DNA from: Gekko japonicus
Lineage: Eukaryota
DNA length: 64,000 bases
Direction: 5' to 3'
NCBI RefSeq assembly: GCF_001447785.1
Contig: NW_015166492.1
Coordinates: 196,795-260,794, forward strand
In this document: positions 1 to 64,000 of the stretch, in pieces
Position numbering within the stretch: position 1 is the first letter of the stretch
Layout of the letters: each line of letters starts with the position of its first letter
The notes under the pieces: generated by a model
The model's database searches: none
Seen by the model: only the letters and a program-made list of their open reading frames with translations
Told to the model about the DNA's origin: nothing
Made by a program: the position numbers and the translations under genes

Positions 1-1507
1 TTGCGCAGTTAAAAAAACCCAGTTTCCTAGACTGTTTAATAACAGCTTAGTCACTGTACACGTTTGCCTTACATGATGGTTGGCATCGCAAGAGCAAGGG
101 TGGTCTTAGTAATTCTGGGGTCCTGGGCAAAATATCCAGGACACCGCCTCACAATTTCTGCCACCCCACTGCCAGGCCCCCACCCGGGGCCATGCAAGTG
201 GTGGCCCTCACCCTATGTGGGGTGGGAGCCATTCCTACCACCAGAAGTCAACTGCCTGATTCCACAGATGGGGCAGATAGAACCGGCAGCTGGAGCCTGC
301 TCTTCTCCTTTACCTCCCCCCCCGGGGTTGGGGCCGTGGGCATTTGGGTTCCTCAAGTGTGGGTAGGGTTTCCAACCTCCAGGTAATATAGTAAATATGA
401 CATGGAAATATAATTTTCAGTTCACAGCTAAAGAGTACCAGCTATCTGAAGAAGCATAACGTGAACGTGGCAGTGTGGCCACTGTGTGACACAGAGTGTT
501 GGACTGGATGGCCCTTTGGCCTGATCCAACATTGGCATCTCTTATGTTCTTAAGCCAGCCGTGTATAGCTGCACTCACATATGACGTGGAACTATTGTAC
601 TCCTGAAGTATTTTATACAAAGGAATTGTGGACTCTAATTGTATTCTCCCTTTGTATCAAGTACGTTTTGTTCCTAGCTCCGTAAAAAAAGGGGGGGGGG
701 GTTCTTTAACAAAGATTTCAAACTGTTTGAATTGTTTCATACAATATAATTTTTCTGCTTTTGTTCGTAATTCATTCACTGAGTGTCTTTATACAATCTC
801 CTCCCGTGAGCTCTCATTTTTGATATACATCCTCCAGGTGGTGACTGGTGATCTCTTGCTATTACAACTGATCTCCAGGCAACAGAGATCAGCTCACCTG
901 GAGAAAACTGCAACTTTCGAAGGCAGACTCTGTGCCTTGGCATTATACCCCAATGAAGTCCCTCCCCTCCCTCTCAGGCTCCACCCTCCAAATGTCCAGG
1001 TATTTCCCAACCTGGTGCTGGGAACCCTAAGTACGGGGCCAACGGCAGCTGTCCCTGTTGCCCATTGGCTTAGGCCGCCCCCCGTGGATTGCTCTGACAT
1101 GGCTGTTTAGAGACTTTCTTTCTCCCTCTTTTTTCCTTGCGTGCTATATTACTCTGTTCGTCCCCCCCATTTGTGTGGCCTGTTCCAACTTCCTTTTTCC
1201 GCTGCCCCCTTCAATTCACCTGCTCTCTTTTCTTTTTCTCTCTGATTTAAGGAGGGCTGCACCCACCTTAAAAGCAGGGAACAGAGGGAAGCTGACTTTA
1301 GGGGGGGGGACACACATCCCCCCACACATGGATCTAACCCCTCCCACAAATTCTGTCCTAGAGAGGATACCTGGAGGAAGAGGCAAAGATCTGGGAGTTT
1401 TACACTGTGGTTGAAATAACCTCACACAGGGGGAAGCATTTACACAAACAGTCTGATTGCGGGAAAGTGAACAGAATCAAAGATTGTGCTGTCTGAAGTA
1501 CGATAGG

Positions 1508-1841
1508 CAGAGGTCGATTCGGGGGGGATCGCGGGGGATCGCAGTTCCCCCGGGTGAGGGGCGGGGCACACGATGAAGCCCCGCCCCCTGCTTCCGGCCA
1601 CCCCACTTCCAGCCCTCATTCAGCCAGGAGGAGGCAGGAGAAGAGGGAGGGCAAGTTGATTCCCCCCCGCCTCTCCCCACCCCTGCCTGCCTGGGGCCAG
1701 GGAGGGCCTTGGCGGGGCTTCCTCGCACTCCCGCTGGCCTTGCAGGTCCACCGCCGGGCCCCTGATGTCAGGGGGTGTGGCATATGCTAATGAGTTATGC
1801 TAATGAGTTCCCCTAGCTCTTTTTCTACGAAATGACCCCTG
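1508..1841. mobile_element. GC-rich hAT-type MITE (CAGGGGTCATTT-type ends); partial second copy at ~45121-45240
   Basis: Ends CAGAGGTCGATTC / GAAATGACCCCTG, imperfect 8-bp TSD, subterminal ATGCTAATGAG repeats. Confidence 0.6.
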
Positions 1842-2703
1842 ATAATAGGTTGGATCCCCTGGAAGAGTTCACAGAAGGTGTTGGCGGAGTTTATCTTTCC
1901 AAGTGGTCTGCCACTTGTCCTGAAATGCCTCGCCGAAGATCAGGAAAACCTCAAAAGCAAAATGAACCACAGGACTGGGGGGTGCGGTGATAACAGCAAA
2001 ATCAAGCAAAGTCCTTTCCTTTTCTGTCTTCCACAGCAGCTTCTTTTGGTGGATGCAGCCCAATAAGACAAATTCTGCACTCTGCAAAGTGCCCTTCCCT
2101 CACCACTGAGGAGCCGTGTCCATCTGGGCTTATAGGCAGGGAGAGCCTCTAGGCACACCCGAGCTCTGGCACTACTCGTATTATAAATTCATTAAGCACT
2201 ATCTATGGAGACGGTAATTACAGAAAAATAGCTTCAGTTTTAAAGGCCAAGATCCAAAAGAGCCATGCAATTCATTCAGCATGCTGCAGGGAAGCTCCCC
2301 ATAATTCAGCCACATCAACCATGCAACCATTTCTGAAACTGTGGGAGAGAGCTCAGCTTTCTTCCTCTAGGGAGAAGAAAAGAAGTCTGTTCTTCGAAGT
2401 CAAAGTTCCCACTGGCCAGACTTAAAATAGCTCCTTGGATCCCAGGCACAGTTTTAAAATCTGGTTTGCATGGCGTCAGTCACCCAAGCAGATGATAGAG
2501 GAGGTCAGGATAGACTGGCTTCCCACCTGGGCCACAAACCTAGCCTAGCGTTTTCACCTCAGGAATAAAGGGGCCATTTAAGCACAGTTGGTAGGACCAG
2601 ACAGGTCCTGGGGTTCAGAACCCTCAACAGGCCTACCCACTGAGAGAGACATCCAGCTTAAAGACGAACAGCCCTTACTGCAGCAGAACAGTAGCACCTT
2701 ATA

Positions 2704-3025
2704 AGGTGGCTCAGTGGTTAAGATGCTGACCTGCAGACTGGAAGGCCAGTAGTTCAGCAGTTCGAGACCCTAGTGCCACGTGACAGAGTGAGCTCCGGTC
2801 TCTGGTCACAGCTCCTGCCAACCTAGCAGTTCGAAAGCAAGAAATTGCAAGTAGAGAAATACCTTCGGTGGGAGGGTAACAGTGTTCCGTGCACCTCGGT
2901 GTCTAGGGCCACATGACCACAGAGGAGTCTTCAGACAGCACTGGCTCTTCGGCTTGGAAACTGAGAGGAGCACCACCTAGAGTCAGATTCGACTGGCTTT
3001 CGAGCAAGGGAAACCTTTACCTTTA
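2704..3025 (+). mobile_element. Sauria SINE inserted into a Penelope-like remnant
   Basis: tRNA-like head GTGGCTCAGTGGTTAAG, core CCAACCTAGCAGTTCGAAAGCA, (ACCTTT)n tail, TSD TAGCACCTTA. Confidence 0.85.
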
Positions 3026-3561
3026 GCACCTTAGAAACCAACAAGATGTTCGAGGTATAAGCTTTTGAGAGTCAAAGCACCCCTCGTCAGATCTGATGAA
3101 GCGTAGGTTCTTGGAAACTGATACCCTGAAAGTCTCGTTGGTCTCTAAGATGCTACTGGGCTTCAGTCGGATTCTTCCACTGCAGACCAACACGGCTACC
3201 TGCTGAAACCATGTTTTCCAGCATGTGGTTCTTTGACGTTAAGGGGCTTATTTATAAACTAATATTGTTTTAATGCTGATGTATTTTAAAAATTTTGTAC
3301 TGTTTTCTATTTTATTTGGCGATATGCCCTGTTAGCCGCCCTGAGCCTCCGGGGAGGGCGGGATAAAAATATGAATAAATAAATAAATAAATAATATTTC
3401 TCCTACGGTAGCTGATGAAACAAGTTCTGTCCCTTAAAAGCTCATACTTCAATAAATGTTAGTCTTTAAGGTGCCACTGGGCATCTTTACTTTGCTGCAA
3501 TAGGCTAACACGGCTACCCCGTTGGAACTACCAAACTAAGAACCAGAGCTGCCTTTCACCT

Positions 3562-3692
3562 GGATAGCCCAGGCAAGCCCGATCCCATCAGGTCTCGGAA
3601 GCTAAGCAGGGTCGACCCTCGCAAGTACTTGGAAGGGAGTTCATGGAGTACCAGGGCCAGGACGCAGAGGCAGGCAACAGTAATTCACCTCT
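3562..3692 (+). mobile_element. 5S rRNA-derived SINE (5' part; its tail resumes at ~4403-4460)
   Basis: GCCCGATCCCATCAGGTCTCGGAAGCTAAGCAGGGTCG...AGTACTTGGAAGGGAG resembles the 5S internal control region and is followed by a non-5S body shared with other copies. Confidence 0.7.
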
Positions 3693-4402
3693 CTGATGCT
3701 GGATTCTCTGGACTTGGTACTGCCAGGGAACCACAAAAAGTAGCAGAGCGTTCCAGGCTTTAATGCAACAGAGCTGGAGCTGGGTGTGGCAGCAGACTTG
3801 CAAAGTTACACAGAGGCAGCAATCAATTCTCAAACTAATAAAGTAACTTTTAATAAAGGAAATACATGCTGGAGAGTGCGGGTAAGAGACCGATATACAT
3901 TACCTACTCTAACTAGATGGTATTGGGTGCTGGATGCATGTCCAGCCTCCACAGTGCAAGATGGAGAGATCCTGCACATTCTTTTGTGCGTGGGAGAGAG
4001 AGAGAGAGAGAGATGAGAGAGCAGAAACACAGGAAACTGCCCTTAAGAGTACCATCCTACTTCAAAGGAAAGGGTCAGAGAGCAGAAAGGAAAGGATGCT
4101 CTGTGTGTCCTGACCAGTGTTCCCTCTAAGCTGAGTTAGTGTGAGCCAGCTCAGTTTTTTAGCCTCCGGCTCACACATTTTTGTCTTGGCTCAGGAAGGA
4201 GGGCTCCAGAGCAAACGAATTCATGCAGTAGCCAAATTGCTCGCTCACAACTTGAATGCCAGCAGCTCAAAGTAGAATTTTTGTTCCCAGGATTCCACAT
4301 CTTAGAGGGGACATTGGTCCTGACCTCTCTTATCTTTCTAAACTTTGGTCTCATCTCTCAAGTCAGAGACAGGAGATGGGGCAAAGTCCTCCATTTCTAA
4401 CA
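3693..4402. mobile_element. Probable solo LTR splitting the 5S-SINE, itself carrying a MITE
   Basis: TG...CA-bounded unique insert that interrupts a SINE; TSD only imperfect. Confidence 0.4.
4115..4316 (+). mobile_element. hAT MITE family A (~205 bp)
   Basis: TIR CAGTGTTCCCTCTAAG; 8-bp TSD GTCCTGAC. Confidence 0.9.
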
Positions 4403-7400
4403 TCTGCAATGTCCAAGCCCTACTAGGGGTCACCAGAAGTCAACCATGATTTGCAGGCGCACGTACAGACACACATGCAAAATACTCCCCCCCCCAAAAA
4501 AGAGAGAACCAGAGCTACCATATAGGCTACTTTTGGGCACAGAGATGGGTTTTGAAGGGATTGCTGGTGTGGTATAATCGTGGCAGCATTTGACTGGGAC
4601 TCAGAAGACCCAGGTTCAAACCCCTACTCCGTCATGGAAGCTCGCTGGGTGACCTTGGGCCAGTCACAACCTGTCAGCCTACCCCTACTTCACAGGCAGA
4701 TTTGAGTCCAGTAGCACCTTGGAGACCAACACAATTTTAGGGGTCGAGGTCTCAAGAGTCAAAGCTCCCTGCCGGCCTTGAAAGTACCACTGCAGCCCAG
4801 CACGGCTGCCCCACTGAAACCACTTCACAAGGGTGTGGTGAGGATAAAACCGGGGATGGGAGAGTCACGCTCGCTGCCTTGAGTTCCTTGGAGGGCAGGC
4901 AGGGGAGAATGTATTTGACCATTCATAAATTGGTCTATCAATAGCCATGAGTCACAATAATGTAAATAAAAAAATCTAAATGGAATCTCGACGGAAGCTG
5001 GATACTGGAGAGGGAGGACGGAGCCTGTCTGCCTTCCTGCAAGCCTCCCAGAAGCAGGATGCCGGAGCAGCCTGACTTTTGGCCTGAGCCACCAGGGCTC
5101 TTCTTACCTTCACTGCATCCACACAGGCTGCCTGATTGGCAGCTGGGTCAGACCCTGGAGAAAGAGGCCAGGGGCTGCTTCTCACCGTGCAAGCTACCCC
5201 ACTGGCCATGCCTCCGTTTCCTCCCACCTCGACAGAGATAAAAGGTCCTCCCAGGCCAAGTTGCTGGGAGGATCTCCCCCCCTGCGCCCCCCTGAAACAA
5301 ACAAACCTGGAACCCTCCCCCATGTTAAGCTCACACATTCCCCTGCCTGCAGAAGCACCACCTGCCTTCGCCAGCCTGGAAGATAAAGTTGTTTATACAT
5401 GATTAGGTTTCATGGGTGTGCACCGGCCTCTCCCCTCCCAAGGAGGAGGGAGATCTTTATGGCAGCCACCACCTGTCCAGGCATCCATTTGCTCTATAAA
5501 AAGCTGTCTAAGAGGGGACGGGGGAAAGAAGAGGGCCCACCTGGGAAAGAAAAAAAGACTAATTATTTACAGATACAAAGTTTCCACCTGTGCATTACAC
5601 ACATGGTGTTTATCATCCATGCAGGCCCGTAGCTACAGTGGGGCATTTCGGGGCCTGGCCCCCTGACTTCCTGCCAAGGCCCCGACTTCCATGCAGCCCC
5701 CAGGCCCCTCAACTCTCCGGGCCACCTGGAGGACTCCCCACCACCACCCCTTCCCCAAGCGCAGCTTGCTTCCCCACATAGGCAAGCAGACTGCGAATGC
5801 TACGAAAGTGAGTTTAAAATTTTTTATTATTTTATTTTGTGACATCAGTGCCCCCCGACTTATTTAAAGGCCCTGCATCCATGTATTACCAAACAGTGCA
5901 GAAAGCTAGCGTAATGTGGTGATTAAGAGTGTTGGACTAGTATCTGGAAGACCCAGGGTTTGAATCCCCACTTGTGCCATGGAAGCCTGCTGGGTGACCT
6001 TGGGTCAGTTGCACTCTCTCTGCCTAACCTACCTCACAGGGTTGTGGTAAGGATAAAATGGAGGAGAGGAGAATGCTGTAAGCCGCTTTGGGGGCCCATT
6101 GAGGGAGAAAGGCAGGATACGAAAGGGAGGGAGGAACGAGCTGTAAAAATCCTCTCCATATTTCTAAGGAAGGCACACTGCTTACCACAGCATGGTAAGT
6201 CTTATACTGATTTGTATTGTATTGCTTTCTTGTTTTGTAACCCCCCTTGAGTCTCAATGGGAAAGGTGGACTACAAACACAGTAACAATGAAAGATTCAA
6301 GGCCTGCCTGTGTAGCCAGGTAAGCACCACATCAAAAGCCTCATTCATGCCGCACGCAGCCACCTTGTCACATGCTAGGAGAAAGCATCAGAGCTGAGCT
6401 ATGCAAACAGACTGATCGAGCAGCTCTTGCTGGACTGTACCAAGTCACACTGCAAGGCAGGGATCCCAGAACTTCATGTTTCCCCCCATCTAAGTGTGGT
6501 GTAGTCAAGACTGATTTGGCGGTTAGAATGTCAGACTAGGATCTGGAAGACCCAGATTTGAATCCCCACTCTGCCACAGAAGCTTGCTGGGTGACCTGGG
6601 GACACTCTCAGCCTAACCCTACCTCACAGGGTTGTTGTTGCGAAGTTAAATGGAGGAGGAGGAAAACAGCGTAAAATGCTTTGGGTCCCCATCAGGGAAG
6701 CACATAAATATATAATAAAACATGAACAGCTCCCTGCAGCATAGAAAGCTAGTGTGTCAAGGAGAAGGCAGTTTCCTCCCTGACACCTCAAGCTTTCTAC
6801 GTTCAGGGAGTGGTGTGTGTGGTTTTTTAAAAATGTGCAGTGGGGCATTTAAACACGCAGAGGCTTCCACAGCCTGGCAAGAGCCACTCCATGCAAATCA
6901 GCCCGACATGTAGCTCGGTTCACAGCACGTCCGTCCAACTTTCTTCTTCTGCAACAAGGAACTGGCAGACAGGCAGCTGCTTACAGTAATCCCTCCTCCT
7001 GAACCCATGCGACAGGCAGGAACTGCCGCACCTACACACTGTGCTCAATTTCTACCACAAGTGGCACAGCACGAAGACAACTTCCTTGCACCGGGAAACC
7101 TGCCTCCCCTCTGAGCCTCCTGATGTCTACAGTAACATCATGGTGTTCTCACTGAGCTCTGGGGAACCCTGGGGCTAACCAAAACGTTTCAGGGGCTTCT
7201 CAGAGAGAAGGAAAGCATGTCCATTATTAGCAATCGTCCTCTGCTATGCGCAGCTCCTGCAGTGAGACAGCGAGGCCTGATTAGCCCTTGCTTGGGTCAT
7301 ACTGTGGAATGCTTCCCAGAATCCTCTGCAATGGGCAATGGGCCTCGAGGCAAACAATCAGTGGGGTTCTTAGCAGGCCATCTGAGAAGGGGTCCCTGAA

Positions 7401-8870
7401 GACTGGAGAGTATGAAAAACAAAATGTCCGAGGGGAAAGTGCATTGCACATGGATAAGGGGCTCTCTTCTCTGAGAGCTTGTGCCTCTCCCCCACCACCA
7501 CCACTTTGCGCACAGTACAGAGCCCGCGTCAGACAGGTGCTCATTCCCCCATGACCGAGTGGAAGGCAGGAGCCCTGCCAACCAGGAAGTGCGCGTAAGG
7601 AACAACAGGTGTTTTGTTTTGCTCTGCTCTCCCTGGCTGCGCATGGGGGACCGGCTGGCCAACGCCCACATCTCAGACGCCAAGCCACAGGGGCAAAGAA
7701 CCTGGCCTCCGCCTCCCAGGCCGAAAACTGCAGAGGCCTCAGCTTCAAACGGCAGCCTGGAAAGCCAAAGGAATTCCCCAGAGTGCCTTCCTTCTCAGAT
7801 TCCCTGCTTCGGGTGGATTGGAGTGTACAAAAGATGTTATTTCCAAAAGAAACTCTGGACACAGCCAGGCTGAGAAATGCAAACAATCCAATAAGCGCCT
7901 GGTATGTGGAAGCCAGGGAAGGGGTCAGGAGAAGATCAACTCTGCAGAAGCTCAGGTTGATCCCCGAGGATCTTGGGGCCCTGGGAGAATGAAAGGCACA
8001 TTGCTCAGTGGCAGAGCAAATGCTTCGCACGCAGGAGGCCCCAGGTTCCCTCTGTAGCATCTTCTTTTAAAGAAGCTCAAATAACAGGACTGGGGGAAAG
8101 CCTCCGCCTCGGGCTCTTGGAGAACTGGAGAAGGTCCATAGCTCAGCACTGACAAGAGTGAGTGCAGTAAAGTCCCAAGTTCAACAAGCGTAAGAAAGCA
8201 TTTCCCTGTGCCCTTTTAAACTGCTGTGGTGACGTCATCCCTGGCTCTTGTTAAAAACAGAATCCTAAAAACAAAACACAATCCACATCACACTTTTTAT
8301 TAGGATCAACCAAAAGAACACGAGCTTTTTTGAATTCACCAGTCGCCTTCGGCGGGCTGGATATTGCAAAATAGAAAGGGAGGGGAGGGAAGGAAAAAAT
8401 AAAAATATTTCAGGCTTTCGCAGTTTTAAGGCCCGTTCTCGCCAGAATTACTGTGTTTAATGCTCCTAAGCAAGTAGATAGAAAGTGGTATTGCTGGTGT
8501 CAGGTTGCACCTTGGTTTCTGTGAGGAAGAAAAAGAGAAGGAATGGTGCCTCTTGACTGAAATGACAAAAAGGCCAGAAATTTTCCTTGTATCTCTCTAA
8601 GACCAAGGGAGATTCAGGTTTAAGTGTAGGATGAAAAGGAGTCTGTGTGTTTTGTGACCACTAGCAATGGCTGGGTATCTGCAACCTCTCTTTCCAAAAA
8701 GCATTCTGTGTTCATTAATCCAGAACTCCCTCCCCCTTGTTTCTGTACTCACAACTGCCAAAATGGATCAGAGTCTCCCGTTCTCAGAGAGCACATTATT
8801 TAGCCAGAGGATAGCCTTCCAACATGATATGGCTGAAGCTGACAGCAAGATAGATTCAGGGGGTAAAAAC

Positions 8871-9076
8871 CAGTGTTCCCTCTAAGCTGAGTTAGTGTGA
8901 GCTAGCTCACAGTTTTTTAGCCTCCGGCTCACACATTTTTGTCCTAGCTCAGGAAGGAGGGCTCCAGAGCAGACTAATGTATGCAGCAGCCAAATCGCTC
9001 GCTCACAACTTTAATGCCGGTAGCTCACAAAGTAGAATTTTTGCTCACAAGACTCCACAGCTTAGTGGGAACATTG
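8871..9076 (+). mobile_element. hAT MITE family A
   Basis: Same TIRs; 8-bp TSD GTAAAAAC. Confidence 0.9.
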
Positions 9077-10315
9077 GTAAAAACAGATGGGTAACAAAAA
9101 TGGTATCTCTCTGGACTGATTACAGGCATTTCCTCAAGCTGACACAGGTAATACCTAACAGTAAAGGGTTTCAGTCCCTATGCTGAGAACAATCTAAGTT
9201 GCTTCTTGTGCACAGGGGTGACGCAGGACACTTCATCAGGATGACACGAATTCTATGCAACTCAAACACTTGCAAATTCCTAACACACCATTTTCTTCTC
9301 CCGTGGTTGATCTCAAATAAACTCCTGCAATGTCTCTTTCATCCAACTAATGCTGGAAAATCCACATGACAAATCTACTGATTCAATGGAAGTTGCTTAG
9401 AACCAAACAGAAATAACATTTGAAGACTACTACTAGTATTTCAATGGTAGTAATTCCAGAGGAGTAGCTGTGTTTGTCTACTGCAACAAGAATAAACAGG
9501 AGTCTGGGGACACCTGAAAGGCCAACAAGTTTTTATTCTAGCATCAGCTTTCAGAGACTTCAGCCCGATTTGTTCCCGTCCTACAGAAATTTATGCTAGA
9601 ATAAAACAGGTTCATCTTCGAGATGCCACTGGACTCTAGGTTATCTCTGCAAGCTTCTGAGTAACATACGGCTCTTTGTCAGGCAGTGAGTGACTGCCGC
9701 AAATCCTTTCCCAAGCTTAGCCCAGCTGCCTCTGTTATGCTGCATTGTTAAACAAAGCAATCCGAACAAACTCCAAGGGCGCACCTCTAAGACAGCTGCT
9801 AAGGGCCAATTGCCTCCTTACTTTTTTGGGTGCCTTCTAACACATATTTCAGGCTTCCACTGCAGAATCTAGGGGGCAGGAGCCCATGTTCCCTCTAAGC
9901 TGTGGAGCCCGGTGAGCAAAAGCTATCCCAGACGAACCAGGAATGGCACAAGCTTGCATGTATTTGATGGAATCATTCTGATGTCATTGAGAACCATCCC
10001 AGCTGAACCCCATTCCCCCCTTCTCTGTCCCTCTGACACGGCTCTGCTCCAAAAAGCCTCGTTCCCGCACCATCCCCCCCCTCTCCAAAGCTTGTCTCGT
10101 ACATTAATTACCCATCTGCCACGTTGGCATTCACAACCTCTTCCACCACCCCCACTCCAAACACCTGTCTCGTCTTGCTAGTTTTCATCACAGCCCTTCC
10201 TCGCTCAGGTGCTCAGCATGCCCCACTGCTACAAACCAGACCCCTCTACTCCCAAACTAACCCCCACTTCTCACAGTCCCCCACACAACCCCATATCACC
10301 CTTCTCCTATGTAGC

Positions 10316-10600
10316 CTCCACATTCTGCCGCTTACACTCCCTCTCATCAGCAGCACCCTAGAGGCTTTTCTTCTTGGCTTGAGTCCCTAGATCCCATCTC
10401 ATCCGAAATCCTATTGCTCCAGGGGAGAATGATGCACCCCACTGATCCTCACATTCTGCCGCTTACACTCCCTCTCATCACTTACACTCCCTCTCATCGG
10501 CAGCACCCTAGAGACTTTTCTTTTTGGCTTGAGTCCCTAGTTCCCATTTCATCCGAAATCCTATTGATCCGGGGGAGAATGATGCACCCCACTGATCCTC
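10316..10600. repeat. Local tandem duplication (~130-150 bp unit, 2 copies)
   Basis: CACATTCTGCCGCTTACACTCCCTCTCATC...GGGGAGAATGATGCACCCCACTGATCCTC occurs twice. Confidence 0.8.
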
Positions 10601-10947
10601 TCCCCACTCCCTCTTGGAAGTTCCCTCTGAAGCGCCTTCTTCCTCTCCCCACATTGACCTACTGCTGCCATTTCACTTACACGTATACATAAAACCCATT
10701 TAAACACTTCCAAACCTGGGATTCACTCATTTTTATCTTGTGTGATCTACTTAGGTTGGTTGTGGGTTGTTGTTGTTTTTTTAATCAGACTCCCTCACCA
10801 TCCACTGCTTCATTTTATATTTATCAGCCAAGAATGCAGACCCAAGGTCTTGTAAGGGTTGAGGCTTGACTAGCCTGCGTTAAACAATCTCACTTCCAAA
10901 CATAACCCATCCTAGCAAAACTTACAGAATGAACACACTTTCTGAAC

Positions 10948-11117
10948 AAAGTGCGAGTCTGGTAGCACCTTTTAAGACCAACAAAGTTTTGTTCAAGGTA
11001 TAAGCTTTTGTCTGCAAGCACACTTCACTGTATCTGAAAAAGTGTGCTTCTGCAAAAAAAGCTCATACCTTGAATAAAACTTTGTTGGTCTTAAAGGTGC
11101 TGCTGGACTCAGACTTT
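10948..11117. mobile_element. Palindromic Penelope-like remnant
   Basis: Inverted arms GAGTCTGGTAGCACCTTTTAAGACCAACAAAGTTTT / AAAACTTTGTTGGTCTTAAAGGTGCTGCTGGACTC. Related copies at ~3025-3200, 3410-3530, 9460-9645 and 54056-54393. Confidence 0.6.
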
Positions 11118-11213
11118 GTTCTGCTGCTTTGACATTTTCTTTCTGCTATTTACCTTCATTATCTTCCCCCTCCTGCTGCAAGCACCCCAGCACCACCCTA
11201 GTGAGATTGTAAT

Positions 11214-11420
11214 CAATGCTTCCCTCTAAGCTGTGGAGTCTTGTGAGCAAAAATTCTACTTTGTGAGCTACTGACGTTAAAGTTGTGAGCGAGCGATTTG
11301 GCTACTGCATAAATTACTTTGCTCTGGAGCCATCCTTCCTGAGCTAAGGCAAAAATCTGTGAGCTGGAGGCTAAAACACTGTGACCTAGCTCACACTAAC
11401 TCAGCTTAGAGGGAACACTG
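11214..11420 (-). mobile_element. hAT MITE family A
   Basis: Reverse copy; TSD ATTGTAAT/ATTGCAAT. Confidence 0.9.
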
Positions 11421-12049
11421 ATTGCAATGTCCCTGGGGCAGGGACTGCTTTTCTTGCTTGTTATACTGCAAGGCATCCTACCCAACTCATAACAACATAT
11501 GGCATTATAGCTCTTTACCACAAAATTCATTCCAGCATGAGCTTTTGTGAGATTAACCAGTGGTCCGCTGTTAAAAAATCACAGTCTTTACTCACTTAAT
11601 GGATGCCCCACTGGTCTTCCCCAAGATTCTCGCATTCTCCACTTTATCCTCACAACAACCCTGTGTGGTAAATTAGGCGGATAATATGGGACTCACTCCT
11701 GGTCACCCAGCAAGCTTCCATGGACAGAGAGGAGATTTGAATCTGGGTTTTACAAATCCTAGTCTGACACTAACCACTCCACCACACCACCCCAGCTCCA
11801 CTTTCTGCTCTCTAGGCTAAGGGTGGGCTGGCCTCAGTCTTGCCTGGCACACTGTACTGAAAAGGCTAAAATCCCCCAGGAGCCACTGACCTGCTTCCAA
11901 CATAATCAACCCAAGGATACCTCCTGGAGATCCCTAAACAATTATTGATTATTAAGCCGTCTATCGTCCATCTGCCTTCCTCACTGAGACTCAATGTAAT
12001 GAGATCTTGAGTACTTTGAGCCAGAAATCATAGGAAACCACCTTGCTGG

Positions 12050-12910
12050 ATCAGACCAAGAGCCACGGAGCCCAGCACCGCTGGCAAGAACCCCAAACTC
12101 ACCAGAACACTAGCCATTGTCTTCCTTCTGCTCGCCCACGCTTGATGCCGCGGCGTCTCCCAGCCCGCCGACCCCCTTCTTCTCTCCCCCCCCTCCCGCC
12201 TCACCTGTTGCCGGTCTCCATCTTTCTGGCGGCGCTCCAGGGCGCGCTCCACCGCCTCCCTTTGCGTTTCGCGCAGAAGATCCAGCTCCAAAAGCCCCGC
12301 GAGGCTGGCTTGGAGGCGCTCCCCAATGCGGAGCCGCTCGTTGCCGGACCACAGCGAGGGAGGCACGGCTCTGCGGGCCATGACCCTCCCGGGATGGGGG
12401 TCCGCTCCCCCCACCTCCTGCCTCTCGGAGAGAGGAGGCTGCATGCGCCTCGGGGGAGCGCAGGCAGCTGCCGGCAAGCTACCCTTGGAGGACTCTCCGT
12501 AAAGAGAACCCGGAGGAAAAGCGGGCCGGGGGAGGCACCTCGACAGATTCCGTACAATGCCGAAGACCGCGTTGCCGGTACGGAAAAGGCGCCTCCGAGC
12601 CCCGACTTCTGCAACTCTCCGCCTGGGCAAGAAGAAAACAGCACTTCAGACAAAGGGGACGGGTTTGAAAGAGTCACGTGGAGACAGGTTCTCTTCCCCC
12701 CTCTGCCCAGTTCCCCGGTTTCTGATTGGCTCAGGCTAGATAAAACAAAACATTCTTAAAGAGCGAAATTCCCTACAAAACAGAGCGAGCGAGCTAATAA
12801 ACCAGATGGCCTTGACATTCCAGGGTCGTTTCATTTGAGCCGCTTTCTAAACGTGGGTTTTTAAATAAATAAATATAAATATATATATCTTCAAGGGGCT
12901 GATTCAAAGA
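12050..12910. promoter_or_regulatory. CpG island and DACT promoter, with E-box GTCACGTG (12673-12680), CCAAT box (ATTGG 12725-12729) and TCF/LEF-like TTCAAAG (12903-12909)
   Basis: High CpG/GC density around and upstream of the DACT start codon. Motifs read directly from sequence; function untested. Confidence 0.6.
12205..12381 (-). CDS. DACT4: Dapper/DACT-family gene, first coding exon (probably DACT4); later exons not found in window
   Basis: ATG at 12381 gives MARRAVPPSLWSGNERLRIGERLQASLAGLLELDLLRETQREAVERALERRQKDGDRQQ, matching the Dapper N-terminal motif (ERL-x-A-x-LAGL-x-EL-xx-LR-xx-Q). Ends at a strong CAG|GTGAGG donor, phase 0, inside a CpG island. The DACT4 paralog call is inferred from synteny with ZBTB3. 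Confidence 0.8.
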
Positions 12911-14356
12911 TTAAAACGTTCCCAGCATCATAGAAAGAACCAAAAGTGGAGTCATTTGCTAAAGGTAGCTGACGGAATCTCCATACTTAGAAAGTCTGTC
13001 GCCAGCTGGGAACGAGGTAGGGTTGCCAACAGACCTGGAGAAAAAAATGTCCTGTCACTTTAATAGAGGTTTAATGTGTGGAAATGGGCAGCTGAAGCTT
13101 CCCATGAAGGAGAGATAAGTAAGATCACCTGCTAAATAGCATCCTTTAAGCCTCTGTTAAAGGGACAGGACAGTTTGCAACCCTACCCCGTTCCCAGTCC
13201 CTCTAGGCCAGTTGGCAACCTCTGAGGGCCTGCCCTTTATTTATACCCATTTTTCTCTCCACTAAGAACCCAAGGCAGCTTGCAACATCCTTCTCTCCAT
13301 TTTATCCTAACAACAACCCTGTGAGGTGGGTTTGACTATGAGAGAGAGAGACTGATCCGGGATCCCCCAGCCAGCTTTCAAAGCAGAGTGAAGATTCAAA
13401 CCTGGGGCTCCTGGATCCTGAACTGATACTCTGACCCCTGTGTCACACTGGCAGAACTGTTAACAGAGCTCACAACTATTTGTTTAGTACGTTTATAGTT
13501 CTCAGACAGCACACAAATGGCCGGAGGAACTCCTTTCAACATGATATCAAGAGTATCCATCTGGCCTTTTAACAATTTGCTGGCCAGACACCTGCAGGTA
13601 TACTGCCTCGGAGTATGGAAGTTCCTGGGCCCTAAATGCATGGGACCTCCATAAGAGCCTACATTTTCCTTTCTGGATCAGAAGACAATCATCATCCTCT
13701 GTAGCATGACCTCTTCCTTCTCCCCTTTAGCATTTATGCAGTGCTTTTGAATGTTCAAGTTGATTCACATATGGTACTTTAATGTAGTCCCTTACAACAC
13801 CCCTGTGAGGTAGGCCAGTATTACCAGTCTCCTATTCCAGAGATTGACAGCAAATAGCGTGCCGAAGGTCACCTCGGGAGTCAAACCTCGAGACAATTCA
13901 AACCAGAGACCTCCCGATTTGGAGATCAGTCTCCTAGTTACAATACTGAACAGAAACGCAGAGATACACTAACACGTGGCGATCGTGTTTATCGTGATCA
14001 ATAGCCATTGAAAGAACTTGTTAGCACCCATCATTACCTATTGCGGCAATGAATTCCAACCGTTAATCATGCGGTGGTGAAGAAAGGCTTCCTTATTGCA
14101 GGTGTTAATGTTCATGCCAATCAATTGAATTGGGGACTATAAAATAAACCTGGGAGTCCGCTCCCTGTGTATGCTCTGCCTCCGCCCACCGGAAACACAA
14201 CTTGGAGGTCGTGATTTTTAAACCGCCGCCTCTCCTTGTCGCTGTTTAGGAAGAACTTGTATAAATTTGTTACTGAAGGCATATCGAGGTTCGTTGTTTC
14301 TTGTCCTGTTCTCCCCCAAAAGGGGGCTTTTTCCCGTCTGTACCTTACTACGTAAG

Positions 14357-14396
14357 ATGGACCCGCGCCCTCCATTCAAAAACAGAAAACCCTTTG
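14357..14396 (+). CDS. MAP1LC3C-like: MAP1LC3C-like (ATG8 family) exon 1: MDPRPPFKNRKPF
   Basis: aagATGG start, PFKxRK motif of LC3 N-termini, G|GTAAGT donor (phase 1), 40 nt. Confidence 0.9.
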
Positions 14397-14618
14397 GTAA
14401 GTACCGACTCTATTTCCCGCCCGTGTAAACGCGCCTAACTTTGTGCTGTAAATTGTCGTTTCCAGCTAGGAGCGCTCCCTGCTGGTAAGAGAGGCTGCAG
14501 TGAATTGTTGGGGGCTTTAATATGTTTTCTGTGTTCTTTTTTTGCTTGTTAAGACAGAACTAACTTGAAAGATGAAGTCCTTTTCTGTTTCTGAAGGGAG
14601 TTTACTTTTCTGTTCTAG

Positions 14619-14674
14619 CCTGTAGGAAGAGTGAAGTGGCTTCTATTCGTCTCAAGTTTCCCAACAAACGACCG
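14619..14674 (+). CDS. MAP1LC3C-like: MAP1LC3C-like exon 2: (A)CRKSEVASIRLKFPNKRP
   Basis: Polypyrimidine tract with TAG acceptor, CCG|GTATGT donor, 56 nt. Aligns to LC3C IRQEEVAGIRAKFPNKIP. Confidence 0.92.
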
Positions 14675-14856
14675 GTATGTAGGTTTTGGGGGTATTCTGT
14701 TTTGCAGTGGTGAGTAATAATGTGGAGTGGGAGCAGGGGGCAGAGATGCTGCTCTGTTAAACGTGTTGGTAGAAGACCCAGCGATTATATGGAACTTTTT
14801 TCTTCAATCTTCTCTGCTTAACTATGTGCACTGGACACCCCCCCCCCATTTCAGTT

Positions 14857-15145
14857 GAAGAAGAAGAAGAGGAGGAGGAGATTGGATTTATACCCCACCC
14901 TTCACTTGGAGTCTCAGAGCGGCTTACAAAATCCTTTCCCTTCCCCTCCCCACAACAGACACCCTGTGGGGTGGGTGGGGCTGAGAGAACTCTGACACAA
15001 ACTGCTCTTTTTCAAGGACAGCTGTGCCAGAACTTGTGACTGACCCAAGGTCACATCAGCAGGTGCAAGTGGAGGAGTGGGGAATCAAACCCGGTTCTCC
15101 CAGATTAGAGTCCATGCACTTAACCACTACACCAAACTGGCTCTC
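14857..15145 (-). mobile_element. Squam3/MIR-like tRNA-derived SINE with (CTT)n tail
   Basis: Reverse complement of GAGAGCCAGTTTGGTGTAGTGGTTAAG...CTCACAGGGTGTCTGTTGTGGGG...TATAAATCCAATC(TTC)n. Further copies at ~26440, 39176, 43461, 58681 and 59530. Confidence 0.75.
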
Positions 15146-18100
15146 TGTCCCTAAATATTTATTATCTAAATATTTATTATTTATTACTTTCAATTTATAT
15201 CCCGCCTTGCCAGTGCAACACTGGCTCAAGGCAGCTTAGTTAAAATGCAATAAAACCAATAAGTACAGTAAAAATTCACAGTTAAAAGACAATTACATAA
15301 GGTGCTAATATACACAGATGGTAGCAATGTACGGATAAATCTTCAATCCACTCAGTAACTCCCTGTTGAGGAACTGTTACTATCTGTGTATGTAGTTCCC
15401 AACATGGCCAAATCTGTGGATGCTTAAATTCAGGGGGTTTTCTCCAAGAAACCTGGAAAATGCTCCATGTTTTTTTGGGGGGAGGATCTGAAATTGCTCA
15501 CCTGCAGGCCTTGGTATCTATCAGGAGGAGGCAGGGCTCTTTCCAGGAATGGCAAGACCATTGGGTGACTGGATACCTCACCAGTTGCATGATTCACCCA
15601 ATGTTGTTTCCTTGCTACTGTTCCGACAGTAGCTCCCTCTCCAAGCCAATGTGGTGTAGTAGTTAAGAGTTTCAGATTAGGCTTGGGAGACCCAGGTTTG
15701 AATTCCTGCTCTGCTGTGAAAGCTGGCTGTGTGACTGTGTTCATAGGAGTGCCATCCTCCAGGTGGTGCCTGGAGAGCTCTCAGGATTACAACTGGTCTT
15801 TAGCTGGTAAAGATCAGCTCCCCTGGAGAAAACGGCTCCTTTGCAAGCTGGTTTCTACAGCATTATGTCCTGCTGATCTCTTTCCCAAAACCCTGCTATC
15901 CCCAGGCTCCACCCCAAAAATATTCCAGGATTTCTCAACCCAGAGCTGATGACCCTATGGGCCAATCACACATTCTTAGTTTAATGTACAGGATAGTTGT
16001 GACGATGCGATGGAGGCGAGGAGAATGATATAAGTTGCCCTGGGTCCCCATTATGGACAAAACTGGAACATAAATGAAGTAAGTAATGTAGCTTAAGATG
16101 GGGAGGCAGTTAAAAAGTAGGTTAGTGGGTGGGAAGGAGAGAAGGAAGCAGGGAAATGGAGAGGATGGAGGGTTGCCAGGAGGAGGGAAAGAAGAAATAG
16201 TGCAGGGAAGAGGGCACGGGATAATGAGGAGTCCCCTGCAAGTCGTTGTAGGTTCCCCACCACACAACTGGGTCTGGCATTCAGTACTTGGCTGCCAGGT
16301 GGGAAAGCTGACTATGGGGCAGATAAAGGTAGGTTGGCTGGTGGGTGGGGGAAGGAAGCAGAAAAAGGGAGAGGCTACTGGGGGCTTTCATGGAAGGGAG
16401 ACAGGAAAAGGAAAAAAATGAAATGTCCTTTCAGGTCTCCTACGTGTATGCAATGAAATTCACCCCTGTTGTAAGGGTGCTTACCCTCTTTGCTTAGTGT
16501 CTATTGGTCTCATGTGGTGTTCTGTTTTTTAAAAATATCTTCTAAGAATTATAGTAGTACTAACCTGGCACATGTTCCCGAACTGGGTTGCTTCATTGAA
16601 GTTGGTAACTCAAGTTAGTGTGCTTATTTGAATACACACTTTTATTGCGTGCTTACTTCAAAGTAAAACTCTAGTGAAGTGTTTTTCTCACTGGGGTCAA
16701 CTCGTGTTTCAATTATACCGCTCAGGACTGCAGGTGGGAGGTCACATTTTATTTTTATTTACTTCATTTATAGACCACCTTTCTCATTGAGCCTCGAGGG
16801 GGGGGGGTTACAATGTTTTTAAAAAGCAGTTTAATCAGAGAGCAAGGACCACAGTAAACAACACAGGAGAACTAGGCTTACGGAATTGGGTAAGAGCGCA
16901 AACACCAACTACAATGAAAAGAAAGAGAGAATTGTCTAGGCATGGTATGTCACAATGCGGAAGGTGGATTACAAACATAATAAAAGGAAGTTGATAGAGA
17001 CAATGAACTTTGCAATATGCTTCAGTCCTCTCCTGTATAAAGCAGCCTCCTCAGCTGTTCCATACTGTTCTAGCCCCTTTATAGAAATGTCCTCCTGAAT
17101 TCTTTTCTGTTTTGCACGTTTTGCAGAATGATAGCAGGATTGGGAGCCTTGCTGATTTCCTCGTATGACTATTGCTCCATGTGCAATAATTCCCCACACA
17201 TAGAAATTTAGCGTCCCAGGGCTTGAATCCTTGTTCCTGACCTCTGTTTTTTAATGTGCTGGGAGTCTGTATGGAGCAGCATCCAATTACGTGGTGCCCC
17301 ATGCACATTTCACAGTTGGAAATGGTGTAGCCCAGGGATCCCCAACCTTTTTGAGCTTGTGGGCACCTTTAGAGTTCTGACACAGGGTGGTGGGAGCAGC
17401 CACAAAATGGCTGCCGCAGGAGATGGAGCCAACCACAAAATGGCTTCCTCAGGAGGTAGAGTCACACATATCAGAAGCCTAAGTGCAGGGGAGAAAAGGG
17501 GTAATTAGACACACACAAACACACACACAGAGGAAAAGAAGGCAGAGAGAATAAAACCCCACACTATCTTGGCAGCAAAACAATATTATTTTAATTTGCA
17601 CAGTCCATCAGATCTCCAAGGGCCCATTAGACACCCTGCTGGGAAAACCCCCACACAGTCCCACCCATTTTATAAGAACAGTAGGCACTGGCTGGATACC
17701 AAGAAAGGTGTCGGCAGGCACCAAGGTGCTTACAGCCACCATACTGTGGACCACAGGTGTAACCTATGTACTGGTTCACCACAGTTAATTCAGTGGGTCT
17801 CTACTTCTGTATAAATGTGACTATATCCATAAACTTAAATACATTAAAGACTGGATGCCTGGAATCTTGTTAATTTTCCTGTCCCCCCTGAATTACTTTG
17901 TACCCCCGACCCCTTTGTGAAAGAATGTATGTGGCCTGTTCAAGCATTCGGGATGAGCAAGGGAACAAAGAAAAGGTGAAAACGAACAGTCCCCTTTCCC
18001 TATGTTCAGTACTTCCCTGTAATGATGCTTAAGTAGGACAAGCTAGTACTACTTGAAGGTGCAGTAGTTTAAAGTTGGTCATTACCTTCTCATGGTTGGG

Positions 18101-19158
18101 TCTCCTGCCTGTTGTCCCTTGCTGCATGGACAAGATGGAGTCCCTGGGTCGAAGTTCAGTCCTTCATGGCTCGTGTCCGTTCAAGGAGCTGCTCTGAATG
18201 GAAGAAGAGCTGCTCCAAATAGAAGAGAGATTGTTCTGTGTCCTGAGCGTTTATAGTCTACCCTAGGAGTCCATCTTACTTTGAGGTCATTTTGATCCTC
18301 CTGCTTCAAGAAGAATAAAATAAATTGTACCAGTTTGGCTGTTCACTTCTCTGTCCCTTCGGGTGTCACCTTCCAGTAGACTATGGGGTGGTAAACCATT
18401 GTCCCGCTTTGGCCAGAGCCATTAGCATAACCAAGAACTTGAGTGCTCTCTGCGTTGAGCTGGATGGCTGCTTCCCCCAACCCTCTCCTTTCTGCCACCT
18501 GAGTGCAAGTGGGTTCCTGAGCACATACAGAATGCAGTCACAGTGCCTGAAATATTGGTGTGAAAATTCTGGGTGGGGAGTATTTCTCCCCACTCCTTAC
18601 TGGAACTGTGCTACTGTTCCCCTTCAGAATGTGGGTGGTGACCCTTCTTAAAGTCCTCTCTTGTATTTTAAGCTCTCTAGATGATTTCAGGAGAGCTTTC
18701 AATGGAACTTGTTCCCTTCATTCCCCCTCCTCCTCTGTTTTGTTCACCTTCAAACCTGAACTGAATTGGGGTATTTTATCTGACAAATGAAATACTACGA
18801 ATACACTGTAGGTAGGGATGGGCACTGTAAAATCCACCCAGAAGCTTGACAACTCTACCTTGACACTCATTGTTTGTACCTGATGCTGATACCTAAAACT
18901 GAGTTGTAATAATTGGTACAAACACAGGGCTAGGCAAATAGGGAGGTAATTGCTGACTGTTGGGGGGCTTAAGTGATGTTGTCCTTGCTGACAATATACC
19001 TGTGAGGCCTGGTGGGGGCAAACAGAGGGCTCTTTTCATTCCCTGCTTGTTTGAGCATTTTAGAGGCAAGTGATGCTCCACTGTTGGAGCCAATGTATGG
19101 CTGAGTTTGGACCACTGCCCTTACCAAGCCAGCTCCATGTTTCTTCCTATTTTCGTAG

Positions 19159-19265
19159 GTGATCCTGGAGCGCTATCCCAAGGAGAAAATATTGCCGGTA
19201 ATGAACAAGGTCAAATTCCTTGTTCCGGAAGACCTCACTATGGGCCAGTTTGTCTCGATTATCCG
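19159..19265 (+). CDS. MAP1LC3C-like: MAP1LC3C-like exon 3: VILERYPKEKILPVMNKVKFLVPEDLTMGQFVSIIR
   Basis: TAG acceptor, CG|GTAAGA donor, 107 nt. Aligns to LC3C VVVERYPRETFLPPLDKTKFLVPQELTMTQFLSIIR. Confidence 0.95.
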
Positions 19266-19870
19266 GTAAGATCAGTTTTTCTGTAGCATTAATCCTGCTC
19301 TGCAGGGGTGGTGTTTTTAGATGATGCAAGTTGTTTTGACTTTTGCATTTGTCCACTGTTACCCTGCACTTAGCCCGCCTAAGGTCTGAGTACAAGGTTA
19401 GGCTATAAACCTAAGCCTCTTTCATTGGTGAGAAATCCTCTTGATTCACTTTTCCTTCCTCTGGGCTTTGGCAAGTCCACAGCAGTTACCTCAAGATCTC
19501 CCCTTTGGGAAACACTGTTGGCTTACGGTATTGTTATAATTCGACTTGGACCTGAGAAGCGAGTACATGCACCACTTTTTTTTGCTGTCAAGTCACAGCT
19601 GACTTATGGCAACCCTGTAGGGTTTTCAAGGCTAGAGATGTTCAGAGTTGGTTTGCCATTGCCTGCCTCCGTGTTGTGACACTAATATTCCTTGGTGGTC
19701 TCCCATCCAAATAGTGACCAGGCTCAACCCTGCTTAGCTTCCAAGATCGGGTTATCCTGGGCTATCCAGGTCAAGGCATCTCAGGTCCAACTCAGATCTC
19801 TCCTCTGCGGTTAACATATTGGGTGGTCTTAGCCAAGTGGCTGTTTCCCCTAAACTGCAGCTCTCTCATC

Positions 19871-20075
19871 CAGTGTTCCTTCTAAGCTGAGTTAGTGTCA
19901 GCTAGCTCAGTTTTTTTAGCCACTGGCTCACACATTTTTGTCTTAGCTCAGGAAGGATGGCTCCAGAGCAAACTAATTTAAGCAGTAGCCAAATTGCTCG
20001 CTCACAACCTTAATGCCAGTAGCTCACAAAGTAGAATTTTTGCTCACAAGACTCCACAGCTTAGAGGGAGCATTG
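19871..20075 (+). mobile_element. hAT MITE family A (LC3-like intron 3)
   Basis: TIRs; TSD CTCTCATC/CTCCCATC. Confidence 0.9.
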
Positions 20076-20523
20076 CTCCCATCCTATTATGAACAGAACA
20101 CCGGCCTGCCACGTGGGATTGTTGGAAAGGTAACTTAAAATTGTGTGTGTGTGTGTATCCATAAACCCTAAGTATTTCTGTGCTTTGCTTTTGGAAGATT
20201 GTGTTTACTTGGGCTTTACTATTTTATCCTGACAAAATGAGATGTCCAGAGGGCCCTAGCAGGTTGTAGAAACAAGGGGGTTAAATATTTGCGACCTGGT
20301 TTAAGCTCCAGTTACATTAATGGGATTTAAGAGAGTCTGGTGTTGTGGGGAGGGAAATATCTCATTACACACAGGGAGGGGTGAGAGAATTTGTATGATC
20401 AGAAGCCTTGGTTTATATATTTTACAGACTGCCTTTCTCACTGAGACTCCAGGCATATTACAGAATAAAAACAATGTACTCTTTGCGGCATAAGACATGA
20501 TATTTCTTACTCTCTTCCCTCAG

Positions 20524-20686
20524 AAACAGAATGTCCATTGGCTCCACACAAGCCTTCTACTTCCTGGCTGATAATAACCGCAGTATGGTTAACATGTCAG
20601 CCACCATGTCTGAAGTGTACTCGAGGTACAAAGACGAAGACGGCTTCCTGTACATGACCTACGCCTCGCAGGAGACGTTTGGCTGA
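20524..20686 (+). CDS. MAP1LC3C-like: MAP1LC3C-like exon 4: NRMSIGSTQAFYFLADNNRSMVNMSATMSEVYSRYKDEDGFLYMTYASQETFG-stop
   Basis: CAG acceptor and hallmark KDEDGFLYMTYASQETFG. The four exons total 366 nt = 121 aa plus TGA with consistent phases. Confidence 0.95.
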
Positions 20687-22750
20687 CAGCACTTGAGCTG
20701 TTCAGGGGGTCATGATTTGGTTGAAATCGGTTTCTGCCTCTCTGACCACACCACCCACCTTCTCTTAAAAACTGGATTGCGTTCTTCTCAGAGTGCCTGG
20801 CTGGCTCTACGCTCCTCTGCTGTGTCACAAAAAAACCCTTAGAGATCTTTCTGAGGGGGGGGGGCTGTCTTGACAATGGACTGAGTAGATATTTTGGGTT
20901 GCCTCTTGGGTGATGGGTATTAGGGAGGAGATCCCATGTTCTAAAAGGATCGCAGTGTTTCCATTCAGAGCCCTTTGTAGACTCTCTAGAGTCCTCCTTT
21001 GCTGATCTGGGCCCTGATTCGTCAAGGGGTCACTTGGGCACTGTTGATGAGGTGGCTGTAGCTATGGCTCTCTCTCGAGTAGCATGGATCAAGCTGGCCT
21101 TAGGTGACAGCTTTTAATTGACATTCAAGGGTGGGTTTTAGGAGAGGCTTGTTATAGGTGGTGGTTCTCACAAAATGGAGAAAGAGCCCTTCTTACATCA
21201 TGCATCATTGCTGCTTTCAGGAAACTGCCTCCTCCCTGGGGTAGGTAGTGGTTTCTTGTGAACTTTCACGACACTTGAATGCTTCTATTCCCTTTTAAAG
21301 ATGCAAATCCTGCATGAGGGTGGAGGGGATGCTTCACTGCGGACTGGGGAGTTTAGAGAGCATCTTCACTTTGGAGAAGGAATGAATGTGGATTGGTTAA
21401 AAAGCAGTATTGGAATAATATTGGAAAGAGACTTGCTTTTGTCAACCAACCACTTTTAAGACCACAATTGTAACGTGTCCACTTCTGAGTAGCNNNNNNN
21501 NNNNNNNNNNNNNNNNNNNNNNNNNNNNNNNNNNNNNNNNNNNNNNNNNNNNNNNNGAGGACACCTTCCCCTTTTTCTGCTGTTTCTTAACTGGCAGCGA
21601 TGTATGCTGTTCAGGGTCTACGCTTGAGGGATCATAGCAGGGGCCGTACAAGCCAGTGCCTTGCCAAGATCTTAAAATAAGCTTTAAGGAACATCACACA
21701 CTGGTTTAAAGCAGAGCTCTTTGGAAGATTTTAATTCCCTACCAGGCCTAGTAAGCTCTGCTTTCTACAGTTCTGGTCTAGAGTCGTTTTGCTAGTCCCC
21801 AACACTATTCACTCGGCTTTTAAGATTTGCATTCCTTTTTTGTGTGATTGGTTTTAATGTAGTTGGAAATATTTGGCTTGCTATAGTGTAAGTTAGAAAT
21901 GGCATGCTTGGTCTTTTAGTATGGGATCAGGAGGAAGTGGCAGTGGCAAAATACCTGGGTCCTCTCTTGCTGCACAGCCAGAGACTGGAAGCTAAAAGAG
22001 GGAGTTCTCCTTCTGGACCAACCTATAGCTGAAGCTTTAGATGAGCTGTCTACAACAGAAGGATGGGTCTTTGCTGCCAGTGCGTTGGAGGGGAAGGGGC
22101 CTGAAGTTGGGAAGAAAAGCCCTCGTGGCTTATATGGGATAGGAACTGCACCCATTTTTATGACCTAATATAGTACGTGAAGGGACATTCTTGCTGTCAA
22201 ATGGGGTGATAGAAAGTTCCTTCGCTGCAGCTCACAGGTGCTTTTCTTTGTAATTAGTAGCCTGGTAACTTAGATTAGGACCATGGTTTGGGGGGGGGTG
22301 TTCTGACCCTCTCCCCATGCTGTTTTTTGGCTCTGCTCTATACTTCATTGAGGTAATGATTAAGGCATGCTGTATGATATCAGTATCTGCTTCAGCTGGG
22401 TGAACAATAGCTCTGTGGGGTTGTTTCAGTTGGGGAAACAGCAAGGTGGTATGGGAGAGGTGTAAGGTTTTAAATCCCCCCTTTAGGCATCTGCAGGTGC
22501 TCTCAATGAAGGAGGAAGTGCTTAGAGTGTCCCCGTATCTTGCTTTGGCCCCTTCACCACAAGCATATTTTAAGGGAAGATTGATTGTGGTGGTGTTCCC
22601 TCACAAGAGAATGCTAAACGCTTCTGGGATAGCTCACAGTGTGCTGAGGGTCCTTTGACATCTTGGGAAGGCTGAACAGACAGCTTATCTGCGCTTGGGC
22701 CTCATTGGGGTGAAATGCATTATGGGTATTATGTGGCTTAATCTCGGTCA

Positions 22751-22756
22751 AATAAA
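22751..22756 (+). terminator. Candidate poly(A) signal (AATAAA) of the LC3-like gene
   Basis: AATAAA followed by T/GT-rich sequence at the end of a ~2-kb repeat-poor stretch downstream of the stop codon. Confidence 0.4.
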
Positions 22757-23273
22757 GAGCTGTTTTTGCGAACTTTATGGCTCATGTTTTCTTTTCTTTG
22801 GAGTGGGGAGAGGGAGGTAAGAAGCCAGGAGGCTTATTCCGAGGTAGTCTTGAAGGCCATGAAGAACAATGGCTGTACAATAAGGGACATTCCACTGCAC
22901 CAGCCTTACTAAAACGAAGGCTAGCTTCACAAATGCATTCTTTGATTCTTGTTTCTGAGGCTGGTGTAAGAGAGTATCCCTCTCATAGTGTTCAGTGTTA
23001 ATGCCCAGTCGGCAATATCTTTGTTGACTTGGTTGATTCCCTGACACCTTAGAAACCAGATTAATGCCTACCTTTACCAAATTCACTGCCATACAGTGGT
23101 TGCCAAACGCCTTTTAGACTTGTTTAAGACTTGTCAGCTTCAGAACACTTCTGAAAGCTCTAAAACCATGATACTCATGCCACGACTCGCAGAGAGCCAC
23201 ATCTGCGATCCCCAACAACCAAAACAGCCATGTGACTATTACATCCCCTAAGCACCCCCAAAACACACACACT

Positions 23274-23685
23274 GGCCCCGGTCACATGGGAGGATTTGCC
23301 CCGTGGGAGGGACGGATCAGGGGCACATCAAGTGGGTGCGATCTGGGAAGCAGCGCGCACCCGTCCCCGATCCATCCCTTCCAGCCGAAAACCCGCCGCA
23401 AAAACGTAGCACAAAAAAACCCTACCTGTTGATGTGCAGCACAGGCCGATGTCTGATTGCCGACGCGCCAGTCTCCCTGCAGCATACAGAGGCACTGTAG
23501 AACTGCGCATGCGCACCAGGCTCGCCTCACCGATCTGTGGCTTCCCCCTGGCATTCAATCATGCTGGGGAGCAACTGCGCGGCGGCTCGGGGGATCTGTC
23601 TGATCCTGCCGCCACGCTTCTCTTTTGATGCGGCTCAAAAAAGCCGCACTTCAGCCGCACCTTTCCCCCCAGTGTGACCGGGGCC
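23274..23685. mobile_element. GC-rich Harbinger-like MITE
   Basis: TIR GGCCCCGGTCACA / TGTGACCGGGGCC, 3-bp TSD ACT; homologous copy at 41990-42423. Confidence 0.75.
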
Positions 23686-25127
23686 ACTGTTAGAACCATG
23701 TGACATATGTAACCTTAAGAACCAGAGTATCTCTGAGCACATGGGGTTGTCTGTCTCTACCTCGTCGAACTTGAGCCAGCCCTTGTGTGCCTTTCTACTT
23801 CCTACATCCTTTCCTGATCCTGTGGCACAAGCCCCACAGCTCATGTGAGACAGACAAAGCTACTCTGCGTCATGCCAGGGAAAGCAAGAAGGCAGCAAGA
23901 GAAAGGTGCACAGTAGAATGCTGCTGTAAGCCAGCTGAGGAGTACTGTGAGCCTTGCTTAGCAAGCGGAGCAGGCTTCTACAATGGGAAGCCTGCATGGC
24001 CTCTGCAGGAGGTACAGGAGGTCAGGAGAGAGGGTAAGGAGCCTGGGAAAGAGCAAACTGGCTATGAAATCACACCCGCACACTGTGCTCTGCTTGCTGG
24101 TTTCCTAGATGACTTCTACAGTGGCAGGTATTTTGCTTTTTCTTCTCTGTGGCTAGCTCATTCTCCTCCTGGCCAGGTGCTGGGATGAGAATGCAGAAGT
24201 TGCCGAGAAGGGTGGGCCCTTCAGTTCTACCCCTGCCATGAATAGGGTTACTAACTCCAGGATGGGAAACACCTGGAGATTTGGTGGGTGGAGCCTGAGG
24301 AGGGTGGGGTTTGGGGAGGGACTTCAATGGGGTAGAATGCCAAGAAGTCCACATTTAAGAGCAGCCATTTTCTCCAGGTGAACTGGTCTCAGTCTGGTGT
24401 CATAGTTAAGAGCGGCAGCCTGTAATCTGGAGAAACCAGGTTTGATTCCCCATTCCTCCATGTGAAGCCTGGTGACCTTGGGCCAGTCACCATTCTCTCA
24501 GAACTCTCTAAGCCCCACCTGCCTCACACAGCAACCGTTGTGAAGAAAGCAAGGGAAAGCAAGTGGGTAGAGAAAAACTGGGTATAAAAACCAGCTCCTC
24601 TTCATCTCTGTCACATGGAGATCAAATAGTGGGAAATCTCCAGCCAGCCCCTGAAAGTTGGCAACCCTAGACACAAGGCCTACACCTCAGGGAGGTTCAC
24701 AGCTTAACCCTCTTCCCGCCCTTCCAGCAACTAATTTAAGGTGGGAACCGCCTGCCAACCATGAGTCCTAAAGGGCTGTGGCCTTGTCCACTATCCCGAA
24801 ACATGGAGCAGGTGCTACATATGACAACAGTGCTTAAAAGAACTGCAGGTGGTTCTTGAGCTGTAAAAGCAATGGAGGCTGCAGCCTTAAGATATTCCTA
24901 TTTGCCCATTTCCCTTTCAACCCTGCTGAAGAGAACTATGTGGCCATACCCAAAGTAATAAATGCGCACTTCTTTCTCTTTTGTTGGCATTGTGTGCGCG
25001 TACATGCATGCCTGGAAGTCATGTCAACTTCTGGCAAACCCTACTGAGGCACGGAGGATGTTCCGAGAAGTGGCTTGATACAGCCTGCCTCTGCCTCCCA
25101 GTCCTGGTATTCCAAGGAGGTCTCCTA

Positions 25128-25530
25128 ACATAAGAACATAAGAGAAGCCAATGTTGGATCAGGCCAATGGCCCATCCAGACCAACACTCAGTCACACAGT
25201 GGCCAAAAATACCAGGTGCCATCAGGAGGTCAGGCAGTGAGGCCAGGACACTAGAAGCCCTCCCACTGTTGCTCCCTCCGAGCACCAGGAATACAGAGCA
25301 TCACTTGACCCAGACTGAGAGCTCCTATCTATACTTTGTGGCTAATAGCCACTGATGGACCTCTGCTCCATATGTTTATCTAATTCCCTCCCTCTCGAAG
25401 TTGTCCATGCTTGTAGCCACCACCACCTCCTGTGGCAGTGAATTCCACGTTAATCACTCTTTGGGTGAAGAAGTACTTCCTTTTATCTGTTCTAACCAGA
25501 CTGCTCAGCAATTTCATTGAGTGCCCACGA
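25128..25530 (-). mobile_element. CR1 LINE 3' fragment
   Basis: (ACATAAGA)n tail and typical CR1 3' end in reverse. Similar pieces at ~34318-34510 and 34720-34995. Confidence 0.7.
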
Positions 25531-25816
25531 GTACTCCTATCCAAGTACTTGCCAGGAAGGTTTGGCCCTGCTTTGCTTCCCAGATCTGATGAAATCAGGC
25601 ATGCCTGGGCTATCCAAGTTATGGCAATGTGTACCTCTAAGCTGTGTTAAGTGGCGTGGCTTTGGACAAAGGAACGTGGTAATAAGCCTACACTTCCCAG
25701 GTTTGGGGGTGGGCGGGCTCTAAATGAACCAAATCTAGTTTAAAGCAGAGAGAAAATGGAAGTGCTGCACATAGTTTGAACTTTTGGCCACAATTCTCGC
25801 AGTGTGGAATTGCTCT

Positions 25817-26050
25817 ATCCCTTCACCTTCTTACACGCCCAGGGAAATGCTGATCGCCACTTTGGGGTCAGGAAGCAATTTTTCTCCAGGCCAGTTTGGC
25901 TGGAGATCCTGGAGGTTTTTTTGTCATCTTCTGGGCATGGAACAGCAGTCACTGGGGGTATAGATGGGGAGCTATTTGTGTTATTTCCTGCATTGTGCAG
26001 GGGGTTGGACTAGATGACCCTGGAGGTACCTTCCAACTCTTATGATTCTA
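25817..26050 (+). mobile_element. CR1-type 3' end
   Basis: GGGTTGGACTAGATGACCCTGGAGG...TTCCAACTC-TATGATTCTA end. Copies at ~36530-36782 and 47474-47805 (-). Confidence 0.7.
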
Positions 26051-26693
26051 AGTTGAAAGTCCTGTATACTCTGCACTGGAAATCAGAGTGGGGGAAACTG
26101 TTAAATTTGGAACTGGAATTGCCAACAAGGACACTGATGATTTGGATAACCTTTTGGAAGATGAGAACTCTGCTGGATCAGACCATCATCCTGTAATTCA
26201 CGGTGGCCAGCAGCAACATACATTCAAAGTCTGCAAGAAGAGTCTGACGGTCAGAGCTCTCCCACACTGCTTATCTCCAGGCAACTGGTACTTGGACAGT
26301 TACTGCCTCAGACCACGGGCCTCAGACCATTTCCCCACCATGGATCGTTATGGTCTCATTTTAAGCCATCTGAGCCTGGCTGCTCTTCTCAGTCACTGAA
26401 TTATGTGAAGTTCAGTTTTATGTGGTGATCTTAGAAGGGAGAAGAAGAAGAAGAGATTGGATTTATGCCCCGCCCTTCACTACCCAAAAGTGTCTCAGAG
26501 CGGCTTACAAACTCCTTTCCCTTCCCTTCCCCACAACAGACACCCTGTGAGGTAGGTGGGGCTGAGAGAACTCTTGACAGAAACGGCTCTTTTTCAAGGA
26601 CAGCTGTGCCAGAGTTATGGCTTGCCCAAGGTCATCCAGGGAGGAAAAACTTCTTTTCTTCTACGTGATCATAATTCCATAAACTTCCATGAC

Positions 26694-26896
26694 CAGTGTT
26701 CTCTCTAAGCTGAGTGTGAGCTAGCTCACAGTTTTTTAGCCTCCGGCTCACACATTTTTGTCTTAGCTCAGGAAGGAGGGCTCCAGAGCAAACTAATTTA
26801 TGCAGGAGCCAAATCACTCACTCACAAGTTTAATGCCAGTAGCTCACAGAGTAGATTTTTTTGCTCACAAGACTCCACAGCTTAGAGGGAACATTG
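26694..26896 (+). mobile_element. hAT MITE family A
   Basis: TIRs; TSD TCCATGAC. Confidence 0.9.
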
Positions 26897-29200
26897 TCCA
26901 TGACCCCCTTTCCTTCTCAGTGTAGAAAAAAAAGAGTATGAGGTATACTTGATGGATGATAATCTCTTCAGGTTCTACAATTTAGAATACTAACATGCTG
27001 AGTAACAAATAAAAGTTGTCTCTGGTTTATATTTATATTGCAAATATAAATGTACATACACATCCTGGAGAAAGAGAACACACAGCGAGGAAACAAAGGG
27101 GACAGGAGCACTTGGTAGTTGGTTTTTACTTTTGACGGTTGTGTTTTTGGCAGTGAGGCTGCTGACAGTGAACGGGCTGGAGAAACACGCCATACATTGG
27201 GACGGTTATTATTATTATTAGTTTGATTTATAAACTGCCCTCCCCTGAAGGGCTCAGGGTGGTGTACACCACAGTTTAAAACATACAATAAATTAATCAT
27301 AGTCAACCAAGTAACAGAAAAAAACCATTAAAGTACAATCTAAATCAACAATGGTGTTCAGTACATGGGGCATGTCGTGTTACTAGGCGCTGAGAGGAAT
27401 ACTCTGGGCTGGTTGGGAGCTCAGGGCAACCATAATGGAGGCTCACGGTAACCAACGGTCCCTGCGTGCAGAAACCGCCAGTCTACAGAAAGAGCAGAAG
27501 ATGGAGTGGTCTTCACAGGAGCTGGGGAGACAAATTCGTACAGAGAAGGAAGAAAATAGTCTCCTCAGCCGGTTGATGGGGAAATACTTCGAGAATGAGG
27601 CCTTAAGGGGTACTATTGAGGTTCTGTGCAGTGGCAAATTTTCAGGTCTGGCAGCTGCTGCCTTAACAGGTAACCCCCAGCGAGGCCAACAGCTTCGAAG
27701 AGAAGAAGGAAAAAGCAAAAGGGATGCTGGAAGGGTAGGTGAAATGGAAACTGGCAGTGGTGCCTTCAAACTGTAAGGCTTGAGACTCCAAAGCAGAGGA
27801 AAGAGGTGAGGAAGCAAGTTTGAGCTGAGAATTAAAAAAGAGTTCAGATCCCAGCTATGCCACCCATACAGTGGAGCACCAAGCCCCTGTCTCACTGTCT
27901 CCATTTGTAAAATGGGAATATTATAATGACCTCAACAGACCAGTCCCTCCCACACAGCATATGCCAAGAAGGAACGCCCTGCACTCTTTAGCCAGAGTTG
28001 TCCACCCACACTACAGGAGGGGAAGATGTCCCTGGGCCAGGCAAGGGGCTTCCTCAGAGTTGTGGTCAGAGCTGTGAAACCCAGGTATCTTTAATTTTTA
28101 CCACCTGAGAGGTAGGGGGAAAAAATCAATGTTGAAGGTAAAAAAAAAAATTCTGCGGTAAACAAAAGAAAGGGTATTACCTGAACAGAGACACTTTTAT
28201 GCAGCCCTAAGAAGTAGGACTCCCAGCATGTTTGGCTATTACGTTAAACTTCAAAACACTGAACTCTTGAGAAACTTCTCAAGATATTTTCATCCTATAC
28301 ATTTGGGATGAGTGCAATGCTTTGTAAGAAAAGGTTTTTCTTCCCTCAGAACACATTTCGTAAGAGGTGGGGTTTTTTTTATCAGTGCTTCCCAAACTTT
28401 CCTATTGGAAAAATGTAAACCCTTGTACTTTTTCATCCTATACATTTTGAGTACAAAAACCTTTACCCTTAAGAAACATTTTACTCATTCTAAAAGAGAA
28501 AATATTTCATAGAAGAGTCCCCCAATATTTCTCAATTCTTCTGTTGGAGAAACAGAAAAAAGGTCCTAGAGAAATAACGGGGTGGAGACAACAATGACAC
28601 ACTCCCCCTTGAATTTTCCTGGTTTTCTGGGCCTCCACATCTCTAGGGTTGCTGTTCCCACCTTGTGACCTAGTCTGCACAGACTTTTGGGCTAGAGAGG
28701 GTTTTTAAGTGAAATTACAATCTCCATAAACTGCCATGATTTAAAAGCTTCCACTCCCTCTTTTTGAGCAAAAACCAAGCCAGGATCCCTTGGCTGGGGA
28801 ACCAAGAGATCTCATTCCTCTCCGAGGCTCATGTTCCCTGAAGCCACGACCGTTTGTACATAAATAGACAGAGAAAAAAAATTCTTCCCAAGATACTAAG
28901 AGGTCACATTGTGTGGCTTCTTCCAAACTGTGTGCAGTATCCAAAGCCCAGATCTGTTGACCAAGAACTACCCTGTGAAAATACAACACCAAATCCTCGA
29001 GGCAAAAGATGAAGGAACACTGAGGGATTGCGTGGGTGAGACTGAACCAAGAACAATGTGGAACAGTCAGTGGCTTTGTCACTTGGCTACAGACACTGTG
29101 GCTTTTTGCACTAAGTTCCAAAAGGAGGAAAAATTTGGCCTTCCGTGTTGGGCAGCAACTGAGCTGATGAGCCTCAGACTGTGGCCCAGGTGTGGGCACC

Positions 29201-30598
29201 CTACGAGGGATTCTCCACATCCTGTTTGCAACGTTTGGCTGCCAGGTCTGCGTTGTGTGCCTTCCGGATGTGCCGGTAGAGGTCTCCGGACTGGGTGTAG
29301 CTGCGCATGCAGTAGCGGCATTCGTAGGGGCGCTCCCGTGTGTGGACCGTGGCATGGCGCCGGAGCGTGTAGGAGCACGAGAAGGTCTTTCCGCATGTCT
29401 TACAAGTGGGCATGTCCTCTGTGAAGATGCCAAAGTTAGGGTGAACCTCATAGTCCTGTAGATACATCTGCTCGTGCAGAGGTGGAATCGCCATGTTGGA
29501 GAAACTTTGCCCGCTGGGCACAGGGATCATATGATAGGGCATGGGCTCCTGAGACAGGAAGGTACCGTCTGACGATACTTCCTCTAGCCCACCAGGCTCT
29601 GGAAAGTTGTCCAGATGGCGGCTGCAGCCTCCAGCTGACCCTGCCTCCACAGTGGGCCGCTGAAAGACACTCTCCAGCCTCTCCTCTGGGTTCTGCCCCT
29701 CCAGCTGCTCGACTGTGTCTGGCTCCTCATCGGAGATCACAATGGCTTCCATTTTGACTTTGATGGAGGGCCTGTTTGGCTCCTTTTGGCAAAATCCACT
29801 GACGCTGCCTTCCCGCTGTTCCACGTACTTCGCCGGAGCAGTGTCCACACTGGAAGGCCCCTCAGCAATGTTCCCCAGAGGAAAACAGCTGTGTGAGATG
29901 GTTTCGGTGGAACTGCTGGGGCTGGAGAGGGAGATGTCAATGATGGCTGGTGGGAGGGGTCTGGTTGGGGGAAGGGCTTGTGGGGAATCACCTTCCATGC
30001 CGGGCTGGGTGGTGTCCGCGACATCCAGCGTGGAGGCCAGCAGCTCATCAGAACCAACTTTCTCCACTCCCTTCCACTCCTCAGTGCTTTTCTTCTGTGC
30101 TTCGCAAGGCTGAGCGGGTGGGGGGGGCAACGACTGTGCCGCAGGGGCCAGCGGCTGGCACTTGGAGGTGCTGGGTACAAGTTCTGAACTGGCCGGGGAG
30201 TCCTCCTCCTTCTTAGTACTGTCCGCTTCAGCCAGAGCCCGGGCCTGCAGTTTCTTCTTGCACACCTTCACAATGTCGTTCATGTGCAGGTAGCTGGCAG
30301 CAGCCAGGACGTCCTCCACCGGAGTGTCATTGAAGGAGAGGCCGCCTTGGTACATGAATTCCAGGAGCAGACCAAACGCTGGGGCAGTGACGATCTCATT
30401 GTTGATGCACACCAAGTCCCCCTTGTCCAGCCCTTCCTTGTAGAACATGTGGAAGAAGGCACTGCACGAGGCGAGCACGGCTCGATGGGCCACGAACTGG
30501 GTGTTGCCCACCAGCACCGTGCAGTCGCAAAGGAAGCCATCGTGTTGCTGATCCCGCAGGCTCCGCAGCAGGTTCTTGCTGTGGTCTGGGAAATCCAT
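29201..30598 (-). CDS. ZBTB3: Zinc finger and BTB domain-containing protein 3 (465 aa from MDFPDHS)
   Basis: BTB domain [28 protein letters not shown]...[28 protein letters not shown] and exactly two C2H2 fingers ([21 protein letters not shown]; [22 protein letters not shown]), as in ZBTB3. An acceptor starts the exon at 30649, so the ORF-track extension to 30763 is intronic. Confidence 0.95.
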
Positions 30599-32636
30599 GC
30601 TGGCGGCCCTTTCAGGATTGTGGAGACGCCAGTGGCATACCTTTACACCCTTGGGATACAAGAAAAAGAAGGGAGGGGGCACAGAGAACTTAGTAACTTT
30701 ACGGCAAGGGCTTTGAAAGGTTGGATTTTCAGCCTTTGCGTTACGTTCTGGAATGCAGGGCAAGGTGAACTGTTAGGTTATACCGTGTTTCCCCGAAAAT
30801 ACGACACCTAGGTTATATTATTGGTCTGTCAAGCCCAAATTATCACCTCTGACTGGCAGCAGGTCTCCAGAGCAGTTTTCCAAACAAGGCTACCTGAGAG
30901 GCTTTAAAAATGACCTGGGGGCCTTTCTGGGACAGCACCCTCACCTCTGCTGTCTGGGGCTCTACCATCTACCTTCAAGCGACCAGCCTCTGCCTGCTGC
31001 CACTTGCAGGGCAGAAAGGTAGAATTCCACCTAGAGATTTCTGGCTCCAATCCTACATCTCTTTCATTTGGGGCAGGACACCCTCTTTGACCCAAACAGC
31101 TGTCAAGCTAGACAGCTGATGCCAAGGCCTTTCTCCTCCCAAATCCCTCCACAAATCTCACCCCCAAACAGTCGGCATAACTTGAGCACCCTTCCAAATG
31201 AGCCCAGGCTGTTCCCAGTACCTGTGTGCCTGCCTTTGATCTTAAGCACAAATGCATGCTGTGGGTTCTCTTTATTTTGATTTCTGCTGTCAGGTCTGTG
31301 GGAACTCCACCCCCCACTACGTCCTTTATCAGAATGCTATTTTTCAAGTACCAATTCACCCAGATTGTGCCCCCAACAAGAATGCCCCTTACTCTAAACT
31401 CCTCTTACCAGACTCCTCCCTACTGCCCAACCCTTCCACTCCTTAAAGATTCTCATTGTAATGAATCCTCACACCCACTTGCCTTCAGCATATTTTCTGG
31501 TGTGCTCCCAAATACTTCTGGCCTCTTATGTTCCATTCCCCCACATAATTAATCTCTCCTCCTAAACCTGGGGCGTTCCCCCCCCCCGGTATTTGCATTT
31601 TTCTCTGCTTCTCCCATTATACCCCCCCCCCCAATGAAGACCCCCTTTACCAAACACTTGACTTCTACTTAGCTCACCCCTCCCCCACATTGACCCCCCC
31701 TTNNNNNNNNNNNNNNNNNNNNNNNNNNNNNNNNNNNNNNNNNNNNNNNNNNNNNNNNNNNNNNNNNNNNNNNNNNNNNNNNNNNNNNNNNNNNNNNNNN
31801 NNNNNNNNNNNNNNNNNNNNNNNNNNNNNNNNNNNNNNNNNNNNNNNNNNNNNNNNNNNNNNNNNNNNNNNNNNNNNNNNNNNNNNNNNNNNNNNNNNNN
31901 NNNNNNNNNNNNNNNNNNNNNNNNNNNNNNNNNNNNNNNNNNNNNNNNNNNNNNNNNNNNNNNNNNNNNNNNNNNNNNNNNNNNNNNNNNNNNNNNNNNN
32001 NNNNNNNNNNNNNNNNNNNNNNNNNNNNNNNNNNNNNNNNNNNNNNNNNNNNNNNNNNNNNNNNNNNNNNNNNNNNNNNNNNNNNNNNNNNNNNNNNNNN
32101 NNNGTAGAGGTAACGTCTCGGAGACTGAACAGCCCGTTTACTCTTAGCCTTTAGCATTGATTGGTGGAACTTCTTGAAACCCGCCTCCATAGAAAGAAGA
32201 GGAGGAGATTCGGTTACTATAGTTACTGGGAGTCGTGCTAAGACTGAGGAAAGGGTTGGTTGGGATACAGTCAAATCTTATCCTCAGTTATGCAAACACG
32301 TGTACTTGCTGAATATAACATAATATCTGAGTAGAGAAAAAACCCACACGAACCTTTATTATTATTTATATATATCTAGTACCTTTGTATCCCACTCAGG
32401 GTTAGTGTAGATGATTTTCCTTTCCCTTCCTCCATTTTATCCACACAAGAACCCAATGAGGTAGGATAGGCCGCAAAAGTGACGGTCCCAAGGTCACCCA
32501 GCAAGCTTCCAGGGCAGGTGGAAATTCTAATTTGGGTCTCCCTGATCCTAGTCTGACACGCTGGCCACTACATAATTGTGGCTTTTCATATTGTTATATT
32601 TTTTATTTCTTTATTTGGATTTGTATCCCACCTTCA

Positions 32637-32723
32637 GAGGACGGCGGGAGACAGGAAGGCCTGACGTGATATGATCCATGGGGTCGCGAAGAGTCAGACT
32701 CGACTGTGCGACTGAACAACAAA
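32637..32723 (+). mobile_element. BovB/RTE LINE 3' end fragment
   Basis: ACAGGAAGGCCTG...TCCATGGGGTCGCGAAGAGTCAGACTCGACT...GACTGAACAACAA, flanked by direct repeat ATCCCACC. Confidence 0.75.
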
Positions 32724-32782
32724 TCCCACCCTCTCTCTGCAAACAGGCTCAGGGTGGGTTCCAAGTAGGTAAATATAATATA

Positions 32783-33136
32783 AAGTTAAGGTAAAGGTTC
32801 CCTTGCTCGAAAGCCAGTTGAATCAGACTCTAGGGTTGCGGTGCTTAGCTTATCTCCGTTTCCAAGCCGAAGAGCCAGCGCTGTCCGAAGACATTTCCGT
32901 GATCATGTGGCTGGCATGACTAAACACCAAGGCGCAGGGAACGCTGTTACCTTCCCACTGAAGTGGTACCTATTTATCTACTTGCAATTTCTTGCTTTCG
33001 AACTGCTAGGTTGGCAGGAGCTGGAACTAGAGACGGGAGCTCACTCCGTCATGCGGCACACTCGGGTCTCGAACTGCTGAACTACCGACCTTCCACAGCC
33101 TGCAGTTCAGCGTCTTAACCACTTGAGCCACCACAG
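32783..33136 (-). mobile_element. Sauria SINE
   Basis: Reverse (AAGGTA)n tail, TGCTTTCGAACTGCTAGGTTGG core, tRNA head; homologous to 2704-3025. Confidence 0.85.
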
Positions 33137-33721
33137 CTCAAGAAATATAATATACAATACAGTTAAACCCACTTAAAACATCAGTATAAAATAACACAAA
33201 TCCTAAAATACCATGTAAACTTTTAACAAATATCAGGTTTCTTAGTGGTTAAGATAGAATTAAGAATACTGGGCCACTGACGGGGGAAGGGGGCCAGGCG
33301 GACCCAGAAAGCCACCCCCTTCCCGTCTTTATAGCTCTGCCCCTAGTTCAGTCAGCATGCTAAAGCGTAACAATGTCAAGAGAACAGAACATAATGCAGG
33401 AAATTGGGTTGGACACAGATAGGACAATCAGAGCCAGAGGTAGCTTTCCAGGTGGGGCTTCACACCACTGACTCAGTTCTTTATTCTTAACTGGGAGGCA
33501 TTTTGGGGACCCTGGAGTATTCTTTGTACTGCCTATGAATTAAATATGACATTTTTTTCAGAAGCTTTATCTCGTAATGGCAACATCAGGGTTAGGCCTG
33601 GAGCTCTTGTTTATTAGCCGCTGTGTGAAAAGGATGCTGGATTAGATGGACTTCTGGCCTGATTTTCTTATGGACATCTTCCTTAAATAAACAAGCTACT
33701 CCTTGGTCCTGTAACTCTGCT

Positions 33722-33935
33722 TAGGGTTGCTGGGTTGGAAAATTCCTGGAGATTTGGGGGCAGAGCCTGGGAAGGGCGTAGTTTGTGGAGGAGAGGGGAG
33801 CTCCACAGAGATGTGAGGCCACAGACTTCACCCTCTGAAGGTGCCATTTTCTCCAGGGGAACTGATCTTGATAGTCTAGAGATCAGTTGTAATTCCAGGA
33901 GAACTCCAGTGCCTGCCTGGAGGTTGGCAACCCTA
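33722..33935. mobile_element. hAT MITE family B (TAGGGTTGCCA TIR, ~215-230 bp)
   Basis: TAGGGTTGC...GGCAACCCTA ends. Many diverged copies, e.g. ~830, 15746, 24243, 35566, 40478, 44000, 48589, 51015, 51537, 56850. Confidence 0.75.
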
Positions 33936-35779
33936 ACTTCTGGGCAAGTCACAGTAACGATGGAGATTTGCTTTAGGGATCACATAAGTAAAAGGGTGAC
34001 GGTGACCTTGAAAAAAACGCCTTGATCCAAGGGAAATGGCTTGGCAGAACTGGGCAGGCAAATCGATGGGAGTGTGGAGTTCTTCCACTTTCAGCTGCAG
34101 GCAGCCACCGCTCCCTTCTAAAATATAACAACAAACGGTTTCCGATTCTAAAAAGTATCTCCCATTTTGAAAAAGAGGAACTCTCCCTGCAAAATTCAGA
34201 TTTTGAACATTTTAATTAAAAAAAACCTTAGGTGTTGAATTAGTGATTTGAGTAAAACACAGCGACTGCTTCCCCACCCTTAATATAGGGAGAATTTAGT
34301 GCTTTTCAAATAGGAAGATAAGAACATAAGATAAGCCAATGTTGGATCAGGCCAATGGCCCATCTAGTCCAACACTCTGTCACACAGTGCCCAAAAAATA
34401 CCAGGTGCCATCAGGAGGTCCAGCAGTGGGGCCAGGACACTAGAAGCCCTCCCACTGTTGACCCCCCCAAAGCACCAAGAATACAGAGCATCACTTGCCC
34501 CACCCTGAGAGTTCCCTTCCTACAGACTTCCATTTCCTAAAATAGAGATCATTTAAGTATGTGGTTATGTATGATATGTATACCTTGATTTTGACGCAAG
34601 TGTTCTTGAAGCAGCTTACGCACAAAGCAGCAGAGACATTTGTCATCTCCCTCTGATGGTCTTAGCTGAAAGTTGGAGTGAGGGGGCTGTCATCTGGAGA
34701 ACAACTAGATTTCAGTCCAGTAGTCCAGCATCCTGTCTCACACAGTGGCCAACCAGTTCCTCTGGAACTGGGCACAGTCGCCAAGGTCTTCCCCTGATGC
34801 TGCCTCCTGGCACTGGGATTCAGAGGTGGACTGCCTCTGAATGTGGAGGTTCCCTTCAGTCACTACGGCTAGTAGCCACTGATAGACCTATCCTCTACAT
34901 GTCTGTCTAATCCCCTTTTAAAGCTGTCTATGCCTGGGCCATCACTACCTCCTCTTGGCAGCAAATTCCACATTTTAATCACTCACCATGTAAAGACCCT
35001 TGGGGGGGGGGGTTCATTGTTCTGAACTTGTGAATGAACTCCAGTTCAGTGATCTCACGTTGTAATCTTCCCTTGAAGCTTCTGCGTTTGAGGATGGCCA
35101 TTTTAGGATTGGAATCACCTGGAAGATTAAAATATCCCCCCTAGTGCTTTTTGAGTATTACAGGGTTTTTTAACGTCAGATTTATGTCAGTTTAGCTAAG
35201 CAGAATTGGCTTGGGCTAGTAGTTGGTTGGGAGACTTCCAACAAAGACCTGCGCCATGACACAGAGGCAGGCAGTGGCAATAACACCTCTGTTTTTCTCT
35301 CACCTTGAAAAACCTACGGGGTCGCCATAAGTCAGCCGTGACTTGACTGCACTTTCCACTACCACATTCTGGAGGTGGATCCTGGTGTGGCTGAGGGGTT
35401 CTCTGGTTGCTGCCTCCCCCCCCCCCTAAGATGGAGGTGGATCCTGGTGTGGCTGGAGGGGTTCTCTGGTTGCTGCCTCCCCCCCACCGTAAGACTCCCT
35501 CCTTCAGTGGCAGTGGGAAACTGGAGGGAGGGCTGGTCTCATCTGGATCCGTCAGCTAGGGTTCCCAGATCCAGGACAGGAAACTCCTAGAGGTTTGGCG
35601 ATGGAGCCTGGGGGAGGACAGGGACCTCAGTGGGGCACAATGCTATAGAGTCCACCTTCCAAAGCATCCCTTTTCTCCGGGGGAACTGATCTCTTTAGTC
35701 TGGTGATGAGGTGTCATACCAGGAGATCCCCAGGTCCTACCTGGAGGCTGGCATCCCTGTGCCCGGCTGCTGTCTCCCC

Positions 35780-36126
35780 CTCCTGCGCAAGAGGGTTGCA
35801 GACCCTGCGGTCTCGTTTTACTAACTGGCGTTCTTGTTTGCCTGCCTGCCTGCCTGCCTGCCTTCCTTCCTTCCTTCCGACAGCAGCCGCTAGGAGTTGG
35901 CTGGCGGGACAAAGCCTAAAAACAGCCCAACCGGCCAGCCAATTGCTAGCTGTCATTTCAAACCCATCCAGCAGGTTTGAACTGTTAACGTCTCTGCGTG
36001 GTTGTTGGAGCGGAGCCGGAAAGTTTCTGTGGGACTTTGGAACAGCCCTTTCTGGCGAGGGGGAGAGAGGGGGAGAGCGCTGCCGGTGGGCATCTCCGGG
36101 TGCCTGTTTGCCTATCCTGACGCAAC
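35780..36126 (+). promoter_or_regulatory. CpG-enriched promoter/5'UTR of the PLD-family gene
   Basis: Local CpG enrichment, a CCAAT box near 35939 and an ETS-like CCGGAA near 36016, directly upstream of the candidate first exon. Confidence 0.45.
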
Positions 36127-36207
36127 ATGAGGAAGAAAGAGCCTTCGAGAGGGGACACCCCTCTGAGAAGATCCATCCGCCTGCAGCAAGAGAAAACTGG
36201 GGAGCAG
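36127..36207 (+). CDS. PLD3/4-like gene, candidate coding exon 1: MRKKEPSRGDTPLRRSIRLQQEKTGEQ
   Basis: aacATG start in a CpG-rich context and strong CAG|GTGAGG donor, phase 0. Linkage to the PLD exons is inferred from phase and position only. Confidence 0.55.
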
Positions 36208-36303
36208 GTGAGGCTGGGTGGCAGGAAACAGCCCTGCCAGGGAGGCGGGCATGGATCAGTGGCGCTGGCTTGGCAAACGCAAGATCCCGGGTTCTTTCCT
36301 TGG

Positions 36304-36497
36304 CGACGCTCCCTCTAAGCTGTGGAATCTTGTGAGCAAAAATTCTACTTTGTGAGCTACTGGCATTAAAGTTGTGAGCGAGCGATTTAGCTGCTGCATA
36401 AATTACTTTGCTCTGGAGCCCTCCCTTCCTGAACGAAGACAAAAATGTGTGAGCTGGAGGCTAAAAAACTGTAAGCCAGCTCACACTAGGAACATTG
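36304..36497 (-). mobile_element. hAT MITE family A (internally deleted), just inside candidate PLD intron 1
   Basis: Sequence identity to the other family A copies. Confidence 0.85.
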
Positions 36498-39302
36498 GTC
36501 CTTGACACCATCATGAGAGGGAGGGCAGGAAGGGCTGCATCAGGGCTTAGTTCTTACATGCCCTGGGAAATCCTGATCACCACTTTGGGGTCAGGAAGCA
36601 ATTTTTTCTCCAGGCCAGTTTGGCCAGGAATCCTGGAGGGGGTTTTTTTTTGTCATCTTCTGGGCATGGAGCAGGGGTCACTGGGGGGGGGTGTTTGGGG
36701 GGAGGTTTTTGTGAATTTCCTGCATTGTGCAGGGGTTGGACTAGATGACCCTGGGGGACCCTTCCAACTCTATGATTCTATGGTTCTGTCTCCTAGCAAA
36801 AGGATCCTCAGGGTCCAATCTTGGAGAGCAGCTGTGGGTCAGAGTAGACCGCCCAGGGCTAAATGGACCAAGGGGCTGAGCTGGTGTAAAGCAGTGTCCA
36901 GGACAGCTGGACAGCTCCTCATGCATCCCTAACAGCCTTGCCAGCCACAGGCACCGATGGGAAAACAATACTGCAAATGTCCAATGCATTACGATTCTGA
37001 AATCTTGCATAAATAAATGCATTCTGATCTGGGGGTGCAAGTGTCAATTTTTCTTAAAAGCCACAGGTATGTGAGAGAAGAGATGAATTTTCTCCAGCTC
37101 TAGCCCCTTTCATATTTGGGGGGGGCTTGTGGAATCTAAAGTCAGGCGACCAGTTCCCTTTGCCAGAATTTTTTTCACATTTGTAGGGTGGGGTGGGGGG
37201 GCACATGTGAAACTCCAAACGCTTGTATGCACTTATTTAGTGCGTTAAATTGACGGCACATCTTAATTCATTTTGGTGGAAATCAAATTGCAATTTTTTA
37301 AAAAAACCCTGACTGACAGGTAGTTCAGAATTTGTCACCACTGTGCTTTTGTGCTTATTAGCTAGAACACCCGGAAGGCGGGAACAGCTTGAGTAATTCT
37401 AAATAGAACGGTCCGCCTTTCTTTTTTATTCTTATCTCTTCTAAAACAAGGGGGGAGGTAGAGACTCAGTTTTAAAAACAATGAAAGCTGGACATTCAGA
37501 GAAGGAGACTAGAAAACGTTTGTGGGCGACAGGTGTCCATAAACTTCCATATTGGTGTTTGTGTGTGGGAAGGGCCGCCAAGATGCAGCCAACTTATGGC
37601 GACCCCAGCAAAGGGTTTTCAGGGCAAGCGATGAAGCAGAGGTGGTTTTCCATGGCCTTCCGCTGCAGCCTTCCTTGGCGGTGCTCTCCCATCCAAGGAC
37701 CGACCCTGCTTAGCTTCAGAGATCTGACAAGACCAGCCTATACCATGCCGCCTTCCCTCCCTCTTGTATTTAGGACCTGGGGGGGGGGGGAATGGGCATT
37801 TTGCCAAACCAATGTGTTAAATGCCTGAAACCTCAACATTCCGGTGAAGACTGAATCCCAGTGGCCAAGGTTTGGACACTTTGGGATGTAGTAGTGCACA
37901 TTTGTCTTGCCGAAGACCGTGGGTGAAATCCCCAGCGGCACCTCTCCTTTGAAGCACCCTCCCCTGTGAGGCTTCCCCATTGCCTGCCTTTTTTTCTCTC
38001 TTCTAGGCGCCAGGCCAAAGCGTTCCTTCCTACCCAGGCATCTTAATTAAAGGGTTGCTCTTTTCACATGGCAGTCGTAGTGTGCGTCTAAGCCATTGGA
38101 GTGTTTTATGAGACTCGTTTTAAGTTGCTCGCTGTTCTGTGCTGTGTTGATGCTCAAGATGGGTTTTTAACGCCAGTTTTTAAATAGTTTATTAATTGCG
38201 AACAAGCTTGATGGTGTTTTATGGCTATGTTATGCTTTGCTTTGCGAGCCACATCCAGCAGGTTCCCTGGAGTGGCGGCATAGACATTTTCTACATAAAA
38301 GTATGTATGTATGGGCAGGTAAAAAGTATCTCCGGTAGCACGCACTGCAAAATGCCTTTCTGTGCCTGAGGCCTGGAAAAGCCACTGCCAACCAGAACAG
38401 ATGGTTGAAGGCGCCTTCATATGAATGCTGCCATTTTGGAAGAAAGTGTAACTCATCGGTTTTATTGTATTTTATTTGCATGTAGCTTTGCATGCAGAAG
38501 GTTCCAGGGTGGCACTCTGGTATCCTCAGCTGAGGAAGTCAAATAGTCAAAGTTGGGGGTGGGGGAGCCTTTCTCTACCTGAGAGGTTGGAGAGCCGCTG
38601 CAGTGTCGACAAAGCTAAACCAGATGGCCCCGTGGTCTGACTCGGTATAAAGCAGCAGCTTCGTACTGCATTCCTTTGCAAAGGCAGGAAGTAGCTGTGA
38701 GTGGCAGAGGAGGCGGGAGAGACCTTCTTTAAGCTCCTATCTCTTTGCAACCGTAGAAACATCTGTGCCCTTGACCTGCAAGAGGAAACTCCCAAGAGAG
38801 CTCAGCTGCCTTAACTGCAACTTTTTAACAGTTGCAAAAGGCAGCCTCTGTTTACTCCGTCTTCAGGGGCTTTCTCACATGCTCCGTCAAAGCATCCCTG
38901 ACTACATATTGCCCAATAGTCCTGCACATGAGTCTTGCACATCCTTTTTCAGTGACAACCAGGGCTTTTTTTCTGGGGGAATGTGCCAGAACAGAGTTCC
39001 AGAACCTCTTTGGCAAAATTACTTTTAAAATGTTTCAAAGCTCATAAGTTTTCAGTATACAGATTGAAAAACTTCATTTCCCTCTTGAGAGTTCCAGCAC
39101 CTCTTAAAAAGAAAAAGCCCAGGTGACAACTGTGTAATATTTTTGACCGCTTGCCAAAACCTTTTGAATCGCAGAAAGGCCAGGTTTGATTCCCCACTCC
39201 TCCACTTGCACCTGCTGATGTGAACTTGGGTCAGTCACAAGCTCTGGCACAGCTGTTCTCGAAAAAGAGCAGTTTCTGTTAGAGTTCTCTCAGCCCCACC
39301 CA

Positions 39303-39636
39303 TAGGGTTGCCAAATGGGCCCAGGGGGCGGGGAATCCCCCGCTTTGGAGGCCCAATTTCTGCCGNNNNNNNNNNNNNNNNNNNNNNNNNNNNNNNNNNN
39401 NNNNNNNNNNNNNNNNNNNNNNNNNNNNNNNNNNNNNNNNNNNNNNNNNNNNNNNNNNNNNNNNNNNNNNNNNNNNNNNNNNNNNNNNNNNNNNNNNNNN
39501 NNNNNNNNNNNNNNNNNNNNCAATGTCGCACGTCACTTCTGGTGACGTGCTGCTTCGTACGCGCGTGTCCAGCAACAACTCCCGGACCGCGGCGAGTCTC
39601 CCCTGCCACGAGGGGTAAGTCCACTTGGCAACCCTA
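39303..39636. mobile_element. CpG-rich hAT element (spans a gap) inserted in a Squam3-like SINE
   Basis: TAGGGTTGCCAA / TTGGCAACCCTA TIRs with 8-bp TSD CCCACCCA. Confidence 0.75.
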
Positions 39637-40379
39637 CCCACCCACCTCACAGGGTGTCTGTTGTGGGGAGGGGAAGGGAAAGGAGTTTGTAAGCCGCTCT
39701 GAGACTCCCTTGGGTAGTGAAGGGCGGGGTATAAATCCAATCTCTTCTTCTTCTTCTTAATTCAGTGTGATCTTTCTTCATAGACCATTTGGTTGGTTTT
39801 ATTTATTTATTTTTCATTTCGTTCTACTTTTTATCCTGCCCCTTGCCCAGCGATTGTGTCTCTGGGCGGTTTATTTAATGATTCATTACTTATTATTTAT
39901 TACTTTGGATTTGTCAATCACCCAGTCCAGTACCCACAAGGCTCTGGGAGATGTACAAGTTAAAACAGTGTTAAAATTAATAAAATCTATAAATTAATTA
40001 CATAATCCCAGATGGCATCGATAATTGCTGATTGGATGTATGCTGATTTTCTTGTATTATGCACGATTTTTAAAGTACCTTTAGGGCTTCTTTAGACTCA
40101 GAAGGTGGGAGTTTAACAAATAACTTCCTAATAAATAAATATGAAAAGCATCCTTACTAGCACATAGAATATGGAGATGAGACAGGTTTATGCTGCTTCT
40201 CATTGCTAAACATTGTTGCAAGGTGGAAATACACGCCTTAGACCTGAATAGCAAGCGGCGCCCAGACCATTTGTTTGTACATGTTCATGGGCCACTAAAT
40301 ATAGTTGTGGGTAGAATATGAGATATTCTGTCTTGTGCTACCAGCAGATAGCAGGGAGGCTGTGGAAACCATGCACAGG

Positions 40380-41570
40380 TGCTTGGAGGCACTTTTGGAA
40401 TAGATGAGGGCTAACAAGCCGAAACTTAATCCCAGCAAAATGGAGGAGCTACTGGTGGGAAGGAGGTGTGACCCAGCTAGGGATGCCAGCGTCCAGGTGG
40501 GACCTGAGGATCTCCTGGAATTACGGCATCTCCAGACTACAGAGATCAGTCCCCCTGGAGAAAATGGATGCTTTGGAGGGAGGACTCTGTGGCACTGAAC
40601 TGCACTGTCCTCCCCAGGCTCCATCCCCAAATCTCCAGGAGTTTCCCATGTTGGATCAAGTAACCCTATCCCCCCATCCCCCACCCGTGGCCAGGGGGAC
40701 CTGGCTACCCTAGACCCAGGAAATGGGTTATCTCCTGTTCTGGATGGGGTTGCACTTCCCCTAAAGGAGCAGGTTTGTAGCTTGGGGGTGCTCCTGGACC
40801 TGGGCCTCCTGTTGGATATACAGGTGGCAGCGGTGGCTGGGGTTGCCTTTTACCAGCTTCAACTGGTGAGCCAGTTGCGGCCCTTCCTGGGCAATGCCCT
40901 GTATGTGGGACCGCCACTGAAGACTGTCCAGAAGCTACAGTTGGTACAGAATGTTGCAGTCCAAGTATTGACTGAAGTGAGTCATAGGGACCGTATCACT
41001 CCAGTATCCTTCCACTTACACTGGCTTCCAATTTCCTTCAGGGCTCAATTTAAGGTGTATGACCCAACATACCTTAAGGACCACCTTCTCCCATATGAAT
41101 CTACCCACTCACTCTGGTCATCCTCAGATGCTCTGCTTTGGTTGCCCCCACCATCTAAGGCAGGGGTGTCAAACATGCAGCCCGGGGGCTGGATCAGGCC
41201 CCCGGAGGGCTTCTATCAAACAAATGAGTTTGACACCCTGATCTAAGGCTAGATGGGTGGTGACCCAAGAAAGGGCCTTTTCTGTTGTGGCACCCAAACT
41301 TTGGGACTCCCTCCCCAGGGAGATTTGTCTGCAACCCTCTGTCAGTGTCTTTTGCCAGCAGGTGAAAACCTTTTTGCCTCATCTGGCATACTGTCAGTAA
41401 CGGTTATGGGCCCTCCTTCTGGTGCTATTTGGTCATGTGCTTTTAACTGAATTGTATAATTTTAAGTGTGTTTTAATTGCTTAAATATTTTAATTTTGTT
41501 ATATTCACCACCTTGTGAACCCTGATTGGTTGGAAAGGCGACATAACAATATTTTAAAGAAATAATAAAT
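40380..41570 (+). mobile_element. Degenerate L2 LINE 3' region, interrupted by MITEs
   Basis: ORF2 remnants KLNPSKME, LQLVQN and HWLPISFRAQFK, plus an L2-like 3' tail. Confidence 0.75.
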
Positions 41571-41859
41571 ACTGGGGTGGATCAAACTACCCTCCAAGTA
41601 GCCAGGAGTCTTTCCCCAATTTTAAGTGGCTCTTCTTCCAGTGGAAGACTGGTTTCAGGAAGGACCTTGGATTGGAGGAAGGCTCCAGACCCAAGCCAAA
41701 AGGAAAGGTGGGGTAGAAATATTTCAATAAATAAGTACATAAGTAGGGTATGGACAGGATCCACCCCACTAACTTGAGTCTCTAAGTATCGTATCAAAAG
41801 TATTTTATTTATACAACACATAATTAATTGATGTAATTTGCTGCAATCAAGATGATTCG

Positions 41860-42845
41860 GAGGTTGGAGCACCTCCCTATGAGGAAAGGTTGAAGAGTCT
41901 GGGATTTTTCAGTTTAGAAAAAAAGACAACTAAGGGGAGACATGATAGAGATTTATAAAATTATGCATGGGGAGGAGAGAGTTGACACAGGTCCCTGCCA
42001 CACGGGGGAAAATAGTCCGGCAAAAGTGCGGCTTTTAAAAGCCGCACCAAAATAGGCATGCGGCGGCGGGATCATACAGATCCCGTGAGCCGCGGCGCAA
42101 TTGCTCTCCGACACGATCAGATGCCGGGGAGACATCAACGGGAGGCTGCCGAACTGTGCATGTCTGAGCATGCGCCGTTCGGCCAGGAGCCGGGGATGTG
42201 CTGGCGAAAGGATGCGCCGGCGATCCCATGGCCGGCCTTGATGCGGCCTTGCCAGAAGAACCACCTCGGTAGGTGGTTTATTTTTGCTGCGTGTTTTGGG
42301 CGGAAGGGCCGGATTGAGGACGGGTGCACAACGCTTCCCAGATGTTGTGGTGGGATCGCGCCCGTTTGCTGTGCCCCCGATCCATCCTTCTCCCGGCCCA
42401 AAACCTCTAGTGTGACCAGGGCCACAGTGAACTTTTTCTCTCTTTCCCAAAATACTAGAATTCAAGGGCATCCAATTATGCTGATGGGCAGTAGATGCAG
42501 GACAAAAATATTTCTTTACACAGAGAGGGATTAAAATGTGGAATTCACTGCCAGAGGATGTAGTGATGGCCGCAGGAATAAACAGCTTTAAGAGGGGATT
42601 AGATAGATTCATGGAGGATAGGCCTATCAGTGGCTACTAGCCATGGTGAGTGAGGGGAACCTCCACATTCAGAAGCACTAAACCTCTGAATCCCAGAACC
42701 AGGAGGCAGCATCAGGAGAAGACCTCGGCCTCTGTGCCCTGTTGTTGGCCCTCCAGAGGAACTGGTTGGCCCCTGTGTGAGACAGGATGCTGGACTAGAT
42801 GGACCATTGGTCTGATCCAGTAGGGCTCTTCTGATGTTCTTCTTA
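41860..42845 (+). mobile_element. CR1 LINE 3' fragment containing a Harbinger-like MITE (41990-42423, TSD ACA)
   Basis: CR1 ORF2 end (CCTATGAGGAAAGGTTGAAG...AAGGGGAGACATGATAGAG) and 3'UTR. Confidence 0.8.
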
Positions 42846-43460
42846 AAGGAAAGTAATAATGGCCACCATTTTAGGCGATTATACAAGATGTTAGACAATT
42901 TCATGGAGGGAGCTTTAATAAAAGCCATAATAGCATATCTCTGAATACCACTTACTGGGAATAGCAGGGTAGGGCTAGCTATTGCTTTTATGCCCTTCTT
43001 GTGAACTTCTGATGGATATCTGTTTGACAAGATGTTTTCCTAGATGGACCCTTGTCCTCATCTAGCAGGCTGTATGTTCCATTGACAATACAGTCGAGAA
43101 TGTACAAATCCATAAAACCATACATAAGCAAGGGGCTTTCAAGGCAAGTGAGAAGCCAAGGTGGTTTGCCATTTCCCTTCCTCTGCACAGTCTTTCTTGG
43201 TGGTCTCCCATGCAAGCACCAACCCCGCTTAGTTTCTGAGATCTGACAAGATTGTTCTATATACCATGCTGCCTTCCCTCCCACATATCCATAAATAAGA
43301 ACACTTTGTTTGCTCCCAGGTAAATTTCACAGAAGGGTACTGCTGTGTTGCTTTGCGTATCATTAATTATAGTCAATCTTAAAAATATCCAAAGGGTGCA
43401 ATCCACATTCTGCATTGGCAAAGAAAACACTTACTCTAACTCCAAACTCACACCTCTTAG

Positions 43461-43738
43461 GAGAGCCAGTTTGGTGCAGTGATTAAGTGCGGGGACTCTA
43501 ATCTGGGAGAACCGGGTTTGATCTCCAACTTCTCCACTCGCAGCTGCTGGATGACCTTGGGCAAGCCATAGTTCTGTCAGAGCTGTCCTTGAAAAGAGCA
43601 GTTTCTGTCAGAGCTCTTTCAGCCCCACCTACCTCACAGGGTGTCTGTTGTGGGGAGGGGAAGGGAAAGGAGTCTGTAAACTGCTCTGAGACTCCAAGTG
43701 AAGGGTGGGGTATAAATCCAATCTCTTCTTCTTCTTCT
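43461..43738 (+). mobile_element. Squam3-like SINE (full length)
   Basis: tRNA head with A/B boxes, core and (TTC)n tail. Confidence 0.75.
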
Positions 43739-44048
43739 CTTCTCTAGCCAGCTTAGGGCCAAAGTAGACAAGACAATGTCCTTGTGGCCACTACAAAGAC
43801 TCCACAGCCCTTTGAAGTCATTTAAAAATGTCACAAGGTCCTGCAGCACAGTGCTTTTGTCCTCTCCCCCCTTTTCAAGTGCCAAAACAGCAAGGGAGGG
43901 GCTTGCAGCCATATGGGCACTTGATAAGGCGGGAGCAGGGCACAAGAGTTCCTTAGGCTGCTATGTTGTGGGGGTGATCACGATTGGACCCTTGCATAGG
44001 TTTGCCAGGTCCCCCTTGGCCACTGGTGGGGGAAGGGGGCGTTGCCAG

Positions 44049-44254
44049 CAATATTCCCTCTAAGCTGTGGAGTCTTGTGAGCAAAAATTCTGGTTTGTGA
44101 GCTTATGGCTTGAAAGTTGTGAGCGAGCGATTTGGCTGCTGCACAAGTCAGTTTGCTCTGGAGCCATCCTTCCTGAGCTGAGACAAAAATGTGTGAGCCG
44201 GAGGCTAACAAACTGTGAGCCAGCTCACACTAACTCAGCTTAGAGGGAACACTG
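44049..44254 (-). mobile_element. hAT MITE family A inserted into a family B MITE
   Basis: Perfect TSD GTTGCCAG. Confidence 0.9.
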
Positions 44255-47078
44255 GTTGCCAGATCCTGGTTGGGAAACTCCTGGAGATTTGGGGGTAGAG
44301 CACGGGGACGACAGGGACCTCAGTGGGGTACAATGCTATAGAGTCCACCCTCCAAATCATCAATTTTTGTCCAGGGGAACTGGAGATGAACTGTAATTCT
44401 GGGGGATCTCCAGGTGGGACTTGGAAGCTGGCATCCCTTGCAGCATCCTTACCCTTGTCACATCCGGTTTAGCCCTTAAAGGCGTGCTAAATAAGGTTAC
44501 TGGCTGGCCAGGAAAAAAAACGCCAGGCCTCATTCATAGAGGTTTGATGAGTGGAGATGCACAGTTGAAGCTTTTCAAGGCATGACATTAAATAAAGTTC
44601 ACCTAATAATTGCCTGCAGATCAAACTGCTATTAAAGGGGCAGCACGAGGGACCTGTTTAAATTAAAAGCTGGTAGCAACGCTTGTTCTAAAAGCAGCAG
44701 GAGAATGGAGAGGCTGTGGTGGTGATGGAATTGGCAGGAGAAAGGCAAGCCGCAGCTACCTCTGTAGCATCTGGGCACCTGGGCTCACTGTTTGTCTTCA
44801 TTAGGAGCATGGTGTTAGCTTGAAGCCACTTTGCTGTAGCAGCTTTAAGGGCAGGAAGGAAGGGGTGGGGAGAGGAAGTTCTTCACTAGGAGAAATGAAA
44901 GTAAATATGAGAAGAACCAGCAGAAAGGAAGAGAAGAGAGCAAGATTTATGCTTCTCCCTTTCCCAGCCAGGGAAACTGACCCCAGCTTACTAGCACCTG
45001 CCGCATCCATCCACACACACCTAATTCAGTTGTGGGCAGACTTTCAGACTCCTCAATATTGCCTGCAGGTGAATTCTCCCATCAGAGTTCCCAGATCTGC
45101 AGAGACTTGGAGATGATAACCAGAGGTCATTTCGGGGGGAAACACGGGGGATCACAGTTCCCCCGAGTGAGGTATGGGGGGCGGGGCACATGACGAAGCC
45201 CCGCCCCCTGCTTCCGGCCGCCCCGCTTCCAGCCCTCATTTTCCCTTCCCCTCCCCACAACAGACACCCTGTGAGGTGGGTGGGGCTGAGAGAACTCTGA
45301 CAGAAACTGCCCTTTTTCAAGGACAGCTGTGCCAGAGCTTGTGACTGACCCAAGGTCACATGATCTCAGAAGCTCTCAGAAGCCAGGCAGGGCCAGCCCT
45401 GGCAAGTATTTGGATGGGAGACCTCCAAGGAATACCAGGGTCATGACCCAGAGGTAGGAAATGGCAAACCACCATTGAATGTCTCTTGCCTGGAACCCCC
45501 CCTGAGGGGTTTTCAGTAAGTCAGCTGTGACTTGATGGCAAAAAAAGGAAAAAAACCCACAATGCAGTAAAAAAATAAACCAGAGTCTTGTGAAACTTTA
45601 AAGACAATGCTGTAATAAAATCTTAACGGCCAGTGTGTCAGAGTAGGTTCTAGGGAACACAGTCAGCCTAACAAACCTCACAGAGTTGCTGTCTGGACAA
45701 GATGGAGGTAAGGAGAATGATGTGACCCACTTGGGATCCCCGCTGGGGAGAAAGGTGGGGCATAAATGAAATTAAGAAATAAATAAGAAAGTGCCACAAG
45801 ATTTCTGTGTATTTCCCCCCCAATTCTTTTAGTCTGTTACTTCAGCGAGCCCCAATACAGTAAGGCACAACATCCAAATAAGAAACTATAGATCTAATCT
45901 GAGGGAAACTGAAACAAATGGATAGTGGAAAGGGTGTATATGTGATACCATGCAGCATAATAACCTATGTATCAAAGAACGTTTCAAATGAATTTGCGGA
46001 GAGATGCTTGAAACAAAAAAGGATCTAGACTGCCACCTACTGGCTAATGTGTGTTGCAACTCCAAATTAGGGTATTCTCCCTGTTATGTATTCACTGTAT
46101 TAAATGCAATGTTAAGCTTGAGTTTCAGCCAGGATTCTAAGCTGGAACAATCCTATTGGTTGAAGGTTAATGGTAACCAATCAAAGCTTAAGAACTGTGC
46201 TGGAGGGAACAGACCTGATTGGACTTTATTGTAAGAATACTATTGGTCCTTAACTATTCCTGGGCGTGGCTACATCAGCCCGGGATTGTTTAAAAGGGAG
46301 CTATGCTCCACTGTTGGTTGTTGTGTGTTCTTCTGAGGTTCCTGTTGTTAAATAAAGCTGATTTCACTTCCTAAAACGACGTTGAGTCAATACTTGACAG
46401 GTTGTAATCCTAGAGAGTGTCCTGTAAGCTCGGGAACGCACAACGCGTGGCCGCTCGACGGAGTCCTGCCAGATTCTAACTGCTAACATATTTAGCTTCC
46501 ACATTCTAAATGTACTTGGAACCTTCATAGACAAAGCCCCTGAAAGAGCCAAACTTGGATTTTTTAAAAACCTGCTAATCCAGAATCATATACACCAGGG
46601 GTCCCCTCCCCAACCTTTTTGAGTCTGTGGGCACCTTTGGCATTTTGACACAGCACAGTGGGTGCCATCACAAAATGGCTGCCGCAGGAGGCTTAGCCGG
46701 CTACAAAATGGCTGCTGCAGCTTAACTTCAGTCACTCAGTGAAGATCCTTGTGCCGTGGTGGCAGCTGCTGCCAAAGCAACATTTTTTTAAAAAATCTGC
46801 ATAGCCGATCAGAGTCCTCAATGACTAATCAGAAGTCTTTCTGGGCAAAAGCTCTATGTGGCCCTACCCTTGTTATATACACTCAAGTATCTTACTCCAA
46901 AACCAAAACTCCAATATCCTACCAGATAGGTAGGAAGGTGCCAGTAAGCCTATCACATCTCCAACGTTTGCTGGAAACTGAGTTAAAAATTCTTGTTCAT
47001 CTGAAAGGGGTATAATACAGCAATTTGACCCCATTCTCTTTTAAGCCCCATATTCATAGTAATTGTATACATTAGAAT

Positions 47079-47470
47079 CAGGGGTCATTTCGTAGAAAAA
47101 GAAGTGCAGGAGCTCATTAGAATAACTTATTTGCATATGCCACACCCCCTGACATCACCGGGAGTGTGTCAGAAGGCAAAACGCAACGCTCAGGCTCCAC
47201 TGGACTGTTTTGGATTGCTAGCTAGGGGGGGGGGGCATGGGCATATCTGTCCTTGCAGAGGAGGGAGAGCTTGTACCTGAATAAAACTTGGTCTTAAAGG
47301 TGCTACTGGATTGTTTTGGGCTGGGGGGAGCTCTGCAATTTACCTGGCTGCTTCTTGCTCTGACTGAGGGCTTCTGGGAGCAGGGGGTGGGGCTTGTTGC
47401 ATGTGCCCGCCCTCTGGGCTCTTTACTGCCAGAGCTCCACTCCTGTGTGCTCCTGCAGGAAATGACCCTG
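47079..47470 (+). mobile_element. hAT MITE family C (~390 bp)
   Basis: TIR CAGGGGTCATTTC / GAAATGACCCTG; perfect 8-bp TSD ATTAGAAT. Confidence 0.9.
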
Positions 47471-48139
47471 ATTAGAATCATAGAGTTGGGATAACTCCAG
47501 GGTCATCTAGTCCAACCCCCTGTACAATGGAGGAAGTTCACAAATACCTCCCTCTTCACAACCCCTGCTGGCCTGTTCCATGCCCAAGAAGGTGGCAAAA
47601 ACCCCTCCAAGATCCCTGGCCAAACTGGCCTGGAGAAAAATAGCTTCCTGACACCCCAAAGTGCCAATTGGCATTTCCCTGGGCGTGTAAGAAAGGGCCA
47701 TGAGTACTAAGCACTGATGCAACCCTCCCTCTCATGATCTGCCTAAGTTCACAGAATCAGGATTGCTGTCAGGTGGCCATCTAGCCTCTGCTTAAAAACC
47801 TCCAAAGACGTTTATGCAATTTACACTATTCCTGTATGGACTTATTGGCAGACAAATCACTTTCCCATTTTTCCTTCAATGGTAATGCTGGCATGGCCTG
47901 CTCCATAAAGAACCCCGTAGAATTTCTTTAGTGAGTTAGTGATTTAAGAAGATCACTTCAGAGGGTAAGCCATGTTGGTCTGTGGTAGTACAGCTAGATT
48001 CGAGTGGTTTAAGAAAAATTTGTTCAGAATTCGTATGATCCCTATATATGTTTATCTTCCTACCCAGAACCTGTATAAAACTCCTTAATTGCATATATTG
48101 GTAGATACATAGAGACTGCTTCTTAATTTTAAAAAACAG

Positions 48140-48585
48140 TTAATAATAAGAAAGTAGATCCTGATGTTTATGTAGAGCAAACAGGGAGGTGACAATTTTA
48201 TGTGCTGCTGACGCTTCTAGGAGGGGCATCCATTTTTCTTGGAGATTGTCAGGAGCGGGTTGATTTTCAGTTCGAAGGATACTAGTGGAAACTTTGTCTT
48301 GTAGAAAAAAGTCCCACAATTTCAGATACCAATCACTCAGTTGTAACGTCGTCTTAGATTTCCAGTGAAATGCAATAACATTCCTAGCAGCCGCAAGACA
48401 TAATTCTATTAGCTCTTTCATAAGCCCGTTAGGGGCAGGATGACTCCAATGGTTCAGGAGGAACAAGGAGGGTTGCAGTTGGAGGGTGCAACGAGACTGC
48501 TTCTGGATTACTTTTTTCTTTCACTGCATCAAAGGGCATGATCGATTGGGTCCTTCTGAAATGTATTAACTTGATCTGACCATCT
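48140..48585 (-). mobile_element. L1/Tx1-type LINE ORF2 C-terminal fragment
   Basis: Translation LCLAAARNVIAFHWKSK...W is typical of non-mammalian L1 ORF2 ends. Confidence 0.65.
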
Positions 48586-48823
48586 CTTACAGGGTTGCCA
48601 ACTCTGCTTTGGGAGATTCCTGGAGATTCTGGGGGTGGAGCCTGAGGAGGGCGGGGTTTGGGGAGGGGAGGGACTTCAGGTGGGCATAATGCCATTGAGT
48701 CCTCCCTCCAAAGCTGCCGTTTTCTCCAGGGGAACTGATCTCTGTTGTCTGGAGTTCAGTTGTAATTCCAGGTGATCCCCAGACCCCACCTGGAGGTTGG
48801 CAACTCCACCTCTTACCCTCATG

Positions 48824-49230
48824 CAGGGGTCATTTCCCGCAGGAGCGCACGGGAGCGGAGCTCCGGCAGTAAAGAGCCCAGGGGGCGGGCACATGCAAAA
48901 AGCCCCACCCCCTGCTCCCAGCAGCCCTCAGTCAGAACAAGAAGCAGCCAGGTAAGCTGCAGAGCTTCCCCCAGCCCCCCGGTCCAAAACAGTCCAGTGG
49001 CACCTTTAAGACCAAGTTTTATTCAGGTACAAGCTCTCCCTCCTCTGCGAGGACAGATCTGCACGTGTCCCCCCCCCAATAGCTAGCAATCCAAAACAGT
49101 CCAGTGGAGCCGGGTGTTGCCTTCTGACACACTTCCGGTGATCTCAGGGTGTGTGGCATATGCAAATAAGTTATGCTAGTGAGTTATGCTAATGAGCTCC
49201 TGCACCTCTTTTCCTACAAAATGACCCCTG
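48824..49230 (-). mobile_element. hAT MITE family C
   Basis: Inverted copy of 47079-47470; perfect TSD CCCTCATG. Confidence 0.9.
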
Positions 49231-49852
49231 CCCTCATGTTAAAATTACCAATTCATCTAGCCAATTTAAAATCAGGGTGATCAATGACTGATTCCAATGG
49301 GGACATCAAGAGTNNNNNNNNNNNNNNNNNNNNNNNNNNNNNNNNNNNNNNNNNNNNNNNNNNNNNNNNNNNNNNNNNNNNNNNNNNNNNNNNNNNNNNN
49401 NNNCTGCGAGGACAGATCTGCCCGGGTCCCCGCCCCCCCCCCCCCGAATAGCTAGCAATCCAAAACAGTCCAGTGGAGCCGGAGCGGTGGATGTTGCCTT
49501 CTGACACACTTCTGGTGATCTCAGGGTGTGTGGCATATGCAAATAAGTTATGCTAGTGAGTTATGCTAATGAGCTCCTGCACCTCTTTTCCTACAAAATG
49601 ACCCCTGCCCTCATGTTAAAATTACCAATTCATCTAGCCAATTTAAAATCAGGGTGATCAATGACTGATTCCAATGGGGACATCAAGAGTACCATTTGCG
49701 GGCTGTGTTTATCTCAGAATTCTGTCACTTCCACTTAAATCAGATTGGTCATAGAGTCCCTGTAGTCCCTTTGTCCCGCCACATCCAGGAGGACAGCTTG
49801 GGGAGGAAAGGGTTTGGGGTCTTTCTTGACACACTTCTATGTGCTTTCTCAG

Positions 49853-50062
49853 ATGCAGGTTTCAAAGGAGCCCCAGCACTCAAAGGAAAGGAGCATTGAT
49901 GACATTCTTCAGCCCCGGGAGAGTATCAGGGCTCACAGACATGTTATCCCAACTAAGGAACCATCACCTCCTCCTCCTCCATCCCGTGGTCCTCTGTTGG
50001 TATCAGGGCCAGAAGCTCCAAAAGACAGTGAACAAGCCATGTTGGAAAAAGACAATGTATTG
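49853..50062 (+). CDS. PLD3/4-like gene, candidate exon 2 (70 aa, Pro-rich, disordered)
   Basis: ttctcag acceptor, open frame MQVSKEPQHSKERS...AMLEKDNVL, TTG|GTAAAT donor, phase 0/0, unique non-repeat sequence. Confidence 0.55.
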
Positions 50063-50814
50063 GTAAATCCTGAAACACAATTTTGGCTGGTTCAGATTTT
50101 AGGTTTCATTGAGGGCTGTTTCCCCAAGAATGTTTTGCTTCACCTTAGCTTTTCTTACCGCAGTGCTGTTTGGGGGAACATCCAAATGATGTCTTTGCTG
50201 CAAGCTTTCCGAAACCTAGTTTGGTATGATCTTTTTGGAAAGATCTCAGTTAAAGTATCATTGGATGTCCTGTGGATGGGAAAGTGTACATTTTTCCAGG
50301 TCCCACCGTTTCCCTTAGCTCAGCCCTCATACCATTCTCCACCACCATCACTGGAGAACTGACTGACAGTTTAATATAGTGTCCTAAATCTGTAGTCGTT
50401 TTCCTTATGGAGATGCAAGTGGAAATGTGGAGGCTGCACATTTTTCCTTACAGCTTAGCAAAAAAAAGGACTAGAGACTTACTTTTTGTAAAATGAAAGC
50501 TGGGAACGACTGTACTGTTGCAACAGGTCATTTTAATGCTTTAGCAATAGAGCAATTCCTGTTTTTTTAAAGATGGGGGGGAATGGTGGTAGCGAGGTAC
50601 TGAGGCAAGCAAAGTCTGGGGGATGCTTCTGAGTCCGAGGCCCCATTGCCCCTGCCATGGCTTCTGCGTGCCCACAGCACAGAGGAGCAGCTATCGTAAG
50701 CAACAGAGTTGCCCAGAGACATTTTGGTGCCTAGAATGGAAACTTCAGATTTTAAATTAGATGTGATATGGTAAGAATGTGAAGGTGCTTGGGAGCAGCA
50801 GTGGGTCAGATTGA

Positions 50815-51040
50815 GAGTACTTAATCCTTTCCCCACTAACCCTCTTCATACTGCTTTTCTTCCTACAGGGGGAAAAGAATTGGGGACACTCTTCCCAGTA
50901 GGGGTGCCAACCTCCAGGTAATAGCTGGGAGAGTACCTAATCCTTTCCCCGCTAACACTCTTCATACTGCTTTTCTTCCCATAGGGGAAAAGAATTGGGG
51001 ACACTCTTCCCCGTAGGGGTGCCAACCTCCAGGTAATAGC
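50815..51040. repeat. Tandem duplication (~120 bp, 2 copies) including a MITE B left end
   Basis: AATCCTTTCCCC...GGGGTGCCAACCTCCAGGTAATAGCTGG repeated. Confidence 0.8.
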
Positions 51041-54000
51041 TGGATATCTCCCGCTATTACAATGGATCTCCAGGCGATAGATATCAGTTCACCAGGAGAA
51101 AACTGGCTGCTTTGGAAGGTGGACTCTGTGGCATTATACCATATCGCCCTCCCCAGGCTCCACCCCCCAAATATCCAGATATTGCTTAACCTGGAACTGG
51201 CAACCCTACTTTCCATTTGTGGGTGGACAAGCAGCAGGAGGGGGGAGATTTTGACTGGGGGGGGGATGTTAACCCCACCCGCTCTTGCTTCCACAGCAGC
51301 TCTGATCAGACTCAGGGCCCCTCTGTAGCTGCTTTGAAGTTTTTAAAAAAAGCTTGTTGGGAGATACTATTGCACCGTGTCTAGTTTGGCTTTGACGTGG
51401 AGCCCAATTTACAGGGATCGGCGGCACAAGCCCCACAGAGACACAAAACAGTCCTGCACAACTATTGTGAGTTTTAGTGGGATTTGTGCGGGAGAATTTC
51501 TTGGTGGATTGTGCCCGCAGGCGCCTAAGTCAGATCTAGGGTTGCCAGCCTCCAGGTGGGGCCTGGAAACCTCTTGCAATCACAACTGATCCCCAGACCA
51601 CAGAGTTCGGTTTCCCTGGAGAAAACAGCTGCTTGGGAGAATGGACTGCAAGGAGTTACATGCTGCTGTGGGGTCCCGTTCCTTCCTTCCCCAAACCCAT
51701 CTCTCCCCTGGCTGCACTAGGGCTGCCAGGCTCCAGGTGGCGGCCGGAGATCTCCCACTGTTACAGGCGACCGACATCAGTTCACCTGGAGGAAATGGCT
51801 GCTTTGGAAGGTGGACTCTGTGGCATTATACCCTACTGAAGTCCCTCCTTTCCGAAACCCTGCCCTGCTCAGGCTCCACCCCCCCCCCAAATCTCCAGGA
51901 ATTCCCCAACCAGGAGCTGGCAACTCTGCAACTTTGCTTTTCTTTGTTTAACGGCACCCAATATTCTGAGTCAGATGCTCTGGCTTGCCTGTTATATGGT
52001 CTCCTCTGGCTGGTGGCACTTCAAGAGGTAGATCGATGGCCTTCGGAGTCTTCTGGCAGCCACCTGACGCACATAAATCCAGCAGGTGAACCCCAGGCCC
52101 TTGGAAGTATCTGCTGCTTGGGTGTGTGTGAGTCAGGCTGCTGCTACAGGCACAGAAAACAAAGATGGCCACCACAGCTGAGTGCGTTGAATGGAAAAGA
52201 AGACATACATCCATTTTCCTTTTCAGCCCCCTTTTGTCAGGCTGAAGAGACTGGACGTCCCACAGGAAGAGGAGTCTTCCCCACACCAAAACAAGCCCAA
52301 AGAGGTAACCAGGGCTGAATGAAATGGTGTACAAATCCAGGGGCCCCTCTTGGGAAAGATAATTTACCTGGGGAAAACTCTGCTCTCTTCCTCTTGCCCT
52401 CTGCGGAGTGTGATCACGTAGGGTTGTTGCCAGCGTGAGGCTAGCAACTGGTGGTAGTGGTGGGGTTACCGGTGATGTTATTACATCACCAGCAGTATGC
52501 TGATGTCAGTGCATCACCAGTGATGCTCTAGCATTCAGCCCAAACTCTATGGTTTAACCATAGAGTTTTGATCAAATGCTGGAGTGGTATCCTGACGTCA
52601 AGAAGCTGGCAGGCCCCCCCCCCCCGTTTTCCTCCCGCTGCCCAGCTGAGCAGCAACAGGAAGGGCACGCTGGTGGGAGGAGATCCTCTGCAACCATAGG
52701 ATTAGGCACAGCTTGTGGAAGTTTCAAGCAGAAATTCACCTGGCAAAGCTTTCCTCCAAAGTGGGAAATGATTCACCGGGTGAATTTCTGCTTTCAAGGC
52801 ACAGGAGCGATGGCTGGAGGAAAACCGTAGCAATTCCGATACTAAACTATTTAACATTTTATAGCTGATAAGAGGGTCATGCTTGCAACACTCCTATTAT
52901 GCAGAGGGTCCCTGCTTGAGGGCGGCCTCCTCCCATTACACAAGCCCCTCCTCTACACATGGCATTATGCATCTCACAATAAACATGCCTGGGAGGACAA
53001 GCACAAGCGTACTGAGCCCATCTGCTCCACCTATGCACAGCTGCTGGCTCCTGAACAGAGAGGGCCAAGTCTACTCATCGCAAAGTCCTTCTGTTTGTTG
53101 GGGGACGACACGAGGACTCTGCATCTGACGTGCCGCTTTTGGCTCTGTTGCTCAGGTGGCCACGTTTAGTTTTTGCAGCAGAGCCCATAGTGTCTCCACA
53201 GGACAGTTTGAGGATGTGAAAAGAGCCCTGGGTGGTGGGAGGCTGAAGCTGCTTTGCCTCAGGCACCGTGGTCAAAAAGTTCCGTTTTGTTGGCTTGCAG
53301 TACGTAACTGTAATCCGATCAATAGCAAATCTATTTGCAAGTGCACATTAAGTGCAATATTTTTCACACAACAAGGTGCAATATTTTTCACACAACAAGG
53401 TTCAGACCCTCGGAATAATTTTGGGATAAGACCGTGCATCTGTGGGAGTTGCCCCTGAGGAACCATCTTATGGGTCCGTTGAAGTAAAAGGTTTGGGAGG
53501 GAAGGAAAGAGCATCTGGTTTGTATGCAGGAGGTTCCCAGGTTCAGTCTTTGGCATCTCCAGTTAAAAGGGACCAGGCAGTAGGTGGTGGGAAAGACCTC
53601 TGCCTGAGATCCTGGAGAGCTGCTGTCAGCCTAAGTAGATAGTACTGACCCTGATGAATCGATGTTCTGCTTGACGTGCAGAAGGTCCCAGGTTCAATCC
53701 CTGGCATCTCCAGTTCAAGGACCTGGCAGTAGGTGATGTGAAAGACCTCTTCCTGAGAGCTGCTGCCACTGCGTAGACAATATTGACCCTGGTAGACTAA
53801 TAGTGTGATTTAGTATAAGACAGCTTCATGTGCTCATTTGCGTTCATGTCAGTTATACACCTGGGAGGTCGGAAACTCTCATGGCAAAGCTGAAACAAAG
53901 TCCTCATATCATCCCCCAACAAACACAAAAGGTGAGATTTGCCTCAGAGTCTGCATGGGCAGGAGGTGATTTGAAATGCTCATTATCTGTGTATTCTCCA

Positions 54001-54094
54001 TGGTCACAACCTGGTTAGTGTGTCAAGATGGGTAGCCATGTTAGTCCATCTGTAGCAGTAGAAAAGAGTAAGAGTCCAGTAGCACCTTAAAGAC

Positions 54095-54298
54095 TTTTGT
54101 GGCAGGGGAGTCACTGCTGACTTCTTTATTTTGTGGCAGGGGAGTCACTGCTGACTTCTTTATTTTGTGGCAGGGGAGTCACTGCTGACTTCTTTATTTT
54201 GTGGCAGGGGAGTCACTGCTGACTTCTTTATTTTGTGGCAGGGGAGTCACTGCTGACTTCTTTATTTTGTGGCAGGGGAGTCACTTCTGACTTCTTTA
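54095..54298 (+). repeat. Minisatellite, 6 x 34 bp (TTTTGTGGCAGGGGAGTCACTGCTGACTTCTTTA)
   Basis: Six contiguous units, only one mismatch (last unit), no spacers. Confidence 0.95.
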
Positions 54299-55150
54299 TC
54301 TGAAGAAGAGAGCCGTGACTCACGGAAGCTCATCCCCTGCCACAAATTTTGTTAGTCTTTAAAGTGCTGCTGGACTCTTACTCTTTTCTACTGGTTATTG
54401 TGTGTATGCGGGGAGTTGGGGCTACTCCACCTTTACACGGATTGGTTTTAGTGGACACAATGTGCATGTGCAGAGCGAAGCTTCTACTCCACCTGCCTTA
54501 TACCCTGTTGGTTTACCCTCCAATAATCTACTGATTTGAAAACCAAGACAGGCCTTATTTTCAAAGACATATTTGAAAAACGTAAATCATCCGTTCAAAA
54601 TATACCTTAACTGCTGCCGGCTGCAAACTTGCCAGGCTGCATGTGGCCTGGTGCTTTAGTGCTCATGTGTGTTCATCGACAAGCACACGGATGAAATGCT
54701 GCCATCCATCCACTGAGACAAAGCTGAGCCCTGAATGCTCACGATTCATGCAACATTTGAACAAGACATGTTCCCGCCCCCAAAGATAACAGCGAAAGCA
54801 AAATTAAGGCACTGATTTACCAGACAGAGGTGCCAGATCATCACTTGGGTTTTGGCCACTGTGGGACACAGAGTGTTGGACTGGATGGGCCACTGGTCTG
54901 ATCCAACATGACTTCTCTGGTGTTCTTATCAGAACCATCCTTATAGCTCGAGCAGGTGATGTACCTCCTCTTTCTATTTTGGGAGGCAGCTGCTGAAGCC
55001 TGCCAGGTAGATGGGCATTCAGCCATGCTCCCAGTACCATTTGGGGCCTTTGCAAATTGTTTCTCTTTGTCCGCGGAGGACAGTGTCCTGTAAGCCACAC
55101 CTCCACTCAGAGCAAGAAAGAACAGCCTTCTGGTCTGCTTCTCCCCACAG

Positions 55151-55438
55151 CCGCAGGACCCGAACGTCGAGTGGGAAGTGGTGAAAGACCAGCAAGCCCG
55201 GCTGCGGGTGCTGGAGACCAGACCCCGGAGGACAGAGGAGAGGGCGGCGGTGGAACAGGGGGCGCCCAGCCGGCAAGGCATGGTGGCAAACCGGACTCTT
55301 AGGCAGCAGGCCCGGGTGGGGCTCACCCCTCGGTGGTGGGGCCCAGCGTCACAAGCCCAAGCCCGGAAGGAGGCCGACCCTCACAAGCTGCCGAGGACGG
55401 CTTTGCCACCCAAAGCAGGCGGCAAAAAGTGGACCAAG
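55151..55438 (+). CDS. PLD3/4-like gene, candidate exon 3 (96 aa, basic, disordered)
   Basis: ctccccacag acceptor, CpG-retaining open frame PQDPNVEWEVVKDQQARLR...KAGGKKWTK, AAG|GTATCG donor, phase 0/0. Confidence 0.65.
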
Positions 55439-55522
55439 GTATCGGAAGATTCTTATTTCCATTGTTTCTTGGGCAGCAGGGAGTTCTCCTGTACGAGTTC
55501 CTTTGAAATGAATATGCCCCCG

Positions 55523-55760
55523 TGCGTGCCCTCACCTGCATAGCTCAGGCTAGCCTGATCTCGTCAGATATGCGTGCCCTCACCTGCATAGGTCAGGCTA
55601 GCCTGATCTCGTCAGATCTCGAAAGCTGAGCAGGGTCGGCTCTGGCAAGTATTTCGATGGGAGACCTCCAAGGCACACCAGAGCCAGGAGGCAGAGGCAG
55701 GCAATGGAACACCACCTCTGAATGTCTCCTGCCCTGAAAACCCCACAGGGTCACCCCTAA
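55523..55760 (+). mobile_element. 5S-derived SINE with a 48-bp tandem duplication at its head
   Basis: GCCTGATCTCGTCAGATCTCGAAAGCTGAGCAGGGTCGG...GATGGGAGACC. Another copy at ~56168-56365. Confidence 0.75.
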
Positions 55761-56603
55761 ATCATGTGCATACCGTGGGCACTGTTTGGATTCTCCGGGG
55801 CAGGTCCCCAGCAGACTCAGGCCAGCCCTCTGTGTGGATGGGGTAGAGTTTCTGTCTCTCTACCAGGCCAATGTTTCTGTTCCTTGTCAAGGTGGCGTGG
55901 AGCGAACAGGTGTTTCCTGCTGCACTCCAGGTGGAAGGAGAGGATCCTACCCACTTCCTCTCCGCCTCCATGTTAAAAAGAGGTCACGGCACATGCTGGG
56001 CTCCGTTTTTAACCTGTATGTGATTGAAGCCTCCATCTTCAGAGGCAGTCTACCATTGAATGCCAAATGTTGGAGACAAAGAAGAAAGGGTTGTCGCCTT
56101 TATGTGGGTGCCCCAGTGGCTGGCCACCCTTGGAAACAAAACACTGGGGCCAGGCAGCCCTTCTGTCCAGATAGCCCAGGGTAGCCCAGTCTTGTCAGAC
56201 CTTGGAAGCTAAGCAGGGACGGCCCTGGCTAGTGTTTGGATGGGAGACCACCAAAGAATACCAGGGTCACGACGCAGAGCCAGGCCATGGCAAACCACCT
56301 CTGAATGTCTCTTGCCTTGAAAACCCTACAGGGTCGCCAGAAGTCGGTTGTGACTTGATGGTAAAAAAGAAAAGAGACAGCCCTTGGGTCTGAGCCAGTA
56401 GGCAGAACTGTCTTTAGGTCCGGCTGTGATTTCCTTGGTGGGGTGGGCACTGTGACAGAGTCTGAGAATTCCTGCTTGCAAGTTGCAGCGGACAGAGTCT
56501 GAGGACCGGGTGGCCTTTTGAAGGGTCTGTTTGGAAGGCTGGGGTCGGCGTGAACGGGCAGATGTGTCTTTTCAACCTCTCTCCGCCTTTTCCCTTCTCT
56601 TAG

Positions 56604-56791
56604 CGACTCTTTTCTCTGCCCAGTCTCTGCCTCCTCCTCTTCCTGCTCATCCTGGGCTTCGCTTGCTGGTACACATGGAGATACGGAAGCCCCGTCTCTT
56701 TCCTGGGGTTGGCTGCTGCATACGGGCAGTGGGGACTGAGCAGCTTGCCGAGGCTGTGGAGCAGGACTGAGGAATGCAGCACTCAGTGCAG
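56604..56791 (+). CDS. PLD3/4-like transmembrane exon: RLFSLPSLCLLLFLLILGFACWYTWRY...TEECSTQC
   Basis: Acceptor ttctcttag, hydrophobic TM helix, AG|GTAAGG donor (phase 2). Splices in frame to give CSTQCSLVLVESIP (cf. PLD3 CYDPCEAVLVESIP). Confidence 0.85.
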
Positions 56792-58991
56792 GTAAGGGAG
56801 GGGTGTGTGTACGCGCTCCGGCCAACCTGTACATGTTTGGGATGTGGCTACGGGTGCCAGCCTCCAGGTGGGGCCTGGGGATCTCCCGGAATTACAGTTC
56901 CTCTCCAGACTATGGAGATCAGTTCCCTTGGAGAAAATGGACACTTTGGAGGGTGGACTCTATGGCCATGTGCCCCACTAAGGTTCCCTGTCCTCCCCAG
57001 GCTCCACCCCCAAATCTCCAGGAGTTTCCCAACCTGGAACTGGCAACCCTACCCTCCCACCCCTGCTGGTTGCGGGGGGGACCTGGCAACCCTAAAGAAC
57101 GGCAAGTGAATTTGTAAGATGATTTCCCCCCCCCCCATTTGTACCACCACCACCTTTCTATCAAGAAGCAGTCTGCCCCCGAAAGCACAGTAAGTTTTAA
57201 TTTTACTAAACTACAAATTATGCAGTATTCTGTGTACCTCCCCACCCTTTAAAATGAAAAATAGCCACTGGAGGCTGCAATTGAGAGTGGGAGGCTGGGG
57301 GGAAGGGGGATCTTTAGTCCCTTTTGCTCGTCTGTTTTTCCTTTCAAAATGGCCTTCCCCTTCGTGCCGGGGAAGAAATATTGCTTTTTCCTTCTGGAGA
57401 GGAAAGGCAGCTTGAGGGGAGGGGGCAGTTTCAAGAAGAGGAGGGCCACACACCCCTCCTTTTCACTTGTTTTTCTTCACTCCTAATTGTTGCAGCCTGC
57501 GGTGGCTGCTTTTCATTCTGAAAAAAATTGGGAGGGTTACATAGCTTTCTGCATAACAAGTGATACAGGCCTTAGAAGAAGGGTCCAACGTCAGAAGACA
57601 CCAGAACATATTAATTTATTTCAATGAAAATATGTATATCCTGGCTTTTGTGCGATTGGCCATATTCCGTGGTGGCTATCAAAGGACACCCCACACACAC
57701 ATCACAGACTGGAACAAATCATGAAAATGACAGTAGCAAACCAAATAAAACAGCAGATCTGTCCATCTAACAATACTACCACTAGTACCAGGGCTTTTTT
57801 TGTAGAAAAAGTCCAGCAGGAACTCATTAGCATAACAGGCCACAACAGCAGAAACTCATTAGCATATTAGGCCACACCCCATGCCTTCCCTTGGCTTGCC
57901 CGGGTGTCCCGTGGCTGCGGGGAACTCGGGCAAGCCGGCCCTTGGACAGGCTAGGGAAGGCACGGGGGGGGCTTTAAAAGCCTCCCCCATACTTCCCGGG
58001 TCCCCCTGGCTTGCCTGCCTCGGAGTCGCCGGGGTGGGGTGGGGTGTCGCTCTCCAGGCCTCCCCTCTGTAGCCACGTACGCGCAGAGGTTTTGGCTGTA
58101 GTGGGCATGGCCAACTCTGAAGCCAGCCGGAACTCCGTTCCTATGCGTTCCAGCCCCAAAATAGCCCTGAGTGCTACGATTGCAGGTTTTCAGCCATCAG
58201 ACCAACTCGAATGCTCAGAGCTGGCTTGGCTGTTGACTTAAATTAAGGACCTAATGGTTAAGAAGATCTGAATGTATAGGCCCAATAATCCTGTTAGCCA
58301 AATTAAAAACATTAAATATTGACAAATATGCAAAAATATACCTGTATTTATTACAAGGTAGATTAAAAACAGATACTGGGCCTGGTGGCAGCCTCAATTT
58401 AGAATAAAATTGTACAGTGACAATAAAAAAATAACCATTGTTGACCCTGACCATACATGTTTCGACCCACTGCCGTTCCTCAGTGGTCAAACAAATGATA
58501 TTACAGAATGGCTCCTGATGTTACAATGCAACAATCTTTTCTTTAAAATCGAACAAGATGAAATTTTTTAATGATTATTGTCTGTGACCAAAGGCAAAGA
58601 TATTAATCAGAGGCCTCATTCTTGATCATTTGCTGCCATGGGCAGATATACTTTAGTAATGGTTCAGTTGTGTACCTTTCGGTGTAGTGGTTAAGAGCGG
58701 TGGACTCCAATCTGGAGAACCGGGTTTGATTCCCCGCTTCTCCCCATGCAGCCAGCTGGGTGACCTTGGGTCAGTCACAGTTCTTTCAGAGCTCTCTCAG
58801 TCCCACCTACCTCACAGTGTTGCAGGGAGAGGAAGGGAAAGGAAAATGTAAGCCACGCTGAGTGAAAGGCGGGCTATAAATCCAACTCTTCTTCTTTTCC
58901 TTCTTCTCACTTGGTCAGAAAAAATTGATGCAGCCAGGAGCCAATAGTGATGTACTATTACATTTTCTTCCTCTCCCTTCTTTGGCTCCAG

Positions 58992-59175
58992 CCTAGTGTT
59001 GGTGGAGAGCATCCCAAGCAGCTTGACATACCAACCAGATGACCCTCATCATTTGAGTATCTATCAGGCCTGGATGGACCTTCTGGCCAGAGCCAACAGC
59101 AGTGTGGATATTGCTGCTTTCTACTTCACTCTCCGAGACTCAGATATTAAGGTGGAGGATCCCTCTTCCCAACAG
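58992..59175 (+). CDS. PLD3/4-like luminal exon: SLVLVESIPSSLTY...VDIAAFYFTLRDSDIKVEDPSSQQ
   Basis: LVESIP and DIAxFYxTL motifs of PLD3/4/5; canonical AG/GT. Confidence 0.93.
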
Positions 59176-61184
59176 GTCAGATGTGTTTCTGGGGCATGGC
59201 ACAGCAGTGGGGGGGGAAGTATGAAGGCTGCATCACCTCAAACCGTTTGTAGAGGATGTGGGGAGAACTGCAGCAGAGGTTGGCCAGTGGATTAGGCAGG
59301 GCTGCTGGGTGCTGCAGACACACTAAGAGGGGAACAGCTACAGAGGGTTGTACGTGTTCCAAGCACAGCTTGTGGTGTTCCTGGGGCTTTGAAGAAAAAC
59401 CAGACCTGCTTTTCCTCCAGCTCAAAGGCAAATCTGTGGAGGAGCGTCTGTAAAGTCATAAAAACATAAGAAGAGCCCTGCTGGATCAGTCCATCTAGTC
59501 CAGCATCCTGTGTCATGCAGTGGCCAATCAGAGCCAGTTTGGTTTAGTGGTTCTCTCAGAGCTGTTATCTCAAGGGCAGTTCTCTCAGAGCTCTCTCAGC
59601 CCCACCTACGTCACAGGGTGTCTGTTGTGGCGAGAGGAAGGAAAAGGAGATTGTAAGCCACTTTGAGACTCTGAGTGAAGGGTGGGGTATAAATCCAGTC
59701 TCTCCTTCTTCTTCCTCTGAATGGCCAACAACAGGCATATAGGCCGAGACCTTCCCCTGATGTCCCCCTGATGAACATCCCATGAGGATGCTCTCTCCAT
59801 TATTATTACAAGGAAGGAGACAAAGCTAAACTCCGTTTTCAAAATGGCAGTGCATGGCTGCCATGCACCATCTCCCACCTTTAGCACTTTTGTTGTCCCT
59901 TTCCCTGATGTATGAGATGTAGCATTACCACACAGCTCAGTAGGAAAAACGCAAGTAAGCAGAAAAGGGGGCTTCCACTCCATGGGGGCCTCAAGCATAA
60001 CTCCCATCATGTCTGTGTGTTTGTATAAGTTTGACGGTGGGGAGGGGAAAGAGGGGGAGCGGTGGCAGCAGTGAGCAGCATGAGAACAGGAGTGCATGGG
60101 ACATTGTTCATTTCTCCATTACTTGCTGCTGCCGCCACAACTTCTTGTCCCTGTCTGGAAGTAGTTTTAGAGGCAAGGACGGGTTATTAAATGAACAGTC
60201 CAAGGTCAACACTCAGCTAAGTTCACATTCTGCATTCACAGTCATTTAATTTTCTATTCCTAGTCCTATTGCACTAGTATTGGCATTCCTAATATTTCTA
60301 GTCCTGTTGCACTGGTATTGGCATTCCCCATATTCCAAATCCTGTGCCATTATTCATTTGCATTATATATCTTATACGCATCATTGCTCACACTGTCATT
60401 CAGTTTGGTTCTCCTAGTCTTCCTGCACTGTTCATTCAGTGTCCTAAACTGTATGATTACATTTCTCCCTGACCCCTTTCTGTACTCTGTAATCTGCCAT
60501 GAGTCTCAGTGAGAAAAGCGGGTTATAAATAAACTAATTTAAAAAATTAAAATAGATTCTGCAGCTATATACATTTTACATTAAAGAAAAGATCCAAAGC
60601 AAATAATAAAAACTTTTAAAAGAAACCAGGCTTCAGGCATGCCGCCCTCCAACCAGCCCTTCCTCAGCAACGTGGAGGTAAATAACTCTTGAATCTACGT
60701 TACAGGGGTGTTATAAGCAGGACTATTTGGGGGCAGGAACGCATAGGAACGGAGTTCCGGCTGGCTCCTGAGTTGGCCACGCCCAGCAGGAACTCATTAG
60801 CATAATAGGCCACACCTAACAGCAGAAACTCATTAGGATTGGCTACATTAGGGGTGTGTGGCCTAATATGCAATGGAGTTCCTGCTACAAAAAAAGCCCT
60901 GGGTTTTGACAACAAACAAGGCAAACAGAATAAGAAGCAAAAGGTGGGTGTGGCTGGATGACCACACTTCTGGTAGCATGGGGTGTGGCCTAATATGCTA
61001 ATGAGATGTGTTGTCAGGGGTGTGGCCTAATATACTAATGAGTTTCTGCTGTTGGGTGTGGTCTGTTATGCTAATGAGTTCCTGCTGGGCTTTTTCAACA
61101 AAAAAAGCCCTGGTTATAAGGAATACTGGGAAGTGCAAACTGTGTCATATAAATACTAAATATTAAGGTGGTGTTGTCATACAG

Positions 61185-61299
61185 GGCAGAGATGTGTTCG
61201 ACTCACTGCTGGGCCTGCCTTCTCGGGGGGTGAAGCTCAGCATTGCTGTGAATAGCCCTCAGATGTCAGAGGATGACACAGAGGAGTTGGCCCGCCAAG
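61185..61299 (+). CDS. PLD3/4-like exon: GRDVFDSLLGLPSRGVKLSIAVNSPQMSEDDTEELARQG
   Basis: Matches the PLD3-type segment (RGVxxxIAV); CAG acceptor, G|GTAATG donor, phase 0/1. Confidence 0.9.
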
Positions 61300-61869
61300 G
61301 TAATGGCAGAAATTTTCCTAGTAATGACAGTCATCTTCTAAGGTCTTTCGAGAGTCAGTGAGGTTTAGTGTAGCGGTTACTGCGTTGGGCTACAATGGAA
61401 GAAGCATGGGTTTAGTTTCCAGAATTTGCCAACTGCCTTGAGGGAAAAAAAACATCCTGTCCCTTTAGTACAGGCTTAATGGGATGTTATTATTTACCAA
61501 GTCATGTTCTTTACCTCCATGCCTTGAAAAGCTTTGGCTGCCCATTTCCACACGTTCCCCACGCTCTTAAAAGGACAGGACATTTTTCTCCACGCCTTTT
61601 GGTAACCCTACACCTCTGTGTTCCGCAGTGGATTCTGAGAGTGTTCTAAGCACTCCCCACATGCTTTGAAGCATAGTTTTGCAAACGCTGTGGAATAAAA
61701 CTGGGGTGCCCAACTTTTTTGAGCCTGCAGGCATCTTTGGAGTCCTGGCACAGCCTGGTGGGCACAGCCACAAAATGGCCGCCGGCGGAGATGGGGCCAG
61801 CCACAAAAAGAATCGCCGAAGTTTTATTTCAGTCACACAGCGAAGATCCTTGTGCTGTGGTGGTAGCTG

Positions 61870-62248
61870 TGACGGTATTTTAGAACGCCGGAAATAACAG
61901 CAGAGTCTCTGTTTCTTATATATAGGGTATTTACATTTATTTACACTGCACACTGGATACAAGTATACAGTCCTTCTGTAGCAAATACAGTGTTCAGAGC
62001 GACAAAGTGCTACACGGACAGATAATCCCATAACAGAGATGTGCAGTGCTGTACAAGCTGCAATATATATATTTACACCAACCAATCAGGTCACAGTAAT
62101 TACACTAGCTGAGTCATGGTGACTGTTCCAGAATCTGATGCAATCTTTTAGTCACCTGACACCTGACTGTCAGACTAGATCAGCATGATCTGACACTTCA
62201 GCTAATGACTCACTGACATCTTGCCAGGAATATATCCAAATATTGTCA
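61870..62248 (-). mobile_element. Solo LTR (379 bp) inside a hAT MITE in a PLD intron
   Basis: TGAC...GTCA termini, perfect 5-bp TSD AGCTG, TATA-like and AATAAA signals on the minus strand. Confidence 0.8.
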
Positions 62249-62623
62249 AGCTGCTGCCAAAGCAGCATTTTTAAAAAATCTGCCCAGCCAATCAAATCTT
62301 TCATGCCTCATCAGAAGCATTGCTGGATAGAAGGCCCACCCGGCGACTCCCTTCTTTCTAAAAACACTTGGCGGGGACTAGGAAAGGAGTCGGCAGGTAT
62401 CATGGTGCCCATGGGCACCCTATTGGGGACACCTAGTCTAGCAACATGCTGAACTTTGGTTCCCAATACTTCACTGTGGAAAATTGACTTAGTTGACTCA
62501 TCCCTAATAGACTTTTTGTTCTTCCTCTACCACCTTTGGCCCCTGAAACAGATGAGGGACAAAGCAAGGAGGCCTTGGCCGTTTGCCAGGGCAAACTTAA
62601 TTCATTCTCTGCATCCTCCGCAG

Positions 62624-62751
62624 GTGCTGACATACAGTATGTGAACATGAAGAATTTGACGGGGGGGATTGTGCACACCAAGTTCTGGGTAGTTGATCGG
62701 ACGCATGTCTACATAGGCAGCGCCAACATGGACTGGCGCTCGCTCACTCAG
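62624..62751 (+). CDS. PLD3/4-like exon with first HKD motif: [43 protein letters not shown]
   Basis: Intact HxKxxxxD and [12 protein letters not shown] signature of PLD3/PLD4. Confidence 0.96.
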
Positions 62752-62879
62752 GTACCTCCAGGGTGGGGTGGGTGTGGGTCAAATGGGGGGGTTGGAGATG
62801 GCTCAGCGGAAGCGCCCTGCTAGAGGGGAGGCCAGCTGGAGCGAGAGAGGCCCTTTCTGCAGTGTTCTTTGTGTGGCAG

Positions 62880-63080
62880 GTCAAGGAGCTGGGTGCCGTC
62901 CTGTACAACTGCAGCTGCCTGGCTCAGGATCTGGGCCGGATCTTTGCCGTGTACAACATGCTGGGAGGAGAAGGGGCTTCCATCCCTGCAGCGTGGCCGG
63001 CTAGCGTTGCGGCAGAGTCCAGCCTGAACCGCCCCTTGAAGCTGCAGCTCAACGGCTCCAGTGCAGAAGTCTACATTTCC
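62880..63080 (+). CDS. PLD3/4-like exon: VKELGAVLYNCSCLAQDLGRIF...SAEVYIS (gene continues past window end)
   Basis: VKELG-xxx-YNCSCLA-x-DL motif; CAG acceptor, TCC|GTAAGC donor. Confidence 0.94.
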
Positions 63081-63463
63081 GTAAGCCTGGCCGTTGTGCC
63101 GCTCTCTTTGTTTCCCTTGAGCAGCAGGGAAGTTCTGGGGCAGGTCAGTTTCATTGCAAGGAAAGTGCCCAGGAAACAGGTTTTGTATTATCAGATTCTA
63201 CACTCGGGGCCGGCATCAGCGTACCCCGAGGTGGGGCAGCTGCCGGGGCCCATGGGTTGTGGTGGGACCCACTTCTGCTCCCTCCCTACTCGCGCATCTC
63301 CTCGGGTGCCGGCCCTGACGCCCTTCCACTGGCTGCTTTTGAGTGCTGTGTCACCTCTGCTCCCTGCCGCATGTGGGTGATGTACAAAGCATCAGCGTTC
63401 CCGGTGACCATGGCAGTGGCCCTCCTGGCTGCACCCACTAGGGTGGGCACCTGGGACTGCAGG

Positions 63464-63837
63464 CAGTGTTCCCTCTAAGCTGAGTTAGTGTGAGCTAGCC
63501 CATGGGTTTTTTTAGCCTCCGGCTCACACCTTTTTGTCTTCGTTCAGGAAGGAAGGCTCCAGAGCAAACCAGTGCTCCCTCTAAGCTGTGGAGTCTTGTG
63601 AGCAAAAATTCTGCTTTGTGCGCTACTGGCATTTAAAGTTGTGAGTGAGCGATTTGGCTGCTGCATAAGTTAGAGGCTTAAAAACTGTGGGCTAGCTCAC
63701 ACTAACTCAGCTTAGAGGGAACACTGGAGCAAAACTAGTTTATGCAGTAGCCAAATCGCTCGCTCCCAACTTTAATGCCAGTAGCTCACAAAGTAGGATT
63801 TTTGCTCACAAGACTCCACAGCTAAGAAGGAGCATTG
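63464..63837 (+). mobile_element. hAT MITE family A with a nested inverted family A copy (63570-63726)
   Basis: Outer TSD ACTGCAGG; inner TSD GAGCAAAC/GAGCAAAA. Confidence 0.9.
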
Positions 63838-64000
63838 ACTGCAGGTGATGGGAGAGCTTGCAGATGGGCCGAGGAAAGATGCAGAGGTGGGGGGGGGGCA
63901 TGTGGGCCTAGTAGTGGGCATGAGGGGGCAAGGGCACTCTCTGCCCAGGGCCGCCCAAAACTGGCCCTCTCTACACTGATATACAAGGCGAGCAGGTGGG

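Follow-up and report, generated by a model that had tools for sequence, protein, structure and literature searches.

The gene block revisited in this study is mostly already known from two publications, one of which describes its linkage while the other lists two of its members. According to the portions of the first study that we draw on (Schubert 2014, PMC4236578), Dact4 loci are linked to Ttc9, Map1lc3c, Zbtb3 and Polr2g in reptiles and the coelacanth, and mammals keep the locus, whose human counterpart is on chr11, but without Dact4. Dact4-type genes have four exons and encode neither a leucine zipper nor a PDZ-binding MTTV end. In those portions the LC3 gene is treated simply as Map1lc3c and the running text mentions no PLD, though the synteny figures may show more. 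In the second study (Hara 2018, PMC5901865), Table S10 places XP_015267668, which corresponds to P0314 and is the PLD of this locus, and XP_015267662 of the Dact4 group among the duplicates kept by reptiles and absent from mammals. Dact4 was counted there in no mammals and one bird and pld7 in no mammals and no birds; the neighbouring ADSS-like gene is also listed, and it is remarked that such genes cluster. The table separates this PLD from PLD4, the paralogue chosen by BLAST score to represent the family, but it has no row for the LC3C-like gene, and the study treats neither protein anatomy nor function.

We analysed a stretch of 64,000 nucleotides from Gekko japonicus (contig NW_015166492.1), referred to here as the window. 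The order and strands of its genes are those given in the initial annotation, namely DACT exon 1 (12381-12205, minus), an LC3C-like gene (14357-20686, plus), ZBTB3 (30598-29201, minus) and a PLD-like gene (36127 to beyond 63080, plus), and no exon found in the four genes is interrupted by a frameshift, as also claimed there, or by a stop. The description of the block as intact holds for the LC3C-like gene and ZBTB3, which are complete, but not for the other two, of which the window contains one DACT coding exon and 491 of 692 PLD codons; full-looking database models are P0314 for the PLD and, as a table row, XP_015267662 for the DACT. Domain matches are beyond chance for all four (Pfam Dapper, E 7e-6; ATG8, 8e-37; BTB, 1e-25; PLDc_3, 3e-38). 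Two gene pairs stand head-to-head, Dact4 and the LC3C-like gene at a distance of 2 kb and ZBTB3 and the PLD gene at 5.5 kb. We consider it highly probable that Dact4, an LC3C paralogue, ZBTB3 and pld7 lie in an order shared by reptiles and lungfish; they likely descend from one of the copies of a segment made by the early vertebrate (2R) genome doublings, were probably kept together by descent and probably have roles like those of their families.

The first member of the block is represented by Dact4 coding exon 1 (12205-12381, minus strand), which has 59 codons and a GT donor, was recognized by Pfam Dapper and by its match to turtle Dact4, and lies in a CpG-rich stretch (12001-12500); exons 2-4 are outside the window. 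Counted by eye, 38 of its first 48 residues equal the turtle Dact4 given in Additional file 10, the portion of PMC4236578 used for this comparison, and the best full-length relatives include the coelacanth Dact4 of that source. The gecko exon carries motif 1 of the Dact4-type N terminus, MARRAV..SLWSG.[ED]R.RIGERLQASLAG, and the first 11 residues of this type of N terminus are absent from the Dact2/1/3 rows. With four other Dact proteins as queries, tblastn gave no additional Dact exon in the window, nor did a motif scan and tblastn of positions 1-12200. A 261-residue frame at 7281-8066 was considered as a Dact exon and set aside, as it has no Pfam and no tblastn match. The order of genes in the window is in agreement with the linkage of Dact4 to Map1lc3c and Zbtb3, and the protein is likely to be the reduced adaptor described in 2014.

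The LC3C-like gene has four exons with GT-AG splicing (14357-14396, 14619-14674, 19159-19265 and 20524-20686, plus strand) that encode 121 residues followed by a stop, a product identical to the database protein P0001. Exon 2 encodes K30-R31-P32, in which R31 is an arginine where other LC3s carry leucine, isoleucine or valine, exon 3 encodes the LIR-docking residues K49, K51, F52 and L53, and in exon 4 the stop follows directly after the lipidation glycine G121. Its best match in the structural database is MAP1LC3C (164 bits, as against 128 for LC3A and 122 for LC3B), and the docking-site and C-terminal residues, including the terminal glycine, are invariant, which places the protein with LC3C. 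It is 60% identical to the gecko's own MAP1LC3C, and it differs from MAP1LC3C by a one-residue insertion near N86, a shorter N terminus and the stop right after the glycine. This last feature, present in 11 of the 12 squamate rows, is not unique to the type, as three frogs, lampreys and two molluscs also show it. Because the protein ends at its glycine, ATG4 priming is predicted to be unnecessary, and it would probably act as a lipidated Atg8, like the rest of its family. Our searches for map1lc3cl found, by title and among the matches listed, nothing on its evolution.

The gecko has a separate MAP1LC3C (P0022) on a different scaffold, so that the LC3C-like gene is not the sole copy in this species, and the best trees keep the two apart. 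In these trees the squamate LC3C-like proteins form a clade (100/99-100) with lungfish LC3C-like as its sister (98/93, 95/91). The backbone is less firm: in AU tests on the 134-column alignment a position as sister to gecko MAP1LC3C (p 0.26), to gecko plus treeshrew MAP1LC3C (p 0.25) or to a third squamate LC3C type (p 0.26) was not rejected. The initial annotation had called the genes of this block fourth paralogues; paralogue status stands, but with three LC3C types in squamates and the sister position to MAP1LC3C unrejected (p-AU 0.25-0.26), the LC3C-like gene is no more than a candidate for a fourth.

ZBTB3 is a single coding exon (29201-30598, minus strand), one complete frame of 1398 nt encoding 465 residues with a Pfam BTB domain and two C2H2 fingers, and a letter-for-letter identical protein is present in the protein collection. 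Among PDB structures its BTB domain is closest to ZBTB18 (219.8 bits, other single BTBs at most 99), whereas the two zinc fingers and its retention in mammals distinguish it from the ZBTB18/ZBTB42 group. The members of the 90% cluster that contains it carry the name ZBTB3, and it probably works as a BTB-zinc finger factor belonging with ZBTB18; a literature search found no work treating ZBTB18, ZBTB42 and ZBTB3 jointly.

The PLD gene comprises nine exons in the window (plus strand), which with GT-AG splicing yield the first 491 residues of P0314, a protein of 692. Exons 1 to 4 (36127-36207, 49853-50062, 52227-52304 and 55151-55438) precede the single hydrophobic segment, which is encoded in exon 5 (56604-56791) after residue 220, has a mean hydropathy of 2.5 over 19 residues and is predicted to be a type II anchor. 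The luminal PLD domain begins in exon 6 (58992-59175) and continues through exon 7 (61185-61299) and exon 8 (62624-62751), where Pfam PLDc marks the first HKD motif (62674-62697), to exon 9 (62880-63080); the gene runs on past the window, and the second catalytic motif, past base 64000, is present in P0314. The suggestion that this gene might match fish pld7 proved right, since the window protein nests in a shark-to-gecko clade of proteins named pld7 (100/99). The gene is also present in salamanders, caecilians and zebrafish. PLD4, PLD5, lamprey and amphioxus sequences lie outside the tree, in which only sharks and a nematode bound the date of pld7 with respect to the genome doublings. Searches for literature on pld7 found none (matches for 'pld7' with phospholipase D were unrelated and none involved zebrafish), and those on PLD3/4/5 phylogeny gave only unrelated matches.

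Against structures, pld7 scores higher with PLD3 (456 bits) than with PLD4 (392 bits). This score and the unrejected sister position of the LC3C-like gene to MAP1LC3C speak for a view in which one or more of the genes are not ancient duplicates but copies of PLD3, MAP1LC3C or DACT2 that were translocated or arose within one lineage. However, an AU test rejects the grouping of pld7 with three PLD3 rows (p 5.3e-7), so that PLD3 is excluded from a clade reaching from sharks to geckos; lungfish LC3C-like is sister to the squamate clade and, by accession number, adjoins lungfish pld7; and not only MAP1LC3C but also DACT2 (table of PMC5901865) exists separately in G. japonicus. For the PLD and DACT genes a translocated copy is thus largely refuted, and for the block we regard it as extremely improbable. 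The initial annotation's reading of the genes as paralogues rather than orthologues of DACT1-3, MAP1LC3C and PLD3 therefore holds, by virtue of the Dact4 exon 1 match, the pld7 clade and the separate MAP1LC3C and DACT2. Its warning that pipelines would mislabel them was also borne out: coelacanth Dact4 is filed as 'dapper homolog 2', alligator pld7 as 'PLD3', gar pld7 as 'PLD4' and Pogona LC3C-like as 'light chain 3 gamma'.

Like PLD3 and PLD4, pld7 has a single membrane anchor and two HKD motifs and retains the catalytic, substrate and most dimer residues. In all 43 pld7 rows the residues H201, K203, D208, N218, D220, E229, H416, K418 and N432 (PLD3 numbering) are invariant, as are Y126, W367, H369, Y437, R350 and S380. 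With the two intact HKD/E motifs and the substrate residues of a PLD3/4-type exonuclease, the luminal domain, judged from its residues, is likely to be an active PLD3-type 5' exonuclease. It is about 51% identical to the PLD3 rows and differs in its second motif, which is HKD where human PLD3 has HKE, and in two private cysteines, C552 and C589, found in 43/43 pld7 rows and 0/4 others, one of them at the position of PLD3 Y354; a CxFC around F335 occurs in 35/43 pld7 rows. The retention of every PLD3 catalytic residue checked, the cysteine pair and the conserved long tail appear to be what earlier descriptions of this gene lack.

The tail before the hydrophobic segment measures 135-443 residues in 46/46 genera, compared with 25-39 in two full PLD3 rows (about 40 in PLD3), and pld7 is predicted to be a type II membrane protein whose luminal exonuclease domain would be steered by this cytosolic tail, which has no counterpart in PLD3. 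From sharks to geckos it carries collinear motifs, RRSxR in 39, PRxxI in 36 and VxLxR in 38 of the 46 genera, where shuffled sequences would give 0.7, 0.9 and 3.0, and a strict PxVxL in 27 against 6.6, numbers whose significance is overstated because the patterns were defined after viewing the same sequences and the genera are related. In the gecko they correspond to RRSxRL (36166-36183, exon 1), PRxSI[RK] (49913-49930, exon 2) and PxVxLxRL (52230-52253, exon 3); the last resembles an HP1-binding PxVxL, and the exon 3 stretch is absent from some database isoforms of relatives. Pfam found nothing in the tail and an ESM Atlas search gave no usable match. A tyrosine-based or dileucine signal for lysosomal sorting, conserved in the tail, was considered and rejected, as neither YxxPhi (14 against 9.1 expected) nor dileucine (4 against 11.0) shows an excess over shuffles.

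These features could mean that pld7, instead of acting as another PLD3 of the lysosome, is retained through its tail in the ER or the inner nuclear membrane. RRSxRL would then be an import or nucleosome-binding signal, roles that we presume and for which a text search on the motif gave no paper, and PxVxLxRL an HP1-binding site, comparable to the lamin B receptor, in which a chromatin-binding tail is joined to a membrane enzyme. The long tail and its ordered motifs, far above shuffles, speak for this, as do the lack of any tyrosine in the gecko tail and the tolerance of HP1 codes for P and L changes, LBR itself carrying such a tail. On the other hand, the first proline of PxVxL is absent in sharks and most teleosts, the significance is inflated as noted, and the catalytic domain would be on the luminal side of the membrane, with chromatin on the other. 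Moreover, PLD3 reaches lysosomes via ubiquitination of its tail, and as the gecko pld7 tail has 18 lysines, a lysosomal route is compatible with the absence of tyrosine signals. We therefore regard the nuclear placement as doubtful. Extended further, fish, amphibians and reptiles would have in pld7 a fourth, catalytically complete member of the PLD3 family that its chromatin/HP1-binding tail has diverted from lysosomes to the nuclear envelope, a compartment for these nucleases that was lost in mammals, and a LIR-like motif of lepidosaurs could pass pieces of the envelope to the priming-free LC3C paralogue; this whole chain we hold to be speculative and improbable.

The LIR-like motif (EWEVV, 55169-55183, exon 4) also bears on the suggestion that the block may be a lysosomal module, in which Dact4, the LC3C paralogue and pld7 would be co-regulated and kept together by joint function, for example by binding of the pld7 tail to the LC3C paralogue. 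An acidic W-x-x-V occurs in 10/46 genera with 0.2 expected, LC3 and PLD3 have family-level ties to lysosomes, and the two head-to-head pairs would suit such a module. However, only lepidosaurs and alligator have the motif, which is absent from 4/4 turtle long forms checked, whereas the linkage goes back much further; Dact4 has neither the leucine zipper nor the PDZ-binding end; and members were lost separately, Dact4 being gone in frogs while pld7 is present in salamanders and caecilians. Nothing was found that links the genes functionally, and the unrelated ZBTB3, ADSS-like and POLR2G are kept alongside. We consider the module very unlikely.

It is instead likely that the genes are together by descent and not as an acting unit, that the block is one of four copies of a segment from the early vertebrate genome doublings, and that mammals deleted all of its genes but ZBTB3. 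pld7 reaches back at least to sharks, and for Dact4 such an origin has been published. Among the human relatives of the block, MAP1LC3C lies at 1q43. Using accession numbers as a proxy, the genes are neighbouring or ordered in 7/12 species, with lungfish within 4; the other 5/12 have distant numbers, 87 apart in coelacanth, 317 in Rhineura and about 6,700 in Eublepharis, there on the same scaffold, with alligator and softshell turtle, also among the five, uninformative. The block would be a tidy case of a known pattern, in which one segment of a fourfold set was eroded in mammals, gene after gene, and kept in reptiles and fish. As its survivors are filed as PLD3, PLD4, DACT2 or MAP1LC3C, they may mislead work on autophagy and nucleic-acid sensing in fish and reptiles. 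By appearance pld7 is a full enzyme of the PLD3 type whose putative targeting tail is conserved, and zebrafish has the gene. If it is the sister of PLD5, it could show what the ancestor of that poorly understood protein did. In the rattlesnake, a gene model fuses pld7 to POLR2G.

In this analysis, the genes of the window were found in the order DACT(-), LC3C-like(+), ZBTB3(-), PLD(+), as proposed in the initial annotation, and the exon models found likewise bear out its statement that no frame is broken: in the LC3C-like, ZBTB3 and PLD models there are no broken frames, and all introns used are GT-AG. Once spliced, the LC3C-like exons encode a protein for which the database has an identical Gekko japonicus entry, and the ZBTB3 frame matches, letter for letter, a collection entry from the same scaffold of 274,489 bases. 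The PLD gene starts at 36127 (+ strand), with five exons for the tail and membrane anchor. The product of the nine exons in the window equals the first 491 residues of P0314, the 692-residue pld7 of G. japonicus, which comes from the same scaffold as ZBTB3; the second catalytic motif falls beyond the right edge of the window. Coding exon 1 of Dact4 (12381-12205, - strand) is the sole DACT coding exon within the window, where tblastn with four other Dact proteins gave no further one.

The proposal that these genes are paralogues of the canonical PLD3, MAP1LC3C and DACT1-3 proved right, based on the PLD tree, the Dact4 exon match and the separate MAP1LC3C and DACT2. The block is largely in print already (PMC4236578, PMC5901865), and the part that deserves follow-up is pld7, whose sequence suggests a complete PLD3-type active site joined to a conserved, possibly nuclear-envelope-directed tail. 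In a tree of 29 luminal domains that contained no PLD4 or PLD5 sequences, the window's protein lies inside a 25-row clade reaching from shark to gecko (100/99), separate from three PLD3 rows, and an AU test rejected a grouping of pld7 with these PLD3 rows (p-AU 5.3e-7). With exon 9 as query, 47 proteins were matched, headed by 'PLD3-like' entries, mostly of 600-800 residues, from lizard, turtle, tuatara, crocodilian, salamander and caecilian; a skate fragment matched 685, the best 120 being from sharks, rays, bichir, sturgeon, gar, teleosts (named pld7), coelacanth and lungfish. Among the matches listed for both queries there were no frogs or mammals, and the sole bird row was a PLD3. Table S10 of an elusive-gene study (PMC5901865) gives the window's PLD, XP_015267668, 0 bird and 0 mammal orthologues and includes coelacanth, gar, zebrafish and stickleback members in its group. 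A literature text search found no papers on pld7.

DACT exon 1 agrees with turtle Dact4 (Additional file 10, PMC4236578) in 38 of the first 48 residues, counted by eye, and its N-terminus is not present in the Dact1-3 rows of that file. A search against 50%-identity representatives gave 38 DACT matches; among the 11 examined (10 of them named), the full-length top-ranking ones are without the Dact1-3 type end, and the lowest-ranked match is a DACT2-type protein. One of these full-length matches is the coelacanth Dact4 of PMC4236578, named 'dapper homolog 2' at NCBI; the anticipated database mislabelling is real. In Table S10 of PMC5901865, G. japonicus Dact4 (XP_015267662) has 1 bird and 0 mammals, and a separate DACT2 is listed for this species. 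The accession of an ADSS2-like elusive gene (row 404 of that table) adjoins that of Dact4, so that the block extends past the window. The G. kuhli DACT model P0188 consists of exon 1 and pieces matching window intron sequence (10337-12381), whose copy in the window contains a stop; it is likely a wrong prediction caused by the long first intron.

Schubert et al. (PMC4236578) reported that Ttc9 is always and Map1lc3c mostly linked to Dact4, that Zbtb3 and Polr2g are linked with Map1lc3c in sarcopterygians, and that mammals retain the locus with Dact4 gone; the text of that paper makes no mention of a PLD there, and its synteny figures may show one. Taking the accession-number order of block genes in 12 species as a proxy for linkage, we found neighbouring or ordered accessions in seven (G. 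japonicus, G. kuhli, Paroedura, Heteronotia, Varanus, lungfish and python); coelacanth, Rhineura and Eublepharis have gaps of 87, 317 and about 6,700, with the scaffold shared in each, and the numbers of alligator and softshell turtle are uninformative on block order. In the rattlesnake model P0309 (Crotalus adamanteus), pld7 and POLR2G (Rpb7) are fused, likely because two adjacent genes were merged during annotation; this places pld7 between ZBTB3 and POLR2G, which we take to be neighbours in human. Human PLD5, MAP1LC3C and ZBTB18 presumably lie at 1q43-44, PLD4 beside ZBTB42 at 14q32 and PLD3 on 19q13. The BTB domain of ZBTB3 is far nearer to ZBTB18 than to other solved BTB domains, as expected of a paralogue. 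A second G. japonicus ZBTB3 entry (P0172, 414/415 identical, 11.8-kb contig) is likely an uncollapsed allele. The suggestion that the block forms a lysosomal module was not upheld: unrelated genes share it, its members disappeared independently of one another, and no functional link between them was seen.

The LC3C-like gene is of LC3C type (164 bits to LC3C, 128 to LC3A) and shares 60% identity with the MAP1LC3C of G. japonicus itself (P0022), a separate locus on a different scaffold. In two LC3 trees (51 and 41 rows), the squamate LC3C-like proteins form a clade (100/99-100), and the LC3C-like protein of lungfish is its sister (98/93; 95/91). That the gene is a fourth copy is not shown, because a third squamate LC3C type exists; moreover, the trees do not resolve the vertebrate backbone, and three AU tests leave alternative sisters of the LC3C-like clade unrejected (p 0.25-0.26). 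The third type (P0065, P0073, P0098, P0107 and P0112) forms a 100/99 clade distinct from both MAP1LC3C and LC3C-like, is possibly another ohnologue or the counterpart of fish map1lc3cl, and occurs together with LC3C-like in Rhineura. The main text of PMC13020874 contains no discussion of LC3C duplicates. In 11 of 12 squamate LC3C-like rows a stop directly follows the C-terminal glycine, which predicts lipidation without ATG4 priming; the arrangement is not unique to LC3C-like, being present also in three frogs, lampreys and two molluscs. Residue 31, in the K-x-P-V strand (14663-14674), is Arg for the usual Leu/Ile/Val in four gekkonid rows (G. japonicus, G. kuhli, Heteronotia and Paroedura), an exchange that Euleptes, Sphaerodactylus and other squamates do not share; it is no sequencing error. 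Discoglossus P0002 (266 residues) has two tandem LC3C domains and represents either tandem duplicates joined by annotation or a true fusion.

Residues of pld7 were mapped onto PLD3 via PDB alignments, with roles taken from PMC12749308 and PMC10783504. Of the residues assigned there to catalysis, substrate contact and dimers, 15 are invariant in 43/43 pld7 rows, and F335, F341, F377 and Y411 are the same or another aromatic in 41-43 of them, whereas Asp and Cys stand at PLD3 positions N328 and Y354. This retention makes an active PLD3-type enzyme the likely reading. C552 and C589, found in 43/43 pld7 rows and in none of three PLD3 rows and a nematode, would at a guess form a disulphide close to the dimer face. 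In ray-finned fish (P0242, P0247, P0259 and teleosts) the second motif reads H-A-K, and in other vertebrates H-N-K.

The tail before the membrane segment spans 135-443 residues across 46 genera, is rich in P, R, E, K and Q in the gecko, and has no Pfam or Atlas match. Three motifs recur in constant order, namely RRSxR in 39, [PL]RxxI[RK] in 36 and [VIA]xLx[RK][LMV] in 38 of the 46 genera, against 0.7, 0.9 and 3.0 expected from shuffles, and strict PxVxL occurs in 27 tails (6.6 from shuffles); as the patterns were drawn from the same, related sequences, this control speaks for conservation and not for function. RRSxRL can serve nuclear import or nucleosome binding. HP1 is bound by PxVxL-like codes, one of which LBR has on a membrane-anchored tail (PMC13371100). 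Given this precedent, the conserved tail might steer pld7, with its putatively complete PLD3-type site, to the nuclear envelope, although we consider this improbable. Tyrosine and dileucine sorting signals show no enrichment in the tails (14 vs 9.1 and 4 vs 11.0 from shuffles), which would fit such a destination; however, PLD3 itself is sorted by ubiquitination (PMC12749308/PMC10783504). An acidic, LIR-like WxxV is confined to 10/46 genera, and ray-finned fish tails are much longer and acidic.

The genes form two head-to-head pairs, with intervals at 12381-14357 and 30598-36127. A CpG-rich stretch lies at 12001-12500, and an assembly gap (31703-32103) where the ZBTB3 promoter or a non-coding exon might be. 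Neither a 261-residue open frame (7281-8066) nor a frame at 40599-41246, resembling by eye the end of a LINE protein, has a Pfam match. Introns of pld7 hold a 115-bp doublet (50813-51043) and six near-perfect copies of a 34-bp unit (54095-54299).

What the first reader, a model, noticed from the sequence alone, without database searches (positions are those of the whole stretch)
20524..20686. Vertebrate ATG8/LC3 paralog encoded with its C-terminal glycine already exposed (no ATG4 priming needed)
Seen: the spliced ORF ends ...TAC GCC TCG CAG GAG ACG TTT GGC TGA (YASQETFG-stop), with no residue after the conjugation Gly. Established: the human LC3/GABARAP proteins are made as pro-forms with one or more residues after this Gly (LC3C has a ~21-aa tail) and need ATG4 cleavage before ATG7/ATG3 lipidation. 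Pre-exposed Gly forms are known from some plant and apicomplexan ATG8s. Inference: this LC3C-like protein could be lipidated or protein-conjugated directly after synthesis, a separately regulated autophagy input that mammals lack. LC3C has Cys after the Gly, so a single TGY>TGA change could have made the stop; whether it is old or lineage-specific cannot be told here.
Basis: partly seen in the sequence, partly recalled or inferred. Interest (0 to 1): 0.82.

Follow-up and report, generated by a model that had tools for sequence, protein, structure and literature searches.

The report
Reptile LC3C-like gene ending at glycine
This gecko gene encodes an autophagy tag (an LC3C-like ATG8) that stops exactly at the glycine used for attachment; this state is shared by about 40 lizard, snake and turtle species, sits in an old gene copy not found in mammals or birds here, and is already in databases though not described in the papers searched.

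Summary
Window 20524-20686 (+) is the last of four coding exons of an ATG8/LC3 gene and reads ...YASQETFG-TGA. The exons have canonical splice sites and give 121 aa, identical to RefSeq XP_015267672.1, "MAP1LC3C-like [Gekko japonicus]".

It is not the ortholog of human MAP1LC3C. It belongs to a separate, ZBTB3-linked "LC3C-like" clade (support 100/99) that also holds lungfish and bichir copies. The same reptiles keep a canonical 143-aa LC3C with a long tail.

About 24 squamate and 19 turtle species end at Gly-stop, so the state probably predates the squamate-turtle split. There are two exceptions inside the clade: Paroedura picta (+RQH) and alligators (+15 aa). Both look like secondary read-through of a TGA stop, so the missing tail is long-lived but not obligatory.

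ATG8s with the glycine already exposed are known (C. elegans LGG-2, plant clade II, apicomplexans) and many invertebrate LC3s here also end at Gly. Engineered "Atg8-G" proteins are lipidated in ATG4-null human cells. Direct lipidation without ATG4 priming is therefore a sound inference, but untested. A special regulatory role is speculative.

The parts
14357..14396 (+). Coding exon 1: ATG at 14357, encodes MDPRPPFKNRKPF plus the first base of the Ala codon; donor G|GTAAGT at 14397
   Evidence: Sequence read. tblastn of the Gopherus protein P0151 (EPRAPFKQRKCF) hits 14360-14395. The frame closes with exon 2.
14619..14674 (+). Coding exon 2: (A)CRKSEVASIRLKFPNKRP; acceptor tag| ending at 14618, donor |gtatgt at 14675
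   Evidence: P0151 residues 21-40 align to 14618-14677.
19159..19265 (+). Coding exon 3: VILERYPKEKILPVMNKVKFLVPEDLTMGQFVSII plus two bases of an Arg codon; acceptor tag| at 19156-19158, donor |gtaaga at 19266
   Evidence: 75% identity to the turtle protein, E 5e-14.
20524..20686 (+). Coding exon 4, the finding itself: completes Arg, then NRMSIGSTQAFYFLADNNRSMVNMSATMSEVYSRYKDEDGFLYMTYASQETFG and the stop
20681..20686 (+). Conjugation glycine codon GGC (G121) directly followed by stop TGA. The next codons CAG CAC (Q, H) match the RQH tail of the Paroedura picta ortholog.
29201..30763 (-). Neighbouring single-exon ZBTB3 ortholog (BTB domain plus C2H2 fingers). It is the conserved linkage marker of this paralog.
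   Evidence: Pfam BTB 1.1e-25 plus zinc fingers. The named top hits are all ZBTB3, at 64-88% identity in squamates.

Best explanation
The finding is the last exon of the gecko copy of a reptile 'MAP1LC3C-like' gene (called LC3CL here). It is a four-exon, 121-aa member of the ATG8/LC3 ubiquitin-like family.

LC3CL is an old paralog of MAP1LC3C that lies next to ZBTB3. It is retained in bichir, lungfish, crocodilians, turtles and squamates. It was not found in birds, mammals or amphibians.

In the squamate-plus-turtle lineage the ORF ends exactly at the conjugation glycine, so the primary translation product already has the 'form I' C-terminus.

The LIR-docking residues, the UDS residues and the C-terminal YASQExFG motif are all conserved. 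The protein is therefore most likely activated by ATG7, passed to ATG3 and conjugated to membrane lipid without the ATG4 priming cut. ATG4 would be needed only for removal.

Shown: gene structure, family and clade membership, linkage, and conservation of Gly-stop with its exceptions. Inferred: conjugation without ATG4. Not supported: any special regulatory role. The two natural tail regains suggest that having or lacking a short tail is close to neutral.
For: - Sequence and family.
- Full gene model with canonical splice sites, equal to P0211/XP_015267672.1.
- Clade: a profile of 16 clade members scores squamate and turtle proteins at 216-252 bits and everything else at 211 bits or less.
- Tree on core columns only, tails excluded: LC3CL of reptiles, alligator, lungfish and bichir forms one clade at 100/99, apart from canonical LC3C.
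- The same species also hold a 143-aa canonical LC3C with a 17-18-aa tail (P0227, P0237, P0244, P0247).
- Gly-stop is present in all listed squamate and turtle members.
- Constraint: 56 invariant columns across 16 species, including K51, F52, L53, V54, P55, I66, I67, R68, R70, F79, L82 and Y114-ASQE-x-FG121.
- Fold: AF2 model with pLDDT 72.8 matches LC3A/B/C structures at TM 0.82-0.88. The extra residue D84 lies in the loop after strand 79-83.
- Linkage: ZBTB3 lies 8.5 kb downstream.
- Transcription elsewhere: a spliced exon 2-3-4 turtle contig of 1346 bp (P0265) and a Micrurus carvalhoi protein that starts with non-LC3 sequence before exon 3 (P0003).
- Mechanism: engineered Atg8-G forms are conjugated in ATG4-null human cells (10.1101/2020.12.17.422596). 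LGG-2 and plant clade II ATG8s are naturally Gly-exposed (PMC7615515).
Against:
- Conjugation was not tested.
- LC3CL evolves three to four times faster than canonical LC3C: lizard-turtle identity is 76-78% against 93%. In geckos the conserved LDKTK motif reads MNKVK, so constraint is relaxed.
- Paroedura picta (+RQH) and both alligators (+15 aa) carry tails within the clade, so the tail-less state is not essential.
- Absence from birds, mammals and amphibians rests on lists capped at 120 hits. It is 'not found', not proven absent.
Confidence: 0.8

Rival explanations
1. Nearly neutral tail loss. The gene is a working ATG8, but ending at Gly has no functional meaning. ATG4 priming is normally fast and constitutive, so a stop directly after Gly and a short tail are interchangeable and drift back and forth.
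For: - Tail state changes at least 5 times on a 50-sequence tree.
- A gecko (Paroedura, +RQH) and alligators (+15 aa) regained tails inside the clade.
- Lungfish and bichir copies have one-residue tails.
- 45 of 173 LC3-type hits, including sponges, echinoderms, hemichordates, molluscs and a frog copy, end at Gly.
Against: Gly-stop has persisted in about 43 sampled squamate and turtle species over a very long time, with only two reversals. That is more stable than a freely drifting character might be, although a stop codon is a small mutational target.
Confidence: 0.45
2. The protein acts mainly in unconjugated form, as a scaffold or LIR-binding adaptor, and the exposed Gly is incidental.
For: - The review PMC7615515 notes that unlipidated LGG-2 predominates in C. 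elegans embryo extracts although its Gly is exposed.
- The same review notes that unconjugated LC3C/GABARAP bind PCM1.
- The LDS and UDS residues are the most conserved part of the protein.
Against: The C-terminal YASQExFG motif and the terminal Gly itself are invariant in 16 of 16 aligned species. This points to constraint on the conjugation site.
Confidence: 0.12
3. Decaying or non-functional duplicate: the stop is one step of pseudogenisation, or a sequencing error.
For: Faster evolution than canonical LC3C. The gene was not found in birds and mammals. No RNA evidence for the gecko.
Against: - All four exons are intact with canonical splice sites.
- An identical or near-identical ORF length occurs in dozens of independent assemblies.
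- There are 56 invariant columns.
- A spliced transcript contig exists in a turtle (P0265).
Confidence: 0.03
4. The TGA is not the real end: it is recoded (selenocysteine or read-through), or alternative splicing adds a tail.
For: - The frame stays open for 51 codons after the TGA.
- Three UniRef-only models 'n=1' (Terrapene P0187, Podarcis P0200, Pelusios P0191) replace the last residue(s) with other C-terminal sequence.
Against: - No SECIS or any other Rfam match in 20500-21490 at E<=1.
- A 51-codon open run has a chance probability of about 0.09.
- There is no GT donor at the Gly codon in the window (GGC TGA).
- The NCBI-sourced models of the same or sister species end at Gly.
- Paroedura's tail stops after three codons.
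Confidence: 0.03

Closest known systems
Human/vertebrate MAP1LC3C (canonical LC3C)
   Same: Closest solved relative: exon 4 E 5.9e-19 and model 63-66% identity to PDB 2ncn, 3wam, 3vvw. Same fold, same four-exon layout, same LDS/UDS residues and the same ...MTYASQE(T/M)FG end.
   Different: Separate clade at 100/99. No C-terminal tail, against 17-21 residues. One extra residue after strand 79-83. Shorter N-terminus. Linked to ZBTB3 instead of PLD5. Evolves 3-4 times faster. The canonical gene coexists in the same reptiles.
C. elegans LGG-2 (LC3-type ATG8 with directly exposed Gly)
   Same: [quoted passage not shown] Structural match 5e6o with TM 0.84.
   Different: An invertebrate protein with 49% identity. 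The state arose independently. The reptile protein has not been studied experimentally.
Plant clade II ATG8s (Arabidopsis ATG8h/i) and apicomplexan ATG8
   Same: They lack any residue after the C-terminal Gly (PMC7615515 and PMC4206529, seen).
   Different: Distant lineages of the GABARAP/Atg8 type rather than LC3C type. Apicomplexan ATG8 works at the apicoplast.
Engineered Atg8-G (LC3/GABARAP truncated at the Gly)
   Same: Same C-terminus. These constructs are conjugated in cells lacking all ATG4s (10.1101/2020.12.17.422596).
   Different: Laboratory constructs. The gecko protein is the natural product of a conserved gene.
Lungfish and bichir 'MAP1LC3C-like' (XP_043931595.1, XP_028650330.1)
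   Same: Same paralog clade.
   Different: They keep a one-residue tail (T or A) and lack the one-residue insertion.

Membership tests
ATG8/LC3 family (Pfam PF02991) | Sequence match to the ATG8 profile | tested here: met
   Exon 4 alone: E 3e-14, 53.5 bits against a cut-off of 27. PF02991 is precomputed for P0211.
ATG8/LC3 family (Pfam PF02991) | Ubiquitin-like core preceded by N-terminal helices | tested here: met
   AF2 model with pLDDT 72.8 has H13-26, E30-37, E50-55, H60-70, E79-83, H96-103 and E110-116. Foldseek TM is 0.82-0.88 to LC3A/B/C.
ATG8/LC3 family (Pfam PF02991) | Conserved aromatic-Gly conjugation site at the C-terminus | tested here: met
   F120-G121 are invariant in 16 of 16 clade members...ETFG in the window.
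ATG8/LC3 family (Pfam PF02991) | LIR-docking and UDS residues (LC3B numbering K49, K51, F52, L53, I66, I67, R70, F79/F80, L82) | tested here: met
   K51, F52, L53, V54, P55, I66, I67, R68, R70, F79 and L82 are invariant. D48 is N and T50 is V in geckos.
ATG8/LC3 family (Pfam PF02991) | Made as a pro-form that ATG4 must cut (typical of the family, not strictly defining) | tested here: not met
   The stop codon directly follows the Gly. This is the point of the finding.
ATG8/LC3 family (Pfam PF02991) | ATG7/ATG3-dependent conjugation to PE | not testable with these tools
   Needs cell or in-vitro assays.
Canonical MAP1LC3C orthogroup | Groups with tetrapod MAP1LC3C in a tree | tested here: not met
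   It falls in a separate clade at 100/99 on core columns.
Canonical MAP1LC3C orthogroup | Long C-terminal peptide after the Gly | tested here: not met
Canonical MAP1LC3C orthogroup | Position next to PLD5 | tested here: not met
   The window has ZBTB3 and a PLD3/4-like exon instead. PLD5-LC3C adjacency is inferred from the fused bird model P0284 and from general knowledge of human 1q43.
ZBTB3-linked 'LC3C-like' paralog (LC3CL) | Clade membership | tested here: met
   Identical to the Gekko japonicus protein. Nested in geckos, then squamates, then reptiles plus lungfish and bichir.
ZBTB3-linked 'LC3C-like' paralog (LC3CL) | Linkage to ZBTB3 | tested here: met
   ZBTB3 ORF at 29201-30763 (-), 8.5 kb from the stop.
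ZBTB3-linked 'LC3C-like' paralog (LC3CL) | One-residue insertion after strand 79-83 (reptile subclade) | tested here: met
   FLADNN against LV-NN.
Naturally Gly-exposed ATG8s (LGG-2, AtATG8h/i, apicomplexan ATG8) | Stop codon immediately after the conjugation Gly | tested here: met
Naturally Gly-exposed ATG8s (LGG-2, AtATG8h/i, apicomplexan ATG8) | Conjugation without ATG4 processing | not testable with these tools
   Inferred from Atg8-G constructs.

The most novel reading that the evidence does not exclude
The tail-less state is adaptive. On this reading, non-avian reptiles keep a dedicated ATG8 paralog that enters ATG7/ATG3 conjugation (to lipid, or to proteins by 'ATG8ylation') independently of ATG4 priming. 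That would allow conjugation when ATG4 is inhibited, for example by oxidation or hypoxia in ectotherms. It would define an autophagy or CASM branch that mammals and birds lost.
Probability: 0.15. Interest if true: 0.65.

Novelty: new member of a known kind. Interest (0 to 1): 0.4.

Why it matters
Reviews usually state that all ATG8s are made as pro-forms needing ATG4 (for example the introduction of PMC7615515).

This gene shows that a whole vertebrate lineage carries an ATG8 that is born with the conjugation glycine exposed. The gene copy is uncharacterised and was not found in mammals or birds, which makes it easy to overlook.

It also offers a natural three-way comparison within one orthogroup: no tail (Gekko and most reptiles), +3 residues (Paroedura) and +15 residues (alligator). 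This could be used to test what priming by ATG4 contributes in vertebrate cells.

The value is limited for three reasons. Exposed-Gly ATG8s are known elsewhere. Engineered G-forms behave largely normally. The natural tail regains suggest the state may be nearly neutral.

Tried and rejected
- **The look-up of encoding contigs.** No DNA of other species could be fetched, so stop-codon identity elsewhere and dN/dS could not be computed.
- **The look-up of sequencing runs.** 20 runs from 10 studies of one coded organism hold 20400-21400, but none is on record as RNA. This is no expression evidence.
- **The search of earlier findings.** Nothing was returned.
- **First guess for exon 1.** An ATG at 12557 in the GC-rich stretch (MPKTALPVRKRR...) was rejected because no donor fits. 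tblastn then placed exon 1 at 14357.
- **Selenocysteine or read-through.** No SECIS or other Rfam match was found.
- **TGY>TGA origin.** Not supported by outgroup tails (T, A). It is untestable without DNA.
- **Papers.** Nothing was found on a reptile LC3C-like gene or on map1lc3cl evolution. PMC13020874 on ATG duplications does not treat it.
- **Complex prediction.** Not used, because no gecko ATG7, ATG3 or ATG4 sequences were in hand.
- **Joined model.** The four exons were joined once inside a local script, only to check the frame and compare with fetched proteins. The joined letters were never sent to a search or fold tool. The identical database protein P0211 was used instead, and the scratch file was deleted.

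Full report
**1. Observation**

Window 20524-20686 (+) follows a polypyrimidine tract and an AG acceptor. In the frame starting at 20525 it reads NRMSIGSTQAFYFLADNNRSMVNMSATMSEVYSRYKDEDGFLYMTYASQETFG and then TGA, with GGC at 20681-20683 and TGA at 20684-20686. This exon alone matches Pfam ATG8 at E 3e-14, covering the profile to its last position. Among solved structures it is closest to human LC3C (5.9e-19), ahead of LC3B and LC3A (about 2e-14). It has one extra residue relative to LC3C: FLADNN against LV-NN.

**2. Gene model**

tblastn with reptile relatives, plus direct reading, gave four coding exons with canonical splice sites:
- 14357-14396: ATG...TTT G|gtaagt
- 14619-14674: tag|CC TGT...CCG|gtatgt
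- 19159-19265: tag|GTG ATC...CG|gtaaga
- 20524-20686

An earlier guess for exon 1 in the GC-rich stretch near 12557 was dropped because no donor fits. The exons were joined once in a local script, only to check the frame. They give 366 nt and 121 codons, identical over all 121 residues to database protein P0211. P0211 is XP_015267672.1, 'PREDICTED: microtubule-associated proteins 1A/1B light chain 3C-like [Gekko japonicus]'. Searches used single exons by reference or P0211 by id.

The window therefore comes from Gekko japonicus or a very close relative. Gekko kuhli is 96% identical over the 115 core columns.

**3. It is a paralog, not LC3C itself**

The all-against-one HMMER search with exon 4 found its nearest relatives to be a Logan contig, a coral snake protein and turtle proteins. 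All of these end at Gly and share the extra residue.

The word search then showed that NCBI annotates a 121-aa 'LC3C-like' protein in many squamates and a 128-aa one in turtles. The same species also have a 143-aa 'MAP1LC3C' with a 17-18-residue tail, for example Podarcis P0198 against P0227 and Carettochelys P0190 against P0247.

A profile of 16 clade members separates the clade at 216-252 bits from everything else at 211 bits or less.

Maximum-likelihood trees place the squamate, turtle and alligator proteins together with the 'LC3C-like' proteins of lungfish and bichir. This holds with all columns and with the core only, tails removed. Support on the core-only tree is 100/99. Canonical LC3C of ray-finned fishes and of tetrapods form other groups. 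How these three groups relate to each other is not resolved.

**4. Linkage**

A 520-codon ORF lies 8.5 kb downstream on the minus strand (29201-30763). It has a BTB domain and C2H2 fingers. Every named top database hit is ZBTB3, at 64-88% identity in squamates and about 50-55% in mammals.

The two genes are therefore likely on one scaffold or chromosome in those species too.

An exon at 62763-63380 (+) matches the PLD3/PLD4 nuclease family: PLD3 at 6e-16 and PLD4 at 4.5e-10.

From general knowledge, human MAP1LC3C lies beside PLD5 at 1q43 and near ZBTB18 at 1q44, and ZBTB18 is a paralog of ZBTB3. A bird gene model also fuses PLD5 with LC3C (P0284).

The parallel arrangement (PLD-type gene, LC3C-type gene, ZBTB18/3-type gene) suggests that LC3C and LC3CL are duplicates from the early vertebrate genome duplications. 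This is an inference.

**5. How old and how constant is Gly-stop**

All listed squamate members end ...FG-stop. They cover geckos, a skink, a blue-tongue, a lacertid, a monitor, an agamid, a cordylid, an amphisbaenian, a boa, colubrids, elapids and vipers, about 24 species. All listed turtle members do too, including both side-necked and hidden-necked turtles, about 19 species. On established timetrees, which I cite from knowledge, the state therefore dates at least to the split of lepidosaurs from turtles plus archosaurs.

The outgroup copies carry one residue after the Gly: T in lungfish and A in bichir.

There are two exceptions inside the clade.
- Paroedura picta, nested among gekkonids in the tree, ends FG-RQH. 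The window's codons after the stop are CAG CAC (Q, H). The simplest reading is TGA changed to an Arg codon, with read-through to the next stop.
- Both alligator species and one Logan contig end FG-GAGPRLG(H/R)PSPAGA(T/A). A TGA-to-GGA change could produce this.

Both readings are inferences from protein sequence, because no DNA of other species could be fetched.

Three UniRef-only models (Terrapene, Podarcis, Pelusios) replace the last residue or residues with other sequence. NCBI-sourced models of the same or sister species end at Gly. I take the former for gene-build artefacts.

**6. Is it functional?**

Across 16 species, 56 alignment columns are invariant. They include the LIR-docking residues (K51, F52, L53, V54, P55, I66, I67, R68, R70), the UDS pair F79 and L82, and Y114-A-S-Q-E-x-F-G121. 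Gecko numbering equals LC3B numbering up to the insertion.

An AlphaFold2 model from this shallow alignment has pLDDT 72.8. It shows the LC3 fold, and Foldseek gives TM 0.82-0.88 to LC3A, LC3B and LC3C structures. The extra residue (D84) sits in the loop after strand 79-83.

The paralog evolves faster than canonical LC3C. Lizard-turtle identity is 76-78% against 93%, and lizard-snake is 78% against 96.5%. Geckos have MNKVK where most LC3s have LDKTK.

Evidence for transcription comes from other species. A 1346-bp Logan contig encodes turtle exons 2-3-4 joined without introns and ends at Gly (P0265). A Micrurus carvalhoi entry exists whose first 25 residues are not LC3-like, perhaps from an unspliced 5' end (P0003).

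For the gecko itself I have no RNA evidence.

**7. Mechanism**

From established knowledge, ATG4 exposes the Gly, ATG7 (E1) and ATG3 (E2) then conjugate it to PE, and ATG4 also removes it.

Engineered Atg8-G proteins, which end at the Gly, bypass ATG4 and are conjugated in cells lacking all ATG4s (10.1101/2020.12.17.422596).

Natural Gly-ended ATG8s are known in C. elegans (LGG-2) and in plant clade II (PMC7615515). Many invertebrate LC3 proteins in my hit lists also end at Gly, as does the second half of a Discoglossus tandem model.

The most likely reading is that gecko LC3CL is ready for ATG7 as soon as it is made, and needs ATG4 only for deconjugation.

Whether this has a regulatory meaning is open. 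The two tail regains and the frequent changes of tail state across animals (at least 5 on the 50-row tree) favour a nearly neutral character.

It is also worth noting that the long C-terminal peptide reported to be needed for selective LC3C autophagy in human cells (PMC8129795) has no counterpart here.

**8. Rivals checked**

- Sequencing error or pseudogene: contradicted by the intact structure and by cross-species agreement.
- Recoding of TGA: there is no SECIS or any Rfam match in 20500-21490 at E<=1. The 51-codon open frame after the stop has a chance probability of about 0.09.
- Alternative splicing from the last codons: there is no GT at the Gly codon in the window.

**9. Novelty**

The protein is already predicted and named 'LC3C-like' in RefSeq for dozens of reptiles.

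I found no paper in the held library that describes this paralog or its exposed glycine. A 2026 study of ATG gene duplications in vertebrates does not treat it (PMC13020874).

The kind, an ATG8 born with an exposed Gly, is known. A conserved vertebrate clade of it is, as far as I could search, an undescribed member.

**10. Limits**

- Absence of the paralog from birds, mammals and amphibians is 'not found among the best 120 hits of each search', not proof.
- The human chromosome positions and divergence times are from general knowledge, not from a tool.

Noticed in passing
window 62763-63380 (+): An exon matching the PLD3/PLD4 5'-3' exonuclease family (Pfam PLDc_3 6.8e-10; PLD3 6e-16, PLD4 4.5e-10) lies about 33 kb from ZBTB3. 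Together with LC3C-like and ZBTB3 it mirrors the human PLD5-MAP1LC3C-ZBTB18 neighbourhood, which hints at paralogous segments from the early vertebrate genome duplications. Which PLD gene it is was not settled.
   Followed up: partly
window 29201-30763 (-): Single-exon ZBTB3 ortholog (BTB plus C2H2 fingers). The best database hit is only 92% identical (a Logan protein) and no Gekko japonicus ZBTB3 was listed.
   Followed up: partly
proteins P0446 (Paroedura picta) and P0448/P0450 (Alligator mississippiensis): Within the otherwise Gly-stop clade these orthologs carry tails: RQH, and GAGPRLGHPSPAGAT. Both are compatible with single-base changes of a TGA stop (to CGA and to GGA). They form a natural series for testing what ATG4 priming adds.
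   Followed up: partly
protein P0153 (Discoglossus pictus, 266 aa): This frog gene model joins two LC3C-type units in tandem, and the second ends at Gly-stop. Both units group together on long branches outside the LC3CL clade; their link to canonical LC3C is weak and was lost on the core-only tree. This is probably two adjacent genes fused by the predictor.
   Followed up: no
proteins P0001, P0154-P0184 (Lepidoptera, about 247 aa): Butterflies and moths have proteins with two ATG8/LC3 domains in tandem. This is already described for Bombyx (PMC13658554, seen).
   Followed up: no
proteins P0267, P0269, P0270, P0273, P0291, P0292, P0298, P0305, P0309, P0317, P0320: LC3-type proteins of hemichordates, echinoderms, sponges, a nemertean, a mite, a clam and a rotifer relative also end exactly at the Gly. 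The exposed-Gly state is common in invertebrate LC3s.
   Followed up: partly
window 8896-9183, 19886-20089, 36323-36403, 44011-44088, 63517-63606: A short interspersed repeat recurs on both strands. Its translation repeatedly reads ...IFAHKTPQL(R/S)G... or ...GSHIFVLAQEG.LQS.... It is probably a SINE-type element and was not classified.
   Followed up: no
window 10315-10689 (+): Two direct copies of a roughly 100-bp unit (translated ...SSWLESLDPISSEILLLQGRMMHPTDP... twice) in a region of strongly negative GC skew (-0.31 over 10001-12000).
   Followed up: no
window 12000-12760: A GC-rich stretch with long open frames on both strands lies 1.6 kb upstream of exon 1. It could be a CpG-island promoter, a 5' non-coding exon of the LC3C-like gene, or part of a diverging neighbour. 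No Pfam match.
   Followed up: partly
window 21494-21556, 31703-32103, 39366-39520, 49314-49403: Four runs of N (assembly gaps or masked stretches). They were left untouched.
   Followed up: no
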